Assembly (NCBI RefSeq): GCF_904830925.1 | Contig: NZ_LR882967.1 | Coordinates: 3,618,106-3,682,105 of the forward strand | Origin: Planktothrix pseudagardhii | Lineage (GTDB): Bacteria; Cyanobacteriota; Cyanobacteriia; Cyanobacteriales; Microcoleaceae | Direction: 5' to 3' | Length of the DNA stretch: 64,000 nt | Shown here: piece by piece, positions 1 through 64,000 of the stretch | Layout of the letters: each line of letters begins with the position of its first letter | Numbering within the stretch: position 1 is the stretch's first letter | Translations under genes and position numbers: made by a program | The notes under the pieces: generated by a model | What the model was told of the DNA's origin: nothing | What the model saw: the letters and a program-made list of their open reading frames with translations, nothing else | Databases searched by the model: none

Positions 1-899
1 GTATCCTGATCCGGTTCCTGATTTAAACCTGATAATAGTAAAATAAAGCCCAAAAATGATAAAGGTACAAAAATCAATAATTCGTCTTTGATGTTGAACA
101 AGGTTTGAGCAGGACGATAAATCAACAGACTCAAACTTACAAAAGGCCCAATCACCATTTGACACAGGGGAGTCAAAATTAAGGTCAAAAAATCTAGCTG
201 ATTAATTCTAGCTTCACCCGTGAGCTTGCGCGCCACAAACACTAGAACTAACATAGTAGATAAAATTAATGTATTTCTCAGAATTTCCTTGAGCAAACTT
301 TTATTCCACTGATTTTTAAACAATGGCGCAGTCAGAAAAAGTGGAAACACTGTTTCATAAGAGAATAGAGTGGAAAAAATCAGGAGATAGGATAATATTT
401 TTTGGTTGTTAAAATAGCAGATAAAAGCTAGTAATAAAAAGGTTAAAGATGAATAAAGAGAAATATGGGTTAAATAAGCATGATTTGTATCGGCTGGAAA
501 CAAAGTAAAAGCTAGAGTTCCAGTGATGATAAAAATCGGTTGATTCCAAAGAGACTTTAGAAAGATATAGCACAAAATATTATTAATTAAAATAACTAAA
601 TAATTGATCAAATAAAGAAATTGAAAATCACCGATTAACTGTCCCAAAAATCCAACCGAAAACTCGATTAAATAAAGAAGCGGACGACCTTCTGTAACAT
701 TAAAATTTAGGATATGCCATTTCATGAAATCACCAAATTCGGTGATATCCATGGACATCGGTTGAGCGATCAAAAAATAATCATCTTCATATAAACCGAG
801 ATTTTTATAGTTCCAAAAGTGAGCTATAAACGTAATAATAGCTAGGATAAAAAAAGTTTTTAACCCTTGATTATTAAAAATCCTAGATAGATTACCCAT
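1..899 (-). CDS. Polytopic integral membrane protein, 5'-complete but running off the window start (partial). Candidate GtrC/ArnT-like lipid-linked-sugar glycosyltransferase.
   Basis: Reverse-complement translation from the ATG at 899-897 is open for 299 codons to position 1 with no stop (checked codon by codon). The product is very hydrophobic with many predicted TM helices. It is divergently adjacent to a GtrB-like GT2 gene. The ORF is absent from the supplied track because it has no stop inside the window. Confidence 0.45.
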   Translation of the reverse strand, partial: MGNLSRIFNNQGLKTFFILAIITFIAHFWNYKNLGLYEDDYFLIAQPMSMDITEFGDFMKWHILNFNVTEGRPLLYLIEFSVGFLGQLIGDFQFLYLINYLVILINNILCYIFLKSLWNQPIFIITGTLAFTLFPADTNHAYLTHISLYSSLTFLLLAFICYFNNQKILSYLLIFSTLFSYETVFPLFLTAPLFKNQWNKSLLKEILRNTLILSTMLVLVFVARKLTGEARINQLDFLTLILTPLCQMVIGPFVSLSLLIYRPAQTLFNIKDELLIFVPLSFLGFILLLSGLNQEPDQD

Positions 900-1030
900 T
901 ATTTTTAAAGTGTTTATGTTTAATATTGTTAATCATTATCAGATTCGAGTTTTTTTGTCAATGTGTAAGTCCTATGATATGCTTGATAAAATCAAAGTAC
1001 CTAAAAAGTGTAACCTAATTTTGAACGAAT

Positions 1031-2191
1031 GTGATGATCACGATTGAAGTAATCGCTACTGTGACAAAAGAATCTCAAGTAACCCTTAGTCTTCCCTCTG
1101 AAATTTCTCCAGGAGATCATAAAATGGTACTTACTGTTGATGAAAAATTAATAGCGGAGCCAACAATCCTATCACCCCATGAAACTGAAGAGTTGCTTCA
1201 ATCTTCAATGGAATCCCAGTTAGATGATCTTGAATTGTCTATTGTTATTCCTTGTCACAATGAAGAACCGAATCTTGATCACTTATTTGAGCGGCTCTCT
1301 TCGGTTTTGAATCAGTTAAACATGACCTACGAAATTATCTGTATTGATGATGGCAGTAGTGACCATACCCTTAAATGTTTAATCGATAATCGCTCCCGAA
1401 ATCCAGCTATCAAAATTGTGAGTTTATCGCGGAATTTTGGCAAAGAAATTGCCTTAACCGCAGGACTTGAACACGCACAAGGAAAAGCCATTATCCCCAT
1501 TGATGCTGATCTTCAAGACCCTCCAGAACTGATTGAACAACTGGTGAGTAAGTGGCGCGAAGGCTATGATATTGTTGATGCCAAGCGTCAATTTCGCATT
1601 GATGATAGCTGGCTAAAACGCTTAACAGCCAAAGGATTTTATTATACCATTGCTCAGTTAAGCCCGGTGGATATTCCGGCGAATGTAGGGGATTTTCGCT
1701 TATTAGACCGCCGAGTTGTAGAAGCCTTAAAAAAGATGCCTGAACGCACTCGCTTTATGAAAGGTTTATTTGCTTGGGTGGGTTTCAAACACTGTTCTGT
1801 TCTCTATGACCGACAACCCCGTTATCAAGGACAAACCAAATGGAATTACTGGAAACTCTGGAATTTTGCCTTAGATGGTATTACCTCTTTTAGTGTAATT
1901 CCCCTGAATATTTGGACTTATATTGGGTTTATTTTATCGTTTGTGGCGTTCTTGTATGCGGCCTATTTAATTGTTTTGACAATGATTCAGGGAATTACAG
2001 TACCCGGTTATATCTCCTTAATGGTGGTTGTCCTATTTTTAGGCGGTATTCAGTTAATGGGATTAGGAATAATTGGGGAATATTTGGGAAGAGTTTATGA
2101 GGAAGTTAAACAACGTCCTTTGTATTTAGTCCAAGACTCTCATGGTTTTACCCTGAACTCTCTCAATGTCGAACATAAAAAGGCAATGTAA
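1031..2191 (+). CDS. Family-2 glycosyltransferase, polyprenyl-phosphate sugar transferase type (GtrB/ArnC/DPM1-like) with two C-terminal TM helices.
   Basis: Motifs SIVIPCHNEE and ICIDDGSSD (DXD region) plus a C-terminal hydrophobic pair are typical of bactoprenol-glucose transferases. The 59-residue N-terminal extension is probably not translated. The true start is likely the ATG at 1208 (MESQLDDLELSIVIPC...). Confidence 0.8.
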   Translation: MMITIEVIATVTKESQVTLSLPSEISPGDHKMVLTVDEKLIAEPTILSPHETEELLQSSMESQLDDLELSIVIPCHNEEPNLDHLFERLSSVLNQLNMTYEIICIDDGSSDHTLKCLIDNRSRNPAIKIVSLSRNFGKEIALTAGLEHAQGKAIIPIDADLQDPPELIEQLVSKWREGYDIVDAKRQFRIDDSWLKRLTAKGFYYTIAQLSPVDIPANVGDFRLLDRRVVEALKKMPERTRFMKGLFAWVGFKHCSVLYDRQPRYQGQTKWNYWKLWNFALDGITSFSVIPLNIWTYIGFILSFVAFLYAAYLIVLTMIQGITVPGYISLMVVVLFLGGIQLMGLGIIGEYLGRVYEEVKQRPLYLVQDSHGFTLNSLNVEHKKAM

Positions 2192-2249
2192 TCAGATGCT
2201 ACATTTCTGTAGGATGGTTTTATTGAAGATTAAAAGTCTCTTGTAGGTG

Positions 2250-2702
2250 TCAGGAAATCCCCCTTTCTTCAGAATCAAATAATTCTGCTTGTTGATTATT
2301 CTTGTCCCCTTTAAATACCCAAAAATCATTCATAATATAGTTGAGGACTGCACCAAATAAACCTCCAGCTAATGTATTAATTTTAGGATCAATACTACCA
2401 TAGTCTAAGAGGGGAAATAAAAACACAATTCGAGCAATAACCACACTTCCGGCTGCTAAATGAAACAGAGGAAGTTGCTTCAAGAAAATTTCTTTGAATT
2501 CCCAGTTTCCCTCTGTCCATATCCAAAGACGATACAGAAAAAAACTAAATAAAACCGAGAGTTCAATAGAAATTACATTGGCTAAATTATGAAGCACAGG
2601 AGTATTCCAGCCCCACCTATCAATTAGCAGAAAAATTAAGAGGATATTAAAACAGGTTGTTAAACCTCCCCCAATTATAAATTTAAAAAATTTTTTTGCC
2701 AT
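2250..2702 (-). CDS. GtrA-family small membrane protein (putative lipid-linked sugar flippase)
   Basis: 150 aa with 4 predicted TM helices. The N-terminus FIIGGGLTTCFNILLIFLL matches the GtrA-family signature. It is adjacent to the GtrB-like gene. Confidence 0.7.
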   Translation of the reverse strand: MAKKFFKFIIGGGLTTCFNILLIFLLIDRWGWNTPVLHNLANVISIELSVLFSFFLYRLWIWTEGNWEFKEIFLKQLPLFHLAAGSVVIARIVFLFPLLDYGSIDPKINTLAGGLFGAVLNYIMNDFWVFKGDKNNQQAELFDSEERGIS

Positions 2703-2767
2703 TAGGATTCCAAAATTTTAATGTTAATCTGAGCATTGAACTAATCGGCGTTTTTTCCTCGTATAGT

Positions 2768-4375
2768 TTAAGAATTTTGTTCTGTCGTATAAACCACAAA
2801 ACCGGATAACTCTGGTACTTCAATTCTTCGAGTAAAATCGGGTAAATAATGAAGATAAAATTTGCCAAATTCCCCTCTTAAATCTGCCCAAGCGGGGATA
2901 GCAATTTGGGTAAAATTCTCTGGGAGGTAAGCCATAAACTCCTCTTTACTAATGGGAACTCCAGCTAAATAGCGATCAAAAGGGCCAGAATCAATATGAT
3001 ATAATTGATGCTCTGCCATCAGAACTGAAAAGGGATGCCAAGGAAAATAAACTTGACCCGGATTTTTTTTAGAATATTCATAGACCACTTGATGCACATT
3101 ATTGAAAAAACTAGGGAAGGTTTTATAAATATAAGGAATGGGCAGATTAATATTATAGATTGTTAGGATTATTACTAAAGATAATAACCCGGTTTGGCTG
3201 ATTTTTTGTAAAAGTTCTTGACCGGATTTGGGGGATAAATTTGTGGCTTGTTCTAACAACACTAAATGAGCAACCAAGGTTAAAAAGTAAACGGTATACA
3301 TTCCATTGGCATCTCCTCCAGCTTTGACTCTTCCTAATAAGGATGTAGGAATAAAAAATAAGCTAACAATGACAAATAAAAGCCAAGGATTTTCTTGAAT
3401 CCAAGTTTTTATTTTCTGAATGTCATTGGGGAGAGTCCCTAAAATCCAAAACCCGACTATCATCCCTTGTAAAAGACAATATCCGGCTAATTGCTGGGCT
3501 GCGGATAACAGCATTAATAATTTATCCCAAAACAGCGTAATCGTTTGATTATTTCCATCAAACCAAGGTTGATTCCCTGGAATTGTAATCAGATTAAACA
3601 ATAAAGCTTGGGGATTAAATGCTATTAACAAGACAGCCGAAATAACGACTCCACTCAGGGCTAAACAAGCTAAATACCGCTTGAAAACCTTGAAATCATA
3701 GGCTAAAAATAGATAGACAGGTAAAGAAATCAAAATAGGGGCGGCAATTTGTTTTGTCAATACCGCTAAAACGGCTAGAATTGAACTAATTAATAATTTT
3801 TTTAAGGGGATTTCAGGCTTGTTTTTTTCTTTGTAAAGGATGACGCAAGCTAAGGCTGAAAACCCTAAAGCGGGACAATCAGCACAAATTCTAAACGCAT
3901 CATAGGATAAGGTTCTAATTTGAGTTGTAAAAAAGATAAAAGCAATTAAAGCCAGTATCGATAAATAAAATCCTTTTTTGTTTTTCCAAGTTTCACCGCC
4001 ATATACCCAAATTACGGGGGTAAAAAAATAAACTAAAGACATTAATTTACCTAAAACCAGAGCAACTGTAGGAGAATTAACTAGGCTTGCGGGTAAATAC
4101 GCTAAAGCCAGTAATGGCCCATACATATCACTAATCAGTGGCCCTACAGGATCTTTTGGATAATACAAATTGAATTTATATTTCCAAAAAAATGCCATCA
4201 TTAAACGATCTGCATTCCACTCAGGAATTGATGATGGGTATTGACCGGGTGCAGCAAAGTTATCGAGCAGAAAATGATAGACTAAAAGGACAAGACAAAA
4301 TAATCCTGATAGGATAATCGTAGAGATAATTAATCGATCTTGAAAGAATTTTGTTTGTTTTAAGCTTGAGTCCAT
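2768..4375 (-). CDS. Large polytopic membrane protein, GtrC/ArnT (GT39/GT83)-like glycosyltransferase candidate
   Basis: 535 aa with more than 10 predicted TM helices. It sits directly downstream of gtrA-like on the same strand. The architecture is typical of serotype-specific or ArnT-type transferases that use undecaprenyl-phosphate sugars. Confidence 0.5.
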   Translation of the reverse strand: MDSSLKQTKFFQDRLIISTIILSGLFCLVLLVYHFLLDNFAAPGQYPSSIPEWNADRLMMAFFWKYKFNLYYPKDPVGPLISDMYGPLLALAYLPASLVNSPTVALVLGKLMSLVYFFTPVIWVYGGETWKNKKGFYLSILALIAFIFFTTQIRTLSYDAFRICADCPALGFSALACVILYKEKNKPEIPLKKLLISSILAVLAVLTKQIAAPILISLPVYLFLAYDFKVFKRYLACLALSGVVISAVLLIAFNPQALLFNLITIPGNQPWFDGNNQTITLFWDKLLMLLSAAQQLAGYCLLQGMIVGFWILGTLPNDIQKIKTWIQENPWLLFVIVSLFFIPTSLLGRVKAGGDANGMYTVYFLTLVAHLVLLEQATNLSPKSGQELLQKISQTGLLSLVIILTIYNINLPIPYIYKTFPSFFNNVHQVVYEYSKKNPGQVYFPWHPFSVLMAEHQLYHIDSGPFDRYLAGVPISKEEFMAYLPENFTQIAIPAWADLRGEFGKFYLHYLPDFTRRIEVPELSGFVVYTTEQNS

Positions 4376-4592
4376 AATCCATCAGTGGTTAACACTCATG
4401 TTGCTCATAAATCCTACACGGACTGCTAGATACACGTCAACTGTGATCAGGAATATTGCACTGGAATCTTAAATTAACCTTAAAAGTTAAGTAGATAAAA
4501 TACTCTAAAATTTGATTTTTATCAATGCTTGACGACAACTTGATCCTGTATTAACCTTTGTGTAGGATTGATTCAGGTTAAACTAAAATTCT

Positions 4593-5009
4593 ATGGATAC
4601 GCTGACCAATAAGGAAATTATTGCTGGCTTTTTTGAAATCTATAATAATAAAGATTATGAAGCGGTATATCGGTACTTTTCTCCCCACTATGTTGATCAT
4701 GGATTACCCCAAGTCAAGAGTTTAGAGCAGGTGATCGGCATCTTAAAACTGACTCATAAAAGCTTTCCCGATCTTCAAGTCATCATTAATGATTTGATAG
4801 AAGAAAATAATCAAGTTGTGTTTCGAGGTCGCTTTAGCGGGACACACTTGGGTGAGTTTGCCAATCTGCCTCCGGGTGGTGCAAAAGTCGAATTTGAAGC
4901 GTTAGAAATTTTTAAAATTGAAAATCAAAAGATCACAGAATCTTGGGGATATTGGCCCCTTTCAGAGATTATTAATCAGATAACAGCAGCAGCCAATCAA
5001 AAGCAATAA
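4593..5009 (+). CDS. SnoaL-like / ester-cyclase (NTF2-fold) family protein
   Basis: 138 aa. The N-terminal pattern NKEIIAGFFEIYNNKDYEAV...YFSPHYVDHG is characteristic of the ester cyclase / SnoaL_2 family. Confidence 0.55.
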   Translation: MDTLTNKEIIAGFFEIYNNKDYEAVYRYFSPHYVDHGLPQVKSLEQVIGILKLTHKSFPDLQVIINDLIEENNQVVFRGRFSGTHLGEFANLPPGGAKVEFEALEIFKIENQKITESWGYWPLSEIINQITAAANQKQ

Positions 5010-5593
5010 TCACCTGACTTAAAAATAAACAAGGTTGATATTTATAGACAACTTAATTCATGACCCTAACCGCGTCTTGGTTAAATTCCCAGAAACCGAA
5101 GCTGAAGAAATATCTCCTCTTTAACCATGAACCGACACCAGAATTATTTGCCATTCTCACCGTCTATTTTATCCAGGGGATATTAGGATTAGCACAGTTA
5201 GCTGTCAACTTTTTTCTAAAAGACAATTTGGGGCTGAGTCCATCTCAAATGGCAGCTTTGATGGGAATTGCTGCTGTCCCCTGGATTGTTAAACCATTGT
5301 TTGGATTTCTCTCCGATGGTCTTCCCATTGCCGGGTATCATCGTCGTCCTTATTTGATCGTATCAGGATTATTAGGAACCTTCGCCTGGATTGCCTTAGC
5401 CACCGTTGTTCATGATACCTGGACAGCCACCCTAGCCATCCTCTTAACCTCTGTGTCGGTCGCCATGAGTGATGTGATTATCGATTCCATTGTCGTAGAA
5501 CGTGCCCGCAAAGAATCCTTAATCCAGTCGGGCTCTATGCAATCGTTGATGTGGACGGTTTCAGGAATCGGAGGATTATTGACGGCCTATTTA

Positions 5594-7247
5594 GGGCTTG
5601 CTGAAAAAAGGCGAAAAGCCAGAACAGGCGGGAGGAGAAGACAAGAAAAAATGAATCAGGTGCAAGGGATGGGTGTAAAATAGCGCAAAAACCTGGCAGG
5701 AGTTGGGGAAAATGTACCGTAAAGACGAACAACAGAAAACACCACCCGAAGAGTTCAAACTGCCATTTGAGGGAAAACTCTCAGAAGAGAATCGCTGGGT
5801 AATCATGGCTCAATGGATACCGTGGGAAGAATTTGAAGTGGAATATGCAGAATTATTCTCATCTGTGATGGGAGCACCCGCCAAAACATTTAGAATGGCA
5901 TTAGGAGCCTTAATCATTAAAGAAAAATTAGGGATAAGCGACCGAGAAACAGTAGAACAAATCAAAGAAAATCCCTACTTGCAGTATTTTATCGGGTTGT
6001 CAGAATACAGGAACGAAGCTCCATTTGATGCCTCAATGTTAGTGCACTTTCGGACGAGAATCAATGTAAATTTAGTGAATAAAGTTAATCGGTTAATGGT
6101 CAAAAGAATGCGAGAGGCGAGTTCCGAGCCAGCCTCAGAAAATCAATCAGAAGCTGAAGAGGGAAGTGAGAGGAAAAACCGAGGAAAATTAATAGCTGAT
6201 GCGACTTGTGCACCTGCGGATATCACATATCCAACAGACTTAAAAATTTTAAATAAAGCCAGAGAACAGACAGAAAAAATCATTGATAGTTTGCATAAAA
6301 GTCGTCAGGATAAATCAGAAAAGAAACCAAGAACTTATCGAAAAACAGCCAGAAAAGACTACCTAGAAGTAGCCAAACAACGCCGACCTTCCCGACAAAA
6401 AAGACGAAAAGCAGTTAAAAAACAACTGCAATATATTAAACGAAACTTAGGACATATAGACCAACTCATCGACAATGGAGCAACGCTAGATTGCTTAAAT
6501 AACAAGCAATATAAGAGTTTATTAGTAATATCAGAAGTTTACCGTCAACAGCAATGGATGTATGAGAATAACAAACAGAGCATTTCCGATAGAATCGTCA
6601 GTTTGAGCCAACCTCATATTCGTCCGATTGTGCGAGGTAAAGCCGGAACGTCAGTAGAATTTGGTGCTAAATTGTCTGCGAGTTGTCTGGATGAATATGT
6701 ATTTCTTGACCGGATTAGTTGGGATAATTTTAACGAATCCTGTGATTTAAAAACACAAATAGAGGCTTTTAAAGAATACACGGGGCATTATCCTGAATCA
6801 GTCCATGTAGATAAAATTTACCGGACTAGAGACAACCGAGCTTGGTGTAAAGACAGAGGAATTAGAATCAGTGGCCTCCCATTAGGGAGACCGTCAGCAA
6901 ATCTTAGTAAAGCTACTAAGAAACAGGCGTTAGAGGATGAAAAAATTCGGAATTCCATTGAGGGGAAATTTGGCCAAGGGAAAAGAAGATTTAGCCTGAA
7001 TCGGATTATGAATAAACTAGCTCATACTTCCGAAACAGCAATTGCTATTACTTTTTTAGTCATGAATCTCTCTGTGATTCTTAGACGGATTTTTAGGTCA
7101 ATTTTTTTGTTCAATTACTTTTTTCGAGTTATTGATTACCAGAATTTATCTGTTAACTCCTTATCTCAAAAAAAACTTATTTATCCTTCTGACTCCATTT
7201 GCTAGTTAATCATTCTTTTGCTTTTCTGTTACTTTTTCAGCAAGCCC
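5594..7247 (+). mobile_element. IS element, IS5/IS1182-like, approximately 1654 bp, with 15-bp terminal inverted repeats and a 6-8 bp target-site duplication
   Basis: The left end is GGGCTTGCTGAAAAA at 5594. The right end 7233-7247 is TTTTTCAGCAAGCCC, its exact reverse complement. The flanking direct repeat is (CC)TATTTA at 5586-5593 and 7248-7253. One 500-aa transposase ORF lies inside. Confidence 0.75.
5703..7205 (+). CDS. DDE transposase (IS5/IS1182 superfamily, InsH-like N-terminal domain)
   Basis: 500 aa. The N-terminal segment (...FRMALGALIIKEKLGISDRETVEQIKENPYLQYFIGL...) resembles the IS5 InsH N-domain. LIADATCAPADITYPTDL is the first DDE block. The protein has a K/R-rich middle and a C-terminal catalytic region. 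Confidence 0.75.
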   Translation: MGKMYRKDEQQKTPPEEFKLPFEGKLSEENRWVIMAQWIPWEEFEVEYAELFSSVMGAPAKTFRMALGALIIKEKLGISDRETVEQIKENPYLQYFIGLSEYRNEAPFDASMLVHFRTRINVNLVNKVNRLMVKRMREASSEPASENQSEAEEGSERKNRGKLIADATCAPADITYPTDLKILNKAREQTEKIIDSLHKSRQDKSEKKPRTYRKTARKDYLEVAKQRRPSRQKRRKAVKKQLQYIKRNLGHIDQLIDNGATLDCLNNKQYKSLLVISEVYRQQQWMYENNKQSISDRIVSLSQPHIRPIVRGKAGTSVEFGAKLSASCLDEYVFLDRISWDNFNESCDLKTQIEAFKEYTGHYPESVHVDKIYRTRDNRAWCKDRGIRISGLPLGRPSANLSKATKKQALEDEKIRNSIEGKFGQGKRRFSLNRIMNKLAHTSETAIAITFLVMNLSVILRRIFRSIFLFNYFFRVIDYQNLSVNSLSQKKLIYPSDSIC

Positions 7248-8065
7248 TATTTAAGTGGTTGGTTGCTGGAGAATTTTACCAGCCAGACGGTTTTTGGGAT
7301 TACGGCTTTCTTTCCCTTAATCGTGTCGGGGGTTGCGGGTTTGATTGCGGAAAAATCCGTATCAGACCTCAAACCCCATCGAACTGACCCTAGCAACATC
7401 CACCAAAAAGTAACCTTGCTTTGGAATACCCTGCGCCAAAAATACATCTTGCTTCCTACCCTGTTTATTTGTATCTGGCAAGCAACGCCCAACACGGAAT
7501 CTGCCTTTTTCTATTTCACCACCAATGAGTTAGGCTTTAGCCCAGAATTTCTGGGGCGTGTGCGATTGGTAACCAGCCTTGCAACCTTGCTTGGGATTGG
7601 CATTTATCAACGCTATCTCAAAGCCGTTTCCTTTCGTAAAATCTTGGGTTGGAGTATTGTGCTTTCCTCCCTACTGGGGATGACGACTTTGATCCTGGTC
7701 ACCCATGCTAACCGAGCAATAGGCATTAATGATCACTGGTTTAGTTTGGGCGATAGTGCTGTGCTAACGGTGATGGGTCAGATTGCCTTTATGCCTGTGT
7801 TTGTGATGTCTGCTCGTCTCTGTCCGCCGGGAATTGAGGCTACTCTGTTTGCTTTTTTGTTGTCCGCCTTCGGCTTATCGGGAATGATTGCCTATGAGTT
7901 GGGAGCACTCCTCACCCACTGGTTAGGAATTAGCAATCTAAATTTTGAAAACCTCTGGATTTTGGTCGTTATTGCTAATCTTTCTACTTTGCTTCCCCTG
8001 CCTTTATTGGGATGGTTGCCTAACCAAAATTCTCAACAGGAATCTTGACTAGGTAATTGATAATT

Positions 8066-8722
8066 TTATTCTGAAGCAGCATAACCGTATTTTTCAAACC
8101 AATCTCGATATTTCATCTCGATTTGTTGAACTAAATCTGGATCTAAATAATTCACCCAATAACCATTCCTGCCATCGGTAATATGATTACTATGAAAGAG
8201 GTTAGTTTTGTGGTGAACCTCATCTCTATCTCCTTCACTTTCGTAAGATAAATTATCAATTTCATCAACAATAGCCGACGCATTCACAGAACCCACCGCG
8301 CAAAGTTGAGCTAATTCTTCAATAATACTATTCTTGCCAGTCAAAATTCTGTGGTAAGGGACAACTAAATCTGCCACATTAATCCATTGTTCGTGCATTT
8401 GGATCAGATAATCCGCAAATTCAACCGTCGGGGAATCTCCAAATGCTCTCCAATTACTCGCCATTGCATCTCGAATATCTCGATAGGAATATACGATTAA
8501 TGTAGCTTGATCGGCAATGGATTGAACAAAATCATGGATTTTGATCAGTGTATATTCTTTCTCTGGGATTTTTTTATACTTCCAATCTCCTGACCATCCA
8601 CAAGTTAAATTATTTTTAATGGTAGGCGAACTAGAAAGCACAAGGCGAGTCGCGTTATATAACCAAGTGCTTCCTGATCTCATCATTCCCGAAGCCACAA
8701 TCAACTTTGATTCCATTCCCAT
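8066..8722 (-). CDS. Sulfotransferase-family protein (PAPS-dependent type)
   Basis: 218 aa. The N-terminal P-loop-like 5'-PSB motif SGMMRSGSTWLYN is typical of the sulfotransferase fold. It lies in the glycan-modification neighbourhood. Confidence 0.55.
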   Translation of the reverse strand: MGMESKLIVASGMMRSGSTWLYNATRLVLSSSPTIKNNLTCGWSGDWKYKKIPEKEYTLIKIHDFVQSIADQATLIVYSYRDIRDAMASNWRAFGDSPTVEFADYLIQMHEQWINVADLVVPYHRILTGKNSIIEELAQLCAVGSVNASAIVDEIDNLSYESEGDRDEVHHKTNLFHSNHITDGRNGYWVNYLDPDLVQQIEMKYRDWFEKYGYAASE

Positions 8723-8978
8723 AAATCCTTTTTCTCTGGATGCAAGAATCTAAATCAACGGGCGTAAACTGTCGTCACTCCGTTTCTCAATACGCTTTTC
8801 TTGCTGTTATTGGTCAGTCAATTATACCAAAGTATTGTAACTCTTATTGATCATTTGAGAGGGATCCCAGAAAATGAGCAGGTATTTCATCTTTTGGGAT
8901 ATAATTCGATTCTCTATAAAATGACCCATACCTTGACTTTTGATAAAAAACCGCTAAGATAAATTTTGCCTAAATTTA

Positions 8979-10223
8979 TTGAATAAAGACAGATTTATGA
9001 GAATCCTTTTCGTGATTAACTTGCCTTATAGTAGTTTGGAAATATTAGCAGTAGAAGCCATTAAGGTTGTAGAACCTCAAGGCATTGAAGTTTTATGGGT
9101 TTATATGAATCAATATATCGAAATGATGGATACCTGTCCTGAAATGTTAGAATGTGTGGACTTGGTTCATTTTGTTCTGGATGTTCAATCCTTCTCCTAT
9201 GAACAGATTAAAAAAGCTGCTAATATTCGCCCCATTATTAGTAGCTATCACCATTGGAACTTTAAAGAAATACCCCAACATTTAGAGTTAGTTAGCCACT
9301 TATTTTATGTCGCTAGATTTTTAGAATCAGAGGTACAACAGATCACATCAGGAAAAACAACCACCAGTCTTTTATTGAATGGAGTAGATACAAACGTATT
9401 TTTTCCGATTCTCAATCAAAAGCCGCGTGATCATTTTGTAATTGGTTTTTTCGGAACTCAACGCCCGAATAGTCGAAGCGATCGCAAAGGCAGTAGACTC
9501 TTGTTAGAAGCGGCAAAAATTATGGTTGAGTCGGGATACAAACCCAGTTTTTTAATTATGGGTTATGGATGGAAAAATTTAGTCCCCGTGTTAAGAGATC
9601 TGGGTTGTCCCGTCACCTATAAAGTTAGTGTACCGCGAGAAGATGTGCCGAAATACTATCATCAACTCGATCTTTATTTGATCACCTCACGCATCGAAGG
9701 AGGGCCGTTAACCCTTCTGGAAGCGGGGGCTTGCGGAATTCCTGTTATCTCTACTCCCGTCGGTATTGCTCCAGAACTTTTAACCAAACCGGGCTGTGGT
9801 AAACTGTTGTCTGGATTCGAGAGTCAAGAAATAGCAGAAGCGATCATGGATAATATGGAAAATCCTCATATTGCCCAAGAGAGAGCCCAAGCTTTACTTC
9901 AAGAAATCCGCCAATATTGGACTTGGAAAGATACTTATAAAGACTTAGCTAAAATTTATTTTGATCTCTATCAAAAAACGGCTCAACTCTCACAAATTAA
10001 GTCGTCAATCTCTTCTAAAAATAATATTCCTCCCTACCTGAATTTACAACAGGATGCTGTTGTACAACGAAGCATTGCTAGGAATTATGCTTTATTTTAT
10101 TTTGCCTTCTGTCTATACGATCACGGTGAAAAACTAGCAGCTTTAAGGACAGCCTTACCAATTTTACATCAAATCAAACCGATCTATTTTTGGAAGGAAC
10201 TTCAACGGGAAGAACATTGGTAA
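8979..10223 (+). CDS. Glycosyltransferase family 4 (GT-B fold, GT1/GT4 clan)
   Basis: The EAGACGIPVISTPVG motif is the E-X7-E-containing C-terminal signature of GT4 enzymes. The start may be the internal MRILFVINL. Confidence 0.75.
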   Translation: MNKDRFMRILFVINLPYSSLEILAVEAIKVVEPQGIEVLWVYMNQYIEMMDTCPEMLECVDLVHFVLDVQSFSYEQIKKAANIRPIISSYHHWNFKEIPQHLELVSHLFYVARFLESEVQQITSGKTTTSLLLNGVDTNVFFPILNQKPRDHFVIGFFGTQRPNSRSDRKGSRLLLEAAKIMVESGYKPSFLIMGYGWKNLVPVLRDLGCPVTYKVSVPREDVPKYYHQLDLYLITSRIEGGPLTLLEAGACGIPVISTPVGIAPELLTKPGCGKLLSGFESQEIAEAIMDNMENPHIAQERAQALLQEIRQYWTWKDTYKDLAKIYFDLYQKTAQLSQIKSSISSKNNIPPYLNLQQDAVVQRSIARNYALFYFAFCLYDHGEKLAALRTALPILHQIKPIYFWKELQREEHW

Positions 10224-10300
10224 AACCGTGGGATTTGTAACTACTTTGCTAAATTTTATCCTAATTTTGGATACAACTTAAATAAGATTGCTATATCCAC

Positions 10301-11641
10301 TCAATACTTAACCGTAAAAAGACTCAATAAATAAAGGCTCACGCTTTGCTTTTTCTGAGATAGGATATTCGCTAATGTATACCTGTGCTTTTCTAAGGGA
10401 TTAATTAAAACATGAATGATAATAACTGAAGCTAAAAGACTCAGTAATATACTAATTGTTCCTAACCAAAGAATCGATATTTTAAAATGAGATACTATTA
10501 TTAGCCCAATATAAATTGATATTGTATGGGTCAAATAAATAGGATAGGAGAGATTTCCAATATATCTGTCTATTGAATTGTTAAGAGTTAAATGAAATAA
10601 TAGAGGAATGATTATCATCCAACCTAAATGAGAAATCAAATAAGCATAATTCATATTAGTCAGTTTTCCGATTTGCAAGATCCCTAAGTTTATCAGCCAA
10701 AGAATAAACCAAACGAACCCAAAATATAGAATGTAATATTGATTGCTAATTTGTAAGTTTTCAGGTAGAAAATTTTTTAATTTAATTAACCAGCTTGAAT
10801 ACAACCTAAAGCTAAAAATTCCTAGGGCAAACAATGAAAATGCAAACAGAAAAAAATGATGAAGCCAATTGTTAAATCCCATGTATTGATAGAAAAGAAT
10901 ACGGATTGTTAAAGAGAATAACAAATATAGAAATAGTTTTTTGTTACTGAATTTTACGATGCGTGGAGCTAAAAAATAAAATATTAATTCAATAGCCATT
11001 GACCAGGCAACAGGGTCAAGTAAATATTCAACCAGAGGATACTGAGTCTCGAAAATATTAGGACTAATACCGAATGATGAAGGTAAATCATAGTTTAAAA
11101 CAATAAACCAGTTCTGAAATAAAATGATTAAATTAGAAAAAGTTGCAAAACTTATTAATAATACATTAACTATACTATTGTCTGAAAAGGAAAAATTGAC
11201 AAATGGCTCTAATTCTAACCATTCTCCCCACACAATACCGAATATTAAACTAACGGTTATAATCAGGCTACCAATTAACCAATAGGGAATAAAAATCCGC
11301 AAAAATCTGCTCCAATAAAATTCGACTACATTAGAATATTTAGGTAAAATCATTGCCATATAAAAACCCGAAATCATAAAAAATATTTCTACGGCTTCAG
11401 CACCATCAAGCATAACCCACGGAAATACAAGATGGGATTGATTTTCTAAACCATTAGGATTAATATCCAATGATACATGAGCAGCTACAACGCATAACGC
11501 TAAATACAACCTTAATATTCCCATATTGACTGATCCTGAGAGAATTTTGTCTGGTTTAATCTTGATGCTATCATCTATAATATGATATATTAAGGTTACT
11601 GTAAAACAGTAAGCAATCTTGAAAAGCCAATGGAAAATCAA
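10301..11641 (-). CDS. Acyltransferase family 3 (OafA/YrhL-like) integral membrane O-acyltransferase
   Basis: 446 aa with approximately 10 predicted TM helices. The N-terminal MGILRLYLALCVVAAHV with a conserved His is typical of acyltransferase_3. Confidence 0.7.
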   Translation of the reverse strand: MIFHWLFKIAYCFTVTLIYHIIDDSIKIKPDKILSGSVNMGILRLYLALCVVAAHVSLDINPNGLENQSHLVFPWVMLDGAEAVEIFFMISGFYMAMILPKYSNVVEFYWSRFLRIFIPYWLIGSLIITVSLIFGIVWGEWLELEPFVNFSFSDNSIVNVLLISFATFSNLIILFQNWFIVLNYDLPSSFGISPNIFETQYPLVEYLLDPVAWSMAIELIFYFLAPRIVKFSNKKLFLYLLFSLTIRILFYQYMGFNNWLHHFFLFAFSLFALGIFSFRLYSSWLIKLKNFLPENLQISNQYYILYFGFVWFILWLINLGILQIGKLTNMNYAYLISHLGWMIIIPLLFHLTLNNSIDRYIGNLSYPIYLTHTISIYIGLIIVSHFKISILWLGTISILLSLLASVIIIHVLINPLEKHRYTLANILSQKKQSVSLYLLSLFTVKY

Positions 11642-13453
11642 CCTTTAAAATCTAGTTTTGTCTTAACTTTAAAGTTTATTTGGCGTTACTGTTCTGAATA
11701 TCGCTATGCTATTTTATTGTTGCTGTTTTTGATGACAGTTCAGACAATTTTACAAGCGTTAGTTCCGGTTTTGACGGGGAAGTTAGTTAATAGTTTTAGT
11801 TATTCCATAGAGACATGGACAGTACCCGTCTTTATTTGTGCGTATCTAGGTGCAGCTAAACTTACTTCTTATCTTTGCCGAATTGGTGCGGCTGCGGTGC
11901 TAAGTAATACGGCGACACAAGTGATGAAGAAAATTATCACTGAATCTTTTGATAAAGTCCAACATTTCAGTACAGAATGGCATATTGATAATTTTTCTGG
12001 GAGTGTGATTAGAAATATTAACCGAGGAATTTGGGGATTTGACCAGTTAAGTAATACCTTATCGATGTCAGTTTATCCCAGCCTCTTGATGATGGTTTCT
12101 TTAATTGTTATTTTTTTTATTAATGGTTTTTGGATTGGAGTAACTGGATTTGTAGGTTTCGGATTATTCTTGTTGGTCACTTATAATTTATCAACTCATT
12201 ATTTAGCTCAAGGTTTTGAAGAATTTAATCAAATAGATACGGATCTCAATGGTAGTTTATCGGATGTTGTTATCTGTAACAGTGTGGTTAAGTTTTTTGC
12301 TACCGAAGATTATGAAAGCCAAAAATTTGAAGAAATAGCAGAAACCTGGCGAGATAAAAGTCAACGAGTGTGGTGGCGAATTGAAACGGCTTTTTCAGCC
12401 CAAAATCTTTTACTTTGGGTGATGGAAGTGGTCATTATTGGTCTTTCCATTTGGTTATGGTTTAAAGGCATTCGCACCCCTGGGGATGTGATTACTATTC
12501 TCACCAGTTTTCAGATGGCGCAAGGTCAAATGACCACCGTTGGAAATGATCTTCGCTTGCTACAAAAATCCATGATTGATCTTCAAGGATTGATCAATTT
12601 GGATGAAGTCGATGCCCAAATTGTAGACAGTCCAGAAGCCGTTGCGTTAGAAATTAAGGACGGATCAATTGCGTTTGATCAGGTGACATTTCGGTATAAA
12701 AATCAAACCACACCCATCTATGAAAATTTGTCTGTCACCATTGCTGGGGGTGAAAAAGTGGCTTTGGTGGGACATTCAGGAAGTGGCAAAAGTACCTTTA
12801 TGAAATTACTTCAGCGCCTCTACGATATCGAAAATGGTCAGATCACCATTGATGGTCAGAATATTCAAAATATAACCAAGCAAAGTTTACGGTCTGCGAT
12901 CGCCGTTGTGCCCCAAGAGCCCATTCTATTCCATCGCTCGATTGCGGAAAATATTGGTTATGGTAAACCGGATGCGACACAAGATGAAATTGAACAAGCC
13001 GCCCGCCAAGCTTATGCTCATGACTTTATTATGGGCCTACCGGAGGGTTATGAAACCCAAGTGGGTGAGCGGGGAACTAAACTTTCCGGGGGTGAGCGCC
13101 AACGAATTGCGATCGCTCGCGCCATTTTGATCAATTCCCCTATTCTGATTCTGGATGAAGCCACCAGTAGTTTAGATTCTGTTTCCGAAATTCTGATTCA
13201 AAAAGCACTTAATAATCTGATGGCGGGGCGCACAACAATTATTATTGCCCATAGACTTTCTACGATCCAAGCCGTTGACCGTATTTTAGTTTTTTCTCAG
13301 GGTAAGATTATTGAGGAAGGAAGCCAAGAAACTTTATTAGCTAATTCTAATAGCCATTATCGCGTCCTCTATGCTTTACAATCTAATGGTTTTCTGCCAG
13401 AAACACCCGAAGATTCTAATAGCAAAGTTGAGCAACAAGTATTAGTACAATAA
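11630..13453 (+). CDS. ABC transporter, fused permease/ATP-binding exporter (MsbA/type-I exporter-like)
   Basis: Six N-terminal TM helices. Walker A GHSGSGKST, ABC signature LSGGERQRIAIARA and Walker B ILDEATSSLD are present. Confidence 0.85.
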   Translation: MENQPLKSSFVLTLKFIWRYCSEYRYAILLLLFLMTVQTILQALVPVLTGKLVNSFSYSIETWTVPVFICAYLGAAKLTSYLCRIGAAAVLSNTATQVMKKIITESFDKVQHFSTEWHIDNFSGSVIRNINRGIWGFDQLSNTLSMSVYPSLLMMVSLIVIFFINGFWIGVTGFVGFGLFLLVTYNLSTHYLAQGFEEFNQIDTDLNGSLSDVVICNSVVKFFATEDYESQKFEEIAETWRDKSQRVWWRIETAFSAQNLLLWVMEVVIIGLSIWLWFKGIRTPGDVITILTSFQMAQGQMTTVGNDLRLLQKSMIDLQGLINLDEVDAQIVDSPEAVALEIKDGSIAFDQVTFRYKNQTTPIYENLSVTIAGGEKVALVGHSGSGKSTFMKLLQRLYDIENGQITIDGQNIQNITKQSLRSAIAVVPQEPILFHRSIAENIGYGKPDATQDEIEQAARQAYAHDFIMGLPEGYETQVGERGTKLSGGERQRIAIARAILINSPILILDEATSSLDSVSEILIQKALNNLMAGRTTIIIAHRLSTIQAVDRILVFSQGKIIEEGSQETLLANSNSHYRVLYALQSNGFLPETPEDSNSKVEQQVLVQ

Positions 13454-13471
13454 GTACAAGTTTTAACCTCA

Positions 13472-14236
13472 ATGGGGGATGTAGAAATGGAATCTCAAAT
13501 GTATCAAGAAATGATGGAGGTCGAAGACAAACATTGGTGGTTTGTAGCCCGTCGCTCTATTATTGAACAAGTGCTGAAAAGATTAAATTTACCGAAAGAT
13601 GCCGAAATTTTTGAAGCGGGGTGTGGGACGGGCGGCAATTTAGCGTTACTCAGTCGTTATGGACAAGTTTATGGGATGGAATTAGATGAGGATGCCCGAA
13701 CTTTTGCCAGTACCCTTCAAATCGGAAAAATTGAACCCGGTTGTTTACCGAATCATCTTCCCTTTCCTGATCAAAAGTTTGATCTCATCGTGTTGTTAGA
13801 TGTTTTGGAACATTTGCAAGAAGATCAAGCTTCTTTACAAGCCTTATCGACAAAACTTAAACCCTCTGGCTATTTATTAATTACAGTTCCAGCCTTTCCT
13901 TGGCTGTGGACTAAACGAGATGAATTGCTTCATCATAAACGCAGATACACGTTAGAAAATTTACGTTTCATTGTCAGTTCTGCCGGATATAAAATTAATA
14001 CTGTTAATTATTTTAATTTTATCTTATTTCCTTTAATTGCTGGAGTCGGACGGCTGCAAAATTTATTGAATAAAGGCGGGAATGAACAAGCTTTACCTCC
14101 CCTATTGATTAATAAAATATTAACGTTATTATTTGGGTTTGAGCGTCATTTAATTAATCGGGTATCTCTTCCCTTTGGAGTATCAATCTTACTGTTGGCG
14201 ACAACAAACAAGATCAGGATTACTAACTCTCCCTAA
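13472..14236 (+). CDS. Class I SAM-dependent methyltransferase
   Basis: Motif I is EAGCGTGGNLALL. Post-I acidic residues are present and there is a short C-terminal hydrophobic tail. Confidence 0.7.
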   Translation: MGDVEMESQMYQEMMEVEDKHWWFVARRSIIEQVLKRLNLPKDAEIFEAGCGTGGNLALLSRYGQVYGMELDEDARTFASTLQIGKIEPGCLPNHLPFPDQKFDLIVLLDVLEHLQEDQASLQALSTKLKPSGYLLITVPAFPWLWTKRDELLHHKRRYTLENLRFIVSSAGYKINTVNYFNFILFPLIAGVGRLQNLLNKGGNEQALPPLLINKILTLLFGFERHLINRVSLPFGVSILLLATTNKIRITNSP

Positions 14237-14431
14237 AACCTAGATGGTGAGTGTTATCTCAGGGAGAGTTAACGGATTAGCCCTATTGAAACCGAACGGA
14301 AATAGCAGGAGGCAGCCCTAATTTGATATCAATAATGATATCTTTAAAAATCGAAATATAAACGCTTTCCAGCTTATCATTACATTTCTTCGCTAATAAA
14401 ATAGCGTTGAGAACAGCAACCAACAATTTAT

Positions 14432-15622
14432 TAAGCTGTTAAGCATCTAAATAGGGTATAATGAAAAACCAAGTTTAGAAAAATCAATCAAAAGATGCCT
14501 GCTAAAAATCATTTAAATGAAAAGCAAGTAGAGAAACTACAGAAAAGATTGAAAGAGGAAGAAAATGGACAAATCCGAGAAAGAATCTTGATTTTATTAT
14601 TGCTAAATGATGGTAAAAAGCAAAGTGAAATTGCCAAGTTTTTGGGCTGCTCATTAAACAAAGTATGTTATTGGTGTGTACATGGAGACCCTGACAAATT
14701 AGAAAGCCTAAAAGATGAAAGAATGAAAGGAAATTATAGAAAAGCCACAGACAAATATATAGAGATATTATTAGAAACAGTAGAAAAAGAACCGGAAGAA
14801 TTAGGATATGAATTTGGGAGATGGACAGGAGAAAGATTGGCAACTTATTTAGAACAAATCACAGGAATCAAATTAAGTAGTTCACAAGTGAGAAAGATAT
14901 TAAAGGAAAAAAAGTATGTTTATTTGTGGGCAAAGTATAGCTTAGAAGAGAAAAGAGATCCAGAAAAAAGAAAATTATTTAAAGATAAAATAGAAGAATA
15001 TTTGAAAATAGCAAAAGAAAGTCCAGAACAATTACAGGTATGGTTTTGGGATGAAAGTGGATTTAATTTAAGAGTGATAAAAAGAAAGAATTGGTGTAAA
15101 AAAGGGAAGAGGAAACAGATTAGAGGAGACAGGAGGAAAGGAAGAGTTAATGTGATGGGAGGATTGAGGTACTCGGATAAAAAAAGATTTGTAGAATTTC
15201 TGGATAAAGGAAATGCAGATAATTTTTATCAAGTGTTAAAAAGTTTTTATCAAGAGCTAATTTATGAATGGGTATTAGCGGGAAATCAAGCAGAAGAATT
15301 TGTAGAAAAAGGAGCTAAGATCCTGATTATTCTTGACAATGCAAGTTTTCACAAAAAAGAAGAGTACCTAGAAAAAATTAAAGCAGAAATGCCGAATGTC
15401 TATTTAGAATTTCTTCCAGCATATAGTCCAGATTATAATTTAATTGAATTAGTCTGGCATTCAGCTAAAGAATATATAGCTCATCGACTCTTTAAATCAG
15501 TTGATGAGCTAGAGTGTTTATTACATCAGCTTTTAAATGAAGGACAGTTATCTATTAAATGGGGACGTAAACTTAAAAACAAAGGTAATGCTATAATCAC
15601 AGTTTAAATACACAACAGCTTA
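14432..15622 (+). mobile_element. IS630-family (Tc1/mariner superfamily) insertion sequence, copy 1, approximately 1191 bp including flanking TA
   Basis: Sequence identity with the second copy at 35693-36883 starts at TAAGCTGTTAAGC and ends at ...ACACAACAGCTTA. The ends are imperfect inverted repeats (TAAGCTGTT / AACAGCTTA) flanked by TA, the classical IS630 target duplication. Confidence 0.8.
14495..15607 (+). CDS. IS630-family transposase (HTH + DDE/D)
   Basis: 370 aa with an N-terminal helix-turn-helix. The catalytic region contains WFWDESGF, ILDNASFH and YSPDYNLIE, which together resemble an IS630/Tc1 DD(34)E arrangement. It is identical to ORF 35756..36868. Confidence 0.85.
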   Translation: MPAKNHLNEKQVEKLQKRLKEEENGQIRERILILLLLNDGKKQSEIAKFLGCSLNKVCYWCVHGDPDKLESLKDERMKGNYRKATDKYIEILLETVEKEPEELGYEFGRWTGERLATYLEQITGIKLSSSQVRKILKEKKYVYLWAKYSLEEKRDPEKRKLFKDKIEEYLKIAKESPEQLQVWFWDESGFNLRVIKRKNWCKKGKRKQIRGDRRKGRVNVMGGLRYSDKKRFVEFLDKGNADNFYQVLKSFYQELIYEWVLAGNQAEEFVEKGAKILIILDNASFHKKEEYLEKIKAEMPNVYLEFLPAYSPDYNLIELVWHSAKEYIAHRLFKSVDELECLLHQLLNEGQLSIKWGRKLKNKGNAIITV

Positions 15623-15851
15623 GCCAGTTAGACGAGATAGAAGGTAAAGCATCTAATTGGCTTAAAAGGGGTAAGTTAGCAACGGAGAAGATGGGTGAGA
15701 GAAATTCAATAGATGTCATTGTCTTATCTTTAAGTCCCTATGGTTTAATGGTTGGATTGCTAAGAATAGAATTTTAGCATATAATGAAAAAAACGTAAAC
15801 TCGGTTATTTTCTGCTGATCGGAGTTAATCTTAATAAATCATGACAGAATC

Positions 15852-16106
15852 GTGATCTCAGCAGTCCTAGACGTTATTAACCCAGATTATGCCCATTTTC
15901 TCCTTTCCTCAAACTCTACTTTGATGACCACCAGCAAAATAATATTACTAGAACAAAAGCTGCCTAATGTTCTAACCAAACCCCTGAATTTAATTTTATT
16001 ATTTATTGCTTTATTTTGCCTATCTTTTGGATTTGTGACTGTATTTTTGCTCTTAGAACCTGTGATTACCGCGATTTTAGCTTGGATAATCTTTGCTGAA
16101 CATTAG
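15852..16106 (+). pseudogene. Remnant of an EamA/DMT-family transporter gene (C-terminal fragment)
   Basis: 84-aa ORF ending ...LEPVITAILAWIIFAEH, which looks like the last EamA helix. The surrounding sequence has no matching upstream half. The stop codon overlaps the inverted repeat of the adjacent IS. Confidence 0.4.
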
Positions 16107-17249
16107 ACATCTCCAAAATAGAAAAAAGGAGGGGTAAAAAGATGATAAAATTAAATTTTACCCCGGATTAGAGATGAGTAAATTAAGAGACTATCTGGAC
16201 AAGAATCCCCAGCAAGCAAAAAGGCTATTAGGGATGGAATATGAACAGATGATAGAACTCATTCAAGCTGCGGAGTTATTAGAAGAAGAAAAACGACAGG
16301 AAAAAGAAAAAACTAAAATCAGGTTGATTAAAGCAGGTGGGGGTCGTCGGCAGAAATTATCTGTGGAGGAACAAATCTTACTGACTCTAATTTATCTGCA
16401 TCAAATGCCCACATTTCAAATGTTAGGGTTACAGTTTGAAGTCAGTGAATCAACAGCGAATGATATTTTCCATAACTGGATAAAAATCTTGAGAGAATTA
16501 CTACCAGCGAGTTTGCTAGAGCAAGTAAAAAAAAACGAGAGTGATTGGGAGTGGGTAGAAAAAATTCTGGTGGAATTTGAGTTAGTAGTAGATAGCTATG
16601 AACAGCCCAGGGAAAGACCAACAGACAATGAAGAGCAGAAAAAATATTACTCAGGAAAGAAAAAGACACATACCTTTAAAAATCAAGTCATTGTCATGCC
16701 AAATGGAAAAGAAATAGTGGATGTAGCTGTGGGTTATACCGGAGCAACAAGTGATCTGAAATTGTGGAGAGAAAGAAGCCAGGAATTGGGGAATAATCAA
16801 AAATACAGAGGGGATAAAGCTTATGTAGGAGAAACAGCAATTAATACACCACATAAGAAACCGAGGAATCAAGAGATATCGGCTGAAAAGCAAGAAGAAA
16901 ATCGATTAAAAGCTAAACAAAGGATTGTAGTCGAACATTTAATAAGACTGATAAAAATTTATCGAGTTGCTTCAGAAAGATTTCGGTTAAAGAGGCAAAA
17001 TTATGAAGCAATAATCTTGACAGTATGTGGATTAATAAGATGGCGAATAGGAGCGATTGTATTACCATCTAAGAATTGCCCAGAATTCTTTTGAGAAATG
17101 ATTGCATATCAGAGATAAAATTCATTAGTTATTATTAATGTGACTGAAAAAGCCTATGAATCCGTTACTTTTGGAGAAGCCGGCACAGGAGTGCTAGAGA
17201 TTCCAAAAGTAGCGATAGAGGGCATTTGGAGATTTTCGGAGATGTCTAA
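16103..17249 (+). mobile_element. IS element (IS5-family / Harbinger-like, DDE_Tnp_4 transposase), approximately 1147 bp
   Basis: The left end is TTAGACATCTCCAAAAT at 16103. The right end GGAGATGTCTAA at 17238-17249 is preceded by TTTTCG, which is the imperfect reverse complement TTAGACATCTCCGAAAAT. A single transposase ORF lies inside. Confidence 0.6.
16174..17094 (+). CDS. DDE_Tnp_4-type transposase (IS5 family, PIF/Harbinger-like)
   Basis: 306 aa with an N-terminal HTH-like region. YYSGKKKTHTFKNQ and the downstream D/E blocks are typical of the DDE_Tnp_4 nuclease domain. Confidence 0.7.
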   Translation: MSKLRDYLDKNPQQAKRLLGMEYEQMIELIQAAELLEEEKRQEKEKTKIRLIKAGGGRRQKLSVEEQILLTLIYLHQMPTFQMLGLQFEVSESTANDIFHNWIKILRELLPASLLEQVKKNESDWEWVEKILVEFELVVDSYEQPRERPTDNEEQKKYYSGKKKTHTFKNQVIVMPNGKEIVDVAVGYTGATSDLKLWRERSQELGNNQKYRGDKAYVGETAINTPHKKPRNQEISAEKQEENRLKAKQRIVVEHLIRLIKIYRVASERFRLKRQNYEAIILTVCGLIRWRIGAIVLPSKNCPEFF

Positions 17250-17332
17250 TTAGGAATCGTTAACTGTCTAGCTTTTATCCTGATTCTCCTGGGAATTTAT
17301 ATTGCTAAAACGGGTCAAGGGGCTGAGAAAAG

Positions 17333-18280
17333 TTAAAAATGATCATCAATCAGATATTTCAAAGCGAAACGAGACGCATAAATTATTTCTTTTTTATCGT
17401 TTTGTCCGGGTAAAATTCCCTCATAGAGTAAATTTTCCGCCTCAGTTTTATTACTTAAACGAACAAAGCTTAAATGTTCTTCCCAACCCTGAGATTTAAA
17501 ATGATTTTCATCTATCCCCGTATTCACAGCAAAAACTAAATCGGTTTCGCTGGTAAATGGATTTCCCGCCATCCCAATTAAACGAGTATTACTTTTATCT
17601 AATGGCAAATCAATCCTGGCTTCTTCTTTTAATTCTCGTTGAGCATCTTGATAAAAATTAATCTGCTCAATTTGTTCGTTAAATGTCGCCAAACCTGCTA
17701 CAAAATTAAGGAACCCAGGACGATCAATATTGCCAACACGTTCCCCAATATAAACCGTACCTTGGGCGGTAATGGGAATCACAGTAACCGCTAAAGCCCT
17801 AGCAAAATAAACAAAGGGATCTTGATAAATTTGTAACCCCTTCAACATTAATTTTAACGCTTCTAGTTTAGACCGAGAACAATCTTGATGATAACGGGGA
17901 TAAGTCGTTGGCCCCACCTCTAAGATTAGCCGTTCTTCTTCTCGTTTCCAATAACCCGCAATCTCACCTCCTGACCAGCGAATTTTACGATCATCATAGT
18001 CGTTAGGATTAGTACCATCAGTGATGATCCCGTTGCTAATTTGAGGCTGAATTACCGTTTTTAAATAGGTGTCAAAATCCGTATCAATCAGTTCTCCCTC
18101 TAAATTTTGCGGGCCATAACCTGCTGTTACCTGAATTTGAGTAATATTTTCGACTTGTTGCGGTGTTACCCAATCAATCAAACTGTCATCCTTGATCAAG
18201 GCTTGAGCGAGTTTTTCCCCTTGAGAAATCCCAGTTAATTGATTAATAACCGCCTCTAAAGATTGAAGATAATCCTTCAT
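17333..18280 (-). CDS. Hypothetical protein, likely co-transcribed with the upstream sugar aminotransferase
   Basis: 315-aa ORF with good coding character. Its ATG overlaps the stop of the DegT gene (ATGA at 18277-18280). I recognise no family. Confidence 0.4.
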   Translation of the reverse strand: MKDYLQSLEAVINQLTGISQGEKLAQALIKDDSLIDWVTPQQVENITQIQVTAGYGPQNLEGELIDTDFDTYLKTVIQPQISNGIITDGTNPNDYDDRKIRWSGGEIAGYWKREEERLILEVGPTTYPRYHQDCSRSKLEALKLMLKGLQIYQDPFVYFARALAVTVIPITAQGTVYIGERVGNIDRPGFLNFVAGLATFNEQIEQINFYQDAQRELKEEARIDLPLDKSNTRLIGMAGNPFTSETDLVFAVNTGIDENHFKSQGWEEHLSFVRLSNKTEAENLLYEGILPGQNDKKEIIYASRFALKYLIDDHF

Positions 18281-19386
18281 GATCCCGAATAAAATTCACG
18301 GATCTTTTCAATCACATAATTTTGTTCTTCTGGTTTCAATCCATAAGATGAAGGTAAAGAAATGCCCCGTTCATAAGCTTGGGCACTAATAGGATAATTT
18401 CGCTCAGGATTCATCCATTCTTGATTTTGATAACAAGGTTGTAAATGTAATGGACAGAAAAATCGCCGCGTTTGAATGCCATTTTCCGCTAAATAATCGG
18501 CTAATTCAGCCCGTTGATTGGTATAACAGGAGGTAAACCAATGAACAGGTTCGCAACGCGAATCAATCGGCATAATTTGCAGTTCAGGAATATCTTTTAG
18601 TCCGGCTACATAGCGATCATAAATCTCTTGTTTGCGTTGAATAATGGCAGGTAATTTTTGTAACTGAGCAACTCCAATTGCAGATTGCATTTCCGTAATC
18701 GAAAAGTTAAACCCAATATGTTCATGTACAAAGGTTCCCCGATGATCTCGACCGTGATTTTTAAGACGACGACAGGATTGAGCAATAATATCACTATTGG
18801 TTAAAATAATGCCGCCTTCACCACAGGTAATGGTTTTATTCCCATAAAAAGAAATGGCACTCACATCTCCCCGAAGCCCAATATGCTCCCCTTTAAACTG
18901 TACCCCAATCGATTGAGCGGCATCTTCAATAACTTTTAAATGGTGACGAGTAGCAAACTCAATAATTTTTTCCATGTCTGCACTTTGTCCATATAAATGA
19001 ACAGGCATAATGGCTTTTGTTCGTTCAGTTATTAACGCTTCAGCTTCTCTAACATCTATACCCAAGTTATCTTTCTCAATATCACAAAATATCGGTGTTG
19101 CTCCGGTCATAATAATGGCATTAGAAGACGCAACAAAGGTTAAATCAGGAACCAAAACTTCGTCCCCAAAACCAATTCCTAATGCTTTTAATCCACAATA
19201 TAACGCGGTGGTTCCATTGGATGTAGCGATCGCATATTTTGCTCCCGTTAAACTTTTAATCCCTTCTTCAAATTCTTGGGTAATTTTATGCTCGGTCAGA
19301 TAAGTCGATTCAATCACTCGTTTAAGTTGCACCAGTTCACTTTCATCAATCCAGGGTTCAATTTGAATAATTTTGGGTTTCGACAT
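18277..19386 (-). CDS. DegT/DnrJ/EryC1/StrS-family PLP-dependent sugar aminotransferase
   Basis: 369 aa. The family fold runs throughout. The PLP lysine region is SFYGNKTITCGEGG, and DAAQSIG and HLYGQ motifs are present. Confidence 0.85.
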   Translation of the reverse strand: MSKPKIIQIEPWIDESELVQLKRVIESTYLTEHKITQEFEEGIKSLTGAKYAIATSNGTTALYCGLKALGIGFGDEVLVPDLTFVASSNAIIMTGATPIFCDIEKDNLGIDVREAEALITERTKAIMPVHLYGQSADMEKIIEFATRHHLKVIEDAAQSIGVQFKGEHIGLRGDVSAISFYGNKTITCGEGGIILTNSDIIAQSCRRLKNHGRDHRGTFVHEHIGFNFSITEMQSAIGVAQLQKLPAIIQRKQEIYDRYVAGLKDIPELQIMPIDSRCEPVHWFTSCYTNQRAELADYLAENGIQTRRFFCPLHLQPCYQNQEWMNPERNYPISAQAYERGISLPSSYGLKPEEQNYVIEKIREFYSGS

Positions 19387-19710
19387 GATCTCAATTCAAA
19401 ATATGAAAATGGGTATTCCTAGTTAGGAACGCACGGGATTTTAACCTTACTTAGCCTTTATACCACAAAAGTTAAACTCTCGTTAAAGTTTAAATTACTT
19501 TACTTTAACCCAATTTCGATAGGAAATAGGTAAAAGTAAAATACTACAAAAGAGGTTCTCCCGTACTTCAGATGATCCAGTGACGTTATCCTCTCACTCC
19601 ATAGGCTTTTTCAGCTTAGTGCTTCCAGAACTTTAGATTAAATTTTACTTCTTATATCGAGTATTGGGGACAGACCAAAGCCCAGTAAGAAACCCCCATT
19701 CTAAATTTTA

Positions 19711-20706
19711 TTAACCAAATAAAAATAACCACAGAGGTAAGGTTAATAATAAGAGTGTAGAACCCATCGCTAAATTTGTAACCGCTAATTCCCGATCTAA
19801 ATTAAAGGCTTCAGCTAAAACTAAGGTTGCAAAAGCGGGAGGAGTTGCCATTTGAAGCACTAAAACTAATAAAGGAGATCCGGTTAATCCCAATAGCATT
19901 AATCCATAGCCTAATGCCAAAGGTACAATTAACATTTTAATTCCTAAACTTACAGAGGCAGTTTGAAAATAGCGCCAAGAATGAAGCTGACTTAAACGCA
20001 TTCCCATCAAGACTAATGTTAACGCAACACTACCCCAAGCAATTCCCTTTAATCCCTGTTCAATCGGATCAGCTACCGGAATATTTCGTACCATTAAACC
20101 GATCACCATACTAATTAAAGCCGGGTTCGTTAATGATACTGCAACTAATTGCCAAGGGTCTTGTTTTCCCATTCCAAATCTTGCCGCTAAAGCCACGCCT
20201 AATCCATAGGCGCCAATGACCGTTCCTAGTCCATCATAAAACACCGCCCAACCGAAATATTGGGGGCCGACTAAGGCTAAACTAACCGGAAAACCAATAT
20301 ATCCCGTATTCCCCACCATTGAAGCTAATAAAAAACTGCCTTGAGCAGGTAAAGATTGGGGTAAAATATTGAATTTAGGAATACGGCTTTGCCAATGTAA
20401 CCCCATCCAAGCTAATCCAGCACCGAGGAAAATAGCAGCCCAAGCCACTAAGGGAGCAATCCAAATCGAACCGGATAAATCCGCTTTTCTTAAAAATGCC
20501 ATAATTGCGATCGGAACAATTGCCCAATATAAAATTTTTCCTAAATAATAGGGAACAATAGCGGGTAATTTCCGACCTAAAATCCATCCGATTAAAACGC
20601 CACCTATTAGCCATTCATAAAGTGTTAGAAGTTGAGTTACAGAATGAGACATAAAGATTAGGTGTTGACTGTTGAGCATGAACGGTTGACGGTTAGCCGT
20701 CAACAT
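19711..20706 (-). CDS. AEC-family (auxin efflux carrier / malate permease-like) membrane transporter
   Basis: Approximately 310 aa with 10 predicted TM helices in two 5-TM halves separated by a short loop. The start is probably the internal MSHSVTQLL... Confidence 0.55.
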   Translation of the reverse strand: MLTANRQPFMLNSQHLIFMSHSVTQLLTLYEWLIGGVLIGWILGRKLPAIVPYYLGKILYWAIVPIAIMAFLRKADLSGSIWIAPLVAWAAIFLGAGLAWMGLHWQSRIPKFNILPQSLPAQGSFLLASMVGNTGYIGFPVSLALVGPQYFGWAVFYDGLGTVIGAYGLGVALAARFGMGKQDPWQLVAVSLTNPALISMVIGLMVRNIPVADPIEQGLKGIAWGSVALTLVLMGMRLSQLHSWRYFQTASVSLGIKMLIVPLALGYGLMLLGLTGSPLLVLVLQMATPPAFATLVLAEAFNLDRELAVTNLAMGSTLLLLTLPLWLFLFG

Positions 20707-20745
20707 GAAGTATTATAAAATTCAGCCTTTAATGGATGTGCAGGA

Positions 20746-21618
20746 GTGAAGCCGTTGAAGAATTCTAGTCTGCCTAAACAAGCCGAAACTGTCGTGGATG
20801 GATCAACAGAAGAGATTCCAGAGGCGATACGAGATCTCCCCGTTGTGACCGTGGCTTCCTCCCGACCGTCCCCCAGACCCGGACTCTTCTGGAAAATGTT
20901 GGGGTTAGCCGTCGTTGCATTCTGTACGGCTTTAGCCATTAATTATCAATTTGGAATTCTCTCTCCTAAAGCTTATATTCCTCTGTTAGAACCCACCCCA
21001 GAACCCAAGAGTTCTACGGCTTCTTCCCCTTCACCTACTCCCAGTGCTTCAGCAACTCCAAGCGCCGCCGCGTCCCCAACAGCCTCCCCAAGCTTACCGG
21101 ACAATTTATTGGGCCATCTCCCCTACGAAGAAGCTCCCGCCGCAGAGTTAGAAAGTATTACCCCCGATGGGAGTCATCGGTTACGCAAAGCAGCCGCCCA
21201 AGCTTATCAGCAAATGGAGCAAGCGGCTTTAGCCAGTGGGGTGAGTTTAGTTCCGATTTCCAGTTTTCGCACGGTTAAAGAACAGGAAGGAATCTTTTTT
21301 GAAGTCAAAGCGCAACGGGGACAAGTCGCAACCAAACGCGCAGAGGTAAGCGCGCCTCCGGGATATAGTGAACATCATACGGGTTATGCCATTGATATTG
21401 GCGATGGAAATATGCCCTCAACGAACTTAAATGTCAGTTTTGAACAAACTCAAGCTTTTCAATGGTTAAAAGATAATGCCGCTTTTTATAGTTTTGAGTT
21501 ATCCTTTCCTAAAGATAATCCCCAAGGGGTGAGTTATGAACCTTGGCATTGGCGGTTTGTCGGAGATCGCCAGAGTTTGGAAACGTTTTATAAAGCCAGA
21601 AAGCTGAAGAAAAGCTGA
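20746..21618 (+). CDS. VanY / peptidase M15B-family D-alanyl-D-alanine carboxypeptidase-like protein
   Basis: N-terminal TM/signal segment followed by a Pro/Ser/Ala/Thr-rich linker. The catalytic region SAPPGYSEHHTGYAIDIGD (SxHxxGxAxD) and a C-terminal EPWHWR are characteristic of M15B. Confidence 0.7.
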   Translation: MKPLKNSSLPKQAETVVDGSTEEIPEAIRDLPVVTVASSRPSPRPGLFWKMLGLAVVAFCTALAINYQFGILSPKAYIPLLEPTPEPKSSTASSPSPTPSASATPSAAASPTASPSLPDNLLGHLPYEEAPAAELESITPDGSHRLRKAAAQAYQQMEQAALASGVSLVPISSFRTVKEQEGIFFEVKAQRGQVATKRAEVSAPPGYSEHHTGYAIDIGDGNMPSTNLNVSFEQTQAFQWLKDNAAFYSFELSFPKDNPQGVSYEPWHWRFVGDRQSLETFYKARKLKKS

Positions 21619-22295
21619 TGAGAACGACCAGTTTAAACTTGATTGCAATTAGTGTTTTCTGCATAACCCTATCGGCGTTATTGAGTCCGGTTTTCAATAT
21701 TTCGCCTTTTATTCCGGCGAGTGTAACTTGTTTTTTATTAGGGGTTGCGACATTAGATGTTTTTCAATTTCAAGGTCAAGGTGCTAATTTATTAGTAGAT
21801 TGGTTAGCGGGAACTTCGGCTTCCACTCGGGAACGAATTTTACACCATGAAGCCGGACATTTTTTAGTCGCCTATTTGATGGAAATTCCCATTCAGGGAT
21901 ATGCGTTAAATGGTTGGGAAGCTTTCAAACAGGGATTAAAGGCTCAAGGCGGGGTGCAGTTTGCTGATCAACGGTTATGGGAACAATTGCAGCAAGGTCA
22001 ACTTTCATCACGGGTTTTAGATCGTTATTGTACGGTTTGGATGGCGGGAATCGCCGCAGAAACGTTAGTATTTCAAAAGGCGGAGGGAGGACAGGAAGAC
22101 CGAGAAAAAATTACCGCAATTTGGACTCAGTTAAACCGTCCGATGAGTGAAGCCAAAGTTAAAGAACGTTGGGCTATTTTACAAGCTAAAACCTTAATTC
22201 AAAATCACGAAACGACCTATTATCGCTTGGTAGAAGCCATGAAAAATCGGGCTTCTGTTGAAGAGTGTTATCAAATTATTAAGGTTGAGGATTAA
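21618..22295 (+). CDS. Membrane-anchored protein with an FtsH-like (M41) HEXXH peptidase-domain motif and no AAA module
   Basis: Two N-terminal TM helices, then ILHHEAGHFLVAYL, which resembles the FtsH zinc-binding HEAGHA motif. The start overlaps the VanY-like stop (ATGA), suggesting translational coupling. Confidence 0.4.
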   Translation: MRTTSLNLIAISVFCITLSALLSPVFNISPFIPASVTCFLLGVATLDVFQFQGQGANLLVDWLAGTSASTRERILHHEAGHFLVAYLMEIPIQGYALNGWEAFKQGLKAQGGVQFADQRLWEQLQQGQLSSRVLDRYCTVWMAGIAAETLVFQKAEGGQEDREKITAIWTQLNRPMSEAKVKERWAILQAKTLIQNHETTYYRLVEAMKNRASVEECYQIIKVED

Positions 22296-22314
22296 GGTTT
22301 AACTCTAAGATAAA

Positions 22315-23469
22315 GTGTTGATTTTATTGTGTTTTTTTGAAAACAAAAATTTTATTAAAATCATGATAAAATTTATTAACATAAATCCCTATAAAATAGC
22401 ACTCAATTTTTTAATATTTTTATTACCCCTAAATCCTGCTTTAGCTTCAGAGAATGCTGTACAACCTTTAAATAATTTTGAAACGATTTGTTTAAATCAA
22501 AATAATTTAAACTTAGAAACACAAAAAACACTAGATTTATTATTAGAAATTTCTCAAACCAAAGACTGTAAAATAGCAAATAAAATTCTATCTCAACTGA
22601 TTCAATTAAATTTGAGTGGGTATCAAATCAAAGATTTAAGCCTCTTAAGTTCTTTTTCTCAACTACAATTTTTGTATTTAAGTGGAAATCAAATCTCTGA
22701 TTTAACGCCATTGGCTAATCTCAAAAATTTAAAAGTCTTAGCACTAGATGTCAATCAAATTCATGATTTGACCCCTCTTTCTTCCTTAATAGCGCTAGAA
22801 ACCTTAATTTTAGATACGAATAAAATTACGGATTTAACCTCGCTTAAAAATTTGACCCGATTAAAAAGTTTAGTATTATTTGATAATCAAATTCAAGATA
22901 TTACGCCGTTGCAATCTTTAGTAACCTTAAAAAAATTATCCTTACAGGGAAACCAAATTTCTGATATTACACCGCTACACCCCTTAACGAAACTCAGCTA
23001 TTTAGCCCTTTATGATAATCAAATTGCTGATTTAACTCCCCTTAGCTCTTTAACTCATCTAAAACAACTGCTACTTTTTAACAATCAAATTGCAGATTTA
23101 ACGCCCCTGGCTTCTTTAACCGATCTCAACCAATTAACTTTATTTGATAATCAAATTTCCGATCTGCGTCCTTTAGCAACCCTGACCAATCTAACCGAAC
23201 TTTACATTGGAAATAATCCCATTTCCGATTTAACCCCCTTACAAGCATTGACCAACCTCAAAATCCTCAGCTTGTTTAATACCTCGGTTTCAAATCTTGC
23301 ACCCTTGCAATCGTTAACTCAATTAATCACGTTAGATTTGTATAATACTAAAGTTTCCGATAGTCGTCCATTGCAAAGCTTGACCAACCTAACCGGATTA
23401 GACCTTAGAGGGAATCCCTTGACAGAACGAGCCTGTCCCGTTAAAACCACCTTAACCTGTCGTTTTTAG
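22315..23469 (+). CDS. Leucine-rich-repeat (internalin-like 22-residue LRR) secreted protein
   Basis: Approximately 12 tandem 22-aa repeats of the form LxxLxxLxxLxLxxNQIxDLTPL. An N-terminal signal peptide is present if translation starts at MIKFININ (22363). Confidence 0.75.
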   Translation: MLILLCFFENKNFIKIMIKFININPYKIALNFLIFLLPLNPALASENAVQPLNNFETICLNQNNLNLETQKTLDLLLEISQTKDCKIANKILSQLIQLNLSGYQIKDLSLLSSFSQLQFLYLSGNQISDLTPLANLKNLKVLALDVNQIHDLTPLSSLIALETLILDTNKITDLTSLKNLTRLKSLVLFDNQIQDITPLQSLVTLKKLSLQGNQISDITPLHPLTKLSYLALYDNQIADLTPLSSLTHLKQLLLFNNQIADLTPLASLTDLNQLTLFDNQISDLRPLATLTNLTELYIGNNPISDLTPLQALTNLKILSLFNTSVSNLAPLQSLTQLITLDLYNTKVSDSRPLQSLTNLTGLDLRGNPLTERACPVKTTLTCRF

Positions 23470-23629
23470 TTAACCTATAGGGAATAACCGTGATTGATTT
23501 TCTCCAATATCCCTAAAAATAGTGACCACATTGACTAAATCCCGAATCACGGCGCGATAAATTATATAAATAGAGTCAGGCTAGAAGTCAAAAATTTTCA
23601 TCCTTATCTAAAATTTAGGTGAATCAATC

Positions 23630-24010
23630 ATGCTTCAGAGTAAGCGGGAGAATCTTATGACCTTTGAAGAGATCTATCAATTTTTCCAAGAACCCCCGCC
23701 TATCTATCTCAATAAAGAACTGGCGGTTTGCTACATCTTATCTGTCTTTCTGCGAGGGGACTCCTATGGAACCGAACTGATTGAACGACTAGAACAAGAG
23801 TATTCTGCTTATCGATTATCGGATACGGTTCTCTATAGTGCCTTGAAGTTCCTAGAAAAACAAGGAACGATTACGGGATACTGGCAGAAGGTAGAAGGTA
23901 GAGGTCGCCCTCGTAGGATGTACCAAATCATACCTGAATACAAAACCCAGGCGCAAGAGTTAGCCAGACTTTGGCATGAATATACAACTCGTCGAGATAA
24001 ATTTGTGTAA
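23630..24010 (+). CDS. PadR-family winged-helix transcriptional regulator
   Basis: 126 aa. YGTELIERLEQ...LYSALKFLEKQGTITGYWQ...GRGRPRRMYQI matches the PadR recognition helix and wing pattern. Confidence 0.6.
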   Translation: MLQSKRENLMTFEEIYQFFQEPPPIYLNKELAVCYILSVFLRGDSYGTELIERLEQEYSAYRLSDTVLYSALKFLEKQGTITGYWQKVEGRGRPRRMYQIIPEYKTQAQELARLWHEYTTRRDKFV

Positions 24011-24056
24011 ACTACACATCGACGAGTGACCGTTTAAAACTAGACTAATTTAATCT

Positions 24057-24590
24057 ATGATGATTCCCGTAATTCCTTCCACGTTTGTGTTGACCTTGTT
24101 ACTGGCGATTGGCTTATTCTTCTTTGTGCGGGCTTCGACCAAAGATCGAACACAGCAGGAAAAGCTAATGGCTGAACAAGAAGCAGACTCTTTGCTTACG
24201 CAAATTCAACAGTATTTCGCAGCACGAGCTTATCGTGTGACGAAATTAAATCGGGAAGACAATCAAATCACCTTTGAGGGGTTAGTTCGTCCCAGTTGGT
24301 TTCTAGCCATCTTCTTAACCCTATTAACGGCCGTTGGGCTGTTATGTTTAGGATTAGTTCTATCGATGGCTATTCCCAACCTTGGCGAACTGTTTTGGGG
24401 ACTGGTGTTGCTTTCGCCCCTGGCGGGGTGGTTTTATTGGAAAGGTGCCAAGCGGCCAGAAAAAGTCTCTCTTAAGCTGGATGCTGTTCTCGGTCAGGGA
24501 AACCAAACTCAAAGTTTAATTACTGTAACCGCTCACCGAGACGAACTGGCAACGCTCAAACAAGCACTGCACCTCAAACCTTGCGAATAA
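24057..24590 (+). CDS. Conserved cyanobacterial-type membrane protein (3 predicted TM helices), possibly a DUF3529 / cytochrome b6f assembly CCB-like protein
   Basis: 177 aa. The hydrophobic N-terminal helix, soluble middle and two further TM helices fit this topology. The family assignment is tentative. Confidence 0.35.
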   Translation: MMIPVIPSTFVLTLLLAIGLFFFVRASTKDRTQQEKLMAEQEADSLLTQIQQYFAARAYRVTKLNREDNQITFEGLVRPSWFLAIFLTLLTAVGLLCLGLVLSMAIPNLGELFWGLVLLSPLAGWFYWKGAKRPEKVSLKLDAVLGQGNQTQSLITVTAHRDELATLKQALHLKPCE

Positions 24591-24869
24591 TTTCATCTGA
24601 TCCTTGCTAGAAGCAGGGACTCCTGGGCTAGTTGGGTTAAAAGAAATTCAACAACCTTTTAACCGACTAAACCCCCAGAGATAGATTGCCTCCATTGACG
24701 GTTCACCACCAGACCTATCCGGTTTTTCTGTCGTGCTGGCTTAATCTGAGTTAAGGAAGAAGCTCATGTTGATGATAGCTATCACTCGGTTTCAGGACGC
24801 CAGAAAAGTTCCGCATTTAGAAAACCCTTTACTTTAAGCATTAAGAATATTCAACACAGGATCTAGACT

Positions 24870-25193
24870 TCAAACGCTTTTGATGGCGGAAGCAGAAGAT
24901 AGGGGTGTTGCTTTTTCCACAAGCTGCTTTAAACTGGGGAATAAAAAATGATTTTCTTCAACATACTGAGCGCCAAACAGACCCTTTTCAGCCCAGAAAT
25001 ACCGATCTGTTGTATGCTCATTGCGTTTGACAAGAAGCACAGCAGGGGGAATAATTCCCTCGGCATGGATAAACTTGCGAGCCGCTGTTACGGGTTTATC
25101 TTCGCCACTGGAAATGCTATATTGAGGCACACATTCTAAAATTCTTCGTCCTTCTTGTCTACGACGGCTTTTACGCTTACGTCTTCTAGCCAA
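24870..25193 (-). CDS. Small basic hypothetical protein
   Basis: 107-aa ORF with an Arg/Lys-rich N-terminus (MARRRKRKSRRRQEGRR). I chose it over the overlapping 63-aa plus-strand ORF on length and composition. Confidence 0.3.
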   Translation of the reverse strand: MARRRKRKSRRRQEGRRILECVPQYSISSGEDKPVTAARKFIHAEGIIPPAVLLVKRNEHTTDRYFWAEKGLFGAQYVEENHFLFPSLKQLVEKATPLSSASAIKSV

Positions 25194-25294
25194 CTTGTTG
25201 ACCTCCTTTTTAAGCAGGCGGGTTGTAAATATAGCTACAAAATCCGAAAGAAGTATATCTGTTTTAGTTCAAAATTTCAAGATGTTTTAATAGA

Positions 25295-26740
25295 TTGATA
25301 CAAAATCAGTACACTGATCCCCCGGCTCCTCCTCCTATGCTTACAGCTAGTTCTGAATTTGTCCAACTCTGTCGCACGCAATTGTCATTGACGGCGAGTT
25401 TAGGTGCGTCCTTGAGTGTGGTGTATTTGGCTGAGGCTTGGGTGGATGAGGAACATCAGAAATTAATTCCGATCGCCACTTATCCTGAAACCTCCCTGGA
25501 AGATTTGGATATTCCGGGTTTGATGCGCTTTCCGACCCTGTTAACTCCAACTCTACCTCGTTTGTTAACAACAGAAGAAATTACCAAAACCTGGATTTTG
25601 TTACCTGCGGTGGATATCAATGATTTTATAGAAGCCGAAGCACAGGGAGAGCAACCCCTAGAAGAAGAGGAAAGTTGGCAACAACGCAGTCAAACGGTGT
25701 TACCTTTAATTCAAGAAGAGGTGGTCTTAGGCTTTTTAGTAACGGGACGCAATGATCGTTCCTGGAACCCAGAGGAATATGGCCAATTGCAAGGAATTGC
25801 CCATACCTTAGCCCTGGGTTGTATTTTAGATCAACGCTCCCAATGGTTCCAACAACAATTAAGCCGACAACAACACCTACAGGCGCAACAAGCCGATGCC
25901 CTTCATAATATCTTTCATCAACTCAAAAGTCCCCTCACGGCGGTGCGTACCTTTGGAAAATTATTATTAAAGCGGTTACTACCGGAAGATAAAAACTATC
26001 CAATTGCCAATAGTATTTTACGAGAAAGCGATCGCATTCAAGAGTTGTTACAACAAGCTGATCAAACTTTAGACCGCACAGAACCTGCTGTAAGCTTACC
26101 CCTAACCGTTGATTCTGTCTTAATTTCCATGCCGCCTAGGGAAGAAGCCACGTCTGCGTCCTCAATGTTAACCTTGTTACCCGCTTGGGATCAACTCGAA
26201 TTCCTAGAATTGTCTGAGGTCTTACAACCGTTAATTTTATCAACCCAAGCGATCGCCGAAGAACGACAGCTTCAATGTTTTGTTGACCTTCCCCCTAAAT
26301 TACCCGTGATCCAAGGGAATCATAAAGCCTTGCGAGAAGTCTTGAGTAACCTCCTCGATAATGCCTTAAAATATACCCCACCAGGCGGAAAACTTTGTAT
26401 TCGAGTGCAACTGACTCAAAAACGGAAATCTCAACCCCTGCAAGTAGGAATTGGCATTAGTGATACTGGCCCCGGTATTCCACCCGAAGATTTAACTCAT
26501 TTATTTGAACGTCACTATCGAGGTGTCCAAGGACGTTCTGAAATTCCGGGGACAGGGTTAGGGTTAGCGATCGCAAAAACCTTAGTCGAACAAATGCAGG
26601 GAAAGATTGAAGTGTTCTCTCCTGTTAATTCGGTTTGGGTCTCCAAGGAGATGCTTTCTCGGGGGAATATTCCTAGAGGAACTACATTTATCGTTTGGTT
26701 AAAGGGTGTTACTCCTGATCAAGAATTGAACAGAAGTTGA
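25295..26740 (+). CDS. Sensor histidine kinase with an N-terminal GAF-like domain
   Basis: The H-box is LHNIFHQLKSPLTAVRTFGKLL. The HATPase_c region contains LSNLLDNALKYT, ISDTGPGIP and GTGLGLAIAKTLVE. Confidence 0.8.
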   Translation: MIQNQYTDPPAPPPMLTASSEFVQLCRTQLSLTASLGASLSVVYLAEAWVDEEHQKLIPIATYPETSLEDLDIPGLMRFPTLLTPTLPRLLTTEEITKTWILLPAVDINDFIEAEAQGEQPLEEEESWQQRSQTVLPLIQEEVVLGFLVTGRNDRSWNPEEYGQLQGIAHTLALGCILDQRSQWFQQQLSRQQHLQAQQADALHNIFHQLKSPLTAVRTFGKLLLKRLLPEDKNYPIANSILRESDRIQELLQQADQTLDRTEPAVSLPLTVDSVLISMPPREEATSASSMLTLLPAWDQLEFLELSEVLQPLILSTQAIAEERQLQCFVDLPPKLPVIQGNHKALREVLSNLLDNALKYTPPGGKLCIRVQLTQKRKSQPLQVGIGISDTGPGIPPEDLTHLFERHYRGVQGRSEIPGTGLGLAIAKTLVEQMQGKIEVFSPVNSVWVSKEMLSRGNIPRGTTFIVWLKGVTPDQELNRS

Positions 26741-26862
26741 TAGAATTATTTTTTCTCAACTGATGTTGTCTCCATCCCCAAGCCAATATTAAGCTTAGGA
26801 GTCCCAACAAACTGGTCTGAAGATTCATTTTTTACACCTTTATTGTACCCGGTTTAAAGCCT

Positions 26863-27501
26863 ATGAGTGCATCCAGTAACCCTGATAATCTGATTAATAA
26901 CCCAGTGAGTTCCTCTGTTCCTTTAGAAGAAAATTCAGGTAAACCACTTTCTTATGTTGCCCAGGAAGATATCATTTATCGTGCTTTTGATCGCAAAACC
27001 GTCTGTCGGGTTTTAAGCCAAGCTCATATTTATGTTTCCATTCGCTGGACAAGAACTCATCTTTATATTGGCATTCCCAGCACCGTTTTAGCGGCTGTTG
27101 CTGGTGTGCAAGCCATCTCCAGTTTAGGCGGAAATTATCAATTAGTGGCGGTGATTATTCCCGTTTTAGTCGCTATTCTTGCACCGTTATTAACCTTTTT
27201 AGATCCCAATGGTAAAGCGAATACCCATTTAGTCGCCTCCAGGGTTTATGAACAAATGGCCGATCAATATGATTCATTTTTACTCAAATGTCGTTTAGAA
27301 CCCCGACCCATCGAGGAAGAACTGAATGATTTAGTTCAGATAAATTCTGTGTATAGTGAAAGTAAAAAATCCCTTCCGGCTTGTCCTGAATGGGCGTATC
27401 AAAAAGCCCTCCGCACCGAAAATGACATCCAAAAACTGATTCCTGATGAGATCAAGAAAGCTGGAGGGTATGACAAATATATTGCCGATGCGCCCTCTTG
27501 A
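26863..27501 (+). CDS. Small 2-TM protein with SLATT-like organisation (soluble N-region, two adjacent TM helices, helical C-region)
   Basis: 212 aa. The TM helices IGIPSTVLAAVAGVQAISSL and LVAVIIPVLVAILAPLLTFL are separated by a short loop. The post-TM ...NTHLVASRVYEQMADQYDSFL resembles the conserved H...Y...L helix of SLATT domains. This is my recollection of the family pattern, not a database hit. Confidence 0.35.
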   Translation: MSASSNPDNLINNPVSSSVPLEENSGKPLSYVAQEDIIYRAFDRKTVCRVLSQAHIYVSIRWTRTHLYIGIPSTVLAAVAGVQAISSLGGNYQLVAVIIPVLVAILAPLLTFLDPNGKANTHLVASRVYEQMADQYDSFLLKCRLEPRPIEEELNDLVQINSVYSESKKSLPACPEWAYQKALRTENDIQKLIPDEIKKAGGYDKYIADAPS

Positions 27502-27622
27502 AAGGAGAATAAATTTTATCCCCTTAAACACCTTTTAATTTCTGTAGAGGCAGGTTTGAGTTCAGTTTTGAATCAGCACCTAAAACCAACCCAAAGCTAC
27601 TTCTACGGGATGGAGATCTTCA

Positions 27623-28315
27623 ATGGGTAACACACAATCTGATTTAGAAGGATTAGAAATTACACCAGGGGAAATCAAACATTGGAGTGGTATTAATCAG
27701 AAGTTACTCTACCGACCAGCTACCGTTAAAAAATTATTAGGGGAAGGTTTAAAAACCTTTTTTATCTTTTTATTATTATTAATGAGTTATTGGATTTGGA
27801 GTTTAATTTTTCCAGAACTCTCTTTAATTTTAATCATAATTTATTTAACCATTGGGGGACTATTAATTCTTGAGGATAGTGTAAAACTGTGGAATACCTT
27901 AACCCGTCCCCAATTCGTTAAACTGTGTCATCAAGTGGAGCGTTATAACGCCATTGTTAAAGCCTTAAAAATTTATGATCAACTCGATGCAATAGCCCAT
28001 CCCCCTGGAAAATTAAACAATCGAGAAGCTATTATTGCAGCTTTAAACTTAATTAGAACAGAATTAATTAAAGGATTAAAAATAGAACGAACCTTGAAAA
28101 AACATCAAAAATTTATTCAGCAATATTCCGAACTTTTTGATCCAAATTTCACCGCCTTAACGGTCTTACAAACAGAAAAACCCACAACAGAACAAGGAAG
28201 ACTCCTGTATCAAGCCTTTGAAATTGCTTCAGACGTTCATCAACAATTAAAACAACTTCAGGAACAACAGATTTCCCCTAATCGCAAGCAACAGACAATC
28301 AGAAACAAGGAATAG
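27623..28315 (+). CDS. Small 2-TM hypothetical protein with a C-terminal helical / coiled-coil region
   Basis: 230 aa. TM helices FFIFLLLLMSYWIWSLIF and LILIIIYLTIGGLLIL. It is co-directional with the upstream SLATT-like gene and the downstream module. Confidence 0.35.
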   Translation: MGNTQSDLEGLEITPGEIKHWSGINQKLLYRPATVKKLLGEGLKTFFIFLLLLMSYWIWSLIFPELSLILIIIYLTIGGLLILEDSVKLWNTLTRPQFVKLCHQVERYNAIVKALKIYDQLDAIAHPPGKLNNREAIIAALNLIRTELIKGLKIERTLKKHQKFIQQYSELFDPNFTALTVLQTEKPTTEQGRLLYQAFEIASDVHQQLKQLQEQQISPNRKQQTIRNKE

Positions 28316-28567
28316 GAAAAAAATCAATCTAAGCTGCTATTACATTTAAAGTGTATATTCTAGGGAGCGGGGACGCTCCAACTACAAGGAATTGGCAATT
28401 TCCCCATCACCATTAGAGACTGAATAGCTTATATTAATCACTATTCTGGCGACTTATTGTCAACCCTTGTCCAATAAACGGGTAAAAAAAGTTTCACCCC
28501 AACCCCTTCTGGATAACCTGGTTTTACGATATGATAAGGAACTGTATAAGTTTCTAAGTAAACTATC

Positions 28568-29716
28568 TTGAGTGAGATTTGTACCCCAGTCGCACCAGGT
28601 CAACCGTTGACACCTTACCAGAAAATTGGTTTGGAATCAGTCACTCGTCTACATGGCGGACGGGATGTGGTACTGGCGATTGACCTAACGGAAAGCGTCG
28701 GTTTGAATGATGAAGGTCATTTGCGTTTACGTCAAATTGTTGAAGATAGCTTAAAATCAGGAGACACCGTTTATGTTGTGCCTTTTGCTACAAAAACTAA
28801 CCCTTCAACACCTGAGATCAACCCTTTAACTTTAGAAACTGCAATTCAGTTTAAAGGGAAAGCCGATGTAGAAAAGATTTTACAATTAATTCCCTTTCAG
28901 CCTGACCTGAGATTACAAAATACCGATATTCAACAAGCTGAGTTAACGATTTATCAGGGTTTAGCAGATCTCAATCAATGTCGTTTAACCCAGAATCAAC
29001 CGATTAAACCGCAATCGATTGTTTGGATTACCGATGCACCGTTATTTACAAAATCCCCTGCTACCTCTGAAGAATGGACGGAAACCCCAGCAGACAGTCC
29101 TTTCCGAATAGCAACTTCTCCAGAAACACAACAGCGCCAAGAGTGGTTAAATCAATTACCTTTAAATCAGCGATCGCTTCCGATTAAAACTCAAGAACAG
29201 CGACAATATAACCTAACAATTGTTGATATTCCTCCGAATGTTCAAGAGTTCTGTACTCCTACCCCCGGACAGAAAGAAACTTGTTTAGTTTCTCCTTATT
29301 TATGGAAACAGTTATGGCTACCCGGATTAATTTTAGGAATTTTAATTCTTGCTAGTGTCGGGATGGGAATTAAAATTTATCGTTTGAATAAAAAATGGAA
29401 ACTGATGGTTAATTTTGATGATGATGATCAGGTAGCAGATCAAACCTGCTCTCTCGGTAATCATCAAAGAATTGCCATTGGTGAATATGAATCTGGTTGT
29501 CAGGATACCATTGATTTACCTGGAGCAGAAGTTCGGGCTTATTTAGTCAGAAAAGGAGAAAAACTTTATTTAGAACCGACGAACAATAGCCGGATTGAAT
29601 ATCAAGACAAAATTGTCGATCAAAAAATCCAAATAACCAGAAGTAGGATAAATTTTAATTGCCCTAATCCTAAACCTCCCAAAAACTACAGATTAACCAT
29701 TAAAATTCAAAAATAA
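28568..29716 (+). CDS. vWA-domain (MIDAS DxTxS) protein with a single TM helix and a C-terminal FHA-like domain
   Basis: The N-terminal ...DVVLAIDLTESVGLND... fits the vWA MIDAS motif (DxS/TxS). A Pro/Thr/Gln-rich linker follows, then the TM helix LWLPGLILGILILASVGMGI. The C-terminal approximately 100 aa (...RIAIGEYESGCQDTIDLPGAEVRAYLVRKGEKLYLEPTNNSRIEYQDKIV) follows the FHA pattern. The ORF begins with a non-ATG (TTG) start in the track. Confidence 0.5.
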   Translation: MSEICTPVAPGQPLTPYQKIGLESVTRLHGGRDVVLAIDLTESVGLNDEGHLRLRQIVEDSLKSGDTVYVVPFATKTNPSTPEINPLTLETAIQFKGKADVEKILQLIPFQPDLRLQNTDIQQAELTIYQGLADLNQCRLTQNQPIKPQSIVWITDAPLFTKSPATSEEWTETPADSPFRIATSPETQQRQEWLNQLPLNQRSLPIKTQEQRQYNLTIVDIPPNVQEFCTPTPGQKETCLVSPYLWKQLWLPGLILGILILASVGMGIKIYRLNKKWKLMVNFDDDDQVADQTCSLGNHQRIAIGEYESGCQDTIDLPGAEVRAYLVRKGEKLYLEPTNNSRIEYQDKIVDQKIQITRSRINFNCPNPKPPKNYRLTIKIQK

Positions 29717-29737
29717 ACTAACCAAAAGGGATTTATC

Positions 29738-32700
29738 ATGCAAGCTAATGATTATCAACTGCAAGGAGTTCAACGCACAATTTGTATCGGATTAGGAGGA
29801 ACAGGACGAGATGTTTTAATGCGAATTCGGCGGTTAATTGTAGAAAAATATGGAGATTTAACAGAACTACCAATTGTTAGTTTTGTTCATATTGACACAG
29901 ATAAAACTGCCACTCAGTCCGCCAGTTTAAAAACAGGTAATACCTATCGGGGTGTTGATTTAAGTTTTCGAGATTCTGAAAAAGTAAATGCCATTTTAAC
30001 TTCCGCAGAAGTAACCAATTTTGTGCGAGGTGTAGAACAGCGTTCTAAATCCAATCGTTCTGGGCCGTTTGATCATATTTCTCGCTGGTTTCCGCCTCAA
30101 TTACTTCGTAATATTAGAGCCGTTGAAGAAGGAGCAAAAGGAATTCGACCTGTGGGAAGATTAGCGTTTTTTCATAATTATCAAAAGATCAAAACTGTCA
30201 TTGAAACCGCAGCAAAACGGACAATGGGTCATGAAGCAACCTTACTGAAAGCCAGATTAAAACTTGAACCCGGATTAAATATTTTTGTGATTGGTTCCCT
30301 CTGTGGCGGTACAGGAAGCGGAATGTTTTTAGATGTTGCTTATAGTTTAAGGAAATCCTATGGAGATAAAGGCACGCAATTACTCGGATATTTAGTGGTA
30401 AGTCCACAGTTATACAGCAATGCGTCCTATATGAATGCTAATACTTATGCAGCCTTAAAAGAACTCAATTATTATAGCAGTGCGGGGACTCGATTTGAAG
30501 CTTGTTATGATATGCAAAATTTGGTAATTGTTCAGGAACCTCGCGCCCCATTTGATTATACTTATTTAATTTCTAATGAAACGAACGGTGAATATACAAT
30601 CTTAGAACAACAAAAATTATGTAATGTAATTGCCCATAAAATCGCGTTAGATTTTATCGGAGAATTAGCCCCTGTTGCTAAAGGAATGCGGGATAATTTA
30701 CTAAACCATTTAATTCAATCGGATAATCATCCCCGTCCTAATACTCAAGGATATTTAACCTTTGGCTTGGCTGCGATTTATTTTCCTCGTGAAATTATCG
30801 TAAAAATTGCCTTAAATCGAATTAGTTTAAAATTGGTTAATTTTTGGTTAAATGGAGAAGGTCAAAGTCCCGATCCTCAATTAATTATTGAACAATTTTT
30901 GATTAAATATAATTGGTATAGCGATTTAATCCAACGGGATGGGTTTAAAGAACGACTTGCTGGAGGCGTTCAAGAAGGGAGCAAAAACTTTTCTACGACC
31001 TTAACTAAATTCAGAGAGAAATTAATTCAAAAAATTAATGAGTGTAGAAATAGTGAAGATCGGCTCAGTTTAAAAAACAACTTATTACGAGAATTACGAG
31101 AACAGTTCAGAAAAGTTCTGCCGGGAGAAACGGAAACAACAAGAGGAATTTGGTTAACTCGGTTAATGCAGGTACAACCGCTCATCGCTCAACAATTGAA
31201 AAATCATATTAATGAATTTATTGAGGAATTAATGACCCCTAGCAATCCCAAATTTTCGACTAAAAGTGTTCGTGATTGGTTAGAGGCGATGCAAACAGAA
31301 TTAAACACCTATCAACGTCAGTTAGAGGAAGAAATTAGTCAAGGGGAAGGAATGAAAAAAAATGAAGACTTAGAGAAAAAATTGCGAGATTTAGAACAGA
31401 ACATGGATGAGATAGAGCAAAGAATTGAACTCCCCATACTGAATCGTAAAAATGCCGATATTCAGAGATTAGCGAGAAACGTTGTTCAAAGTATTATGCA
31501 GTTAATTCAGCATAATTTCAAATTAGCAGTAACTCAAGAAACATTAAAAATCGTCAATGATTTGCAAAAGTATGTTAGAGATTGTTCGACTGAAGTTGCC
31601 ACCTTTAGCCGGATGATCGAAAATTTAAAAACGAATTATGAGAAAGAACAAAATGATCTGATAAATTCTAATTTTAATGAAATGAGTGGAGAAGCTATTT
31701 TTGCTCAAGAAGATATTGAAGAATGTTATCAAACCTTATTACCTGATTTAGAGTTTCGCTCTGCATTGGTGTTAGTGAGTAAAGATATTACAGAGGCATC
31801 TGGGGTAGGAGAATCGATCTGCTATTTAATTAATCGTACCACTGGAGAGCAACTGAAAACAGAAATTGATCAAAAAATAGATGGTGAATTTGGTTCTCGG
31901 AGTAACCAAATTGTTAAATCTGTGATTAAGCGTTTTATTCAAAAATATTCTGGGTCAATTCGTCCTACCCGTTTAGGACAAATTATTGAGCAGGCAGAAC
32001 CTTTATTACGTTTAAATGTGAGTGATCCTTATTTTTCTAATCTTTCGGATAAACGAAAAGAATTTATTGGATTTAAAGATACCGATGAGGTAGAAGTAAA
32101 TCAGTTTAAAATGACTCTGACTCGTGATTTGGGAATCGACCCAACGGCTTTAAAACCGACTCAAGCTGAAGATCAAATTTTAATTGTTCGGGAATATGGT
32201 GGGTTTCCTTTACGGTTGATTAATGGTTTAGAAGAAATCAGAAATCATTATATCCGAGAACAAAATAAAGATGGCTCAACTTGTCATTCTGATTATCAGA
32301 TCCCCTTTACTGATATTATCCCCCCAGATGCTAGACTCATGGAAGAATTGGAAGATGTTTTCTATCCTTGTTTAGCATTTCAGTTAATTGTTAAAAATCC
32401 TAAAAATCAAGGCTTAGAGTTTCAATATTACGATAATTTACGAGACTATTATTATACAGCAGAACTGAACCCAATTTGGAATCAAGCGTTAGAAGAACTA
32501 GCGAATCACCGAGAAATGACGAAAACGTTAAACGAGTTATTAGAGGAGGAAATTAATCAGATTCGTCAAAATCCTGATCTCTGGAAAAGTCAATATTTAC
32601 CCAGATTACAGCAATTTGTGGATTATGTGGATAATTTACCTGAATCTAATCCTAATTATCTTTATAAATCAACGGTTGTGGGGACTCCGGGTACAATTAA

Positions 32701-32965
32701 TAATTTAGGACATGAAGGAGTTATTAATCGTTTTCGTCGAAAAATTCAGGAAAGTCTAACTAAGACTGGAAGTTTACCAACATCGGTTAATGACGATTCT
32801 GCCGCTTTAGTAAAGCGTGGAGAAAATTCCAGAGATTTTAACCAAAGTGATGACAGTTTAGAGGCAAAATTAAGGCAGCTAAAACAAAAATTAGATCAGG
32901 GGTTCATTACTCAAAAAGGATATGAATTTGAGAAAGAAGAAATTCTACGGAAATATGGTTGTTAA
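29738..32965 (+). CDS. Giant tubulin/FtsZ-superfamily GTPase (FtsZl1-like) with a long alpha-helical extension and a C-terminal SHOCT-like motif
   Basis: 1075 aa. The N-terminal glycine loop RTICIGLGGTGRDVLMRI is T1/phosphate-binding-like. GSLCGGTGSGMFLDVAY contains the tubulin/FtsZ signature GGTGSG. NYQK is followed by a T7-like region. The remaining approximately 650 aa are Glu/Lys/Gln-rich helical. The C-terminal ...LRQLKQKLDQGFITQKGYEFEKEEILRKYGC matches the SHOCT short C-terminal domain pattern. Confidence 0.7.
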   Translation: MQANDYQLQGVQRTICIGLGGTGRDVLMRIRRLIVEKYGDLTELPIVSFVHIDTDKTATQSASLKTGNTYRGVDLSFRDSEKVNAILTSAEVTNFVRGVEQRSKSNRSGPFDHISRWFPPQLLRNIRAVEEGAKGIRPVGRLAFFHNYQKIKTVIETAAKRTMGHEATLLKARLKLEPGLNIFVIGSLCGGTGSGMFLDVAYSLRKSYGDKGTQLLGYLVVSPQLYSNASYMNANTYAALKELNYYSSAGTRFEACYDMQNLVIVQEPRAPFDYTYLISNETNGEYTILEQQKLCNVIAHKIALDFIGELAPVAKGMRDNLLNHLIQSDNHPRPNTQGYLTFGLAAIYFPREIIVKIALNRISLKLVNFWLNGEGQSPDPQLIIEQFLIKYNWYSDLIQRDGFKERLAGGVQEGSKNFSTTLTKFREKLIQKINECRNSEDRLSLKNNLLRELREQFRKVLPGETETTRGIWLTRLMQVQPLIAQQLKNHINEFIEELMTPSNPKFSTKSVRDWLEAMQTELNTYQRQLEEEISQGEGMKKNEDLEKKLRDLEQNMDEIEQRIELPILNRKNADIQRLARNVVQSIMQLIQHNFKLAVTQETLKIVNDLQKYVRDCSTEVATFSRMIENLKTNYEKEQNDLINSNFNEMSGEAIFAQEDIEECYQTLLPDLEFRSALVLVSKDITEASGVGESICYLINRTTGEQLKTEIDQKIDGEFGSRSNQIVKSVIKRFIQKYSGSIRPTRLGQIIEQAEPLLRLNVSDPYFSNLSDKRKEFIGFKDTDEVEVNQFKMTLTRDLGIDPTALKPTQAEDQILIVREYGGFPLRLINGLEEIRNHYIREQNKDGSTCHSDYQIPFTDIIPPDARLMEELEDVFYPCLAFQLIVKNPKNQGLEFQYYDNLRDYYYTAELNPIWNQALEELANHREMTKTLNELLEEEINQIRQNPDLWKSQYLPRLQQFVDYVDNLPESNPNYLYKSTVVGTPGTINNLGHEGVINRFRRKIQESLTKTGSLPTSVNDDSAALVKRGENSRDFNQSDDSLEAKLRQLKQKLDQGFITQKGYEFEKEEILRKYGC

Positions 32966-33027
32966 CTCATTTTAATTTAGTTACATTGATTTGAATCTAA
33001 GCTCATGTTCAATCTTGAGGATATTTT

Positions 33028-34599
33028 ATGTTGTTTCCTTCTTTTCCTCCTTTACCGCCTTTGTTAATCATTTTGATCGGGATATTTGTGTTTATTCCCT
33101 CGATCATTACCCTCTATTATCGCTGGAATCTTTATCAACATTTAACCACTCAAGCGAATAAAATTTATCAGATTATCAATAAACGGGAGCTTGAACTCCC
33201 GCCTGCGATTGTACAAGTTTTAGAACAGAGTTTTGCAGAATCCAGCCAAAATTTAGAACAAGTGAACACGGCGGCTTTGATTGATCAAGCCTACAGCCAA
33301 GAAAAGGTTTTAGGGAAATCCTGCGAACAAATTGAATATTGGTGTCGAATTATTCCGAATTTACTCCTGGCTTTTGGATTAATTGGAACCTTTATTGGAA
33401 TTACGGTCAATTTGGGTTCTTTGAGTCAAACTATTAGTCAAAGTCAAGCAACGGATGTTAGTCAGTTAGTAGAGGAATTAAAACAACCCCTAGAAGGAAT
33501 GGCGATCGCTTTTATTACCAGTTTAGCTGGGTTATTGTGTAGTGCATTATTAACTGTTTTAAACTTTTTATGGAATACGAGTCTAGCGAAATATCGTTTA
33601 ACGGTTTCTTTAGAACATTACCTCGATAATATTTATTATTCATCCTTAAATGGTCAAACTCGGTTGGATAAAGTTGTTAAAGGAATGTCGAGTGAATTTA
33701 AAGATTTTTTAGATCGATTTGGTATTACTGTTAGAGATGCGGTGGAATCTGCCATGAGAGATAATATTCATCAAATTACAAAAGCGAATGTAGAAGCGAG
33801 TGAATTAGCTCTAAAAGTCTATAGTCAATTATCCAATGCTACAGGAACGTTAGAAAGGGGAGCTAGAGAGTTTCAAACCGCCACAGAAAGTTTTACAAAT
33901 GCGGTACAAGTGAGTAACACAACGGCTGATAAATTAGAACAAGTTGCTCAAGGTTTTGAACAAAGTGAATTTCCTAAACAATTATCAATAATCGCTACTG
34001 ATTTTGGAGAGAATCAAAAGAATTTTTCTGACTCAGCATTCGGTTTATTTCAAACGGTTAAATCTTTGGAAACAATATTAAATCAACTTCAGATCTTTAC
34101 AGAGCAGTTATTAAAAACGGAAACAAAATTAAGTGAACTTAATCAAAGTTCCTTACAAGTTTTAGAGTTAAATCAAATTAATCAACAATCCCTAGTTGAA
34201 ATTATTCCTCAACTGCAACAAGGAGGAAAAAGCTTGGAGTTAAGTTCTCAAACGTTAGAGAATATCCAAAACAAACTTATTGATAAATCCGATCATTTAG
34301 AAGGTATTCATAAACAATTAGAAACCTTAGTTAAAACCCTTAATAGTTATACAAATACAGTGAATTTTGAACTAGAATCTTTAAGTAAAATGATGAATAA
34401 GCTCATTAAAGAACAAACAAATAGTAGTCAGTCCTATTCACAAGTCTTAGCGGATAAATTAGAAGCAGCAATTAAACCTAATATTAAGTATATTATTGAG
34501 ATGAAATCTGATTTATCTCAGGTACTTAAACTCTTAAAAGAACAAAGCGGTAATCCGGGAATTAAGAAAAATAAACCAAAATTTTGGGAAAGTAAATAA
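33028..34599 (+). CDS. MotA/TolQ/ExbB-family proton-channel protein with a long C-terminal coiled-coil tail (ZorA-like architecture)
   Basis: 523 aa. The TM core has the family motif LLLAFGLIGTFIGITVNLG and LEGMAIAFITSLAGLLCSALLTVLN (compare LGLLGTVIGI / A..TT.GL of MotA/ExbB). Approximately 330 C-terminal residues are Gln/Ser/Asn/Glu/Leu-rich and predicted helical. Confidence 0.65.
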   Translation: MLFPSFPPLPPLLIILIGIFVFIPSIITLYYRWNLYQHLTTQANKIYQIINKRELELPPAIVQVLEQSFAESSQNLEQVNTAALIDQAYSQEKVLGKSCEQIEYWCRIIPNLLLAFGLIGTFIGITVNLGSLSQTISQSQATDVSQLVEELKQPLEGMAIAFITSLAGLLCSALLTVLNFLWNTSLAKYRLTVSLEHYLDNIYYSSLNGQTRLDKVVKGMSSEFKDFLDRFGITVRDAVESAMRDNIHQITKANVEASELALKVYSQLSNATGTLERGAREFQTATESFTNAVQVSNTTADKLEQVAQGFEQSEFPKQLSIIATDFGENQKNFSDSAFGLFQTVKSLETILNQLQIFTEQLLKTETKLSELNQSSLQVLELNQINQQSLVEIIPQLQQGGKSLELSSQTLENIQNKLIDKSDHLEGIHKQLETLVKTLNSYTNTVNFELESLSKMMNKLIKEQTNSSQSYSQVLADKLEAAIKPNIKYIIEMKSDLSQVLKLLKEQSGNPGIKKNKPKFWESK

Positions 34600-34733
34600 A
34601 TTTAGGACTGATGCTGGAGATTCTCGGCTAGATCAGGAGATTGATCCTGAGTTCAGGTTTTCATATTAGTTACCCGGTTTCTTGGGTACAAGTTGGTAAG
34701 TTTTGTAATTATTATTATTAAAGGTTTAAAATT

Positions 34734-35456
34734 ATGCGTCGTCCGACTCAAATTAAAAATTCATCGGAAGATTTGAATGTCTGGCAAGCATTTACAGATT
34801 TAATGTCTAATGCTTTTTTAATTATGAGCTTGTTTTTATTGTTAGCCATTGTTAAATCATCGTTATTAACTTCTAATTCAAAAGAAAAAGATCAGAAAAT
34901 TAAAGGCTTAGAATTAACAGTTGGTTCATTAAAAAACGAAATTGAACGATTAAAAGCTCCACCAGTCATTGTGATTAAAGATTCTGATCGAGATGCACAG
35001 GGGCGATCTTTAAAATTTGAGACAGGTAAGGCAGATTTACCGGAAGGGTTGCGAATTTTTATTGAAGGGAATGTGGTGGAAAAATTAGAGGAATTTTCTA
35101 AAGTTTATCAAGGTTATGTAGTGGATGTAATTGGACATACTGATGGTCAAGAAACCTTTAATCCTGCTAGTAATTTAGATCAAATCTTAGAACAAGTTGC
35201 ACAGGGGAACCAACCTGTTAAAAATCTCAAACCCGGTTCCAATGCTGATTTAGGATTAATGCGCTCTTTAGCAGTTGTTAAAAAACTCCAAGCTATTCAA
35301 GAACAAGGTCGTTTAAAGGGGTTAAAATTTAGAGCTTATTCAGCCGCACAATTATTTTTACCTTCAGGACAATATGCGTCGCAAAATCGTGCTTCTGATG
35401 AAACAAGAAGACGTATCGAAATTCGCTTTACTCCCCCAGGAGTTGAACAATATTAA
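34734..35456 (+). CDS. MotB/OmpA-family partner: single TM with conserved Asp, C-terminal OmpA-like peptidoglycan-binding domain
   Basis: 240 aa. The N-terminal WQAFTDLMSNAFLIMSLFLLLAIV resembles the MotB/ExbD plug-TM segment (Asp in FTDLMS). The C-terminal VIGHTDGQE...NADLGLMRSLAVVKKLQ...RRRIEIRF matches the OmpA_C consensus. Confidence 0.65.
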   Translation: MRRPTQIKNSSEDLNVWQAFTDLMSNAFLIMSLFLLLAIVKSSLLTSNSKEKDQKIKGLELTVGSLKNEIERLKAPPVIVIKDSDRDAQGRSLKFETGKADLPEGLRIFIEGNVVEKLEEFSKVYQGYVVDVIGHTDGQETFNPASNLDQILEQVAQGNQPVKNLKPGSNADLGLMRSLAVVKKLQAIQEQGRLKGLKFRAYSAAQLFLPSGQYASQNRASDETRRRIEIRFTPPGVEQY

Positions 35457-35692
35457 TAGGGTGATACCAAAGTAATCTGGAACTGTCGCCGGCGGGATGC
35501 ACGGAGACTCTAAACGGACGTGGAGGAAACGTAAGACTATCTCAAGATAGCAGCACCCAAAGAAGCGTCAACCCGCCAAAATTTAAGCAGTTGTCAATTT
35601 TTGTAACTTAAATAGATGGAATCTCTGTCCGTTCACGGCGGAGAGGATGTCAACAATGGTAGGCTTTTCTTAATATCCAAAAAATCCTCCAA

Positions 35693-36883
35693 TAAGCTGT
35701 TAAGCATCTAAATAGGGTATAATGAAAAACCAAGTTTAGAAAAATCAATCAAAAGATGCCTGCTAAAAATCATTTAAATGAAAAGCAAGTAGAGAAACTA
35801 CAGAAAAGATTGAAAGAGGAAGAAAATGGACAAATCCGAGAAAGAATCTTGATTTTATTATTGCTAAATGATGGTAAAAAGCAAAGTGAAATTGCCAAGT
35901 TTTTGGGCTGCTCATTAAACAAAGTATGTTATTGGTGTGTACATGGAGACCCTGACAAATTAGAAAGCCTAAAAGATGAAAGAATGAAAGGAAATTATAG
36001 AAAAGCCACAGACAAATATATAGAGATATTATTAGAAACAGTAGAAAAAGAACCGGAAGAATTAGGATATGAATTTGGGAGATGGACAGGAGAAAGATTG
36101 GCAACTTATTTAGAACAAATCACAGGAATCAAATTAAGTAGTTCACAAGTGAGAAAGATATTAAAGGAAAAAAAGTATGTTTATTTGTGGGCAAAGTATA
36201 GCTTAGAAGAGAAAAGAGATCCAGAAAAAAGAAAATTATTTAAAGATAAAATAGAAGAATATTTGAAAATAGCAAAAGAAAGTCCAGAACAATTACAGGT
36301 ATGGTTTTGGGATGAAAGTGGATTTAATTTAAGAGTGATAAAAAGAAAGAATTGGTGTAAAAAAGGGAAGAGGAAACAGATTAGAGGAGACAGGAGGAAA
36401 GGAAGAGTTAATGTGATGGGAGGATTGAGGTACTCGGATAAAAAAAGATTTGTAGAATTTCTGGATAAAGGAAATGCAGATAATTTTTATCAAGTGTTAA
36501 AAAGTTTTTATCAAGAGCTAATTTATGAATGGGTATTAGCGGGAAATCAAGCAGAAGAATTTGTAGAAAAAGGAGCTAAGATCCTGATTATTCTTGACAA
36601 TGCAAGTTTTCACAAAAAAGAAGAGTACCTAGAAAAAATTAAAGCAGAAATGCCGAATGTCTATTTAGAATTTCTTCCAGCATATAGTCCAGATTATAAT
36701 TTAATTGAATTAGTCTGGCATTCAGCTAAAGAATATATAGCTCATCGACTCTTTAAATCAGTTGATGAGCTAGAGTGTTTATTACATCAGCTTTTAAATG
36801 AAGGACAGTTATCTATTAAATGGGGACGTAAACTTAAAAACAAAGGTAATGCTATAATCACAGTTTAAATACACAACAGCTTA
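35693..36883 (+). mobile_element. IS630-family insertion sequence, copy 2, identical to copy 1 and in the same orientation
   Basis: 35693-36883 matches 14432-15622 base for base across the compared sequence and carries the same TA-flanked imperfect inverted repeats. The flanking sequences differ on both sides. Confidence 0.8.
35756..36868 (+). CDS. IS630-family transposase (identical to 14495..15607)
   Basis: The 370-aa translation is identical to copy 1. Confidence 0.85.
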   Translation: MPAKNHLNEKQVEKLQKRLKEEENGQIRERILILLLLNDGKKQSEIAKFLGCSLNKVCYWCVHGDPDKLESLKDERMKGNYRKATDKYIEILLETVEKEPEELGYEFGRWTGERLATYLEQITGIKLSSSQVRKILKEKKYVYLWAKYSLEEKRDPEKRKLFKDKIEEYLKIAKESPEQLQVWFWDESGFNLRVIKRKNWCKKGKRKQIRGDRRKGRVNVMGGLRYSDKKRFVEFLDKGNADNFYQVLKSFYQELIYEWVLAGNQAEEFVEKGAKILIILDNASFHKKEEYLEKIKAEMPNVYLEFLPAYSPDYNLIELVWHSAKEYIAHRLFKSVDELECLLHQLLNEGQLSIKWGRKLKNKGNAIITV

Positions 36884-36897
36884 ACCTCAACACAATT

Positions 36898-38235
36898 TTG
36901 ATGGGAACTCCAATGCGACCTAAAATTATTGTTCTCGATGATGACCCCACAGGTTCTCAAACCGTTCATAGTTGCTTATTGCTGACTCAGTGGGATGTGG
37001 ATACTCTGCGAATTGGACTGGCTGACCAATCTCCGATTTCCTTTATTCTCACCAATACTAGAGCTTTAACACCCGAACAAGCCGCTTCTGTTACCCGTGA
37101 AGTCACCCAAAATTTAAAATTAGCCCTCGCCGCCGAATCCATTACGGATTTTATGGTGGTGAGTCGTTCTGATTCAACTCTCCGGGGTCACTATCCTGTC
37201 GAAACCGATGTTATCGCCGAGGAACTTGGCCCCTTTGATGCTCATTTTCTAGTTCCTGCGTTTTTTGAAGGGGGAAGAATTACCCGCAATAGTATTCATT
37301 ATTTAATCGTTGATGGTGTAGAAACCCCCGTTCATTTAACGGAATTTGCTAAGGATTCGGTCTTTGCTTATCAACATAGTTATTTACCCGATTATGTCAC
37401 CGAAAAAACCAAAGGTTTGATTCCATCGGAAAAAGTAGAACGATTTTCTTTATCCGATATTCGGGTAGGAACCTTACCTCGGTTAATGCGTTTAACAGAC
37501 AATCAATGTGTGGTTGTCGATGGTGAAACTCAAGCCGATTTTGATCAATTCGCCTCGGATATTATTACCGCCGCTAGTCAAGGAAAACGCTTTTTATTCC
37601 GCAGCGCGGCGAGTATTTTAACGTCTTTAGCTGCATTGGGAAATCAACCCATTCCCGCAGAAGAAATGGCAAAATATACCCGAAATGGAAAACCGGGTGT
37701 AGTGATTATGGGTTCTCATGTTAAAAAATCAACTCAACAATTAGAACGATTATTACAAGAACCTGGAGTTGTGGGGATTGAAGTGGATGTTTCCCATTTA
37801 TTAGAAGAAAGTGAGACTCAAAGACAGGAACTCTTACAGCAAATTTTAGACCAAATCAAGGCTATTCATGAAGCGGGTCAAACCCCAGTCATTTATACCA
37901 GTCGTCAAGAATTACAATTTGACACGGTAGAAACTCGGTTAGCCTTTGGAATTAAAGTCTCTGATTTACTCATGGATATTGTTCGAGGTTTACCGAAAGA
38001 TATTGGATTTTTAATTAGTAAAGGTGGGATTACTTCTAATGATGTTTTAAGTAAAGGATTAGCGTTAAAAACAGCACGGTTACTCGGTCAAGTGTTAGCA
38101 GGTTGTTCAATGGTGAAAACCTCTTCTAACCATCCTTTATACCCCAATTTACCCGTTGTTTTATTCCCTGGAAATGTGGGAGACTCCGATGGTTTAGCAA
38201 CGGTTTATCGACGTTTAACCCAACCCCCAACCTAA
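36898..38235 (+). CDS. Four-carbon acid sugar kinase family protein (OtnK/YgbK-like; DUF1537 + DUF1357 domains)
   Basis: 445 aa. The N-terminal KIIVLDDDPTGSQTV is the hallmark of this kinase family (3-oxo-tetronate kinase type). Confidence 0.7.
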   Translation: MMGTPMRPKIIVLDDDPTGSQTVHSCLLLTQWDVDTLRIGLADQSPISFILTNTRALTPEQAASVTREVTQNLKLALAAESITDFMVVSRSDSTLRGHYPVETDVIAEELGPFDAHFLVPAFFEGGRITRNSIHYLIVDGVETPVHLTEFAKDSVFAYQHSYLPDYVTEKTKGLIPSEKVERFSLSDIRVGTLPRLMRLTDNQCVVVDGETQADFDQFASDIITAASQGKRFLFRSAASILTSLAALGNQPIPAEEMAKYTRNGKPGVVIMGSHVKKSTQQLERLLQEPGVVGIEVDVSHLLEESETQRQELLQQILDQIKAIHEAGQTPVIYTSRQELQFDTVETRLAFGIKVSDLLMDIVRGLPKDIGFLISKGGITSNDVLSKGLALKTARLLGQVLAGCSMVKTSSNHPLYPNLPVVLFPGNVGDSDGLATVYRRLTQPPT

Positions 38236-38674
38236 CAACCGTAGGGTGCGTAAGCTCCGCGCACGCACCACTCCCTAATTAAACTTAATTAATCTACCAA
38301 TAATCATAAACCCCTACTAACAAGCCTATGGTTTTTTCTTCTTAAAAATCCAAGCCAGTCCCAGAATTCCGACATAAAAATTTTAGCAACGAAACTGAAT
38401 CTTTCTCGATCAATTCAGCTTAAAATAGCGGATAAAGTCGATTAATTCAACTATCTTTAGAAAGAGATTGATACATCTTTAAATCTTAAAAATTCATCAA
38501 ATATCTTGCTGAAATCGTTTATTTTTAGGCTATTCCTTGATGTTCTATCTATAGATAGAACATGGAAGAACTGAAACTTGATTATAGTGAGATGAGCTAA
38601 CGAAACAAATCTTAATACTTGGCTCAGGTCAGAATTAATCGTTAGGAAATAATCTTGAATTTAGGAATTATCGT

Positions 38675-39796
38675 ATGACAGCAACTTTGAGTCCCGATCA
38701 AGTGATTAAAGGGATATCAACCCATCTGCCTTCACTTTCTCAATCCGTTAATTTTATTGAGGCAGAAGAACACTTTATTCAACTGCTAAATTTAGAAAAT
38801 CTCGATCAAAAAATCAGTATTAAGCCAGAATTAGTACAACCTTTTGAAGTCACACTCAATACCGCTTTATTAAGGGCTTATACCGAAAAAGTTAACAATA
38901 ATGAGATTGATTTAGCCCATTTATTTTTACAACGCATTCTTTATCGAATTAATCGGCTGAATTTGTTTTGGTATGATGATTTAAAGCACTATAGCAACGA
39001 ACGGTCTTATTATTTAAACTGGGTGCGCGATCGCATTGAGGAAGTTTGGCAAACGTGGGAAAATGCCCAATTTGATTTGGAAGAATACAAACAACAAGAT
39101 ATTAAACAAGCGTTAAATGAACGCAGCGAGGTTGATCTCAATCCAGCGATTACTGAAAATAAATATTATTTGCGGCACGAAATGACCCTGGAAGGGTATA
39201 AACATTTATTAGCGATCGCTTCTTTAGATGGATTAGTAGAAGCCAGTCGAATGTCGCGGATTTTGGGCGGTGCGAGTAACGAAGTTCAAGCCACATTAAT
39301 CTTAGTATTACTCGAAGAATATGGCAATGGTCGTCTCAATCGAAAACATTCAACCTTTTTTGCTCAAATGATGGCAGAATTGGGGTTAGAGACGGAGCCA
39401 GAAGCTTATTTTAACATTGTTCCTTGGGAAGTTTTAGCCTCAATTAATCATAATTTTCTCCTAACAGAATGCAAGCGTTATTTCTTACGTTATAACGGGG
39501 GCTTAACTTATTTTGAAATTGCTGGCCCTGCCATTTATACCGATTATAAATTAGCCGCAGAACGACTCAAACTTTCAGATACGGCAATGGGGTATTGGGC
39601 ATTACATATCCGCGAAGATGAACGTCATGGTCGCTGGATGTTAGACAAAGTGGCATTACCGTTAGTGGATCGATATCCGAATGATGCTTGGCAAATTCTA
39701 CTCGGTTATGACCAAGAAAAATGGATGGGCGATCGGGCTGGGGATGCCGTGATTAAAGCGGTTAAACAAGCAGAAAAATCGGTTAGCAATTCCTAA
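38675..39796 (+). CDS. Heme-oxygenase-like fold protein (iron-containing redox enzyme / HDO-type diiron oxidase candidate)
   Basis: 373 aa, all-helical. Paired E...H-containing helices (LLEEYGNG...HSTFF; ...HIREDERHGRW) fit the heme-oxygenase-like diiron oxidase / TenA-PqqC-like superfamily. The assignment is tentative. Confidence 0.4.
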   Translation: MTATLSPDQVIKGISTHLPSLSQSVNFIEAEEHFIQLLNLENLDQKISIKPELVQPFEVTLNTALLRAYTEKVNNNEIDLAHLFLQRILYRINRLNLFWYDDLKHYSNERSYYLNWVRDRIEEVWQTWENAQFDLEEYKQQDIKQALNERSEVDLNPAITENKYYLRHEMTLEGYKHLLAIASLDGLVEASRMSRILGGASNEVQATLILVLLEEYGNGRLNRKHSTFFAQMMAELGLETEPEAYFNIVPWEVLASINHNFLLTECKRYFLRYNGGLTYFEIAGPAIYTDYKLAAERLKLSDTAMGYWALHIREDERHGRWMLDKVALPLVDRYPNDAWQILLGYDQEKWMGDRAGDAVIKAVKQAEKSVSNS

Positions 39797-39844
39797 TTCA
39801 ATTTTCAACAATTTCCAATTAACATTTATCTCTAAATATTCATC

Positions 39845-40588
39845 ATGCAAAGCGGATTATTACCTTCTAATCAAGTTACAGAATCTTATTCTCCTGATCA
39901 AGTATTCTTCTGTCCTGAAGAATCTCAATTTTACTCTCAATGTATTGAGAAAATGGTATTAAATCAATGTACACCCTTTGACTCAATTATTGAATTTGGG
40001 ACGGGTGAAGGAAGTCCTGTCATTAATTGTTTACTTAAAACTCGATTTAAAGGCTGTATTCATGGCTATGAATTAAACAGTGATGCTTGTAAATTAGCTC
40101 GGTCTACTATTGAGCAATATCAGCTTAGAAACAAGTATATTATTCATAATGAATGTTTTTTTAGTGCTTCCCCTGGTTCCGCGAGTTATTTAATTGCAAA
40201 TCCTCCTTATCTTCCGGCACCTGATAATGATTTATATATGCCTGCTTTGTATGGAGGAATTGATGGAGCTACGATTACAAAGAAGCTGTTTACAGTGGGT
40301 TGTAAGAATGTTTTATTAATGATTGCAGCTTATTCTAATCCGGTAGAAACTATTGAGTATGCTCAAGCACAGGGTTATCAAGTGGTTGATTTTATGATTT
40401 CACCGTTAAAGTTTGGTTACTATAGTTGCGAACCAAAAGTTAAACAAACCATTGAAAACCTTCAGAAAAAACAGAAAGCCTTTTATTCTGAAAATATCTA
40501 CTTTTTAGCCGGGGTTCTGTTTAAAAAAGAAGATCCTTTAAATGTTGATTTATCAGCAGAATTGTTGAAGGTTATGACCGCGTTATAA
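39845..40588 (+). CDS. SAM-dependent methyltransferase with an NPPY motif (HemK/PrmC-like N-methyltransferase class)
   Basis: Motif I is IIEFGTGEGSPVI. LIANPPYLPAPDN is the (D/N)PPY motif of amino-methyltransferases. Confidence 0.6.
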   Translation: MQSGLLPSNQVTESYSPDQVFFCPEESQFYSQCIEKMVLNQCTPFDSIIEFGTGEGSPVINCLLKTRFKGCIHGYELNSDACKLARSTIEQYQLRNKYIIHNECFFSASPGSASYLIANPPYLPAPDNDLYMPALYGGIDGATITKKLFTVGCKNVLLMIAAYSNPVETIEYAQAQGYQVVDFMISPLKFGYYSCEPKVKQTIENLQKKQKAFYSENIYFLAGVLFKKEDPLNVDLSAELLKVMTAL

Positions 40589-40739
40589 CAGAAGGCAGGA
40601 GTAGAATGCTTTCCCCCATTCCTCAAGCATAACTAATATTTTGTTGTGTCGCCTCAGACCCCCATAATTCCGCCAAACGATTATTATTTTATTGTTAAAA
40701 ATTTTAGGGTGCGTGCGCGTTGCTTACACACCCTACGGG

Positions 40740-41732
40740 TTATATTTTTAAGTTTTGACGGGGTTTAAAGGTTTCAATTTGACGTAATTTTTCATATAAT
40801 TCTCGTTCTTCGGGAGTAATATTTTTAGGAATAACCACTTGAATTTCAATTAATTGATCGCCCCGTTCTCCTTCAAGATTCGGATAACCTTTATTGGCTA
40901 ATCGTAACCGTTGACCCGATACCACCCCCGCAGGTAAACGCATTTTAACCAAACCATCTAACGTAGGAACATCAATTTCTCCCCCTAATACTGCTTCTGT
41001 GGGAGTGACAGGAATTTGACAATAAATTTCTGATTTTTCTATTCTAAAAAAGGGATGGGGAGTAATATTAATTTTTAAAAATAAGTCTCCCCCATTAATT
41101 CCTTGATTTCTCAAACGGATTTGTTGACCCTTCACCATTCCTGGGGGTAAATCCACTTCTAAAGACCGTCCATCTTCTAAACGGATGCGTTCTGTTCCTC
41201 CGGTATAAGCTTTTTCTAACGGTAAGGTTAATCGCGCCTCAATATCCCGTTTTGTTTCGCGGGGAGTGGGTTTATAAACTGCTTTTGTTCGAGGAGAATC
41301 ATAGGGGTCAGTGGAGGTCATTTGAGGGGAGTTTTTCGGGTCAACGGTTCGCACTTCCCGCCGCCGTCCTAATAATTGATCAATGAAGGTATCAAAATCA
41401 GAATAATCTCCATAATCTACATCTTCAGTTTGAGAAATTGTCCGACGACTTCCCCAGTTTTTAATTCCTGAAAACGCATTTTTTTGCCAATCTTGAAACC
41501 CTTTTTGTTTCCAAAATTGACTATAATTATCATATTCTAATCGTTTTTCAGGATCAGATAAAATATTATAAGCTTCTCCAATATCTTTAAATTTTTCTTC
41601 TGCTTCCTTATCCCCAGGATTTAAGTCCGGGTGATATTGTCTGGCTAGTCTGCGATACACTTTCTTAATTTCATCAACAGATGCTTCGCGCGAAACCCCT
41701 AAAATTTGATAATAATTCCGAAAATTTTGCAT
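40740..41732 (-). CDS. DnaJ-family co-chaperone (J domain + DnaJ C-terminal domains, no zinc-finger region); DnaJ3-like
   Basis: J domain [33 protein letters not shown]. The C-terminal beta-sandwich CTD has the motifs [16 protein letters not shown] and [16 protein letters not shown]. It is immediately downstream of dnaK. Confidence 0.8.
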
Positions 41733-41771
41733 AGGTTAAATTTAGGTTAACGAGTTCATAATTAAGTGGTC

Positions 41772-41804
41772 AGAAACCCGGTTTCTTTTAGAAACCGGGT
41801 TTCT
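41772..41804. terminator. Pair of palindromic hairpins AGAAACCCGGTTTCT / AGAAACCGGGTTTCT between dnaK and dnaJ
   Basis: Two 15-nt near-perfect palindromes separated by TTT, located in the 76-bp dnaK-dnaJ spacer. A related motif recurs at 55315-55362. Confidence 0.5.
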
Positions 41805-41808
41805 AAGG

Positions 41809-43836
41809 TTACAACCAATCATCATCATCATCATCCCAATTATCACTAGGAGAATAGCGACGAGAACGTGATACACCTCCACCTAAACTACCGCCATTGC
41901 TGCTCCGTTGTTCATAACGGGAATAACTACGAGTCGGAGGTTCATAGGGATCAACTCGACGTTTTTCACCGGAAAAAGTTCGACGAATAGAACCAAATAA
42001 ATCATCTTCATCGTCCTCCGTCGCAAAAATCGAAACTTCCCGACTTAACTCATATAAAGCATCTTGTAAATCTACACTAATTTGATCAATTCCTCGTTCA
42101 TCATCTCGCTCTAAACTATCTCTTAAAGACCGAATTAAGGTTTCAATTCTTGACCGTTGACGTTGAGCAAATTGCATTCCATAATCTAAAGCAACTTCTC
42201 TTAATTGTCGTTCAGCTTGATAAGTTAACGCTTGGGCGCGGTTGCGTTTTTCGACTCGTTCTCGTTGTAAACGGTCAACTTCTGCATATTTTTCCGCATC
42301 TCGAATCATGCGATTAACTTCATCTTGAGATAAGGTAGAAGCACCTTGAATTACAACACTTTGTTCTCGTCCGGTGGTTTTATCTAAGGCGGTAACTTGT
42401 AAAATACCATTCGCATCAATATCAAGAGCGACTTGAATTTGTGGAACTCCTCGCGGTGCGGGCGGAATTCCAGTTAACTTAAACCGACCTAAAGATTTAT
42501 TATCAACGGCTAATTCCCGTTCTCCTTGTAAGATATGAACTTCTACCAAAGTTTGGTTATTTTCTGAAGTTGAAAAAATATCAGAACGACGCACTGGAAT
42601 AGTTGTATTACGGGGAATTAATTTTTTCATGACTCCCCCAATGGTTTCTAATCCTAACGATAAGGGAGTAACATCTAATAATAATACATCTCGTACATCT
42701 CCGGCTAAAATTCCCGCTTGAATTGCCGCACCAACCGCCACTACTTCATCAGGATTCACCCCTTGATTCGGTTCTAAATCAATTAACGTTCTAACTAATT
42801 GTTGCACCATTGGCATTCGAGTAGAACCACCGACTAAAATCACATCATCAATATCATTAGAAGTTAATCCCGCATCCGCTAACGCTTGTTTCACCGGACG
42901 ACGTAACCGTTGAATTAAATCCCCACATAATCCCTCAAATTCTCCTCTGGTTAAGCGGGTTTCTAAATGTTTTGGGCCGTCTTCTGTAGCAGCAATAAAG
43001 GGTAAATTAATATCCGTAACTCCAACGCCAGAAAGCTCAATTTTTGCTTTTTCAGCCGCTTCTGTTAACCGTTGTAACGATTGGCGATCGCGTCTTAAAT
43101 CTACTCCTTCTTCTGATAGAAATTGTTCTGCTAACCAATCGACAATTTTCTGATCAAAATCCGTTCCTCCCAGTTGCGTATCTCCACTGGTAGACTTGAC
43201 TTCAAATACCCCTTCTCCCACCTCTAAAACCGAGACATCAAAGGTTCCGCCCCCCAAATCAAACACTAAAATTGTGCCATAATCTCTGCGTTCTAAACCA
43301 TAAGCTAAAGAAGCCGCAGTCGGTTCATTTAAAATGCGTTTAACCTCTAATCCGGCAATGCGTCCGGCATCTCTAGTGGCTTGTCTTTGAGAATCATTAA
43401 AATAGGCAGGAACCGTAATCACAGCCCCGGTAATTTCTTCTCCTAAATACCGAGTCGCTTCTTCAACTAATTTTTTTAATATCATTGCCGAAATTTCTTC
43501 CGGCGCAAAATCTTTATTAACTCTGGGACATTTGATTCTAATATTATCCGTTTCATCCCGTCGCATCGTGTAGGGAACCCGTTTGGAGGCGGGAGACAGG
43601 TCAGAATAGCGACAACCCATCAGCCGTTTGACCCCATAAAAGGTGTTTTGGGGGTTCAAAACCGCCTGACGTCTAGCCATCTGTCCCACGATGCGTTCTC
43701 CTTCCTTGGTAAACCCAACGACGGAGGGGGTGGTTCGCATCCCTTCAGAGTTAGCAATCACAACGGGTTTACCGCCCTCCATGACCGCAACCACAGAGTT
43801 CGTTGTCCCCAAGTCAATGCCGACTACTTTGCCCAT
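41809..43836 (-). CDS. dnaK: Hsp70 chaperone DnaK (cyanobacterial DnaK3-type with extended acidic C-terminus)
   Basis: [28 protein letters not shown] and the full Hsp70 NBD and SBD are present. The C-terminal tail ends ...[11 protein letters not shown]. Confidence 0.95.
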
Positions 43837-44084
43837 GCGTTGGTTATCTCCTTGTCAATATGGTTTCTGGCTAGATCACCTTATATTCTATCGTGTTGTA
43901 ACGCAGTGTAACGTCTACTGGTTCCCTGACCTATAATTTAAGTTTGGGGCTATTCTTAATCTTGAAGACTACCGATCCTAATGATTTACAAATTTTGGCA
44001 CAAAATTAGGGCAGGTGTTAATCAATGATTTTTGAGGATCAAAAGTTAACTTTAACCCGCCCCTATCAACCCTAAAAATAGGTT

Positions 44085-45122
44085 TTAATTCCCTAAAACG
44101 GCATTTTTAATTTCAGAAGCTTGTAAATTTTCCCCAATAAATACTAATTGGGTTTGACGAGATTCTGTTGGTTTCCAGAGACGATCATAAAAGGTTTCAA
44201 TGCGATCGCCAACTCCTTGTAAAACTAACCGCATCGGTTTATGGGGAACCGAAACAAACCCTTTAATCCGGTAAATTTCCTGTTGTTTAACTATTGTTTT
44301 TAACCGTTCAATTAAGTCTTGAGGTTCAAAGTCTTGGGTTAAAATCACAGGAACTGAATTAATATTATCATCATGTTCGTGTTCTTCTTCAGTGTCATGA
44401 TGACTGGGACGGGCTTCTAAATTATCCTCAACGGCTGAATTAAACCCTAAAATCACATCAGGATGAATATTTCCCTGTTGACAAGAAACAATTTTAACGC
44501 CCTCACGCAATTCTTGTTTTAACCAGGTTTCAACTTTCTGTTGAGTTTCGGCATCAACATGATCGGTTTTTGTTAATAAAATTAAATCCGCACAGGCGAG
44601 TTGATCTTCAAATAATTCTTCAATAGGGGTTTCATGATCTAAATTAGGATCAGCTTGACGTTGGGCTTCAACTGCTTCAATATCCCCCACTAACGTCCCC
44701 TTAGCAATGGCTTCACAGTCTACTACGGTTATAACACCATCAACTGTTGCACCCGTGCGAATTTCCGGCCATCGGAAGGCTTGAACTAAGGGTTTTGGTA
44801 ATGCTAACCCAGAGGTTTCAATCACAATATGATCGATTTTATCTCGTCGTTTTAGAAGTTCTTGCATAGCGGGAAAAAACTCTTCCTGCACGGTACAACA
44901 TAAACAACCATTGGTGAGTTCTACTAAGTTGACTTCTGGGGTTTCATCATCGCAAACTTGACAAGAACGGATCAATTCTCCATCAATACCGACTTCTCCA
45001 AATTCATTCACTAAAACGGCTATGCGACGACCTTGATTATTTTGTAATAAATGACGAATGGTGGTGGTTTTTCCACTTCCTAAAAATCCAGTAATGACGG
45101 TAACAGGAATTTTGGCAGACAT
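44085..45122 (-). CDS. CobW/COG0523-family G3E GTPase (putative metal chaperone)
   Basis: P-loop GFLGSGKTT, the metal-binding motif GCLCCT, and the CobW C-terminal domain. Confidence 0.85.
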   Translation of the reverse strand: MSAKIPVTVITGFLGSGKTTTIRHLLQNNQGRRIAVLVNEFGEVGIDGELIRSCQVCDDETPEVNLVELTNGCLCCTVQEEFFPAMQELLKRRDKIDHIVIETSGLALPKPLVQAFRWPEIRTGATVDGVITVVDCEAIAKGTLVGDIEAVEAQRQADPNLDHETPIEELFEDQLACADLILLTKTDHVDAETQQKVETWLKQELREGVKIVSCQQGNIHPDVILGFNSAVEDNLEARPSHHDTEEEHEHDDNINSVPVILTQDFEPQDLIERLKTIVKQQEIYRIKGFVSVPHKPMRLVLQGVGDRIETFYDRLWKPTESRQTQLVFIGENLQASEIKNAVLGN

Positions 45123-45210
45123 AAGATTGAGTTAAAGATTAAAGGTAAAAAGTAGAGATGTTCTCTTCAACATCTCTACAGCAGTAAAACTGAAATATAC
45201 TTAAGGGAAA

Positions 45211-45891
45211 TTAGCCTGTAATTGCACTAGATAAAGCAATTACCCCAATCGCTACAACAGCAAAACCTGAATATTTGATCAGGGAATATTTGCTAGTTTC
45301 TAAGGTTTGTTGGAAGGATTGAGCGAGTTTCATCGTCGCTCCCGCTATTCCCAATTGAATCAAAGTAAATCCTGCCAAATAGGAGATTAAAGGCATCATT
45401 CCTGCCCCCATAATTGATTCTCCATAGGCATAGCCATGAAATAAACCCGCTACGCTTGCTAAACTGATTAATACGGCTAGGGGTAATTGTTTTTTCAGCA
45501 CTAATAAAATGCCAATGGTAATCACCGATAGGGCGATCGCCACTTCAGGAACCGGCAAATTAAAACTCATTAAATGGATTGCTGTCCCTAACATAGCAGC
45601 CCCTAGAAACCCGACAATTATCCAAATTCCACCCACAATACTAGCTGCAATTAAACCAATGGAAAGAATAAAGGCAAAGTGATCAATTCCAATGATGGGA
45701 TGAGCGAGTCCTGATAAAAATCCTTCAAAAAAATTCTTCGGAATTCGACCGCCAAAGGCATGATGGGCTGTGGCAGGTTGCGCCATCAACAGTAATAATA
45801 AACTGATGCCTAAAAAAAAGACTCGATTATTATTTTGTAGCGAGAAATCCTGACAAAAACGCTGAAATGATTTGAACATCATAAACATCAT
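45211..45891 (-). CDS. HupE/UreJ-family metal (Ni/Co) transporter
   Basis: 226 aa. Signal/TM segment, then the His-rich motif TAHHAFGG and GIDHFAFIL. There are six predicted TM helices. Confidence 0.7.
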   Translation of the reverse strand: MMFMMFKSFQRFCQDFSLQNNNRVFFLGISLLLLLMAQPATAHHAFGGRIPKNFFEGFLSGLAHPIIGIDHFAFILSIGLIAASIVGGIWIIVGFLGAAMLGTAIHLMSFNLPVPEVAIALSVITIGILLVLKKQLPLAVLISLASVAGLFHGYAYGESIMGAGMMPLISYLAGFTLIQLGIAGATMKLAQSFQQTLETSKYSLIKYSGFAVVAIGVIALSSAITG

Positions 45892-46132
45892 CTGTACCGC
45901 GCAGATGTGTGAAAGAATAATCTGATTTCGGTGGGTATTCTGACTTAGAGATCAAGACTCTCATCACAGTTGCGGGACAGTGTTGGATTTGCGCCAAACT
46001 TTCCCCTTACTTCTAGCGACTGTTCCCCGCTAGAACCGACTCAGATCCTTGACTGTATCATAGGATTACATTTTAGTCAAAAATTTCTCCCAGTATTTAA
46101 CTAGGAGAAATCTCAGAGATCCATTCAAAAAA

Positions 46133-46576
46133 TTACCATTTTTTATACGGTAAGAATTTTCCATTCATCGTGACTTTAACCCGATCACCATTTGGATCTT
46201 CAATTTTATCCACATCTAAGGTAAAATCAATAGCGCTCATAATACCATCTCCAAATTTTTCATGAATGACACTTTTGAGGGGCATTCCATAGACTTGCAT
46301 AATTTCATAAAATCGATAAATTAAGGGATCAGTTGGAATCACAGGCTCCAGTGATCCTTTTACTGGATAATCAGTCAAGGCTTCAATATATTCTGAACTT
46401 AAACCTAACGCTTCAATCAGTTTTTTGGCTTCTTCATAAGAAGCACTAGCTTGCCGATAGATAACAGCAGCAATCCAAACTTCATCGCGTCCCAATAGTT
46501 GTTCTAAATCAGAAAATGTGACTCCTTTATGTTTTTTTGCGGCTAACAATTTTTCAGTGATTTCTGAAACAGCCAT
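46133..46576 (-). CDS. cynS: Cyanate hydratase (cyanase)
   Basis: 147 aa. The N-terminal HTH-like region ...[29 protein letters not shown]... and the C-terminal catalytic motif ...[17 protein letters not shown] are typical of CynS. Confidence 0.85.
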
Positions 46577-46683
46577 GTAATCTTCCTCGTAGAATTTATA
46601 GCGTGTAGAATCATCTCAGATTATAAAATAGTTTGGGTCAATATTAACAAAAGTTTTTGATTTTTAGAAAAGGTAGGTTATCC

Positions 46684-47586
46684 TTATTGGGTGGGATGTT
46701 TGGGCAGGGGTTTAGGAGGAACGGGCAAGGGTCGAGTCTGAGTGGTTTGTAATTGTTTAACAACGGACAATAAACGTCTCAGATGGGGTTTAATCACCTC
46801 TTTATGTTCTTGGGTTAGTGCATCTAATCTCGTTTGAATTTGGGATAAATCTACCGAGGAAGAAGGTTGTACAGATTTTTCTTGTTGTAATTGATGAATG
46901 ACATCTTGAATTTCTACAAATCGGCCTTGAAAATCCTGTTGAGTTACAGCATTATTTCTTAATTCGTAGGTAATATCCTGTAATTGTTTCAAATTTTCTT
47001 GTAACGATTCTAAATGGACAAATTCTGTTGAGGAAAAATTGTGTAATTCTTGACGAAACTGCTCCCGAACTTCTTCTAAAGCTCCAGCAATATGTTCCTG
47101 CATGGATGTTACTGACTGTCCTAAAGCGGCAACTTGTTTAGCCCGATAAACCGATTCTAAAGCGTCTGTGTTCGGATATTCTTCTAATTTTTGCTGGAGG
47201 GATTCAATTTCATTGAGGAGTTGTTGTCTCAACCCCATAACCACTTTAACCGTATTTTTTTCTAACTTTTCAACGGAATTTTGAACCTGTACAATTTCCA
47301 TTTGACTTTGATGGGTTTGTTGTTCTAAACGATAGCGGTTAGCAACATTTAATGAAACTGCTAAGGTTAAGGGGGCAACGCCATAAAAGGCTTGACCGGA
47401 AAGGGCAACAACTCCAGAACCGATGGCTGAACTTGCTAGGGAGAGATACTCTAACCACTCTAACCAATGCCGTTGTTTCAACGTTGAAAAAACCGTTCTA
47501 GGAAAGATAGAGTTAGGCATTGGCATAGCGCTAGGAGTTATAGCATGGGGTCGAGAAGGATGGGCAGAAGAGGCTGGAGGAAACAT
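46684..47586 (-). CDS. Hypothetical coiled-coil protein with an N-terminal hydrophobic segment
   Basis: The track ORF is 300 aa; the true start is probably an internal Met. The product is Gln/Glu/Leu-rich helical, and I recognise no family. Confidence 0.3.
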   Translation of the reverse strand: MFPPASSAHPSRPHAITPSAMPMPNSIFPRTVFSTLKQRHWLEWLEYLSLASSAIGSGVVALSGQAFYGVAPLTLAVSLNVANRYRLEQQTHQSQMEIVQVQNSVEKLEKNTVKVVMGLRQQLLNEIESLQQKLEEYPNTDALESVYRAKQVAALGQSVTSMQEHIAGALEEVREQFRQELHNFSSTEFVHLESLQENLKQLQDITYELRNNAVTQQDFQGRFVEIQDVIHQLQQEKSVQPSSSVDLSQIQTRLDALTQEHKEVIKPHLRRLLSVVKQLQTTQTRPLPVPPKPLPKHPTQ

Positions 47587-48025
47587 AATAATCTATTTTA
47601 CTGGCTAGAGTAGGACAGAGTGGCTAACTCCAGAATACAGAAATTAATCGATCAACGCACGCAAAATTTACTAAGTGATACTCGCTTCCTGAGTGCTTAA
47701 CTGTTAAGATGTTGGGGTCGGACAGAATCAGTTTAACTTCTGCCGTGATTGTCTTGACTGGTCTGGATTTTAACACCTTTAACTCTTGTTTTCAATCCTC
47801 ATCCCTAGAAAATGGGGTTTGTAAAAGGGTAACAAAAGACTCAAAAAACGATAATTCCTAGGAGATGAATGACCATGAAACCTAATGAACCCTTAAAATC
47901 CGATAGGTTGCGCTCAATATTGAGTCTTACAACTTTTGTGATTTTAGTGATTGGGGTTGGGTTTCTAAGTGTGAATTTTATTCTGGCTTTAATTCACAAA
48001 TTATCATCAATAATTTAACGGATTT

Positions 48026-48319
48026 TTAGGGAATCAATTTCGACATTTGATAAGCTCGACTTTCTACAATAGGCATTTGTAATTCGCCCATTGCTTCGTC
48101 GAGTTGTTGGATTTTAGATTCGGGAACAGCATCCCATTGGGTCTGAGACTCCCAACGAATCACTAAAACAATTTCCTGTTGTTCAGCATTAACCCAAATT
48201 TCTTTTCCTAAAAACCCAGGAAACTCTTGAAGTCCGGCTGTCCAAACTTCTTCATCCCGTTGAATAAAGGCTTCCCATTTTTCAGGGGGAACTTGAAATT
48301 TTAACCACTCAATAACCAT
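48026..48319 (-). CDS. Small conserved hypothetical protein
   Basis: 97-aa ORF (MVIEWLKFQVPPEKWEAF...), compact with good coding character. The family is not confidently recognised. Confidence 0.3.
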   Translation of the reverse strand: MVIEWLKFQVPPEKWEAFIQRDEEVWTAGLQEFPGFLGKEIWVNAEQQEIVLVIRWESQTQWDAVPESKIQQLDEAMGELQMPIVESRAYQMSKLIP

Positions 48320-48373
48320 AATTTTTGGTGCTAATTTCCGATTTGGTATTCCCTCTCCTTCTCCCTATTTCCT

Positions 48374-48898
48374 TTAACTTTGAAAATATTGTCCTGCTAA
48401 ACGCATCGCATCCGCAACATCAACATCTCCATCGCCATCTGCATCTAAAAAACTATTCAAAACTTGATTAGAACCTCCTTGAGGTTGTTGTTGATTTGTT
48501 CCGGTTTTTAGAAGGTTTAAAACTAAAGGAACAACCACTGGTAAAAGGGATTGAAGGGTTTGGGAACTAACACCCGTATGTTGAGAAATAGTTTGAATTA
48601 ATTGTTGTTGCTGAGTGGGAGAAAATAACATTTGAACCGCCTGGGTACTCGGTGTTGTTCCTCCAAATTCATTGACGATATTTTGAGTCGCCTCATTTCC
48701 AAGTTGGGTTCGTTTTTCTTGTAAAGAAGACCGAACAGAACTCCCCACCATTGACATCACCATTTGACTGGTTTGAGGAGAAATACCTAATTGGTTCCCA
48801 AGCTGTTGAGCCGTATTGAGAATATTACTCATCTGAGTGCTGTTTCCGGCTTGGTTTGGATCATTGAGAGCCGTTATAATTTGATCGAATAGTCCCAT
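48374..48898 (-). CDS. DUF937 (YidB-like) family protein
   Basis: The N-terminal MGLFDQIITALNDPNQ and the C-terminal DADGDGDVDVADAMRLAGQYF match the YidB/DUF937 layout. Confidence 0.5.
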   Translation of the reverse strand: MGLFDQIITALNDPNQAGNSTQMSNILNTAQQLGNQLGISPQTSQMVMSMVGSSVRSSLQEKRTQLGNEATQNIVNEFGGTTPSTQAVQMLFSPTQQQQLIQTISQHTGVSSQTLQSLLPVVVPLVLNLLKTGTNQQQPQGGSNQVLNSFLDADGDGDVDVADAMRLAGQYFQS

Positions 48899-48978
48899 AG
48901 TGTTCCTAAAGTCCTAATACAAATAAACTATCTTGAAGTTTAACTCTATTTTAACTGATCTTTCGTCAACTGCTTAAA

Positions 48979-49793
48979 TTAAATCGATAAAAAATTTGTT
49001 ATTCCTGTCCAATTTAAGGGCGGTGAAAACCAATATCCTTGTCCGGCTTCGCAACCCAAGGATTGTAAAATTTCTTTTTGAACTGGGGTTTCTATCCCTT
49101 CAGCAATAATATCTAAATTCAGGCATTTGGCTAAATTAACAATGGTTTTTGTGATTTCCAAATCTTTCCCTGGAGATTCTAAATTTTTGACAAAACTCCT
49201 ATCAATTTTTAGGGTATCAATGGGTAAATTCTGTAAATAACTTAAAGAAGAATATCCGGTTCCAAAATCATCTGTAATTGATGAGAAAGAATTTCAACAT
49301 CAATTAACATTCCATCTTTCTTGCGATGTTTAGATAGATTTTTTTGATCACTACTTTTAGCATTTGATGTCATCAAAAGTTTAAACGATTCAGACTCTTC
49401 AGGAGAACACAGATCTAAAATTGTCATCTTCAGAAATTCTGATTCTGAATAACCATAATGAGCGATCGCAGCTTCATTAACAGCCAAAAATTTTAACGTT
49501 TTTAGATCATAAACCCCAATAGGTTGAGGATGATTCAAAAATAAATCTCGATACCGTTTTTCGGAAAGTTGCAAACGCTGGGTTTCTTGACGAATTAAAT
49601 AATAGAGGAGGAGACTGGTAATTAAGATAAAAAACCAGCCTTTAATCGTTTGAAAAACCGTAATAGAATAGGGATAATGGGCTAATAGGGCTAATAGATG
49701 ATCAGAAAAAGCAATCCAAAGACCACCCGTTATTGCATAAATTAAAGTAATTTGATAGCATGGATCAATCAGTAATTTTTTCCAGAATTTCAT
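48979..49793 (-). pseudogene. Decayed c-di-GMP signalling gene: membrane-anchored PAS domain (49793-49242) abutting only the last approximately 85 residues of an EAL domain (49238-48979). The GGDEF domain and most of the EAL domain are missing.
   Basis: The N-terminal ORF has 2 TM helices and a PAS domain (...IGVYDLKTLKFLAVNEAAIAHYGY...) and ends at a TAA. Reading on without a Met, the next frame gives ...LQNLPIDTLKIDRSFVKNL...TIVNLAKCLNLDIIAEGIETPVQKEILQSLGCEAGQGYWFSPP, which is the C-terminal block of an EAL phosphodiesterase. Confidence 0.55.
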
Positions 49794-49968
49794 ATAAAAA
49801 ACTATGCCTAAAGAGGTTGTTTATAGTTTAACCGAGTCTCCCTGAATATTTCCTGAGTCATTCCAATGAGCTAGCAGAAAACTAGAATGAATCTGAATGC
49901 TACACTGATGCAATAATTAGGAGATTACAGGTCAGGTTAACGTATTTTATAGACGAGGAAAAACATAA

Positions 49969-50772
49969 ATGTCACGTCATCCATTCCATTTCGCTTTCCT
50001 CAGTATGACCTTAGCCACGGGGCTAGGTTTTAACTTTTCTATATTCCAACAATCTCCACAACCTCAAACCTCTCCCATTCAAGTCAGTGAAGATGTAACA
50101 CCCCCACCCGATACCGACAAACCTGCCACAGAACCGAATATCACGCGAGGATATTGTTTTGATATTCCATTAATTGCCATTAAACCCAAACAGGGGACAC
50201 CAACGACCTTAGCAGATACTCCTACTTTTTTATTTTATATTCCCCCTTTGAAATCCGATCAGATTTTATCTGTTCCTGAACAATCACCCTTCCTAGGAGA
50301 ATTCATCATTACAGATCAAAATAAAAACACAATCTATGAAGGGAAATTGAATTTAGAAGCTCAATCTGGTTTATTGCGTATCAGTTTACCCAAATCCGTT
50401 GCTGAGTTATTTGTAGAAACGGGTAATCCTTATTCTTGGTCTTTTCAAATCACTTGTGACACGACAGGAGATTTTAGTGGAAGCACTATGATTAAAGGAA
50501 AAATCCAACGGCTTTCCACTAATCGAGAAATACAAACAAAACTTCTACAACAGATGACCGCTTATGATCGTTTTAAACTGTATCAATCCCTGGGATTAGA
50601 ATATGATGCCCTGATTTTATTAGATGAATTACGTCATCAAAATCCTAATGATGCGACTTTAACAGCTACTTGGGACAATCTTTTAAAAGCGAACGGACTA
50701 GAAAGGTTAATTGGAGTTCCTTGGATTAACGTTGAAATTAATTCGATGCCAACTCAACCCCAAAATCATTAA
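49969..50772 (+). CDS. Secreted hypothetical protein (signal peptide; DUF928-like, tentative)
   Basis: 267 aa with an N-terminal hydrophobic signal segment and a Pro/Thr-rich linker. The family assignment comes from general resemblance only. Confidence 0.35.
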   Translation: MSRHPFHFAFLSMTLATGLGFNFSIFQQSPQPQTSPIQVSEDVTPPPDTDKPATEPNITRGYCFDIPLIAIKPKQGTPTTLADTPTFLFYIPPLKSDQILSVPEQSPFLGEFIITDQNKNTIYEGKLNLEAQSGLLRISLPKSVAELFVETGNPYSWSFQITCDTTGDFSGSTMIKGKIQRLSTNREIQTKLLQQMTAYDRFKLYQSLGLEYDALILLDELRHQNPNDATLTATWDNLLKANGLERLIGVPWINVEINSMPTQPQNH

Positions 50773-50789
50773 ACCCTGACTTTGAATAT

Positions 50790-51305
50790 TTAAGGATAAG
50801 GAGATTCTGTTAACTCGATTAATCGTTGAAGAGTAGTTACTGTCTCCCGATGAATGGGTGCGAACCATTCTACATTGACAATCATGACATCGAGAGTATA
50901 AGCATCTGGATTTAAGTAAACTCCAGCCGCACGGTTTTGATCTAATTCCACCATCCAATACTCTACCCCATCCACCAGATGTAATTTCCCGCGTTTATCT
51001 AACTCTAAAAGAGCATAATCCTTGGGAGTCGCCCAATTCGCATCCACCATCAACCGAGCTTGAGCAATTCGATGTTCGAGATCTTCGGTTTTCCATTGAT
51101 TTTGTTGAGCAATTCTACAAAGTTGTTCCAACTCAATCTCACCAAATTTAGTGGATAAGGGAATGGGTTTGAGTGAACCCGTCGCGCTCACAAAGGTTTG
51201 ACTAGATTTGACAACCACGATCATTCTTGTGTTTCTCTCTAAGGGACTATCCTGATTTGTATTGTTAATAATCGCGGTATTATCCCCAACTGTCAGTGAT
51301 ACCAC
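50790..51305 (-). CDS. Uma2-family (DUF820) putative restriction-endonuclease-like protein
   Basis: ...LELDKRGKLHLVDGVEYWMVELDQN...AYTLD follows the Uma2 pattern (E...D...EYW.VD). Confidence 0.45.
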   Translation of the reverse strand: MVSLTVGDNTAIINNTNQDSPLERNTRMIVVVKSSQTFVSATGSLKPIPLSTKFGEIELEQLCRIAQQNQWKTEDLEHRIAQARLMVDANWATPKDYALLELDKRGKLHLVDGVEYWMVELDQNRAAGVYLNPDAYTLDVMIVNVEWFAPIHRETVTTLQRLIELTESPYP

Positions 51306-51646
51306 TAGGGTTTCCCCGTGATGCTCTTATCGTCATCTCCGTGAGAATACGCACGATGGCGTTTGACTGAATTAACATCTCAAAAGTGATATGGATCACA
51401 ACTAGCCCGGTCAGAAGATAAGGGGTTTGACAAGACTAAACCTTATAACAAGAGTCATAACCGACTGTTCTCTTTTAAATTATTACAATCTATTTGGGAT
51501 TGCTATATGATCAAAAATAATTACCTATAAATTTAAAAATATAGAAAAATTAATTAATCTTAATAAAAAAATGATAATAATATTCCAGGAAAATAATAAA
51601 AGTTTAAAAATGAGTTCTTCGGTGCTTCCTATCCGCAAGTTTAAGT

Positions 51647-51913
51647 TTAAAACTGTTGCATAATCGCCAATTGATATAATTCCCGCGACTCCTGCTTAAC
51701 CTTCCCTGACATTGCTGCTAACTGCAAATTGGCAAAGGCATTAATATCATCTGTACCATAATGGGTAGTTTGTAGCATTTGTCTTAATTTGTTTTCGGTA
51801 TGAAGGCTAAGATAGCCGGTAGACATCACTTCTTGAACAACATCACGAATACAAGTCATTGCAATATTCTCCTGGTAAAAGCCATCACAATATTTAGTAT
51901 CAGGGATTTCCAC
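51647..51913 (-). CDS. Small hypothetical protein
   Basis: 88-aa ORF preceded by a very AT-rich spacer. I recognise no family. Confidence 0.25.
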   Translation of the reverse strand: MEIPDTKYCDGFYQENIAMTCIRDVVQEVMSTGYLSLHTENKLRQMLQTTHYGTDDINAFANLQLAAMSGKVKQESRELYQLAIMQQF

Positions 51914-52036
51914 AAAACCTGGGGTGATCCTGATACCTTTACTGTACTGATTTCTACGGAAACAATAGGGTGATGAGGAACAAAGGTTAATTGTGATCTA
52001 CATCATCTTAGGAATGTGATCTCTCACAACTTAACG

Positions 52037-52624
52037 CTACAGCCACTCCATACTCGATACCGCATTGTTAGACTGAGGTTGGCGTCCCCCAACTCCTAAT
52101 TGTTCTTCAGACCAATGGGAATAATCCGATAATAAATTATGAACTAATCGGTGCCTAACCGTCATCAGCACGCTTTTTAATAATCCATTTCCGGTTGTTT
52201 CTAAAATAGGTTGGGGCGTTAACCATAAAGGGGGAGGAAGTTCAACTTTTACTTCTAAATCCGCTTGGCCTTTTAAATGGGTAATTCCTTGTAATTCAAC
52301 CGGATAGAGTTTCCCGACTAAATTCAGGGAAAACCGTTGATTAATATACTCAATTCCTCGAATTTCACAGCCAACGGATTTTAAGTTAAGAATTCCATCG
52401 GACTGTATCCAGACTTTCAAGTCTACCGTCGGTTGTAAACTGAACATCATGAACTGCAAAGGACGCATTTTTAAGCGGTAAATCTCCTCTCCCAAGTGAT
52501 CCAAACGAGTCGGATCAACTAACGCCTTCACCAAACGTTTCGGTTGACGTAGATAATGGTGAATCAAATTGGGCTTGGGTACAGCCATTTCAACAGTTTG
52601 AGAAGCTTGAAAGTGGGTATACAT
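52037..52624 (-). CDS. DUF1997-family protein (cyanobacteria/plastid lineage)
   Basis: 195 aa. The overall pattern (...RLDHLGEEIYRLKMRPLQFMMFSLQPTVDLKV...) resembles DUF1997 proteins. This is a tentative call. Confidence 0.35.
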   Translation of the reverse strand: MYTHFQASQTVEMAVPKPNLIHHYLRQPKRLVKALVDPTRLDHLGEEIYRLKMRPLQFMMFSLQPTVDLKVWIQSDGILNLKSVGCEIRGIEYINQRFSLNLVGKLYPVELQGITHLKGQADLEVKVELPPPLWLTPQPILETTGNGLLKSVLMTVRHRLVHNLLSDYSHWSEEQLGVGGRQPQSNNAVSSMEWL

Positions 52625-52951
52625 AAAAAATTATTAAAGTCTACAAATTTTGAAATTTATCTTAATAAAATTTAAGAAATTTTCAAACAATTTTCATCCA
52701 TCGCAAGTCAGGATCAAACCGGGTCGCTGATGATTCACGAAAGCCATGAAATCGGTAAACCTCATGAAATCGGTGAAATCCCTAAAATCCGTAATCTTTT
52801 CATGATAAGGGTAACATTGATGAGATTAATGTAAATAATTGTAACGTAATCTAGCAAAATGTAACTGAAGTGGAGGAACCCTCAAAACAATTTCTATCTT
52901 GGGGGTTAATTCCATCCTTGGCGATTAATTTATATCTACGGAAGTGAAATT

Positions 52952-53794
52952 ATGACCGTTTCCATTGCCCATCTTGGCCCATCGGGGACTTATGCGGAAG
53001 CCGCAGCCTTAGCTTATGCCCAATCTCTGACCCAAAATACCGGGGAAGAGGTGATGTTATGTCCCTGTTCGAGTATTAGTCAAACCCTATGGACAGTTGC
53101 CAAAGGAGATGCCCAAATTGGGGTTGTTCCGGTGGAGAATTCCATTGAAGGCAGTGTGAGTATGACTCTGGATACATTATGGCAAATTGGTTCTCTACAA
53201 ATTCAACAGGCGTTAATTCTTCCCATCGCCCATGCGTTGATTTCCCAAGCCCAAAACTTTGAGCAAATTCAAGTGGTTTATTCCCATCCCCAAGCCTTAG
53301 CCCAGTGTCAAGGATGGTTAGAAAAATCCCTCCCCGATGTGCCATTAATTGCTAAAAATTCAACAACAGAAGCCTTACAATTGGTCAGGGATGAAACTCA
53401 TGTCGCTGCGATCGCGTCTTTACGAGCAGCAGAATTATATCAACTTCCCGTTCTTGCCCATCCTATTAACGATTATTCCGATAATTGTACCCGTTTTTGG
53501 GTCGTCAGTTTACAACCTTCAGGGCCGGGAAAATATACGTCTTTAGGCTTTAGTGTTCCGGCGAATGTTCCGGGTGCATTAGCTAAACCCTTAACTATTT
53601 TTGCGGAACGAGGTATTAATTTAAGCCGAATAGAATCCCGTCCTAGTAAGCGTTCCCTAGGAGATTATCTATTTTTTATGGATTTAGAAGCGGATAGCCA
53701 TGAGCAATCCGTACAATCCGCTTTAGCAGAATTAAGATCCTTCACAGAAACCCTCAAAATTTTTGGAAGTTATACCCTATTAAACCTGAATTAA
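52952..53794 (+). CDS. pheA: Prephenate dehydratase
   Basis: The PDT domain has HLGPSGTYAEAAA and TRF motifs. The C-terminal ACT domain contains the ESRPS motif. Confidence 0.85.
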   Translation: MTVSIAHLGPSGTYAEAAALAYAQSLTQNTGEEVMLCPCSSISQTLWTVAKGDAQIGVVPVENSIEGSVSMTLDTLWQIGSLQIQQALILPIAHALISQAQNFEQIQVVYSHPQALAQCQGWLEKSLPDVPLIAKNSTTEALQLVRDETHVAAIASLRAAELYQLPVLAHPINDYSDNCTRFWVVSLQPSGPGKYTSLGFSVPANVPGALAKPLTIFAERGINLSRIESRPSKRSLGDYLFFMDLEADSHEQSVQSALAELRSFTETLKIFGSYTLLNLN

Positions 53795-53916
53795 TCTCGA
53801 TTCGGAAACGGGTCAATTTCTCTTGTAGGATGGGTGAGAATCCAGGTTGAGGGGAGAAAAAATTTCCCCCTGTTCTCCGCCACCCTACTGACACCCTACT
53901 GAGTTTTTAAGGTTCT

Positions 53917-55305
53917 ATGGATATTTTTTTGAGTAGCATTCCCAGTATTCCTGATTTGACCCATCCGAATGAATTAATTGAATTGGCATCAGGAATAATG
54001 AAAGGATTAACCCACTTTGCCATTTTTTTAACAGCAATGGGTGTGATTTTATCTTTGATGAATTGGTCAGTCAAGAAACGAGGGGAGGGGATTTCAGTTC
54101 CTCTTCTGAGAACCGCCTTAGAACAATATGTGAAATGGCTGCAAATGTTACCCCATTTTATTTTAATTGTTCTGGTGATCACCAGTGGATTTTTTCTCTG
54201 TTCTACCTTAGCCAATCGTTATCATAATTGGGAACAACAACAGATTACTCAAATTGCCACTACCGTTGCGGGAGAACGTTTAGAACAAACCGCACCTCGC
54301 ATTCGCTATGACATTGAAGAACCCTTCACCGATTATCGATATGTTGAGGGTAAAACCATTGAACTTAAAAGTACCCGTATTGTATCTCGTTGGATGACCT
54401 TAGCGGGATCAAAAATTGAGGTTAAAATCAATCAAACGACCAGTCCCGATACCAAACAATGGATTTATAGTGTGGATTTCGTGGGAAACTATGAAGTTAA
54501 AAATCAACTCAAAGGCATCTCAGAATTTTTCTTTGAAGTTCCGCCTCCCTATGGTTATTTATTATTACAGGATTTTCAAGTTGAACAAAATGGCAAACCC
54601 TTAGTTCAAGTCAACCCTGGAGATTATGGATTTCCGTTTAAATTAGCACCGGGAGAAACCACAAATTTTAAAGTTAGCTATCAAGCTCAAGGCGCTCCCC
54701 GATGGGTTTATCAACCGGGGGATCAATTATTATCGAATTTTCAGTTAAATGTTTTAGCCCAGTTTGCGAATGCTGAATTTGCAGGCGCAGTCCCAACTGT
54801 TACAAAAGAAGCAGGAGAAAATCGACAACTTTCTTGGGTTTATGAAGGCAATATTTCTGTTAAAAATCCATTAGGGGTCTTTACGGCAACTTCCCCAGTT
54901 CGGAATACAGGCGTGATCCCACGATTATTATTATTAGCACCAGGAATATTTTTATGGTGGATTATTTTACTGTATCTCTCTTTACCCTTAACCTTGCGAG
55001 ATATTATGATCATTGCAGGCTTGTTTTTTGCCTGTTTATTAACTTTAACCTATAGCAGTCGCTTCATTGATGCGAAACTGGCGTGGATGTTGATATCTCC
55101 CTTATTACTTTTTGCAGTTTGGGGACTCGGAAAAAACCGTCAAGCCGCTTGGGTGACAATGATTTGTACCATTTCTGGGGCTATATTACCGATTTTTGGT
55201 TTATTAGTTCCCTATAGTGGGATAACGTTAAGTCTAGCGGGATTATTATCAGGAATTTGGTTAGCGGTACAACATTGGTATAAGTTAGGGCCAGGGAAAT
55301 CTTAA
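53917..55305 (+). CDS. Hypothetical polytopic membrane protein
   Basis: 462 aa with two N-terminal TM helices, a large central soluble domain and a 4-5 TM C-terminal bundle. I recognise no family. Confidence 0.4.
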   Translation: MDIFLSSIPSIPDLTHPNELIELASGIMKGLTHFAIFLTAMGVILSLMNWSVKKRGEGISVPLLRTALEQYVKWLQMLPHFILIVLVITSGFFLCSTLANRYHNWEQQQITQIATTVAGERLEQTAPRIRYDIEEPFTDYRYVEGKTIELKSTRIVSRWMTLAGSKIEVKINQTTSPDTKQWIYSVDFVGNYEVKNQLKGISEFFFEVPPPYGYLLLQDFQVEQNGKPLVQVNPGDYGFPFKLAPGETTNFKVSYQAQGAPRWVYQPGDQLLSNFQLNVLAQFANAEFAGAVPTVTKEAGENRQLSWVYEGNISVKNPLGVFTATSPVRNTGVIPRLLLLAPGIFLWWIILLYLSLPLTLRDIMIIAGLFFACLLTLTYSSRFIDAKLAWMLISPLLLFAVWGLGKNRQAAWVTMICTISGAILPIFGLLVPYSGITLSLAGLLSGIWLAVQHWYKLGPGKS

Positions 55306-55314
55306 CGGTTACTC

Positions 55315-55362
55315 AGAAACCGGGTTTCTTGCTATTATCTCTGGCTGAGAAACCTGGTTTCT
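55315..55362. terminator. Two copies of the same AGAAACC(G/T)GGTTTCT palindrome between convergent genes
   Basis: AGAAACCGGGTTTCT at 55315-55329 and AGAAACCTGGTTTCT at 55348-55362. They lie between the stop of 53917..55305 (+) and the stop of 55367..56413 (-). Confidence 0.5.
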
Positions 55363-55366
55363 TGGA

Positions 55367-56413
55367 TTAGATCGGTTGCACTACTCGATCAGAAAAGATT
55401 TCTGCTAATACCTGAAGATAGGGACAAAAGACGGCGAAATTTTGAGGAAGCAAACGTTTTTCTAATTCCTCGGATAGCTCACTCAACATATCCTGAATTA
55501 ACTTCCAACTAATATGGAGTCTAGGATATAAAATTACACACATGGGAAATAATTCCTGTTGGATTGGGTATAAACTATTCTGTAAGACGCACCAGCATAA
55601 ATAAATTTGGAATAACTCAATATCGCGAGTAGCAGAGTATTGAAGGAGATGATTTTTCAGATCCCCGCTAATACTGCGATACCCTAGATTCAAATCATAC
55701 ACTTTATGATAAGTATGATGAGCAACGGTTGTGAAGATGGAAAGTAACTGTTGAACCGCAATTAAAGCGGGAGAATCTGGTTGATGTTGGGCGGCTAAAT
55801 CATTCACTTCCCCTAACGGAGAATATAAATAATCCTCCAACGTTTTAAAGTAGAGAAAGAAAACTGTTCTTTCTTTCATTGACATCCACTCCAACAACAT
55901 TCGCCCCATATAATGAAACTGCAATTGGAGTAAAACTAACATCAAGGGTTCTGCTTGAGAGTATTTACGACGCAGTTTGATCGTCTCTCGCCCTAGGGAT
56001 ACCGATAGGCGGAAGGGGTATTCATATTGAGCAAAAACTTCCAAGGCTTGATGATACAGTTTAGATACATCTTGAATCAGGGTAGCTGCCTGTTTTAATT
56101 CTAGTTTATTGACCGGATAGCGATTCCAGTCAATTCCTAAAATGGCTCCAACTTTATTCCATGCTAATGTTCCTAAAAGGCTCAAGTTTTTCATGATCTC
56201 TGCCACGATGCGAGAACGATCCTCATCAAATTCAGTAACATCAACTTCCTGATCGTCTAAAAAAAGATGAGTTGAACTGCGATGGCTATGAGCAGCAGCT
56301 TTTGCATAATATTTCTGCGCCCATCGAACAGCCCTCAATATCATTTCAGTTCTATCTACGGAATTAGATATAGATAGAGGGTTGAGTTGTTCTGGAGATT
56401 GGGAGAACATCAT
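55367..56413 (-). CDS. Conserved hypothetical protein
   Basis: 348-aa ORF, helical and cyanobacteria-like. I recognise no family. Confidence 0.35.
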   Translation of the reverse strand: MMFSQSPEQLNPLSISNSVDRTEMILRAVRWAQKYYAKAAAHSHRSSTHLFLDDQEVDVTEFDEDRSRIVAEIMKNLSLLGTLAWNKVGAILGIDWNRYPVNKLELKQAATLIQDVSKLYHQALEVFAQYEYPFRLSVSLGRETIKLRRKYSQAEPLMLVLLQLQFHYMGRMLLEWMSMKERTVFFLYFKTLEDYLYSPLGEVNDLAAQHQPDSPALIAVQQLLSIFTTVAHHTYHKVYDLNLGYRSISGDLKNHLLQYSATRDIELFQIYLCWCVLQNSLYPIQQELFPMCVILYPRLHISWKLIQDMLSELSEELEKRLLPQNFAVFCPYLQVLAEIFSDRVVQPI

Positions 56414-56718
56414 AAAAGTTTGCGTCCTTGGTAGTCAGGTTCAGTGGAGGATTTAGCAATACATCAGCAAAAGTAGAATTCAGAAAACTGTTCGTTACTA
56501 AAATTCTACAGTCTGTTTCAAGTCTAGTCGAATTAATTGATAATTTTAGGCAATTTTTCTAAAGACATTCTATACTTTTTGGAAATTTTTAACTCTGTCA
56601 ACTTTTTAGTACAATACTTGTAGTTTGGGATACAAAAATCAATAATAGCATGAATAAACTTTAACCAAAACTTAATATAAATGTAGTTTTTTTATAGGAA
56701 TTGTAAAGGTTTTCCTCC

Positions 56719-56777
56719 AAAAGAGGGAACAAACAATAAAAAAGAGGGAACAAACAATAAAAAAGAGGCAACAATCG
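56719..56777. repeat. Tandem direct repeat, 21-bp unit AAAAGAGGGAACAAACAATAA x2 plus a diverged third copy
   Basis: 56719-56739 and 56740-56760 are identical. 56761-56777 is a degenerate partial unit. On the minus strand the repeat sits inside a 61-aa ORF that is probably spurious (LLFVPSFLLFVPSF). Confidence 0.8.
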
Positions 56778-56896
56778 ATATCAGAGTGATATATTTCCCT
56801 TGATCATCGGCAGTAACGCAGACACTCAGTTTCCTGAATTGTCTGTGTTCCCCTGATTTTAGTAAAACTGAATACATTAAAACAGGAATATTATTC

Positions 56897-57904
56897 TTAA
56901 ATCACAGCATTTTCTAACATTGCAATTGTGCCTTGTGTAGTATCAATTTCTACCTTTATTCCTAAAGGAACCGTAAACTGATCTCGAATATGACCGATCA
57001 TCGAACCATACCAGGCGGGAATCTCTAAGGGTTGAATTAAATTCGTTAAAACTTGCCATAAGGTTAAAGAGGGTTCATTTCCCTCCCCCGGAGTGCAGGA
57101 TGTACATTGGCTAAAAATAAACCCTGAAATCTGATCTAAAATTCCAGCTAATTTTAAATGAGTTAACATTCGATCAATTCGGTATATATCCTCACCTACA
57201 TCTTCCACAAATAAGATTTTGCCCTGCCAATTCGGTAAATAGTCTGAACCGACTAAAGTTGATAAAACAGATAAATTGCCTCCTATTAACTGTCCTTGGG
57301 CTTGACCTGGATAAAGGGTTTCAACTCGAATATTGGCAGGATTTTGAAAGGTAATAATTTGGGCATCAAATAAGAGTTTTTGTAACCAACTGACTGAATA
57401 AGGAGTCCATAATGAAGTGCCTAATAATCCATGAAAGGTAACTAATCCCGTTTGGCTATATAATCCTAATAGCAAGGCTGTGATATCACTATAACCGAGA
57501 AAAATTTTAGGATATTGGCGAATTAAATCATAATCTAATAACGATAAAATTCGACTACTTCCCCAACCCCCTCCTGTGGCAATAATTCCCTTAACCATTG
57601 GGTCAGCAAACATTTGATTAATATCAGCCGCCCGTTGTTGATCGGTTCCCGCCAAATAGCCGTATTCACTCAGCACATGAGGGGCAACTTTAACGGTTAA
57701 TTCCTGTTGTCCTAATTGCAGTTGAATCCATTTTAAATGTTCTTTTAAAATGGGGCTGGCTGGAGTTACTAACCCCACTGTATCTCCTGGGTTTAAACGG
57801 GACGGTTTGAGTAACCGAGGAACAGATACAGACTGAGCTAAAACGGGCAACTGAGTCGCAATTCCCGTTAAGGTTAATCCTGCTAAAAAATCACGACGAT
57901 TCAT
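56897..57904 (-). CDS. LD-carboxypeptidase (peptidase S66; LdcA/MccF-like) with a Tat-type signal
   Basis: The N-terminal MNRRDFLAGLTL is a twin-arginine signal. LKPGDTVGLVTPASP and GYSDITALL are S66 signatures. Confidence 0.75.
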   Translation of the reverse strand: MNRRDFLAGLTLTGIATQLPVLAQSVSVPRLLKPSRLNPGDTVGLVTPASPILKEHLKWIQLQLGQQELTVKVAPHVLSEYGYLAGTDQQRAADINQMFADPMVKGIIATGGGWGSSRILSLLDYDLIRQYPKIFLGYSDITALLLGLYSQTGLVTFHGLLGTSLWTPYSVSWLQKLLFDAQIITFQNPANIRVETLYPGQAQGQLIGGNLSVLSTLVGSDYLPNWQGKILFVEDVGEDIYRIDRMLTHLKLAGILDQISGFIFSQCTSCTPGEGNEPSLTLWQVLTNLIQPLEIPAWYGSMIGHIRDQFTVPLGIKVEIDTTQGTIAMLENAVI

Positions 57905-57908
57905 GTAA

Positions 57909-57943
57909 TCAGTTATCAGTTGTCAGTTATCAGTTATCAAGTA
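57909..57943. repeat. Five tandem CAGTTAT-like heptamers (short tandem repeat) immediately upstream of the LD-carboxypeptidase start codon
   Basis: CAGTTAT CAGTTGT CAGTTAT CAGTTAT CAAGTAT at 57909-57943. The gene's ATG is at 57904-57902 on the minus strand. Confidence 0.8.
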
Positions 57944-57956
57944 TCCGCATCATCAG

Positions 57957-58745
57957 TTATAGAAGGTGATTAATTAATTCTATTACCCCTGCTCCTCGGC
58001 TGTTTTTTGTGACCCAATTAACTTTTTCTTTGACTTGGGGTAAGGCATTAGCAACAGCTACGGAATAACCACATTGTTCTAAAAAGTCACAATCGTTTTC
58101 TGCATCCCCAACACCTACAATTTGTTGTAGAGGGAGGTTGATTAATTGGGAAAGAGCGTTTAATCCAAAGGCTTTATTAATGCCTTCGGGTAATACCATC
58201 ACTGCTCCTTTATTGCAAATAATTTGGAGATTAACGCCTAACTCTTGAATCGTTTTCTGGGTAATTTCTAAATAGGGTTCCCAAGTGGCAATAATCACTC
58301 GACCCACCCCCAACGCTTCAAATAATTGAGCTTGAGCAATCTGAGAAAATTCCTCTGGAACCGCTTGATTTTTTAAAGATTGTTGTTTTTGGTCAATGCG
58401 ATCGCGTAAGAGGCTTATAAAGTCTTCAGACGGGCGTTCTGCCAATAATTTTTCGAGCTTTGTAGGGGGTTGATATAATACAGCACCATTTTCTGCAATC
58501 ACCCAATCAAACACATTAATAACCGGAATATGAGCAATTAAATTATCGAGTTGTCTGCCCGTAATCAGAATTAACTTTCGCCCTGACTGTTGCCACCGTT
58601 CTAAAGCATTTAAAGTAGACTCCTCCACCATTCCATCGGTCGCTAAGGTTCCATCAAAATCCGTTGCTAAAGCTAAATAGTTCATGATGATCAGAAAAAA
58701 AACTGTTGAGGAAGGGGTAGATTTAGATTGAATTAATTCTACCAC
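57957..58745 (-). CDS. HAD-superfamily hydrolase, subfamily IIB (Cof-like sugar-phosphatase type)
   Basis: Motif I is LALATDFDGTL. The true start is probably MNYLALATD. GDAENDCDFLE is motif IV. Confidence 0.7.
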   Translation of the reverse strand: MVELIQSKSTPSSTVFFLIIMNYLALATDFDGTLATDGMVEESTLNALERWQQSGRKLILITGRQLDNLIAHIPVINVFDWVIAENGAVLYQPPTKLEKLLAERPSEDFISLLRDRIDQKQQSLKNQAVPEEFSQIAQAQLFEALGVGRVIIATWEPYLEITQKTIQELGVNLQIICNKGAVMVLPEGINKAFGLNALSQLINLPLQQIVGVGDAENDCDFLEQCGYSVAVANALPQVKEKVNWVTKNSRGAGVIELINHLL

Positions 58746-58764
58746 TCATCCGTTGAATTAACCT

Positions 58765-59307
58765 TTAACTTTCTGATTCATCATCTTCATACTCAACCCA
58801 AGAATTAGAGGTTTCTGAAACCCTAACTTTTAATCGGACTCCTTCAGGGACTCGTTTTTTGGTGACATCATAAATATATTTGGCAATCATTTCGGCTGTT
58901 GTTTCATATTCCGGGGGTAAAATTTCATTTAACACCCCATGATCTAACCCTCCTTTGGTAACATCTTTTTTTGCCCATCGTAAACTTCTAAAATCTGCGA
59001 CCATCACGGGATGGGGGCAATATTCCGAGGAATGGAGTTGGTTAGATGTTGCTTCCACTTGCACACGATAACTATGACCGTGCATTCGTCCACAGGGGCC
59101 ATCATAATCTTTAATATAATGGGCGCTATCAAAGGTAAATTCTGTTGTTAATTTCCATTTCGGCATAGGTACGGGCTTCAACTCAACATCTGATCTTATT
59201 TTGACGCCACCGTGAACTTTCCATCCATTCAAGAACTTTGAAACATAAATTAAACAGATAAGTTCACTCTTTACGATCCCTAATTGAGTCCGAATACTCA
59301 ACATCAA
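58765..59307 (-). CDS. 6-pyruvoyl-tetrahydropterin / 6-carboxytetrahydropterin synthase (PTPS/QueD family)
   Basis: FTFDSAHYIKDYDGPCGRMHGHSY carries the C-x5-HGH zinc motif of PTPS/QueD. The N-terminal approximately 45 residues are probably an over-call; the likely start is MPKWKL. Confidence 0.8.
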   Translation of the reverse strand: MMLSIRTQLGIVKSELICLIYVSKFLNGWKVHGGVKIRSDVELKPVPMPKWKLTTEFTFDSAHYIKDYDGPCGRMHGHSYRVQVEATSNQLHSSEYCPHPVMVADFRSLRWAKKDVTKGGLDHGVLNEILPPEYETTAEMIAKYIYDVTKKRVPEGVRLKVRVSETSNSWVEYEDDESES

Positions 59308-59689
59308 TTAACTTTGTTAAACGCTAAAAACCATAAGCAGGCAACTTTTCCTTTATCCTTTTTACTTTTTCCTTGTGCGTAGTGCTATAATGTCGGGCTA
59401 ACACGCCATTTGGGTCATTAGGCAGAATTTTTCTGTATAACATCCCGTATAGGGTGATTAGCCAGAACCTTGACATTGAAATTAGGCTGAGTCTTTTGCT
59501 AGTTTACTTTTTCCTGCATGAGTGAAACTGTTTTCCAAGCTGGACGACTTAACATTAATCGAGGAATACCACACTCTGAGGCAGCTTGAGCCGCGATTTC
59601 ATTCACCTTATCCCCTCTCAGGGGATTGTAATTAAAAACCAATCTGCTATAAGGTTTATTGACTCCAAAGCAATCAGATTTTAAATAAT

Positions 59690-60457
59690 ATGACTCAAAA
59701 ACAATGGTACGAATCCCTGTTCGAGAATTACGGAGAAAAATATGATTCTGAGAATTTTACAAAAGGGACAATGGGTGAATGTGATTTCATAGAAAAAGAA
59801 TTAGGATTTAATAAATCCTTAAACATATTAGACGTAGGTTGCGGGACAGGAAGACATACAATTGAACTGACCAAGCGGGGATATTCTGTTACGGGAATTG
59901 ATTTATCCGAATCTCAGCTTAAAAGGGCAAAGGATAAAGCAAAAATTGAAAATTTGATGATTGATTTTCAGCAGCAGGATGCCAGAAATTTGCTATTTAA
60001 TCATGAATTTGATGCCGCGATCATGCTTTGCGAGGGAGGATTTTCCATCATGGAAACTGATGAAATGAACTTTGAAATCCTGAAAAATGTCACCCAATCA
60101 TTAAAGACGAATGCTAAACTTATATTCACAACTTTAAATGGATTGTTCCCCTTATATCATTCGGTTGAGCAATTCTATGAATCAACAACAGAAGCCGGAA
60201 ATTCTACCTGCAAAAGCAATAGTTTTGACTTGATGACCTTCCGGGATCATAACATAACGGAATTTGAAGATGACCTGGGAAACAAGAAATCTCTTGCCTG
60301 TAATGAAAGGTATTATGTGCCGAGTGAAATTACCTGGCTCCTGAAATCTCTGGGTTACAGCAGCATAGATATTTATAGCGCTAAGTTGGGGGCATTTTCC
60401 AGACATGACAGATTAACAACTGAAGATTTTGAGATGCTTGTTATTGCTGAAAAATGA
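59690..60457 (+). CDS. Class I SAM-dependent methyltransferase
   Basis: Motif I is ILDVGCGTGRHTIELTKRGYSVTGIDLS. Confidence 0.7.
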   Translation: MTQKQWYESLFENYGEKYDSENFTKGTMGECDFIEKELGFNKSLNILDVGCGTGRHTIELTKRGYSVTGIDLSESQLKRAKDKAKIENLMIDFQQQDARNLLFNHEFDAAIMLCEGGFSIMETDEMNFEILKNVTQSLKTNAKLIFTTLNGLFPLYHSVEQFYESTTEAGNSTCKSNSFDLMTFRDHNITEFEDDLGNKKSLACNERYYVPSEITWLLKSLGYSSIDIYSAKLGAFSRHDRLTTEDFEMLVIAEK

Positions 60458-60496
60458 TTGTGTAACTTGTCCCAACTCGCTCAATAAGAACTGAAC

Positions 60497-62906
60497 TTAA
60501 CAGGGAAACTCAATGATAAAAGTTGTTAAAGTTTGGTCACTTTCAACTTGAATTGTTCCGCCTAATTGTTCAACTAATTTTTGGACTAATGCTAATCCTA
60601 ACCCGGTTCCTCCTTGCTTCCAGGGGTCTGCATTGGGAACCCGATAAAACTTCTCAAAAATGCGAGGAAGTTCTTTAGCCGGAATTTCTGCTGGGTTACG
60701 AATGACAATTTGTAAGGAGTCGGAAATTGAGGGAGAAGGGAGAGGTTTATCTTGTTTTTTACCTTTGCGTTTGGTTTTAGGGGTTGATATTAATTCCAAC
60801 CAATTTGATAAAGAACGATAATGAATTTCTAGAAAAATTTCTCCCCCATTTGGACTATATTTACAGGCATTATTTAACAGTTCTGCCAAAATCCGCTCTA
60901 AACTATTGGCATTTGTTCTAATGGGTTGTAAATGGGGATAATAAGATACAGTGAGCAACTGCTGGCGTTCTTGAGTGCGGGAATAAAAAGGATTTATAAT
61001 ATTGGGCAACCATTCCAATAAATCTAAACTTTCGAGAGCAATGGGGGTAGAGGAGGATTCCAACCGTTGTAAATCCAATAAATCATTAATTAAATTTGTT
61101 TCTCGCAGACATTCAGATCCTAGGATCTCCAAATACTTTTGACCTCGCTCAGAATTGGGGGCAATTTTTAACATATGAATCGCCATTTTCATATTCGCTA
61201 AAGGAGTCCGCAGTTCATGAGAAACGGTACTCAAAAAATCATCCTTGAGAATATTTAACTGTTGCAATTCTTGAACTTTTTGCTGGAGTTCGGCGGTTCG
61301 ATCTTGAACTTGACGTTCTAAATCAGTATTTAACGCTTGAACTTGTTGATATAATTGAGCTTGTTGAATGGCGATCGCTAATTGAGTGGCAAGCTGTTGT
61401 AATAATAGGGTTTCTGAGGGTTGCCAATGGCGAGAACCTGAACACTGATGGGCTGTAATAATTCCCCACAGTTGCCCATCTTGTAAAATAGGAACCACGA
61501 GATAAGCCGTCACTTCCTGTTGATTTAATTGATTAATTTCTTCAGGACTTAAGGAAGATTTTTGAATATCAGAAACGGCATAAATATTATCATGTTCAAA
61601 GACCGTTAAGTAACATTTAACTGATTCTTTAAAAAGCTGATCATTAGCCAGGGATTTACATCCAATAGCAACGGATTTCAGCCACTAATTTTCCGGTTTG
61701 GTCGGATTCAATATGATAAATAAACACCCGATCAGCTTGTAAAAATTGTCGAACTTCCGCCACTGTTGCATTGAGAATTTCATCTAAATTTAAGGATTGA
61801 TGAATTCTCATGGAAATTTTAGCTAACAGTCTTTCCCGTTGTAACTGTTCATGAATTTTAGAGGTGCGTTCTTGAACTTGTTTTTCCAGTTCCGCATTGC
61901 GACTTTTTAACAGTTCTAATTTTTCCGTTTGCAGTTGATTAATTGATTGCTGTAATTGTTTAACAACCCGATACATTTCCGTCGGATCAAGCATTCTTAA
62001 TAAACTAACTTGTGTAATTATTCCTAATAATTCTCCTTCATCTCCACAAACGACTAACCATTGTGCCTGTTGCTTTTGCATTTCTTGATGAGCCAGCCAT
62101 AAAGAATCATTGGGTTTTAAAGAAAAGGATAAAGTTCCCATTACCGTTGTTGCAGGTGTTAAGGTTAAATCTAATTCTAAAAATTGTGCCTCCACAATAT
62201 CTTGTTCTGTAACTAATCCAACGGGAGTTAATTTTTTTCGAGTTCCCGATTGAAAAATGACAACACAACTGGCTTGATGTGCCGCCATCATTTGAGCTAA
62301 ACTTAATACAGATGTTGTTACCGGAGCCGTCACAACTTGGGTTAACATTTCATCTCCGACTCTTCGCAATCTTAAAATATTAGACGGTTGTAAAACCCGA
62401 CGAATTCGTTCTGGGGTAATCACTCCCACTAACTGCCCTCGACTATCTAAAACCGGTAAATGGAGAATTTGATGTTGTCGAAATAAGGATAAAGCGGTAA
62501 AAATATCTTGATCATCGGATTCAGTTAAACTAACTGTAACCGGAGACATAATTTCAGCGACACGAATTTTATGAAGCGGTGCTTCCTTTAAATTATCTAA
62601 AATTCCCGCCGCAATTAACTGAACAATATCTCGTTCTGTTACAATCCCTAAAAGAGAGGAAAATTGAGGGTGTTCATCAGGAAGAACATGAACAAATTCT
62701 TCTGGATCTTGATGAATCACTAACACACAACTTGCCCTAGAATCTTCTACTGAAGAATGGCTAGGGTTTAACAGACAATGATTTTGAGAGAGTCCCAATA
62801 CCTTGATCACATCGGCTAAAGAAGTTTCGGGCGTAACGATAAATGGATTTCGATCAATGGCTTGTTCTAAGGCTGATGAATACCGCACAGACTGATAAAA
62901 TTCCAT
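60497..62906 (-). pseudogene. CBS-CBS-coiled-coil-GAF-HisKA-HATPase sensor histidine kinase split by a +1 frameshift inside the GAF domain (ORFs 61656..62906 and 60497..61513)
   Basis: The upstream ORF ends ...GKLVAEIRCYWM* inside a GAF domain. The adjacent frame reads ...SVAIGCKSLANDQLFKESVKCYLTVFEHDNIYAVSDIQ...EVTAYLVVPILQDGQLWGIITAHQ... with no break, that is, the rest of the GAF domain followed by HisKA (STVSHELRTPL) and HATPase (GGTGLGLALVQKLVE). Deleting one A from the run at approximately 61676-61678 (GAAATCC to GAATCC) fuses them. Confidence 0.6.
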
Positions 62907-63037
62907 AGTGATACTCTAAAAAAAGTTCGTGGCAAAAGACACGAGGTTTTTAATCTTGAAATGTCAACACAAACTCACTCAGCATTTATCGGAGACTCAT
63001 CGCTAATGAGTTTAACACAATTTCACAATAAATAGTT

Positions 63038-63688
63038 ATGATTTTATCAGTTAATGAACCCAATTTTTGGGAAGAACACTATCAACAGGGAACCCCAGGA
63101 TGGGACTTAGGAGAACCAGCACCCCCCTTTATTGATTTTTTGCAATCTTCTCACACCCTACCACCGGGAAAAACTGCGGTTTTAGGCTGTGGACGGGGTT
63201 ATGAGGCTCTGTTGTTTGCTAGTTATGGATTTGATGTGGTTGGGATTGATTTTGCGCCTTCTGCCATTGAAGAAGCCTTAAAATGGCAACAATTATTGAT
63301 AGCTCAACCGTCTCTTTTAACAGGGTCAGGACAAGATTTACCCACCTCAGCAACATTCTTACAACGGGATATTTTTGAATTATCGGAAGAGTTTTCAGGA
63401 CAATTTGATTATGTGATTGAACATACTTGTTTTTGTGCTATTTCGCCCGAAAAACGAGGAAATTATGTGCAGTTAGTTGAGTCTATTCTTAAACCCAATG
63501 GGCAATTATTGGGGTTGTTTTTTACTCATTCCCGCCCCGGAGGGCCACCCTTTGGGATCATACCTGGGGAAATTCAACAGTATTTTCAAGAGAAATTTCA
63601 CATTCTTGATCTCCATCCCGTGACAAACTCAACCTCTAAGCGTCAAGGTGAAGAACATTGGGGACAGTTTAGGGTCAAAAAAAAATAA
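63038..63688 (+). CDS. TPMT-family (thiopurine/halide S-methyltransferase-like) SAM-dependent methyltransferase
   Basis: The N-terminal WEEHYQQGTPGWDLGEPAP, followed by VLGCGRGYEALLFASYGFDVVGIDFAP, is typical of the TPMT fold. Confidence 0.55.
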   Translation: MILSVNEPNFWEEHYQQGTPGWDLGEPAPPFIDFLQSSHTLPPGKTAVLGCGRGYEALLFASYGFDVVGIDFAPSAIEEALKWQQLLIAQPSLLTGSGQDLPTSATFLQRDIFELSEEFSGQFDYVIEHTCFCAISPEKRGNYVQLVESILKPNGQLLGLFFTHSRPGGPPFGIIPGEIQQYFQEKFHILDLHPVTNSTSKRQGEEHWGQFRVKKK

Positions 63689-63840
63689 GAGAAATTTAGG
63701 GGTTTTAGGCTAAAGTTGATCTGTCTAACTCCCCTTGATAGAGGAATTCAGAATCCAGTTACCTTTAGGGGACTTTGTGTTCTGCAAATTTTAGTCTGCC
63801 TTATTATAATAAATAAAGATTAAATTGAACCTGATTTACG

Positions 63841-64000
63841 AATGAGTCAACCGTTGAACTTAGAAAATATTTCAAATCAGTTAGAGAGCGACAACTTACG
63901 CGATCGCTTATTGGCGTTAGTTTCTTTGCGGGGAGTTCCCCCAGAAGATGCTGTTCCTTTGATTAAAAAAGTTCTTAATGATCCCAGTTTACAAGTCCGG
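63841..64000 (+). CDS. HEAT/PBS-lyase-like repeat protein, 5' part only (runs off the window end)
   Basis: ...LRDRLLALVSLRGVPPEDAVPLIKKVLNDPSLQV matches the HEAT-like repeat pattern. The ORF is open to the window edge. Confidence 0.4.

Follow-up and report, generated by a model that had tools for sequence, protein, structure and literature searches.

An ISMae6-like IS5-family insertion sequence within a folate/biopterin transporter family gene of Planktothrix pseudagardhii

Described relatives of the element and of the interrupted gene

ISMae6 is an insertion sequence (IS) of the IS5 family, 1686 bp in length and present in 8 copies in Microcystis aeruginosa NIES-843 (PMC2779907). In Planktothrix, Entfellner et al. 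(2022, PMC9366434) list a 'group 18: IS5, transposase ISMae6' in the lineage-3 strains No713 and PCC 9214, comprising a transposase gene of 1494 nt, 1-10 full copies and 3 fragments. The same study records 273 IS copies in No713, the highest number among the strains studied, and completed the No713 chromosome directly from PacBio long reads. Natural gene inactivation by IS elements is also described for the genus: as cited in PMC9366434, the microcystin (mcy) genes of Planktothrix are inactivated by ISPlag1 and ISPlr1. With regard to the target gene, the folate carriers Synechocystis slr0642 and Arabidopsis At2g32040 belong to the folate/biopterin transporter (FBT) family (PMC1971073, citing Klaus et al. 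2005), and that source also describes cyanobacteria as folate prototrophs.

The locus analyzed here lies within a 64-kb stretch of Planktothrix pseudagardhii DNA, referred to throughout as the window, and carries an element that resembles the ISMae6 group in its single ORF, its length within ~1.65-1.69 kb and its transposase built from DUF772 and DDE_Tnp_1_2. Megablast against plasmids finds a match on the M. aeruginosa plasmid NZ_CP025929.1, where the PGAP annotation reads 'IS5-like element ISMae6 family transposase'. This plasmid element measures 1682 bp, has the end GGGTTTGCTGAATAA and carries a TAATTA duplication on both sides; its ends are nearly identical to those of the window element (GGGTTTGCTGAATAA versus GGGCTTGCTGAAAAA), and the 6-bp TANNTA duplication is common to both. 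The two elements nevertheless share 70% identity between their transposase proteins and ~74% identity at the DNA level. By ISfinder convention, membership of the same IS calls for roughly ≥95% protein or ~≥90% DNA identity. At the values observed, an assignment to ISMae6 itself, as an isoform, was rejected, and the window element is best regarded as a separate IS within the ISMae6 group.

The closest published record within the genus, group 18, has a transposase gene of exactly the same length as that of the window element. PMC9366434 counts the copies of this group and gives neither IS ends nor a target-site rule; its text and the supplements searched contain no mention of folate, biopterin or FBT disruption. 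The mcy inactivations likewise represent natural IS knock-outs of a dispensable gene in the same genus, but they involve the IS701 and ISAs1 families and another target gene, and their phenotype was demonstrated, whereas the knock-out of the FBT gene is a predicted one. The Planktothrix gene falls into the same family as slr0642 and At2g32040, scoring well above the cutoffs of TIGR00788 and PF03092, a likeness at the family level.

Boundaries, transposase and family membership of the element

The coordinates of the element and of the gene that it interrupts are collected in Table 1.

Table 1. Features of the interrupted locus, given in window coordinates
Feature	Position	Strand	Details
FBT/BT1 gene, 5' part, codons 1-178	5060-5593	+	Protein identical to P. 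tepida WP_072719368.1 over residues 1-178
Left TATTTA target-site duplication copy	5588-5593		Codons Tyr177-Leu178
Insertion sequence, ISMae6-like, IS5 family, single ORF	5594-7247	+	1654 bp
Left terminal inverted repeat GGGCTTGCTGAAAAA	5594-5608	+	Same end in dozens of related elements
Transposase gene	5712-7205	+	497 aa plus stop, 1494 nt; DUF772 and DDE_Tnp_1_2; NF033578
Right terminal inverted repeat	7233-7247	-	Reads TTTTTCAGCAAGCCC on the + strand
Right TATTTA target-site duplication copy	7248-7253		Abuts the right IS end
FBT gene, 3' part, codons 179-442 plus stop	7254-8048	+	264 codons

Analysis reveals that the right end of the element is the exact reverse complement of the left end GGGCTTGCTGAAAAA, the two forming a perfect inverted pair of 15 nt. 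At zero mismatches, GGGCTTGCTGAAAAA occurs in the 64-kb window only at these two ends, and a tolerance of up to 3 mismatches adds a single unrelated site with 3 mismatches. Within positions 5400-7450, no other inverted pair of 15 nt or longer is 100% complementary. The pair grows to 17 nt when the flanking TA is counted; ends of 17 nt, with this TA treated as part of the IS, were rejected since the empty site would then leave no direct repeat. An 8-bp duplication, CCTATTTA, was also rejected, as the right-hand CC belongs to the IS, of which it forms the final two nucleotides, and relatives show duplications of 6 bp. The apparent 8-bp repeat arises by coincidence, because CC precedes the left TATTTA and also ends the IS. 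Related loci from many cyanobacteria share ends of the form GGG(C/G/T)TTGCTGAA(A/T)AA, as does the ISMae6-family plasmid element.

The transposase ORF remains open for 500 codons from an alternative TTG start at 5703. The actual product, however, most likely begins at ATG 5712 and comprises 497 aa, because the homologues all begin with MYRK and a GGAG motif lies 9 nt upstream of this ATG. Against the NCBIfam IS5-family equivalog NF033578 (transpos_IS5_1), the protein scores 480 bits over a cutoff of 275, with a match spanning profile positions 3-418 of 419, while it falls far below the cutoffs of the ISNCY and IS1182 models; the Pfam domains DUF772 and DDE_Tnp_1_2 are both recognized. In a 16-sequence alignment reaching down to 50% identity, the transposase keeps every invariant column, and D163, D367, E417 and K424/R425 are invariant across all 16 sequences. 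Judged from the family motif, D163, D367 and E417 together with the basic residue would form the catalytic DDE set. The closest Planktothrix relatives are likewise 497 aa long, with 89-93% identity, and the best DNA copy retrieved (P. tepida L002:1383-3036) is full length at 1654 bp, gap-free and 92.3% identical. By these sequence characters, the element is classed as an IS5-family insertion sequence of the ISMae6-like group. Metagenome scans with a flank-plus-duplication 21-mer and an IS-specific 44-mer returned no match.

The first-pass annotation, made from the letters of the window, had described this element as an IS with perfect 15-bp terminal inverted repeats, a TATTTA direct repeat of 6-8 bp and an uninterrupted 500-aa transposase. 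Its identification as an IS stands, given the inverted ends, the duplicated target and an intact transposase of the IS5 family, as do the perfect 15-bp repeats. The direct repeat narrows to a perfect duplication of 6 bp, the 8-bp version being discarded, and the transposase, while intact and open over 500 codons, most likely yields the shorter product given above. The range originally assigned, 5586-7253, resolves into CC, the left duplication, the IS and the right duplication, so that the IS proper is confined to the interval given in Table 1.

Several deposited proteins bear on the number of copies in the genome. The 497-aa window transposase is identical to WP_254173932.1 (P0251), titled 'IS5 family transposase [Planktothrix pseudagardhii]', and to two CAD protein accessions. 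Residues 1-248 and 249-497 of the transposase recur with zero differences as two further P. pseudagardhii records, P0246 and P0253, which argues for at least one further copy of this exact IS in the genome, itself interrupted. As another sign of IS activity in this genome, the window also carries two 100%-identical IS630 copies.

The interrupted gene and the empty site in Planktothrix tepida

In its interrupted state, the 5' ORF of the FBT gene extends over 5060-5683 and encodes 178 native residues followed by 29 highly basic residues contributed by the IS, while the only start available to the 3' part is a TTG within the IS end. Removal of the IS together with one TATTTA copy (5594-7253) restores a stop-free ORF of 1329 nt encoding 442 aa, which reads ...GGLLTAYL/SGWLLENF... 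across the junction (slash). The rejoined ORF matches PF03092 (BT1) with 450.9 bits (E = 5e-135; residues 39-436) and TIGR00788 with 409.8 bits (cutoff 216.4; residues 8-436), in each case in a single stretch. In an alignment with 11 cyanobacterial FBT proteins, the junction TAYL/SGWLL aligns without a gap, and residues A176, Y177, S179 and G180 are invariant; the lineage-3 Planktothrix protein is distinguished by the absence of a ~45-aa C-terminal tail present in other cyanobacterial homologues. The rejoined ORF is assigned by these matches to the folate/biopterin transporter family, with transport itself being a predicted activity. A second FBT paralogue was sought within the 64-kb window, and none was found.

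An intact BT1 gene of 442 aa, in matching gene order, is present in P. tepida PCC 9214 (LR882970.1, assembly GCA_904830955; locus L001), and the neighbour of the FBT gene, a 138-aa SnoaL-like protein encoded at 4593-5009 of the window, also leads to this P. tepida locus. Window positions 1-5593 and 7246-12669 align to it with 99.07% and 99.93% identity, respectively. An 8-nt overlap between these alignments marks the empty site (L001:6982-7031), which reads GACGGCC-TATTTA-AGTGG and contains a single TATTTA. Comparison of the rejoined gene with its P. tepida counterpart shows 5 nucleotide differences, of which 5 are synonymous and 0 non-synonymous; by exact look-up, the rejoined 442-aa protein is 100% identical to WP_072719368.1 / CUR32653.1, titled 'folate/biopterin family MFS transporter [Planktothrix tepida]'.

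These comparisons bear directly on what had been proposed for the gene. The two halves, expected to rejoin in frame through TAYL/SGWLLENF, do so without any stop over the full 1329 nt. In-silico rejoining followed by alignment to FBT-family proteins, set out beforehand as the test of this proposal, yields continuity across the junction and no refutation. The suggested check for an intact gene in other strains leads to PCC 9214, with its 100% identical protein.

Target site, origin and consequence of the insertion

The target preference of the ISMae6-like clade was derived from species-representative genomes, in which 80 related loci yielded 52 elements with both ends recognisable. Perfect 6-bp duplications flank 32 of the 52, and a further 7 carry duplications with one mismatch. 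The consensus of the perfect duplications is TANNTA, with TA at positions 1-2 in 32/32 and at positions 5-6 in 31/32. When all 52 elements are considered, TANNTA is found at the left flank in 47 and at the right flank in 44. Within the window, the motif occurs at a density of ~4 per kb, and the 1329-nt FBT gene contains exactly one TANNTA, located at the insertion point (nucleotide 529). Because the FBT insertion sits at TANNTA, the consensus of its relatives, the choice of site conforms to the normal behaviour of the clade's transposase. The symmetric TA...TA pattern would fit cutting by a transposase dimer with a 6-bp stagger, an interpretation drawn from general DDE-transposase chemistry. 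A literature search for TANNTA as a target motif gave no match on prokaryotic IS elements. The 6-bp TANNTA duplication rule provides a practical descriptor for annotating ISMae6-like elements, and, if it is truly strict, it would make such FBT hits predictable, because the gene offers exactly one TANNTA site.

We consider that an ISMae6-like IS5-family IS transposed into the FBT MFS transporter gene of this lineage-3 Planktothrix, which the identity of the transposase and of the 3' FBT fragment to deposited proteins assigns to P. pseudagardhii No713, as a recent and derived event, with a probability of roughly 0.94. DDE transposases in general join the ends of an element to staggered cuts in the target. 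At this locus, both IS ends would have been joined to cuts placed 6 bp apart at the TANNTA site (TATTTA), and subsequent gap repair would have duplicated the 6-bp target. The FBT gene is now divided into a 5' part of 178 codons, whose reading frame continues for 29 codons into the IS before it stops, and a 3' part of 264 codons.

Other histories would have to account for the same junctions. If the insertion were ancestral to both lineage-3 strains, the P. tepida gene would have been restored by precise excision of the IS and one duplication copy; the two states differ exactly by the IS plus 6 bp, as expected either from insertion or from perfectly precise excision. However, 11/11 other cyanobacterial orthologues are uninterrupted and gap-free at the junction, and DDE-type IS elements seldom excise precisely. 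An old pseudogene should moreover gather non-synonymous or frameshift changes, of which zero are present, and the identical transposase copies within the species point to recent activity, which together leave an excision history with a very slim chance. Misplacement of the repeat during assembly deserves mention since multi-copy sequences such as IS elements are open to this kind of error, but its likelihood is practically negligible: a misplaced repeat would not yield a perfect 6-bp host duplication that obeys the TANNTA rule, the junctions are exact to the nucleotide, and the No713 chromosome derives from PacBio long reads (PMC9366434).

Transposition into a previously intact gene thus retains the main weight, and the insertion is taken to be the derived state because every outgroup homologue is uninterrupted. 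A young age relative to the split between No713 and PCC 9214 is supported by the sequence comparison, because the ends and the duplication are perfect, no further lesion or amino-acid change is present and multiple identical transposase copies exist. The all-synonymous argument for recency is statistically weak, as it involves five substitutions that possibly predate the insertion. The term 'very recent', applied to the event by the first-pass annotation, is upheld in this relative sense, through the perfect ends and duplication, the undecayed halves and the identical transposase copies in the species.

Regarding the protein, the break falls between residues 178 and 179, inside a conserved hydrophobic stretch, GGLLTAYLSGWLL, which is probably membrane-spanning, while the central hydrophilic loop at ~210-240 is spared. 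A promoter and terminator scan of 4900-8150 detected sites no more frequently than in shuffled sequence, and near the 3' half of the gene it found 5 promoter-like sites against 6.6 expected, none above chance. Loss of FBT function is likely, because the split lies in a conserved hydrophobic segment, the 3' part is without a start or promoter of its own and the window holds no second FBT gene. Such a loss would plausibly be tolerated, given that cyanobacteria are folate prototrophs and make their own folate.

A living split transporter would require the halves to be made separately, the 3' half through transposase read-through and the TTG at 7218, and to assemble in the manner of some split MFS proteins. 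The arrangement is in part suggestive, as an in-frame ORF of 276 codons starts in the right IS end and is publicly annotated as a protein, the IS and the FBT gene lie on the same strand, and TTG 7218 is located 13 nt past the transposase stop. The position of the break argues the other way, since it disrupts the conserved segment GGLLTAYLSGWLL and lies away from the central loop; furthermore, the 5' product would carry an extension of 29 foreign, highly basic residues, the promoter-like sites near the 3' half are fewer than expected, and a Shine-Dalgarno motif upstream of 7218 is not evident by reading. A functional split is therefore highly improbable. With loss of function as the favoured outcome, the disruption might in principle have been selected rather than carried as neutral load, either by blocking the uptake of harmful folate or pterin analogues or by removing a costly redundant transporter, a scenario that appears unlikely.

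The 3' part has entered public records as a protein in its own right. Specifically, the ORF at 7218-8045 (start MLFCYFFSKP...) is identical to the 276-aa CAD5958917.1 (P0263), titled 'Folate-biopterin transporter [Planktothrix pseudagardhii]', and this annotated product begins at the TTG inside the right IS end. It is best read as an IS-truncated fragment whose first residues derive from the IS end. The locus as a whole represents an ordinary insertion by a catalogued type of IS into a genome that is already published and very rich in such elements; describing it corrects an annotation without adding new biology, and it matters little beyond that. It nonetheless presents a clean, fully reconstructible, putative natural knock-out of an FBT-family carrier, whose intact allele persists at a near-isogenic locus in P. 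tepida PCC 9214; the No713 / PCC 9214 pair could offer a natural contrast for the role of the transporter in a folate-prototrophic cyanobacterium. The best FBT identity of 76% returned by the initial homology search is misleading, as the identical P. tepida protein falls in a cluster represented by the 276-aa fragment.

Target sites and rearranged copies of ISMae6-like elements

Insertion by the ISMae6-like clade (52 related elements in loci L002–L082; L083) is marked by a 6-bp target duplication with the consensus TANNTA, most commonly TAATTA or TACTTA. This rule spans Planktothrix, Nostoc, Crocosphaera and Microcystis, together with a Compostibacillus (Bacillota) genome, and no mention of it was found in the searchable literature, ISfinder lying outside that scope.

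Several copies and relatives of the window element are rearranged, split or shortened. The P. tepida locus L002 (LR882970.1, 2052892–2057385) carries a head-to-tail pair of related copies at L002:1–3036, in which the last 45–46 nt of the upstream copy, including its right end, are inverted (L002:1338–1382). The downstream copy is complete, and the inverted segment directly adjoins its left end; the junction is a rearranged IS–IS junction. Within P. pseudagardhii, the deposited proteins P0246 (CAD5950471.1) and P0253 (CAD5950426.1) correspond to residues 1–248 and 249–497, respectively, of a transposase identical to that of the window. This genome therefore contains a further copy of the IS that is itself split; the C-terminal half, P0253, additionally bears 24 foreign residues at its N-terminus. 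In P. paucivesiculata PCC 9631, a related element (87% protein identity) occurs in identically shortened form at three loci (L063, L064 and L065), with both inverted ends located, 1232 bp apart, at two of them (L064 and L065). These shortened copies have the appearance of a non-autonomous deletion derivative that has multiplied.

The transporter protein and its chromosomal surroundings

The IS-truncated 3′ fragment of the folate/biopterin transporter (FBT) gene is deposited as the P. pseudagardhii protein CAD5958917.1 (276 aa; window 7218–8048) under the name 'Folate-biopterin transporter', its residues 1 to 9–10 (MLFCYFFSKP) being encoded by the right end of the IS. Because this fragment serves as the representative of its 90% cluster, the identical full-length P. 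tepida protein stayed hidden in the homology search. In lineage-3 Planktothrix (window and P. tepida), the FBT protein stops at residue 442 (window 8020–8066; columns 445–496 of alignment A1) and lacks a C-terminal tail of ~45 aa (…EHH.PGS…PEL.PEF…) that is present in most other cyanobacterial homologues. A convergent sulfotransferase-like gene ends just 17 nt downstream of the FBT gene.

Although named as different species, P. pseudagardhii and P. tepida share >99% identity in the compared region. Against the uninterrupted P. tepida PCC 9214 locus (L001), 52 mismatches lie left of the IS (window 1–5593) and just 4 right of it (window 7246–12669). Those on the left are grouped at ~2030–2250, 3140–3300, 3640–3690, 4630–4780 and 5230–5300, and all nine in the SnoaL-like gene are synonymous. 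In the aligned sequences, this uneven divergence suggests patchy recombination between strains.

Further elements in the window

Two directly oriented IS630-family copies, 100% identical, are separated by 21 kb; each has a 1113-nt gene for a 370-aa transposase (DDE_3 and HTH_33 domains). They match 'IS group 17' of Entfellner et al. 2022 (PMC9366434), which is represented by 57 copies in one lineage-3 strain. A cobalamin riboswitch is located immediately upstream of the minus-strand ORF 45211–45891.

IS630-family elements and riboswitch in the window
Feature	Position	Strand	Length	Score
IS630-family element, copy 1	14432–15622		1191 bp	
IS630-family element, copy 2	35693–36883		1191 bp	
Cobalamin riboswitch (RF00174)	45913–46054	−		53 bits (gathering score 31.5)

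Follow-up and report, generated by a model that had tools for sequence, protein, structure and literature searches.

The window, the whole stretch of 64,000 nucleotides analysed here, contains two identical copies of an IS630-family element in the same orientation, and the question is whether these form the ends of a composite transposon or were inserted recently and independently into a region that was already in place. Copy A (14432-15622, + strand) and copy B (35693-36883, + strand) are each 1,191 bp long, with 21,261 bp from the start of one to the start of the other. Direct comparison confirms that they are 100% identical, at every base, and that identity ends at once beyond them, with no further identical base to the left or right; the difference in flanks reported by the first-pass annotation is real. 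Each copy reads TA-AGCTGTTAAGCATCTAAA...TTTAAATACACAACAGCT-TA, a 1,187-bp element (14434-15620 in copy A) between two TA dinucleotides. The element ends (AGCTGTTaaGcATcTAAA and AGCTGTTgtGtATtTAAA) form the imperfect inverted repeats described earlier, which are short in both copies: the first nine positions, with the TA counted, are perfect, and about 14 of 18 match within the element. Independent confirmation of these ends comes from Planktothrix sp. PCC 11201, in which at least ten copies, each with a different flank, align to element positions 1-1191 and none beyond. The BLAST matches of these copies reach the flanking TAs, placing a TA on both sides, and TA was read directly on the flanks of the copy in Planktothrix sp. 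FACHB-1365.

Each copy contains one open reading frame for a 370-residue transposase (14495-15607 in copy A and 35756-36868 in copy B, both on the + strand), and the two proteins are identical. In Pfam, a DDE_3 domain is found at residues 181-339 (E-value 7.6e-36), with HTH_33 (2.9e-15), HTH_32 and HTH_23 matches upstream of it. A DDE_3 domain and an N-terminal helix-turn-helix in a single reading frame, a duplicated TA target and short terminal inverted repeats on an element of 1,187 bp are together the features of the IS630 family, and the closest proteins are annotated as 'IS630 family transposase' in their source databases. From the identity of the copies, their intact reading frames and their strain-specific sites, we infer that the element is active.

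The transposase is 99.7% identical in amino acid sequence to that of FACHB-1365, about 99% to those of the P. pseudagardhii No713 copies and 95% to those of the P. rubescens and PCC 11201 copies; all these proteins, including that of the window, fall into one 90% cluster. A 39-nucleotide exact pattern from the left end of the element gave no matches in genome contigs and metagenome contigs, and exact look-ups of the transposase, methyltransferase and DegT proteins of the window returned no recorded copy. The Planktothrix IS630 'Group 17' has a 1,113-bp transposase gene. P. pseudagardhii No713 carries the element in 57 full-length copies and two lineage-2 strains in 3-9 copies, with none listed for PCC 9214; full-length copies make up more than 90% of the group, as would suit an active element (Entfellner et al. 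2022, Front Microbiol 13:901762, PMC9366434). On these comparisons, the element in the window is the published Group 17 IS630, and is already known.

The main comparator was Planktothrix tepida PCC 9214 (GCA_904830955, LR882970.1). Its background divergence from the window is about 0.1% (0-3 SNPs per kb), and by this measure the window strain is very close to it. PCC 9214 is collinear with window positions 1-44243 except at the insertion sequence sites and at a small intergenic replacement (40610-40728). The comparison with related genomes that the first-pass annotation had proposed gives a clear result: PCC 9214 carries the bracketed interval at a conserved locus, and both IS630 copies are absent there. 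The earlier claim that perfect identity reflects very recent transposition is backed by this absence from so close a relative. Of the 134 SNPs, 63 and 30 fall in two short tracts that resemble the products of recombination and bear no relation to the positions of the insertion sequences. The SNP density profile between the window and PCC 9214 does not change at the IS630 boundaries, and the history of the interval does not differ in this respect from that of its flanks.

Copy B is intergenic, 29 nucleotides upstream of the start codon (36913) of a gene for an SBD_N/NBD_C sugar-acid kinase. In PCC 9214, the empty site reads ...AATCCTCCAA-TA-ACCTCAACAC... and contains one TA only; in the window, the element stands between these same flanks and has a TA on each side. 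Copy B is a simple insertion, with a clean empty site in PCC 9214. A more distant relative, represented by a contig that encodes a tubulin-like protein with 91% amino acid identity, also has no insertion sequence here: the same 240-codon gene adjoins the kinase gene, and the spacer of 268 bp between the two is the same. Copy B separates the kinase gene from its upstream region, which may affect that gene. Scans for promoter and terminator consensus sequences around both IS630 copies yielded no more matches than shuffled sequence did, and have no bearing on read-through into the kinase gene.

The site of copy A is different in kind. The element lies inside a conserved hypothetical gene of 198 codons, of which it replaces 336 bp. 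In PCC 9214, these 336 bp are present (L002 13941-14276), with a TA on both sides, as part of an intact 197-residue open reading frame, and full-length homologues of 198 residues are found in P. serta (93%), P. mougeotii (91%) and other Oscillatoriales. The 336 bp are therefore ancestral, and have been deleted in the window. What is left of the gene, on the - strand, is an N-terminal remnant of about 33 codons at 15621-15719 (L002 13842-13940 maps to 15719-15621 with 100% identity) and a C-terminal remnant of about 50 codons at 14282-14433 (L002 14277-14435 maps to 14440-14282). An IS-mediated deletion, running exactly from TA to TA, thus appears to accompany copy A. Most likely, two nearby insertions in the same orientation would have been followed by recombination between them; aberrant transposition may be an alternative route. 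In P. serta PCC 8927, the 198-codon gene stands directly beside the genes for Mem_trans-VanY-...-CCB1-DUF3155-HisK, so synteny crosses the site of copy A at the level of the genus. The tubulin module of P. serta is on another contig and, taken together with this synteny, shows the interval to be a mosaic and not one unit.

The interval itself (15623-35692) has the properties of ordinary chromosomal DNA. It is 99.4-100% identical to LR882970.1 and collinear with it, and encodes in order a DegT aminotransferase, Mem_trans, VanY, a leucine-rich repeat protein, PadR, CCB1, DUF3155, a histidine kinase and an FtsZ-like (Tubulin_2) module of four genes. The identity of CCB1, DUF3155 and the FtsZ-like module to their counterparts in other taxa tracks phylogeny, and the genes of the interval, judged from these patterns, are of a housekeeping type and vertically inherited. 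The neighbours of the Tubulin_2 gene have no significant match in Pfam; a MotA_ExbB match in a 523-residue protein (E-value 0.0027) was below the cut-off. The window contains no tRNA genes pointing to an integrative island, and its GC profile has no discrete block coinciding with the interval. By these measures, the interval shows no sign of being transposon cargo.

The IS630 copies are not the only recent arrivals, as four insertion sequences within 44 kb are absent from PCC 9214. One is an IS5-like element at 5594-7247. Another is the second insertion sequence that had been noticed in the interval, an IS5-family (ISL2-type) element at 16105-17249 (+ strand) with 10-bp terminal repeats (AGACATCTCC/GGAGATGTCT) and a 306-residue transposase (16174-17094; DDE_Tnp_4, E-value 1.6e-30, and HTH_Tnp_4 in Pfam). 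Its transposase gene has 921 bp, as in the IS5-family 'Group 5' of Entfellner et al., other rows of which are typed 'IS5 ssgr ISL2' in Table S4 (PMC9366434). The corresponding site in PCC 9214 reads gaacatTTAggaatc; the empty site is CAT-TTA-GGA and the window junctions are CAT-TA-IS-TAA-TTA-GGA, so that the overlap is of only 1 bp, in place of the clean 3-bp TTA duplication that would be expected. The gene remnant that had also been noticed is present as well, and is split by this element: an EamA-like open reading frame of 112 codons (+ strand), with its 5' part at 15852-16104 and its 3' part at 17250-17336. The intact 112-codon frame of PCC 9214 (L002 13371-13709) has a weak EamA match, to the C-terminal end of the domain only, so the frame was a fragment even before the insertion sequence arrived. 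In all, strain-specific insertions in the window interrupt the 198-codon gene, a BT1 transporter gene and the EamA remnant, and probably inactivate the conserved 198-codon gene and the BT1-family transporter gene.

In a composite transposon, the two IS630 copies would have arrived together with the 20 kb that they enclose, or would now move with it, as a single unit of 22.5 kb that uses copy A for its left end and copy B for its right end. A segment bracketed by two copies of one element is indeed present here, and with direct, identical copies and intact transposase genes the outermost ends would form a proper IRL/IRR pair. However, the segment is neither absent from nor displaced in PCC 9214, where it is collinear at the same locus without either element; more distant relatives share the junctions across both sites, SNP density continues unchanged over the IS630 boundaries, and copy A has a deletion scar of its own inside a gene. 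The supposed cargo would consist of vertically inherited, housekeeping-type genes such as CCB1, DUF3155 and the FtsZ-like module. In addition, Tc1/mariner/IS630 elements transpose less efficiently with increasing length, and composites of them are rare. Insertion of IS630 elements always takes place at TA, which is duplicated; all four junctions would be TA under either model, so target duplications at the outer ends only or at each copy cannot discriminate between them. Judged from the alignment with PCC 9214, a composite transposon as the origin of the arrangement is already refuted, and arrival or movement as a unit is highly improbable. Of the 'composite transposon or recent IS expansion' suggested by the first-pass annotation, the expansion stands, given that the copies are absent from PCC 9214, and the composite does not, given that the interval is present there without IS630.

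Could the insertions instead be old, kept identical by gene conversion and lost from PCC 9214 by precise excision? Cut-and-paste elements can excise, and cyanobacteria like Planktothrix are thought to be polyploid, making conversion between copies conceivable. Older copies could indeed stay identical through conversion, but the fact that PCC 9214 has neither of them speaks against such an age. The site of copy B in that strain is a single TA with no footprint, copy B is also missing from the more distant relative, and excision cannot recreate the 336 bp of intact ancestral coding sequence that PCC 9214 keeps at the site of copy A. Furthermore, PCC 9214 has no listed Group 17 copy (PMC9366434), and the exact 370-residue transposase is not on record in a protein collection that includes its genome; old insertions are thus extremely improbable. 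An error of assembly, with one element placed twice or a repeat wrongly resolved, deserves attention because short-read assemblies are classically prone to go wrong at perfectly identical repeats of 1.2 kb. Here, however, each of the four junctions continues into sequence matching PCC 9214 up to the TA, and the order of the sequence, both between the copies and beyond them, is collinear with that strain. A misplaced repeat would create neither a TA duplication at a perfect empty site nor a deletion from TA to TA, and an artefact is very unlikely.

We are confident, on the basis of 44 kb compared with one relative, in recent activity of several insertion sequence families together with two independent IS630 insertions. 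Several insertion sequences have been active in the lineage of the window after its split from PCC 9214. The Group 17 element, which its Tc1/mariner-like DDE transposase moves by cut-and-paste into TA, inserted independently at two TAs separated by about 21 kb, and the chromosomal region around them was there beforehand. The two copies owe their identity to their youth; the DNA between them did not come with them, and nothing indicates that they move it. At the density of No713, where 57 copies are spread over 6.6 Mb, a stretch of 64 kb would be expected to have about 0.55 by chance, and the probability of two or more is about 0.1. Two copies within 21 kb is somewhat above random scatter, perhaps in part through local hopping or a preference for the region; such hopping between the two copies, like the order of events, would be part of this scenario.

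A further reading is that the 22.5-kb stretch has now become unstable or mobilisable through its direct, intact IS630 copies, and related to this are a horizontal gain of Group 17, from a P. pseudagardhii-like donor to a P. tepida lineage, and an ongoing burst; we regard this as unlikely. Transposition of the outer ends, or recombination between the copies looping out a circle with CCB1 and the FtsZ-like module, could be the routes. If this were so, a polyploid filament population would be heterogeneous at the locus, and the deletion from TA to TA at copy A would have set the precedent on a small scale. Deletion mediated by direct copies is reasonable in principle, with the 336-bp deletion as its analogue, and potential recombination between the two direct repeats is the only significance that remains to the arrangement as such.

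The finding is routine insertion sequence activity of a known kind, of little importance beyond strain-level genome dynamics. It does provide a clean worked example of how independent insertions are told from a composite transposon that they resemble. A close relative of PCC 9214 has gained at least four insertion sequences of three families in 44 kb at about 0.1% divergence, extending the published picture of microevolution driven by insertion sequences in Planktothrix.

Compared with Tn10 and Tn5, the window likewise has two identical insertion sequences bracketing about 20 kb, but the copies are direct and not inverted, the DNA between them is resident chromosomal DNA that relatives carry without the insertion sequences, and nothing points to movement as a unit. 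With the IS630/Tc1-mariner superfamily, the element shares a single reading frame with an N-terminal helix-turn-helix and DDE_3, a length of about 1.2 kb, short imperfect terminal inverted repeats, and a TA target whose duplication is shown directly by the empty site. Nothing notable sets it apart, and its continuous reading frame needs no programmed frameshift. Like the Group 17 reference, it has a transposase gene of 1,113 bp; the start of the reference sequence differs from it at only a few positions, and the group has multiple copies, most of which are full length. It differs in being a slightly different sequence variant (97.7% identical in DNA to the FACHB-1365 copy and 95% to the PCC 11201 copies) at new insertion sites, and in its P. 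tepida-type host, the sequenced P. tepida PCC 9214 being without a listed Group 17 copy. Inactivation and deletion by insertion sequences are known in Planktothrix from ISPlag1 and ISPlr1 in the mcy cluster (PMC9366434). As in those cases, strain-specific insertions interrupt genes in the window, one of them accompanied by a small deletion; in contrast to them, the insertion sequences belong to other families, the targets are unremarkable, and no toxin or peptide cluster is involved.

The two IS630-family copies in the window, copy A (14432–15622) and copy B (35693–36883), are each 1,191 bp long and match position for position (100%). Both lie on the plus strand, with starts 21,261 bp apart, and their identity ends immediately at both borders. 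The first-pass annotation was thus accurate in describing two identical, same-orientation copies, and also in placing a second IS and a gene remnant between them. Each copy consists of a TA, a 1,187-bp element and another TA, has imperfect terminal inverted repeats (AGCTGTT...AACAGCT) and contains one unbroken 370-aa open reading frame, with N-terminal helix-turn-helix domains and a DDE_3 catalytic domain. Planktothrix sp. PCC 11201 has at least ten copies of 95% DNA identity that align to exactly positions 1–1191 in flanks that all differ; because these stop at the same positions, the element ends are true ends and not the result of chance divergence between A and B.

The 1,075-aa Tubulin_2 protein of the interval has an exact match encoded on the 6.27-Mb chromosome LR882970.1 (assembly GCA_904830955), which is that of Planktothrix tepida PCC 9214 (Entfellner et al. 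2022, PMC9366434). Three overlapping stretches of this chromosome (L001, L002 and L087) are collinear with window positions 1–44243, except for the IS sites and an intergenic replacement at 40610–40728. Most 1-kb bins contain 0–3 differences. Between 7.7 and 44.2 kb there are 134 SNPs, of which 63 fall in one 560-bp tract of a histidine-kinase gene and around 30 in the 3' end of dnaK; with these confined to two short recombination-like tracts, the bin counts give a background divergence of about 0.1%. The tracts (25978–26539, about 11% diverged, and 41787–42229, about 7%) look like imported recombination tracts. The replacement at 40610–40728, between a convergent methyltransferase-like gene and dnaJ, is small, with 119 bp in the window versus an unrelated 30 bp in PCC 9214. 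No change in SNP density is seen at the borders of copy A or copy B in the profile against PCC 9214.

At copy B, PCC 9214 has a textbook empty site, ...AATCCTCCAA-TA-ACCTCAACAC..., and in the window these flanks enclose the IS with a TA on either side. Copy B falls between genes: a sugar-acid kinase gene with SBD_N and NBD_C domains has its start codon (36913) 29 nt downstream of it. No terminator-like site was found between the transposase and kinase genes, consensus scans performing no better than on shuffled sequence; read-through from one into the other would be possible.

At copy A, PCC 9214 holds 336 bp (L002 13941–14276) that are absent from the window. They start directly after the TA abutting the left end of the IS, finish with the TA abutting its right end and form the middle of a 197-aa open reading frame. 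That 198-aa homologues exist in P. serta (93%), P. mougeotii (91%) and other Oscillatoriales makes PCC 9214 the strain that kept the ancestral state. The window therefore has an IS plus a deletion, with TA at both breakpoints; TA occurs at about 7% of positions here. A random deletion halting exactly at an intact IS terminus is unlikely. The simplest route would be that two copies inserted in the same orientation, 334 bp apart, and then recombined with each other; an aberrant transposition event would be another. The function of the 198-aa gene would probably have been lost.

Gene content around the 198-aa gene differs between P. tepida and P. serta PCC 8927 (L088; compared over window 1–14236 and 17333–19386). 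About 14.5 kb between this gene and a UbiE-type methyltransferase–ParE pair, with genes for sugar modification and transport (glycosyltransferases, GtrA, an acyltransferase, a sulfotransferase, an ABC exporter, BT1 and SnoaL), is present in P. tepida and missing from P. serta. The same is true of DegT and a 315-aa gene in the gap between the 198-aa gene and Mem_trans. As both segments are missing in P. serta, the gene struck by copy A is flanked by two variable islets.

The block 14432–36883 had been proposed to be either a composite transposon or the product of recent IS expansion. The composite transposon is rejected: PCC 9214, collinear over 1–44243, carries the interval at the same locus without either IS630 copy, with the copy B site empty and the 197-aa frame at copy A intact. 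The two copies entered resident DNA at TA sites independently of each other, and one of them carries a deletion scar. Transposition of the whole 22.5 kb from its outer ends is geometrically possible but without support. Recent expansion is upheld by four insertions from three IS families, specific to the window strain, in the 44 kb compared; the same 44 kb contain no insertion specific to PCC 9214. The DDE enzyme would act by cut-and-paste transposition, the donor copy then being restored from the sister chromosome.

Of the other two insertions, the ISL2-type element (16105–17249) lies at a site that is uninterrupted in PCC 9214 (gaacatTTAggaatc). It matches Group 5 of Entfellner et al., which has a 921-bp gene and 14–19 copies in lineage 3 (PMC9366434). 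Its junctions (16100–16110 and 17240–17255) read CAT-TA/IS/TAA-TTA-GGA, versus the empty CAT-TTA-GGA in PCC 9214. From the empty site one would expect a clean duplication of 3 bp (TTA), which these junctions do not show; either a base was lost on the left, or the element ends differ from those its terminal repeats suggest. The fourth IS (about 5594–7247, plus strand) has a transposase frame of about 500 aa (5703–7205; DDE_Tnp_1_2 and DUF772), 15-bp terminal repeats beginning GGGCTTGCTGAAAAA and a TATTTA target duplication. A BT1-family transporter gene is thereby cut into 5060–5683 and 7218–8048; PCC 9214 lacks the IS and encodes the uninterrupted 442-aa protein. Judged by transposase gene length, the IS may be the ISMae6-like Group 18 (1,494 bp; PMC9366434). 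Elsewhere in the window, a CBS-GAF-HisKA-HATPase sensor kinase gene (60497–62906, minus strand) is split into two frames (61656–62906 and 60497–61513) by a one-base frameshift within the GAF domain, near 61650; the gene is a pseudogene unless the frameshift is a sequencing error.

Deeper synteny agrees with resident DNA. A 91-kb metagenomic contig, whose Tubulin_2 protein is 91% identical to that of the window, keeps the order Mem_trans-VanY-...-PadR-CCB1-DUF3155-HisK-...-Tubulin_2-520aa-240aa-kinase, with the same 268-bp spacer between the 240-aa and kinase genes and no IS. The gene content of the window is cyanobacterial, as CCB1 and DUF3155 show. In P. serta PCC 8927 the 198-aa gene directly adjoins Mem_trans-VanY-...-CCB1-DUF3155-HisK, so within the genus gene order continues across the site of copy A. 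The four-gene Tubulin_2 module (28568–35456, plus strand) encodes proteins of 382, 1,075, 523 and 240 aa. The second contains Tubulin_2 (PF13809, E 3e-109) and the third a weak MotA_ExbB match (E 0.0027, below cut-off). All four genes remain together in P. agardhii, P. serta and the relative with the 91% identical protein. As the module lies on a separate contig in another context in P. serta PCC 8927, and likewise in P. agardhii PCC 7805, the interval is a mosaic of blocks with differing histories, not a unit. Identities of full-length Tubulin_2 homologues follow phylogeny (Planktothrix 75–76%, Kamptonema 65%, Nostocales about 55–60%), which indicates vertical inheritance. PMC9871819, citing Makarova and Koonin 2010, equates PF13809 proteins with the 'FtsZ-like' group of those authors.

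Homologous recombination between the direct copies A and B would remove about 21 kb. CCB1, by its Pfam annotation a cytochrome b6f cofactor-assembly factor, would be lost with it, and such deletions would probably be selected against.

The IS630 element is an already known Planktothrix IS, and its sites are new. Its transposase shares one 90% cluster with 'IS630 family transposase' proteins of P. rubescens, P. agardhii, P. pseudagardhii, PCC 11201 and FACHB-1365, with identities of 99.7% to FACHB-1365, about 99% to No713 (P. pseudagardhii) and 95% to PCC 11201. The FACHB-1365 copy is only 97.7% identical in DNA yet has a single amino-acid change, which suggests purifying selection on the transposase. 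The window's exact transposase sequence matched no recorded protein, and neither genome nor metagenome contigs contained a 39-mer taken from the IS630 end. The element is catalogued under Group 17 of IS630, whose transposase gene is 1,113 bp long; over 90% of the copies are full length, and a single lineage-3 strain has 57 full-length copies, against 3–9 copies in two lineage-2 strains (PMC9366434). Table S4 assigns the lineage-3 copies to No713 and Table 3 gives 'one strain', so none is listed for PCC 9214 (PMC9366434). At the No713 copy number, about 0.55 IS630 copies are expected per 64 kb, and two or more have a probability of about 0.1 by our own arithmetic; if copy number in the window strain is similar, two copies are only mildly unusual. 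Local reinsertion near the donor is known for Tc1/mariner elements and, by analogy, could have contributed to two IS630 copies lying so near each other.

What the first reader, a model, noticed from the sequence alone, without database searches (positions are those of the whole stretch)
26863..35456. Six-gene membrane-associated module: 2-TM (SLATT-like) proteins + vWA-TM-FHA + giant tubulin/FtsZ-like GTPase + ZorA-like MotA + MotB/OmpA partner
Six co-directional ORFs with short gaps encode a combination I do not recognise as any named system. It contains a 1075-aa tubulin-superfamily GTPase (GGTGSG signature, T1-like glycine loop, SHOCT-like C-terminus). Immediately after it is a MotA/ExbB-type proton channel with an approximately 330-aa coiled-coil tail, which is the ZorA architecture of Zorya anti-phage systems. 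Then comes a MotB/OmpA-type partner with the conserved TM aspartate. A vWA-MIDAS protein with a C-terminal FHA-like domain and two small 2-TM proteins precede it, and the first 2-TM protein has a SLATT-like layout. From memory, FtsZl1-type tubulin homologues were described in operons with vWA and membrane proteins and linked to membrane remodelling. Coupling such a GTPase to a proton-motive stator pair is a plausible candidate for an uncharacterised defence or membrane-remodelling machine. The module sits in an IS-bracketed accessory block.
Basis: partly seen in the sequence, partly recalled or inferred. Interest (0 to 1): 0.92.

Follow-up and report, generated by a model that had tools for sequence, protein, structure and literature searches.

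The report
Tubulin-like GTPase with Zorya-type motor
This is a copy of a four-gene cluster conserved across many cyanobacteria that pairs a tubulin-like GTPase with a proton-driven, Zorya-type membrane motor; the cluster was catalogued in 2010 but has never been studied experimentally, and the two small membrane genes in front of it are local neighbours, not part of it.

Summary

- **Domains:** SLATT_4; a 2-TM protein; vWA-TM-FHA (fold confirmed on an AlphaFold2 model); a 1075-aa Tubulin_2/FtsZl1 GTPase; a ZorA-like 3-TM channel with a helical tail of about 340 aa; and a ZorB-like partner with a TM aspartate and an OmpA-type peptidoglycan-binding domain.
- **Unit size:** the conserved unit has four genes, not six. 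Of 63 cyanobacterial species loci with enough flank, 61 carry vWA-FtsZl1-ZorA-like-ZorB-like and 59 are colinear. SLATT lies upstream in only 1 of 67 loci. No other flanking gene family occurs in more than 16 of 80 loci.
- **Prior record:** Makarova & Koonin (2010) list this four-gene set in their supplement for Anabaena, Cyanothece and Microcystis. There the ZorA-like gene is unnamed family 'B7'.
- **Context:** flanks are mostly housekeeping genes and differ between genera. Similarity follows taxonomy. No orthologue was found on plasmids, phages or viral contigs. The adjacent IS630 copy is a recent insertion.

My best reading is a vertically inherited, envelope-anchored machine in which a proton-driven 5:2 stator is coupled to a tubulin-like polymer. 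A Zorya-like immune role remains a serious rival. The function is untested. I score interest as moderate to high and classify it as a new member of a known kind.

The parts
28568..29716 (+). Core gene 1. 382-aa protein with an N-terminal vWA domain (MIDAS-like D39xT41xS43, T119, D156), a single TM helix (250-268) and a C-terminal FHA-fold domain (~277-382). TTG start.
29738..32965 (+). Core gene 2. 1075-aa FtsZl1 / Tubulin_2 GTPase. Tubulin-like domain at 15-367, then about 700 aa of conserved, largely helical or coiled-coil extension with a weak SHOCT-like end. No TM segment.
   Evidence: Pfam PF13809 365.9 bits. PF00091 hits in 8 of 10 homologues. Invariant GGTG and GGTGSG motifs. 678 homologues, full length, 49-92% identity across cyanobacteria. 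No hydrophobic span.
33028..34599 (+). Core gene 3. 523-aa ZorA-like stator A subunit (Makarova's family 'B7'). TM1 at 12-30, a cytoplasmic helical domain with a small beta-hairpin, TM2 (~108-130), TM3 (~160-178), and a helical tail at 184-507.
   Evidence: PADLOC ZorA1 1.4e-12. PDB ZorA 8qyk 9.7e-5, with P110/T121/S165 aligned to EcZorA Pro136/Thr147/Ser184. Foldseek top hits are ZorA, ExbB and TolQ. Invariant residues. Tail length ranges 481-678 aa in homologues.
34734..35456 (+). Core gene 4. 240-aa ZorB/MotB-like stator B subunit. TM helix with Asp22 (FTDLMSNAF), a coiled-coil linker, and an OmpA-type peptidoglycan-binding domain (GHTD, SNADLGLMR, RRRIEIRF).
   Evidence: PADLOC ZorB1 5.1e-9. 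Best PDB hit is 8vvn_B, Shewanella type I ZorB. Motifs are invariant in 19 homologues.
26863..27501 (+). Neighbour, not part of the conserved module. 212-aa SLATT_4 2-TM protein.
   Evidence: NCBIfam SLATT_4 94.1 bits against cutoff 55. PADLOC 2TM effector. Upstream of the core in only 1 of 67 species loci, and also in one close metagenomic relative.
27623..28315 (+). Neighbour, not part of the conserved module. 230-aa 2-TM protein of unknown family.
   Evidence: No hit in Pfam, NCBIfam or PADLOC. Two hydrophobic spans at 45-63 and 65-83. Homologues occur in 3 loci only. In Nostoc it lies directly upstream of the homologue of window gene 36898-38235.
35693..36883 (+). IS630-family insertion sequence (transposase 35756-36868), inserted immediately downstream of the core.
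   Evidence: DDE_3 and HTH domains. 1191 bp, 100% identical to the copy at 14432-15622. Absent at this position in the syntenic relative.
14432..15622 (+). Second, identical IS630-family copy, in direct orientation 21,261 bp upstream.

Best explanation
Window 28568-35456 is an orthologue of the conserved cyanobacterial 'FtsZl1 operon'. It has four genes that travel together and most likely build one envelope-anchored machine.

**Shown by sequence or model:**
- The ZorA-like and ZorB-like proteins have the parts of a 5:2 ion-driven stator. These are an A subunit with three TM helices carrying the Thr/Ser ion filter, and a B subunit with the essential TM aspartate and an OmpA-type peptidoglycan-binding domain.
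- The A subunit carries a helical cytoplasmic tail of about 340 residues, as in Zorya ZorA.
- FtsZl1 is a cytoplasmic tubulin-family GTPase with an intact nucleotide-binding signature and a long coiled-coil extension.
- The first gene encodes a single-pass membrane protein with a MIDAS-bearing vWA domain on one side of the membrane and an FHA-fold domain on the other.

**Inferred mechanism:**
- The B dimer fixes the complex to the cell wall, and proton flow turns or switches the A pentamer.
- The A tail contacts the helical extension of FtsZl1, and so controls (or is positioned by) GTP-dependent FtsZl1 assembly at the inner face of the membrane.
- The vWA-TM-FHA protein tethers or gates the polymer.

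**Role.** The cluster is chromosomal, follows taxonomy, is the same in all P. agardhii assemblies seen here, and sits among housekeeping genes. I therefore think an envelope or membrane-organising cell-biological role is more likely than a mobile defence system.

**Neighbours.** The SLATT_4 gene and the second 2-TM gene are lineage-specific neighbours. The IS630 copy is a recent insertion.
For: - **Composition and synteny:** 61 of 63 species loci carry all four genes and 59 are colinear on one strand, with median gaps of 38, 99 and 326 nt. Clustering all flank ORFs gives four families in 70-78 of 80 loci, and the next family reaches only 16.
- **Prior record:** the same gene sets appear in the literature supplement.
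- **Stator features:**, compared with EcZorAB residues.
- **Tubulin family:**
- **vWA and FHA folds:**
- **Vertical, non-mobile pattern:** identity runs 75-92% in Planktothrix, 61-65% in other Oscillatoriales, 53-60% in Nostocales and 49-53% in Chroococcales/Pleurocapsales.
- **Within-species conservation:** all P. agardhii assemblies returned carry a 1066-aa orthologue at the same 75% identity to the window protein, and one exact sequence is indexed in 235 collection blocks.
- **Flanks:** housekeeping genes that differ between genera, such as leuCD, glycogen phosphorylase, TamB and psbEFLJ/Ycf48.
- **No mobile copies:** no viral relative and no orthologue on 72,556 plasmids or 50,697 phage records.
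- **Selection:** the core is more conserved than its flanks between the window and its nearest relative, 93.9% against 80-86% nt identity.
- **SLATT and ORF2 not conserved:**
- **IS insertion recent:**
Against: - No physical interaction, polymerisation, ion flux or phenotype has been tested for any member. No paper on function was found.
- The closest characterised relatives of the stator pair are anti-phage ZorAB.
- Other tubulin+vWA systems have been predicted to be conflict systems. A distant paralogue on a Thermus plasmid sits next to TROVE and BrxL genes.
- The ZorA-like tail varies in length and carries internal repeats, which could reflect diversifying pressure.
- The module's chromosomal position differs between the window lineage and P. 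agardhii, so it does move.
- The tubulin 3D fold itself was not modelled here.
- The topology of the vWA-TM-FHA protein is unresolved. The positive-inside rule puts FHA in the cytoplasm, but the vWA domain has no signal peptide.
Confidence: 0.5

Rival explanations
1. It is a Zorya-like immune system. The ZorAB-like motor senses envelope perturbation during phage entry and signals through its tail. The output is FtsZl1 polymerisation, with the vWA-TM-FHA protein as adaptor, instead of the ZorC/D nucleases. The polymer could, for example, trap or exclude the invader or arrest the cell. On this reading the system is chromosomally fixed in multicellular cyanobacteria.
For: - The best sequence and structure matches of both stator subunits are ZorA and ZorB.
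- The Zorya mechanism depends on exactly this tail.
- Tubulin+vWA systems were predicted to be conflict systems enriched in multicellular prokaryotes.
- Tail length is variable.
- A distant paralogue lies next to BrxL and TROVE genes on a plasmid.
Against: - No ZorC, D, E, F or G homologue, and no nuclease or other recognisable effector.
- Scores are far below NCBIfam Zorya cutoffs: 30.9 against 100, and 15.3 against 400.
- Similarity is taxonomy-congruent, flanks are housekeeping genes, and there are no plasmid, phage or viral orthologues.
- Conservation is high, at 49-92% over 1075 aa.
Confidence: 0.3
2. The SLATT_4 pore-former, and perhaps the second 2-TM protein, have been recruited as membrane-disrupting effectors of the FtsZl1-ZorAB machine.
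For: - The six genes are co-directional. The arrangement is kept in the nearest relatives, L008 and the 91%-identical metagenomic contig.
- SLATT recurs as an effector in GTPase/tubulin-type conflict systems.
Against: - SLATT is upstream in 1 of 67 species loci.
- The largest intergenic gap, 252 nt, separates ORF2 from the core.
- SLATT and ORF2 are less conserved than the core between the window and L008: 87% and 77% against 92-93% amino-acid identity.
- In Nostoc the ORF2 homologue is instead adjacent to the homologue of the gene that lies downstream of the core in the window. This suggests the core sits between two formerly adjacent genes.
Confidence: 0.12
3. The four genes are merely neighbours with unrelated functions, for example a TolQR/MotAB-like envelope system next to an unrelated GTPase.
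For: No direct interaction data exist.
Against: Colinearity holds in 59 of 63 species spanning several cyanobacterial orders, while all other neighbours change. FtsZl1 + MotA/TolQ/ExbB + OmpA is also adjacent in Deinococcus.
Confidence: 0.03

Closest known systems
FtsZl1 operons (Makarova & Koonin 2010, Biol Direct 5:33; Pfam Tubulin_2, PF13809)
   Same: The gene order and sizes match Ava_1847-1850, Cyan8802_4287-4290 and MAE_58760-58800: vWA of about 372-381 aa, FtsZl1 of about 1049-1097 aa, 'B7' of about 523-549 aa, and a COG1360 MotB/OmpA protein. Ava_1847 and Ava_1849 appear among the homologues found here.
   Different: The paper left 'B7' unannotated in cyanobacteria, described the OmpA-like partner as a beta-barrel membrane protein, and proposed membrane remodelling. 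It predates Zorya. Here B7 plus COG1360 are shown to be a ZorAB-type stator pair, and the vWA protein is shown to carry an FHA fold. The window copy additionally has SLATT_4, a 2-TM gene and an IS next to it.
Zorya anti-phage systems, ZorA5B2 motor (Hu et al. 2024 Nature, PMC11946911; PDB 8qyd, 8vvn)
   Same: The A subunit has three TM helices, a cytoplasmic domain with a beta-hairpin, equivalents of Pro136, Thr147 and Ser184, and a long helical tail. The B subunit has the TM Asp and a peptidoglycan-binding domain with the N..L...R motif. The A and B genes are adjacent.
   Different: - There are no ZorC/D, ZorE or ZorF/G partners.
- Scores fall below curated Zorya cutoffs.
- The ZorB-like protein has a linker, coiled-coil in Oscillatoriales, between the TM and the PG-binding domain. 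EcZorB has none.
- The tail is about 340 aa, against about 500 aa in EcZorA.
- The pattern is chromosomal and taxonomy-congruent, not patchy.
- The partners are a tubulin-like GTPase and a vWA-FHA protein.
GAP1-N2 / DO-GTPase 'tubulin' conflict systems (Kaur, Burroughs, Iyer, Aravind 2020 eLife, PMC7159879)
   Same: A tubulin-family protein with a C-terminal coiled-coil or helical extension is linked to membrane-associated vWA proteins. SLATT is an occasional effector. These systems are enriched in multicellular prokaryotes.
   Different: Those systems centre on P-loop DO-GTPases and GAP1 with FNIII components, and occur in Firmicutes and Actinobacteria. None of these components is in this cluster, and a MotA/ZorA-type stator is not mentioned in that paper.
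vWA proteins coupled to TolQ-like 5:2 motors (Mol Biol Evol 2025, PMC12204202)
   Same: A membrane-tethered vWA protein is encoded next to a 5:2 motor.
   Different: In those systems the vWA domain is C-terminal to the TM helix and periplasmic, acting as a TolA/TonB-like force transducer or as the B subunit itself. Here the vWA domain is N-terminal without a signal peptide, a separate B subunit exists, and a tubulin-like GTPase is present.

Membership tests
FtsZl1 / Tubulin_2 (PF13809) | Match to the Tubulin_2 profile above Pfam's gathering score | tested here: met
   365.9 bits against a cutoff of 27, covering profile positions 1-355 of 356. All 10 homologues match.
FtsZl1 / Tubulin_2 (PF13809) | Tubulin signature GGTGSG and a glycine-rich T1-type loop | tested here: met
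   G190-G195 (GGTGSG) and G18, G20-G23 are invariant in 10 homologues of 55-76% identity.
FtsZl1 / Tubulin_2 (PF13809) | Operon partner with a vWA domain | tested here: met
   The adjacent upstream gene has a vWA fold with a MIDAS-like motif. It is conserved in 79 of 87 loci.
FtsZl1 / Tubulin_2 (PF13809) | Tubulin/FtsZ three-dimensional fold | tested here: inconclusive
PF00091 hits at the signature region occur in 8 of 10 homologues, best E 7e-6. A profile search finds no PDB relative.
FtsZl1 / Tubulin_2 (PF13809) | GTP-dependent polymerisation | not testable with these tools
   Needs biochemistry.
5:2 ion-driven stators (MotAB/ExbBD/TolQR/ZorAB) | A subunit with the MotA/ExbB-type TM fold | tested here: met
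   The 34 best Foldseek hits are ZorA, ExbB and TolQ chains; probability is about 1 for the best. Pfam MotA_ExbB scores 17.9 bits, below its cutoff of 22.9.
5:2 ion-driven stators (MotAB/ExbBD/TolQR/ZorAB) | Universally conserved aspartate in the B subunit TM helix | tested here: met
   D22 in FTDLMSNAF is invariant in 19 sequences. It is the equivalent of ZorB Asp26.
5:2 ion-driven stators (MotAB/ExbBD/TolQR/ZorAB) | Polar Thr/Ser filter on TM2 and TM3 of the A subunit | tested here: met
   Invariant T121 and S165 align with EcZorA Thr147 and Ser184. P110 aligns with Pro136.
5:2 ion-driven stators (MotAB/ExbBD/TolQR/ZorAB) | 5:2 stoichiometry and ion-driven rotation | not testable with these tools
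   No multimer prediction or experiment was available.
Zorya (types I-III) | ZorA with a long C-terminal helical tail | tested here: met
   Residues 184-507 are helical in the AF2 model, with low confidence as a monomer. The PADLOC ZorA1 match spans 95-415.
Zorya (types I-III) | ZorB with a peptidoglycan-binding domain | tested here: met
   GHTD, SNADLGLMR (N..L...R, as in ZorB N152/L155/R159) and RRRIEIRF are present.
Zorya (types I-III) | Scores above the curated ZorA and ZorB family cutoffs | tested here: not met
   NCBIfam antiphage_ZorA_2 scores 30.9 against 100, ZorA_1 23.4 against 190, and ZorB1 15.3 against 400.
Zorya (types I-III) | Type-defining soluble partners: ZorC+ZorD, ZorE, or ZorF+ZorG | tested here: not met
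   No PADLOC hit to any of these among the six proteins. No further conserved neighbour in 80 loci.
Zorya (types I-III) | Anti-phage activity | not testable with these tools
   Needs a phage challenge.
SLATT_4 | Profile match above cutoff, plus two TM helices | tested here: met
   94.1 bits against a cutoff of 55. Hydrophobic spans at 67-85 and 94-112.
SLATT_4 | Association with a SMODS/SLOG or other nucleotide-signalling partner | tested here: not met
   The neighbours are a GAF-histidine kinase and a 2-TM protein with no hits. No cyclase or SLOG gene lies in 20-40 kb.
vWA domain | Rossmann-like vWA fold with a MIDAS motif | tested here: met
FHA domain | FHA beta-sandwich fold | tested here: met
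FHA domain | Canonical phosphothreonine-binding residues (GR ... SxxH ... NG) | tested here: inconclusive
   No Pfam FHA match at E<=1. By eye the family has G305-E where FHA has G-R, and VRAY where FHA has SxxH. No residue-level structural alignment was available.
GAP1-N2 / DO-GTPase tubulin systems | DO-GTPase and GAP1 core genes | tested here: not met
   None among the six proteins or the conserved neighbours.

The most novel reading that the evidence does not exclude
A proton-driven 5:2 rotary stator of the Zorya type is physically coupled to a tubulin-family polymer. This would be a previously undescribed motor-cytoskeleton machine. In its most novel form, it is a chromosomally fixed immune or envelope-damage sensor of multicellular cyanobacteria whose output is GTP-dependent filament assembly rather than a nuclease.
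Probability: 0.3. Interest if true: 0.85.

Novelty: new member of a known kind. Interest (0 to 1): 0.6.

Why it matters
The function of FtsZl1 has been open since 2010, and no member has been studied experimentally in the literature I could search. The unnamed 'B7' and COG1360 partners turn out to be a ZorAB-type stator, down to the ion-filter residues, the TM aspartate and the long tail. The four genes are almost invariably colinear across cyanobacterial orders. Together these turn a vague 'membrane remodelling' idea into specific, testable hypotheses:

- Mutate the stator aspartate.
- Truncate the tail.
- Abolish GTP binding.
- Look for filament assembly, envelope phenotypes or phage resistance in tractable Anabaena or Nostoc strains.

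A direct link between an ion-driven rotary motor and a tubulin-like polymer would be new biology for both fields. If the system is instead immune, it would extend Zorya-type sensing to a new class of output.

Tried and rejected
- **Six-gene module:** rejected on neighbourhood counts.
- **Composite-transposon or accessory island bounded by the two IS630 copies:** rejected as an explanation for the module. The 21-kb block holds ordinary genes such as VanY, DegT aminotransferase, LRR protein, PadR, CCB1 and a histidine kinase. The relative without the IS has the same gene order.
- **Link to the downstream DnaK-DnaJ pair, as in HSP70-type DO-GTPase systems:** in the window the next genes are CobW, HupE and cyanate lyase, with no DO-GTPase. 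DO-GTPase2 appears only in the relative's contig.
- **minCDE adjacency seen in Nostoc L033:** present in only 2 of 80 loci and absent from the window.
- **SLATT and ORF2 as paralogues:** no similarity.
- **Promoter and terminator scan:** counts at or below shuffled expectation, so uninformative.
- **Megablast of the whole region against plasmids:** no match.
- **Profile search of FtsZl1 against PDB, and hhalign against E. coli FtsZ:** no usable signal.
- **Literature searches:** searches for locus tags, Tubulin_2, and Zorya with FtsZ, tubulin or cyanobacteria found no functional study.
- **Not used:** the representative-protein search, the metagenome scan and the third fold search.

Full report
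**1. Observation**

Profile scans confirm most of the proposed identities:
- ORF1 is SLATT_4: NCBIfam 94.1 bits against a cutoff of 55, and PADLOC '2TM effector' 1.8e-20.
- ORF4 matches Pfam Tubulin_2 end to end, E=3e-109 over residues 15-367.
- ORF5 matches fourteen PADLOC ZorA profiles, the best at 1.4e-12. Pfam MotA_ExbB is only weak.
- ORF6 matches PADLOC ZorB profiles, the best at 5e-9.
- ORF2 and ORF3 match nothing in Pfam, NCBIfam or PADLOC.

A Kyte-Doolittle scan shows two hydrophobic spans in ORF1 and in ORF2, one in ORF3 (250-268), none in ORF4, three in ORF5 and one in ORF6.

**2. The two proteins that needed structure**

For ORF3 I collected 569 homologues, aligned 24 and predicted the structure (pLDDT 79.6).
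- D39-x-T41-x-S43, T119/D120 and D156 are invariant. This is a MIDAS-like constellation.

So 'vWA-MIDAS, TM, FHA-like' is correct. The canonical FHA phosphothreonine-binding residues are not evident. The family has G-E where FHA has G-R, and the Pfam FHA model does not match.

Topology is unresolved. The C-terminal side of the TM helix carries a net charge of +3.3 against +0.7 on the N-terminal side. That places the FHA domain in the cytoplasm. However, the 250-residue vWA part has no signal peptide.

For ORF5 the AF2 model is confident for residues 1-210 and helical over 184-507. Foldseek returns ZorA (8qyd, 8qyk, 8qyh) first, then ExbB and TolQ, with probabilities near 1 for the best hits.

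By sequence, the best PDB match is also ZorA. In that alignment the invariant P110, T121 and S165 of this family fall on EcZorA Pro136, Thr147 and Ser184. These are the kink and ion-filter residues described by Hu et al..

The best PDB match of ORF6 is chain B of the Shewanella type I ZorAB complex, 8vvn. An alignment of 19 family members shows these invariant features:
- FTDLMSNAF, holding the TM aspartate (D22 here).
- GHTD.
- SNADLGLMR, with the same N..L...R spacing as the ZorB peptidoglycan-binding residues.
- RRRIEIRF.

The pair therefore has the defining sequence features of a 5:2 stator, and its nearest characterised relative is ZorAB.

**3. What is conserved**

FtsZl1 has 678 detectable homologues. 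The best are from Planktothrix (75-97% identity), then other Oscillatoriales (about 65%) and Nostocales (54-60%). All are full length.

A scan of one genome per species found 503 stretches encoding a relative. The best 80 are all cyanobacterial. I mapped the six window proteins onto these loci with tblastn:
- Of 63 loci with enough flanking sequence, 61 have the vWA-FHA protein, FtsZl1, the ZorA-like protein and the ZorB-like protein.
- 59 of these are colinear on one strand, with median gaps of 38, 99 and 326 nt.
- SLATT lies upstream in 1 of 67 loci, a Planktothrix MAG of the window's own lineage.
- ORF2 occurs in 3 loci.

Clustering every flank ORF gives four families present in 70-78 of 80 loci. 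The next most common family is in 16. The unit is therefore exactly four genes.

A 91%-identical metagenomic relative keeps the six-gene order and the window's flanks but lacks the IS.

In two Nostoc genomes the ORF2 homologue lies directly upstream of the homologue of window gene 36898-38235, an SBD_N/NBD_C kinase-like protein. In the window these two genes flank the core. This fits the core having been placed between two formerly adjacent genes.

**4. Context**

- Flanks in Planktothrix agardhii, P. serta, Nostoc and Kamptonema are housekeeping genes and differ between genera: leuCD, glycogen phosphorylase, TamB, psbEFLJ/Ycf48 and a 2-oxoacid dehydrogenase E2.
- Every P. agardhii assembly returned carries a 1066-aa orthologue at the same identity to the window protein, and one exact sequence is indexed in 235 collection blocks.
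- No relative occurs in 2.9 million viral contigs.
- Among 72,556 plasmids only six carry distant paralogues, at 35% identity or less and over the tubulin domain only. Among 50,697 phage records there is one marginal hit.
- Between the window and its nearest relative the core is 93.9% identical at the DNA level, and the flanks are 80-86%.
- The two IS630-family copies are 1191 bp, identical and in direct orientation. The 21-kb block between them holds ordinary genes.

This is not the signature of a mobile defence island.

**5. Literature**

Makarova & Koonin (2010) defined FtsZl1 and noted its association with vWA proteins, kinases, a GTPase and 'OmpA family' proteins. Their Additional file 5 lists these sets:
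- Ava_1847-1850: vWA 381 aa, FtsZl1 1085 aa, 'B7' 524 aa, COG1360 215 aa.
- Cyan8802_4287-4290.
- MAE_58760-58800.
- Deinococcus: FtsZl1 followed by 'MotA/TolQ/ExbB membrane protein' and 'OmpA family protein'.

Ava_1847 and Ava_1849 are among my homologues, and UniRef already labels Ava_1849 as a MotA/TolQ/ExbB channel.

Kaur et al. (2020) reinterpret tubulin+vWA+DO-GTPase systems of Firmicutes and Actinobacteria as conflict systems. That paper does not mention MotA, and ZorA occurs only once, in its reference list.

Two Zorya structure papers, a MotAB evolution paper and a paper on periplasmic force transducers do not mention tubulin.

I found no functional study of any member. The operon is therefore known but uncharacterised. 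The specific ZorAB reading of B7/COG1360 and the FHA fold appear not to have been discussed in the library I could search.

**6. Mechanism**

Shown:
- The parts of a peptidoglycan-anchored, ion-driven 5:2 stator with a long cytoplasmic tail.
- A cytoplasmic tubulin-family GTPase with intact signature motifs and a long helical extension.
- A single-pass vWA/FHA adaptor.
- Strict co-inheritance of the four genes.

Inferred:
- The tail of the A pentamer and/or the FHA or vWA domains contact FtsZl1. This would couple ion flow or envelope state to GTP-dependent assembly at the membrane.

Role: the vertical, chromosomal, housekeeping-flanked pattern makes me favour an envelope or membrane-organising cell-biological function (confidence about 0.5). 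A Zorya-like immune function is at about 0.3. Its main support is the ZorAB resemblance, the conflict-system prediction for other tubulin+vWA systems, variable tail length with internal repeats, and a Thermus plasmid paralogue next to TROVE and BrxL genes.

**7. Limits**

- The tubulin fold itself was not modelled. The assignment rests on Pfam Tubulin_2, on PF00091 hits in 8 of 10 homologues, and on the invariant signature.
- The SHOCT-like end is weak.
- No multimer modelling or experiment was possible.

**8. Verdict**

This is a new member of a known, uncharacterised operon family, with a sharper mechanistic hypothesis than the literature offers. Interest is 0.6.

Noticed in passing
window 14432-15622 and 35693-36883; also 16174-17094: Two 1191-bp IS630-family copies are 100% identical and in direct orientation, 21,261 bp apart. 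Both begin TAAGCTGTT and end AACAGCTTA. A third, different IS (DDE_Tnp_4 transposase) lies at 16174-17094. The copy at 35693 is absent from a syntenic relative, so transposition was recent.
   Followed up: yes
L033 2955-5022 and L083 2790-4825, compared with window 27623-28315 and 36898-38235: In two Nostoc genomes the ORF2 homologue (30% identity) lies directly upstream of the SBD_N/NBD_C kinase-like gene, followed by minCDE and then the four-gene core. In the window ORF2 and that kinase-like gene flank the core. ORF2 may be functionally tied to the kinase-like gene rather than to FtsZl1.
   Followed up: partly
homologues of window 33028-34599 (alignment A3, e.g. P0288, P0259, P0333): The ZorA-like tail ranges from 481 to 678 aa in total protein length. 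Longer versions contain an internal duplication of the segment 'NQTSIQVL.LHQNNQ..L.EIIPQLQQGA...'. Two homologues carry a C-terminal TPR hit.
   Followed up: partly
homologues of window 34734-35456 (alignment): The linker between the TM helix and the peptidoglycan-binding domain of the ZorB-like protein is a coiled-coil-like stretch of 30-60 residues in most Oscillatoriales, shorter in Planktothrix including the window. It is almost absent in most Nostocales and in Chroococcales and Pleurocapsales. EcZorB has no linker.
   Followed up: no
window 28568-29716 (residues C229, C239, C294, C365): There are four conserved cysteines (three invariant, one in 23 of 24 homologues). Two lie just before the TM helix on the vWA side, and two lie in the FHA-fold domain. 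If these are disulfides, they would bear on which side is extracytoplasmic. Topology is unresolved because the vWA part has no signal peptide.
   Followed up: partly
window 19723-32111 compared with L008: Against the nearest species-level relative, the vWA-FtsZl1 region is 93.9% identical in DNA. The upstream genes, including the histidine kinase and the SLATT gene, are 80-86% identical. This points to stronger constraint on the core, or to a more recent exchange of it.
   Followed up: no
L088 (Thermus oshimai plasmid pTHEOS01, NC_019387.1 77206-92216): A distant FtsZl1 paralogue sits in the order TROVE - vWA - tubulin-like - 677-aa hypothetical - BrxL-like Lon protease - exonuclease. This is a defence-like context with no stator pair. 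FtsZl1 subfamilies clearly live in different contexts.
   Followed up: partly
window 40740-43836 (- strand), and the relative's contig: A DnaJ-DnaK (HSP70) pair lies 5 kb downstream. In the 91%-identical relative this pair is followed by a DO-GTPase2 (PF19993) gene. In the window it is followed by CobW, HupE/UreJ and cyanate lyase. The DO-GTPase/HSP70 arrangement in the relative resembles systems described by Kaur et al. 2020.
   Followed up: partly
window 22315-23469: A 384-aa protein is made almost entirely of leucine-rich repeats (12 LRR_4 stretches). It lies between a VanY-type D-Ala-D-Ala carboxypeptidase with an M41-like fragment and a PadR regulator.
   Followed up: no
window 24870-25193 (- strand): In the syntenic relative a DUF3155 gene occupies the position of the minus-strand ORF at window 24870-25193. 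This region is 94% identical in DNA between the window and L008, more than its neighbours.
   Followed up: no

Follow-up and report, generated by a model that had tools for sequence, protein, structure and literature searches.

A Predicted Membrane-Spanning vWA/FHA-Fold Protein Encoded with a Tubulin-Like GTPase and ZorAB-Like Motor Genes in Cyanobacteria

Introduction

In the genome of the cyanobacterium Planktothrix pseudagardhii, the gene for a 382-amino-acid (aa) protein heads a cassette that also encodes a tubulin-like GTPase and two proteins resembling the motor subunits ZorA and ZorB. We propose, with a probability of roughly 0.55, that this protein is a membrane-spanning coupling subunit of a tubulin/ZorAB-like machine, and that its C-terminal domain, predicted to have an FHA fold, docks the tubulin in a phospho-independent manner. 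According to this proposal, the FHA-fold domain would lie immediately at the cytoplasmic surface of the membrane, where its conserved apical loops would dock the GTPase with no need for phosphothreonine, and the vWA domain, which is probably periplasmic, would bind an acidic residue of a partner through the metal site of its MIDAS. This partner would most likely be the ZorAB-like proton-driven 5:2 motor or a component of the envelope. The analysis described below shows the predicted folds, the motifs, the synteny, and the covariation; how the protein is oriented, what it binds, and which way signals pass through it are inferred. All coordinates refer to the window, the whole 64,000-nucleotide stretch of contig NZ_LR882967.1 (positions 3,618,106 to 3,682,105) that was analysed.

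Within the tubulin superfamily, no branch is less well understood than the FtsZl1/Tubulin_2 family, and since 2010 it has been read in two competing ways, as a membrane-remodelling system and as a system of biological conflict. Makarova and Koonin described the vWA/FtsZl1 operons in 2010 and proposed membrane remodelling; their paper assigns the vWA proteins of these operons to COG2304 (PMC2875224). Its supplement lists a vWA protein of COG2304 (Ava_1847), FtsZl1 (Ava_1848), “B7” (Ava_1849), and a COG1360 protein (Ava_1850), together with the equivalents in Trichodesmium (Tery_1709) and Microcystis, and B7 is characterised there as an uncharacterised, membrane-associated protein. In 2020, Kaur et al. 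classed the tubulin-plus-vWA neighbourhoods of the Firmicutes and Actinobacteria as conflict systems (PMC7159879). With the present analysis, the partner protein gains a concrete predicted architecture, in which a MIDAS vWA domain and a phospho-independent FHA fold would lie on opposite sides of the membrane, and the B7/COG1360 pair can be identified as a putative ZorAB-like 5:2 motor that looks functional. An anonymous operon is thereby turned into testable hypotheses in tractable hosts (Anabaena variabilis and Nostoc) and, if these are confirmed, it would for the first time connect a stator-type, ion-driven motor with a filament of the tubulin family.

A Four-Gene Cassette Conserved in Cyanobacteria

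The cassette in the window consists of the following genes.

28568..29716, + strand: vWA-TM-FHA-like gene, 382-aa ORF, first gene of the cassette
29738..32965, + strand: Tubulin_2/FtsZl1 GTPase, 1075 aa, extended at its C-terminus by a long helical region
33028..34599, + strand: ZorA-like subunit of the MotA/ExbB family, 523 aa, with a helical tail of about 340 aa
34734..35456, + strand: ZorB/MotB-like subunit, 240 aa (PADLOC ZorB1, E 5.1e-9)

The first ORF is a genuine gene, conserved among cyanobacteria, for a protein that would cross the membrane once. Its product has 569 homologues (E <= 1e-3), of which all the named ones are cyanobacterial, with 50-95% identity, and many of them are labelled “VWA domain-containing protein” by NCBI. 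The gene was found in all 80 of the cyanobacterial loci that were fetched (one of them, L001, is 93% identical to the window), and in 76 of these it is directly followed on its 3' side by the Tubulin_2 gene, which in the window begins 21 nt downstream and matches Pfam PF13809 with an E value of 3.2e-109. Only four families are conserved at the cassette, namely vWA (80 of the 80 loci), Tubulin_2 (76), ZorA-like (69), and ZorB-like (68), and the next commonest family is present in 21 loci. Their order (vWA, Tubulin_2/FtsZl1, ZorA-like, ZorB-like) is constant in about 70 cyanobacterial loci, and the cassette retains 50-65% identity across cyanobacterial orders. An Rfam scan of the 5' region gave no match, and the promoter and terminator scans returned 17 candidates (25 expected) and 3 candidates (4.6 expected), respectively, which does not exceed chance; the operon structure therefore rests on spacing and synteny.

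The 1075-aa protein is a member of the FtsZl1 family (PMC2875224; PMC9871819), and its tubulin signature GGTGSG is 96-97% conserved. The 523-aa protein matches PADLOC ZorA1 (E 1.4e-12), and the NCBIfam scores of the two motor-like proteins are 30.9 bits against a cut-off of 100 (ZorA_2) and 15.3 against a cut-off of 400 (ZorB1). The ZorA-like motif PNLLLAFGLxGTFxG is nearly invariant, with its P, N, L-L, and G/T/F positions at 100%, and the transmembrane Asp of the ZorB-like protein (D22) is 97% conserved; together with the GGTGSG signature, these features suggest that the tubulin and its motor partners are functional. In PADLOC, the tubulin had only weak, chance-level matches and none to a Zor family, and no homologue of ZorC-G was found at the cassette. 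With its vWA gene adjacent to a Tubulin_2/FtsZl1 gene, the cassette is an FtsZl1-vWA system and, with the 523-aa and 240-aa genes as its B7 and OmpA/MotB-like members, it belongs to the cyanobacterial subtype. As regards Zorya, the ZorA and ZorB matches fall under the NCBIfam thresholds, and the ZorC/D, ZorE, and ZorF/G partners are absent.

In locus L081, for example, the vWA/Tubulin_2 pair is present without any motor genes, which suggests that the vWA-TM-FHA protein and Tubulin_2 form the older core; the motor genes would then be an addition in the cyanobacteria. The flanks of the cassette differ between genera. In the other genera inspected they are housekeeping genes, which we take, by eye, to be psbO, a sigma factor, and an ABC ATPase, and in the window they are a SLATT_4 gene upstream and an IS630 transposase downstream, neither of which is conserved. 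A tblastn search of plasmids and phages found no homologue. Additional cassette components were also sought in loci with intergenic gaps and were rejected: the inserted ORFs of locus L011 are not conserved and presumably represent selfish elements of the Rpn/PD-(D/E)XK transposase type, judged by eye.

A Family-Wide Non-ATG Start Codon

28568..28570, + strand: TTG start codon, non-ATG start at the family-wide position

The sequence-only reading regarded the N-terminus as uncertain because of the TTG start, and this worry can now be settled. At the aligned position, all 78 homologous loci with a locatable start carry GTG (49 loci) or TTG (29 loci), and none carries ATG. This start sits 33-38 codons ahead of the AIDxTESVG motif, a stop codon lies 0-10 codons upstream of it in most homologous loci, and conservation in the protein alignment sets in at about residue 8. 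An alternative in-frame start was also looked for in the window, where a TAA at 28559-28561 closes the frame upstream of the TTG and no ATG occurs between this stop and the MIDAS motif. Because the GTG/TTG position is kept in 78 of 78 loci, with the upstream stops and the N-terminal conservation, we conclude that the TTG at 28568 is the true start. An upstream extension or a frameshift supplying a signal peptide was considered and rejected, given the stops found 0-10 codons upstream in most loci, and no hydrophobic leader is encoded in any upstream frame. Across the family, the first cassette gene keeps a weak initiation codon, which may mean that its product is synthesised at a low level relative to the tubulin. 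The family-wide non-ATG start also appears to be new; it is absent from the portion of Makarova and Koonin 2010 that is accessible.

Predicted Domains of the 382-Amino-Acid Protein

28658..29233, + strand: divergent vWA domain, about aa 31-222
28682..28696, + strand: MIDAS loop 1, D39-L-T41-E-S43, unchanged in all 113 sequences, located where strand 33-39 ends on its C-terminal side
28922..28927, + strand: MIDAS loop 2, T119-D120 (T in 109, D in 111 of 113), directly before helix 121-141
29033..29035, + strand: MIDAS loop 3, D156, invariant, after strand 149-154
29234..29311, + strand: juxtamembrane segment, aa 223-248, with the pair C229 and C239 (C-x9-C)
29312..29383, + strand: single transmembrane (TM) helix, about aa 249-272 (KD19 and AlphaFold2)
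29387..29713, + strand: FHA-fold domain at the C-terminus, aa 274-382, whose binding loops are non-canonical
29390..29398, + strand: basic/aromatic flank K275-K276-W277, directly after the TM helix

Every structural statement on this protein rests on AlphaFold models; the full-length AlphaFold2 model, built from an alignment of 113 sequences, has a pLDDT of 84.2 and a pTM of 0.70. In this model, the N-terminal region adopts a Rossmann-like alpha/beta vWA fold. The DxTxS MIDAS motif recognised in the sequence-only reading is confirmed by the invariance of D39, T41, S43, and D156 among the 113 sequences, with T119 96% conserved. All of the MIDAS residues are placed at the expected strand or helix ends, so that the predicted MIDAS is complete and forms a putative metal site. 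The second half of the domain is atypical, with a long loop (155-177) and a beta-hairpin (200-221) in the model. The best structural matches of the vWA domain include the extracellular MIDAS domains of alpha2delta-1, CLCA1, and ITIH (for ITIH1, Foldseek E 5.8e-4, probability 0.97).

The vWA-TM-FHA architecture claimed in the sequence-only reading is thus borne out by structure prediction and not by sequence profiles. The 382-aa protein has zero matches in Pfam, NCBIfam, and PADLOC, with no curated vWA profile of Pfam or NCBIfam above threshold, and a profile search of PDB sequences returned chance matches only (best E 0.15). An exhaustive HMMER search of 1.84 billion representatives yielded only 75 matches, nearly all of them family members or fragments, which, with the silence of the profile libraries, suggests that the family is tight and isolated in sequence space. 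With P0192 as the one exception, the same search supplied no sequence link to any other vWA or FHA family; P0192 is a distant relative which, used as a query itself, returned P0192 alone. P0192 is also the sole member to pass the Pfam VWA_2 gathering score of 27 (29.5 bits), and a divergent family member, P0134, stays under it (22.6 bits); these two matches lend transitive sequence support to the vWA assignment.

A single TM helix had likewise been claimed from the sequence, and it is supported by one hydrophobic peak (KD19 maximum of 2.11 at residues 250-268, all other windows <= 0.69) and by one continuous helix at 241-274 in the AlphaFold2 model. The helix itself shows low conservation (0.53), in keeping with a segment that faces lipid. 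The juxtamembrane segment before it is the most conserved part of the protein (mean column identity 0.85), and both C229 and C239 are present in 113 of 113 sequences. After the helix, K275 and K276 are Lys in 102 and 103 of the 113 sequences, respectively, and W277 is present in all of them; within 15 aa of the TM helix, the mean number of K+R is 4.3 on the C side versus 1.4 on the N side. No cyanobacterial family member has a signal peptide. P0192, which derives from an Armatimonadetes metagenome-assembled genome (MAG), has the same vWA-TM-FHA-like architecture with a classical signal peptide ahead of the vWA domain; hhalign identifies its C-terminal domain as a homologue (E 1.2e-4, “GE” motif included), and its gene adjoins a Tubulin_2 gene.

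The earlier claim of a C-terminal FHA-like fold also holds in the models. Modelled alone, the C-terminal 109 residues reach a pLDDT of 90.6 and are predicted to form the 11-strand beta-sandwich of the FHA fold, and Foldseek gives a match to FhaA (E 3.6e-5, probability 1.0). The closest folds are bona fide phosphothreonine-binding FHA domains (Rad53 FHA1, FhaA, GarA, and Ki67). In the C-terminal model, strand beta3 spans 301-304, and the beta3-beta4, beta4-beta5, and beta6-beta7 loops span 305-312, 316-323, and 338-343, respectively; the conserved loop residues are G305-E306, P318-G319-x-E321-x-R323, and P337-T338. Mapped by strand order on the predicted model, and hence by inferred correspondence, the canonical Gly is retained as G305, and the canonical phosphate-binding Arg is replaced by an acidic residue at 306 in 111 of the 113 sequences (98%; Glu in 93, Asp in 18). 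By the same strand-order mapping, Ser-x-x-His is absent, with P318-G319-x-E321-[VI]-R323 in its place, and the position of the Asn-Gly loop is variable across the 113 members. The acidic E306 and E321 are both conserved on the FHA binding face. R323 (109/113) and T338 (102/113) lie within the binding loops and could conceivably bind phosphate, to judge from the model.

These replacements argue against the phosphothreonine dependence that the sequence-only reading had attached to the domain. The Pfam FHA models (PF00498 and PF16697) match none of 31 C-terminal domains at E <= 10, and the C-terminal profile aligned by hhalign with six canonical FHA sequences gave a probability of 0.8% and hence no residue alignment. 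No kinase or phosphatase is conserved near the cassette. An ancestral phospho-dependent role for the domain is conceivable.

Evolutionary Rate Covariation

For the 60 loci with all four genes, pairwise distance matrices were compared region by region, and partial correlations were obtained by regressing out the mean of the other regions. For the FHA-like domain, the partial r is 0.56 against the GTPase region of the tubulin (taxon-bootstrap CI 0.39-0.68) and 0.55 against its C-terminal region, about as high as among the tubulin regions themselves, although such values may reflect a shared compartment or shared expression instead of contact. The vWA domain shows no covariation with the tubulin (-0.14 and -0.02) or with the FHA-like domain of the same polypeptide (-0.05), and it covaries with the ZorA TM region (partial r 0.41), the ZorA tail (0.33), and the ZorB periplasmic domain (0.32). 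A partial-correlation design can overstate a pattern of two clusters such as this one. Over 400 bootstraps the differences stay clear of zero, and they are still seen when the set is thinned to 36 taxa. Recombination breakpoints would hardly explain the pattern, since it does not match which regions are neighbours on the DNA. The covariation speaks indirectly for the role of the protein as a bridge and may indicate which end faces which partner. In this way, the earlier suggestion that the protein bridges the tubulin-like GTPase to the membrane complex receives indirect support, from the strict four-gene synteny and from an FHA-like domain that tracks the tubulin and a vWA domain that tracks the motor.

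Topology and Alternative Explanations

We consider it probable that the vWA domain lies outside and the FHA-like domain inside the cytoplasmic membrane. This orientation is favoured by the positive-inside rule, given the K+R excess of the C-terminal flank and the nearly invariant K275/K276/W277, by the invariant C-x9-C pair on the membrane-adjacent vWA side, by the signal peptide of P0192, and by the domain-specific covariation. The opposite topology, in which a cytoplasmic vWA domain would bind the tubulin via its MIDAS and a periplasmic FHA-like domain would contact ZorB or peptidoglycan, seems to us somewhat unlikely. It gains from the fact that the export of a 250-aa N-terminal domain without a signal peptide would be unusual, from the type II signal-anchor arrangement (N-in, C-out) that is usual when the first hydrophobic segment comes late, and from the many bacterial vWA domains that are cytoplasmic (PMC7159879). 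However, it would strongly violate the positive-inside rule, as K275, K276, and the remainder of the C-side K+R would have to cross the membrane, and it would put the domain that covaries with the cytoplasmic tubulin outside, and the one that covaries with the ZorB periplasmic domain inside. FHA domains are otherwise known from the cytoplasm. P0192, moreover, carries its signal peptide ahead of the vWA domain, and a reviewer comment in PMC2875224 mentions signal peptides on the vWA proteins of other FtsZl1 operons. The FHA-like domain could also be a genuine phosphothreonine reader, which would make the protein an adaptor whose recruitment or release is controlled by Ser/Thr-kinase signalling. 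FtsZl1 neighbourhoods of other phyla often contain Ser/Thr kinases (PMC2875224), and the structural proximity to Rad53 FHA1, FhaA, GarA, and Ki67, like R323 and T338 in the binding loops, would suit such a role. We nevertheless find it improbable, more so than the inverted topology, given the canonical phosphate ligands missing by strand order, the acidic binding face, the negative FHA profile results (including the comparison with canonical FHA sequences), and the lack of a conserved kinase or phosphatase beside the cassette.

The cassette as a whole may instead serve in defence against phages or in biological conflict. It would then be a sensor motor of the Zorya type in which the tubulin and the vWA protein act as effectors in place of ZorC/D/E, and the vWA-FHA protein would belong to the effector or trigger module. 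The role of Zorya in defence is established (cited in PMC12204202), the tubulin-plus-vWA systems of Firmicutes and Actinobacteria are classed as conflict systems (PMC7159879), ZorA and ZorB are the best profile matches of genes 3 and 4, and in the window the cassette has SLATT_4 and IS630 genes beside it. Against this stand the NCBIfam scores far under their cut-offs, the missing ZorC-G, the chromosomal location with no plasmid or phage copies found, and the identity kept across cyanobacterial orders. The SLATT_4 and IS630 neighbours, furthermore, are not conserved, and the flanks in other genera are presumably housekeeping genes, judged by eye. We regard this explanation as doubtful, though the similarity of the cassette to Zorya keeps defence a live alternative. 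Lower still do we place a TonB/TolA-like force transducer, in which the TM helix would sit on the ZorA-like pentamer and the periplasmic vWA domain would be pulled or rotated so as to act on an outer-envelope target, with the tubulin as a secondary regulator. The vWA domain does covary with the TM region of ZorA and with the periplasmic domain of ZorB, and inner-membrane-tethered vWA proteins beside TolQR-like motors have been proposed as such transducers (PMC12204202). But the domain order is reversed relative to those proteins and the long linker is absent, the TM helix is poorly conserved and has no His or Asp motif, and the vWA/Tubulin_2 pair occurs in L081 without motor genes; a force transducer is thus unlikely in our view.

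Returning to the coupling subunit that we prefer, the purpose of the system could be remodelling of the envelope or membrane, or surveillance for phages and conflict, and its vertically inherited chromosomal conservation and housekeeping flanks incline us to a role in the cell envelope. It is tempting, if a long shot, to see the cassette as a prokaryotic “integrin-like” axis of outside-in signalling. A periplasmic MIDAS vWA domain and the proton-driven ZorAB-like rotary motor would sense an envelope event, a single TM helix would carry the signal to an FHA domain that has been repurposed and acts independently of phosphorylation, and this domain would nucleate or anchor the polymerisation of the giant tubulin-like GTPase at the membrane. 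If true, this axis would be a new way to couple an ion-driven motor with a cytoskeletal filament, and multicellular cyanobacteria would use it for repair of the envelope, for remodelling, or for abortive defence.

Comparison with Known Systems

The cassette is not a new system, because it is an orthologue of a family that was already catalogued in 2010. Ava_1847 (P0034) belongs to the same family, is 57% identical, and lies in the same four-gene operon, and the 523-aa and 240-aa genes of the window correspond to Ava_1849 (B7) and Ava_1850 (COG1360). In the accessible portion of Makarova and Koonin 2010, the protein is a vWA protein that is often membrane-associated, with no mention of an FHA fold, a ZorA-like B7, or covariation. 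Our literature search likewise found no report of the C-terminal FHA fold or of the ZorA-like identity of B7, nor any experimental work on this cassette in cyanobacteria; the fold, the identity of B7, and the split covariation appear to be new.

With Zorya, the cassette shares a MotA-like protein with a long cytoplasmic helical tail, a MotB-like protein with a TM Asp, and motor genes encoded together with non-motor partner genes. However, its partners are a tubulin-like GTPase and a vWA-TM-FHA protein, whereas those of Zorya are nucleases and helicases; its partner genes precede the motor genes; and it is conserved vertically in the cyanobacteria, whereas Zorya is patchy. The TolQR-associated vWA proteins, in which a TM helix at the N-terminus, either SHLS-bearing or a TolR-like Asp helix, is joined by a linker to a vWA domain at the C-terminus (PMC12204202), have in common with it a membrane-anchored vWA domain that is genetically coupled to a 5:2 proton-driven motor. 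The cassette protein has the reverse domain order and a TM helix with no SHLS or Asp motif, and the cassette adds the FHA-like domain and the tubulin partner.

Among the closest systems are also the FHA-like domains of secretion systems (YscD/MxiG/PrgH of the T3SS and EssC of the T7SS), which are membrane-proximal and phospho-independent. Integrin-type receptors, with their extracytoplasmic MIDAS vWA domain, one TM segment, and short cytoplasmic module linked to the cytoskeleton, resemble the protein by analogy only: common descent is unsupported beyond the vWA fold, the orientation is predicted here, and the cytoskeletal partner is a tubulin homologue. Set beside all these systems, the cyanobacterial cassette stands out as a distinct and testable variant through its predicted FHA fold, its Zorya-like motor genes, its conserved non-ATG start, and its split covariation.

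Start codon and N-terminal tail of the vWA protein

The start codon of the first cassette gene, which encodes the 382-aa vWA-TM-FHA-like protein, is never ATG: at the homologous position in the cyanobacterial loci L001-L080 it is GTG in 49 and TTG in 29 (78 of 78 loci). In the window, the two features at this end of the gene are as follows.

28568-28570, start codon of the first cassette gene
28568-28657, N-terminal tail (aa 1-30) of its protein

TATAAT boxes resembling -10 elements are found approximately 25-40 nt 5' of the start codon, and no clear Shine-Dalgarno sequence was seen 5' of it. Weak initiation at a GTG/TTG codon appears to be a conserved trait of this gene and perhaps sets stoichiometry. 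The tail that follows is non-hydrophobic and carries a conserved motif (P10-G11-Q12 ... Q18 ... G21-L22), with a helix predicted at aa 16-29, N-terminal to the vWA core. It could bear on how, or whether, the N-terminal domain is exported.

Boundaries and rearrangements of the cassette

The following genes flank the cassette in the window.

25295-26740, same strand as the cassette and upstream of it, histidine-kinase-like ORF (481 aa)
26863-27501, SLATT_4 gene (NCBIfam, 94 bits; PADLOC "2TM effector", E 1.8e-20)
27623-28315, unannotated 230-aa gene
35756-36868, IS630-family transposase (NCBIfam, E 5.8e-80)

The SLATT_4 and 230-aa genes lie immediately 5' of the cassette but do not belong to it, since L001, from Planktothrix, is the sole locus in which they are conserved. 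Conservation of the histidine-kinase-like ORF, whose called start is also TTG, at a position beside the cassette is likewise limited to this locus. The transposase lies approximately 300 nt 3' of the ZorB-like gene.

In some lineages, the cassette genes are separated by insertions of 1-8 kb ORFs. The inserted ORFs of L011 (11109-12107 and 15486-16316), judged by eye, resemble putative transposases of the Rpn/PD-(D/E)XK type with QQGI repeats, and similar gaps occur in L003, L013, L031, L042, and the Hormoscilla loci L052, L053, L055, and L060. In Hormoscilla, the zorAB-like genes lie 5' of the vWA gene or apart from it. In one Nostoc MAG (L036, 14528-15282), the ZorA-like (525 nt) and ZorB-like (225 nt) matches are short and directly abut each other, which suggests a deletion that fused or inactivated the motor genes.

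Similarities to known domains and a relative outside the cyanobacteria

One further feature lies at the extreme C-terminus of the tubulin-like protein FtsZl1.

32861-32956 of the window, short motif (aa 1042-1073)

In Pfam, this motif weakly resembles the DMAP1-binding (E 4.5e-4) and SHOCT (E 0.36) domains, and its counterpart in L011 is similar (ITRKGYEIKRQQILKKY). The motif may act as a peptide for oligomerisation or docking.

The sole detectable relative of the vWA protein outside the cyanobacteria, P0192 (545 aa), is encoded in an Armatimonadetes MAG.

L081 (JACPDT010000105.1), 4112-6959, P0192 and Tubulin_2 genes

The gene after P0192 is a short Tubulin_2 gene (367 aa), and L081 has no ZorAB-like genes. 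In P0192, a signal peptide precedes a VWA_2 domain, which is followed by a middle domain and a TM helix; the C-terminal domain is homologous to the FHA-like domain of the cassette's vWA protein.
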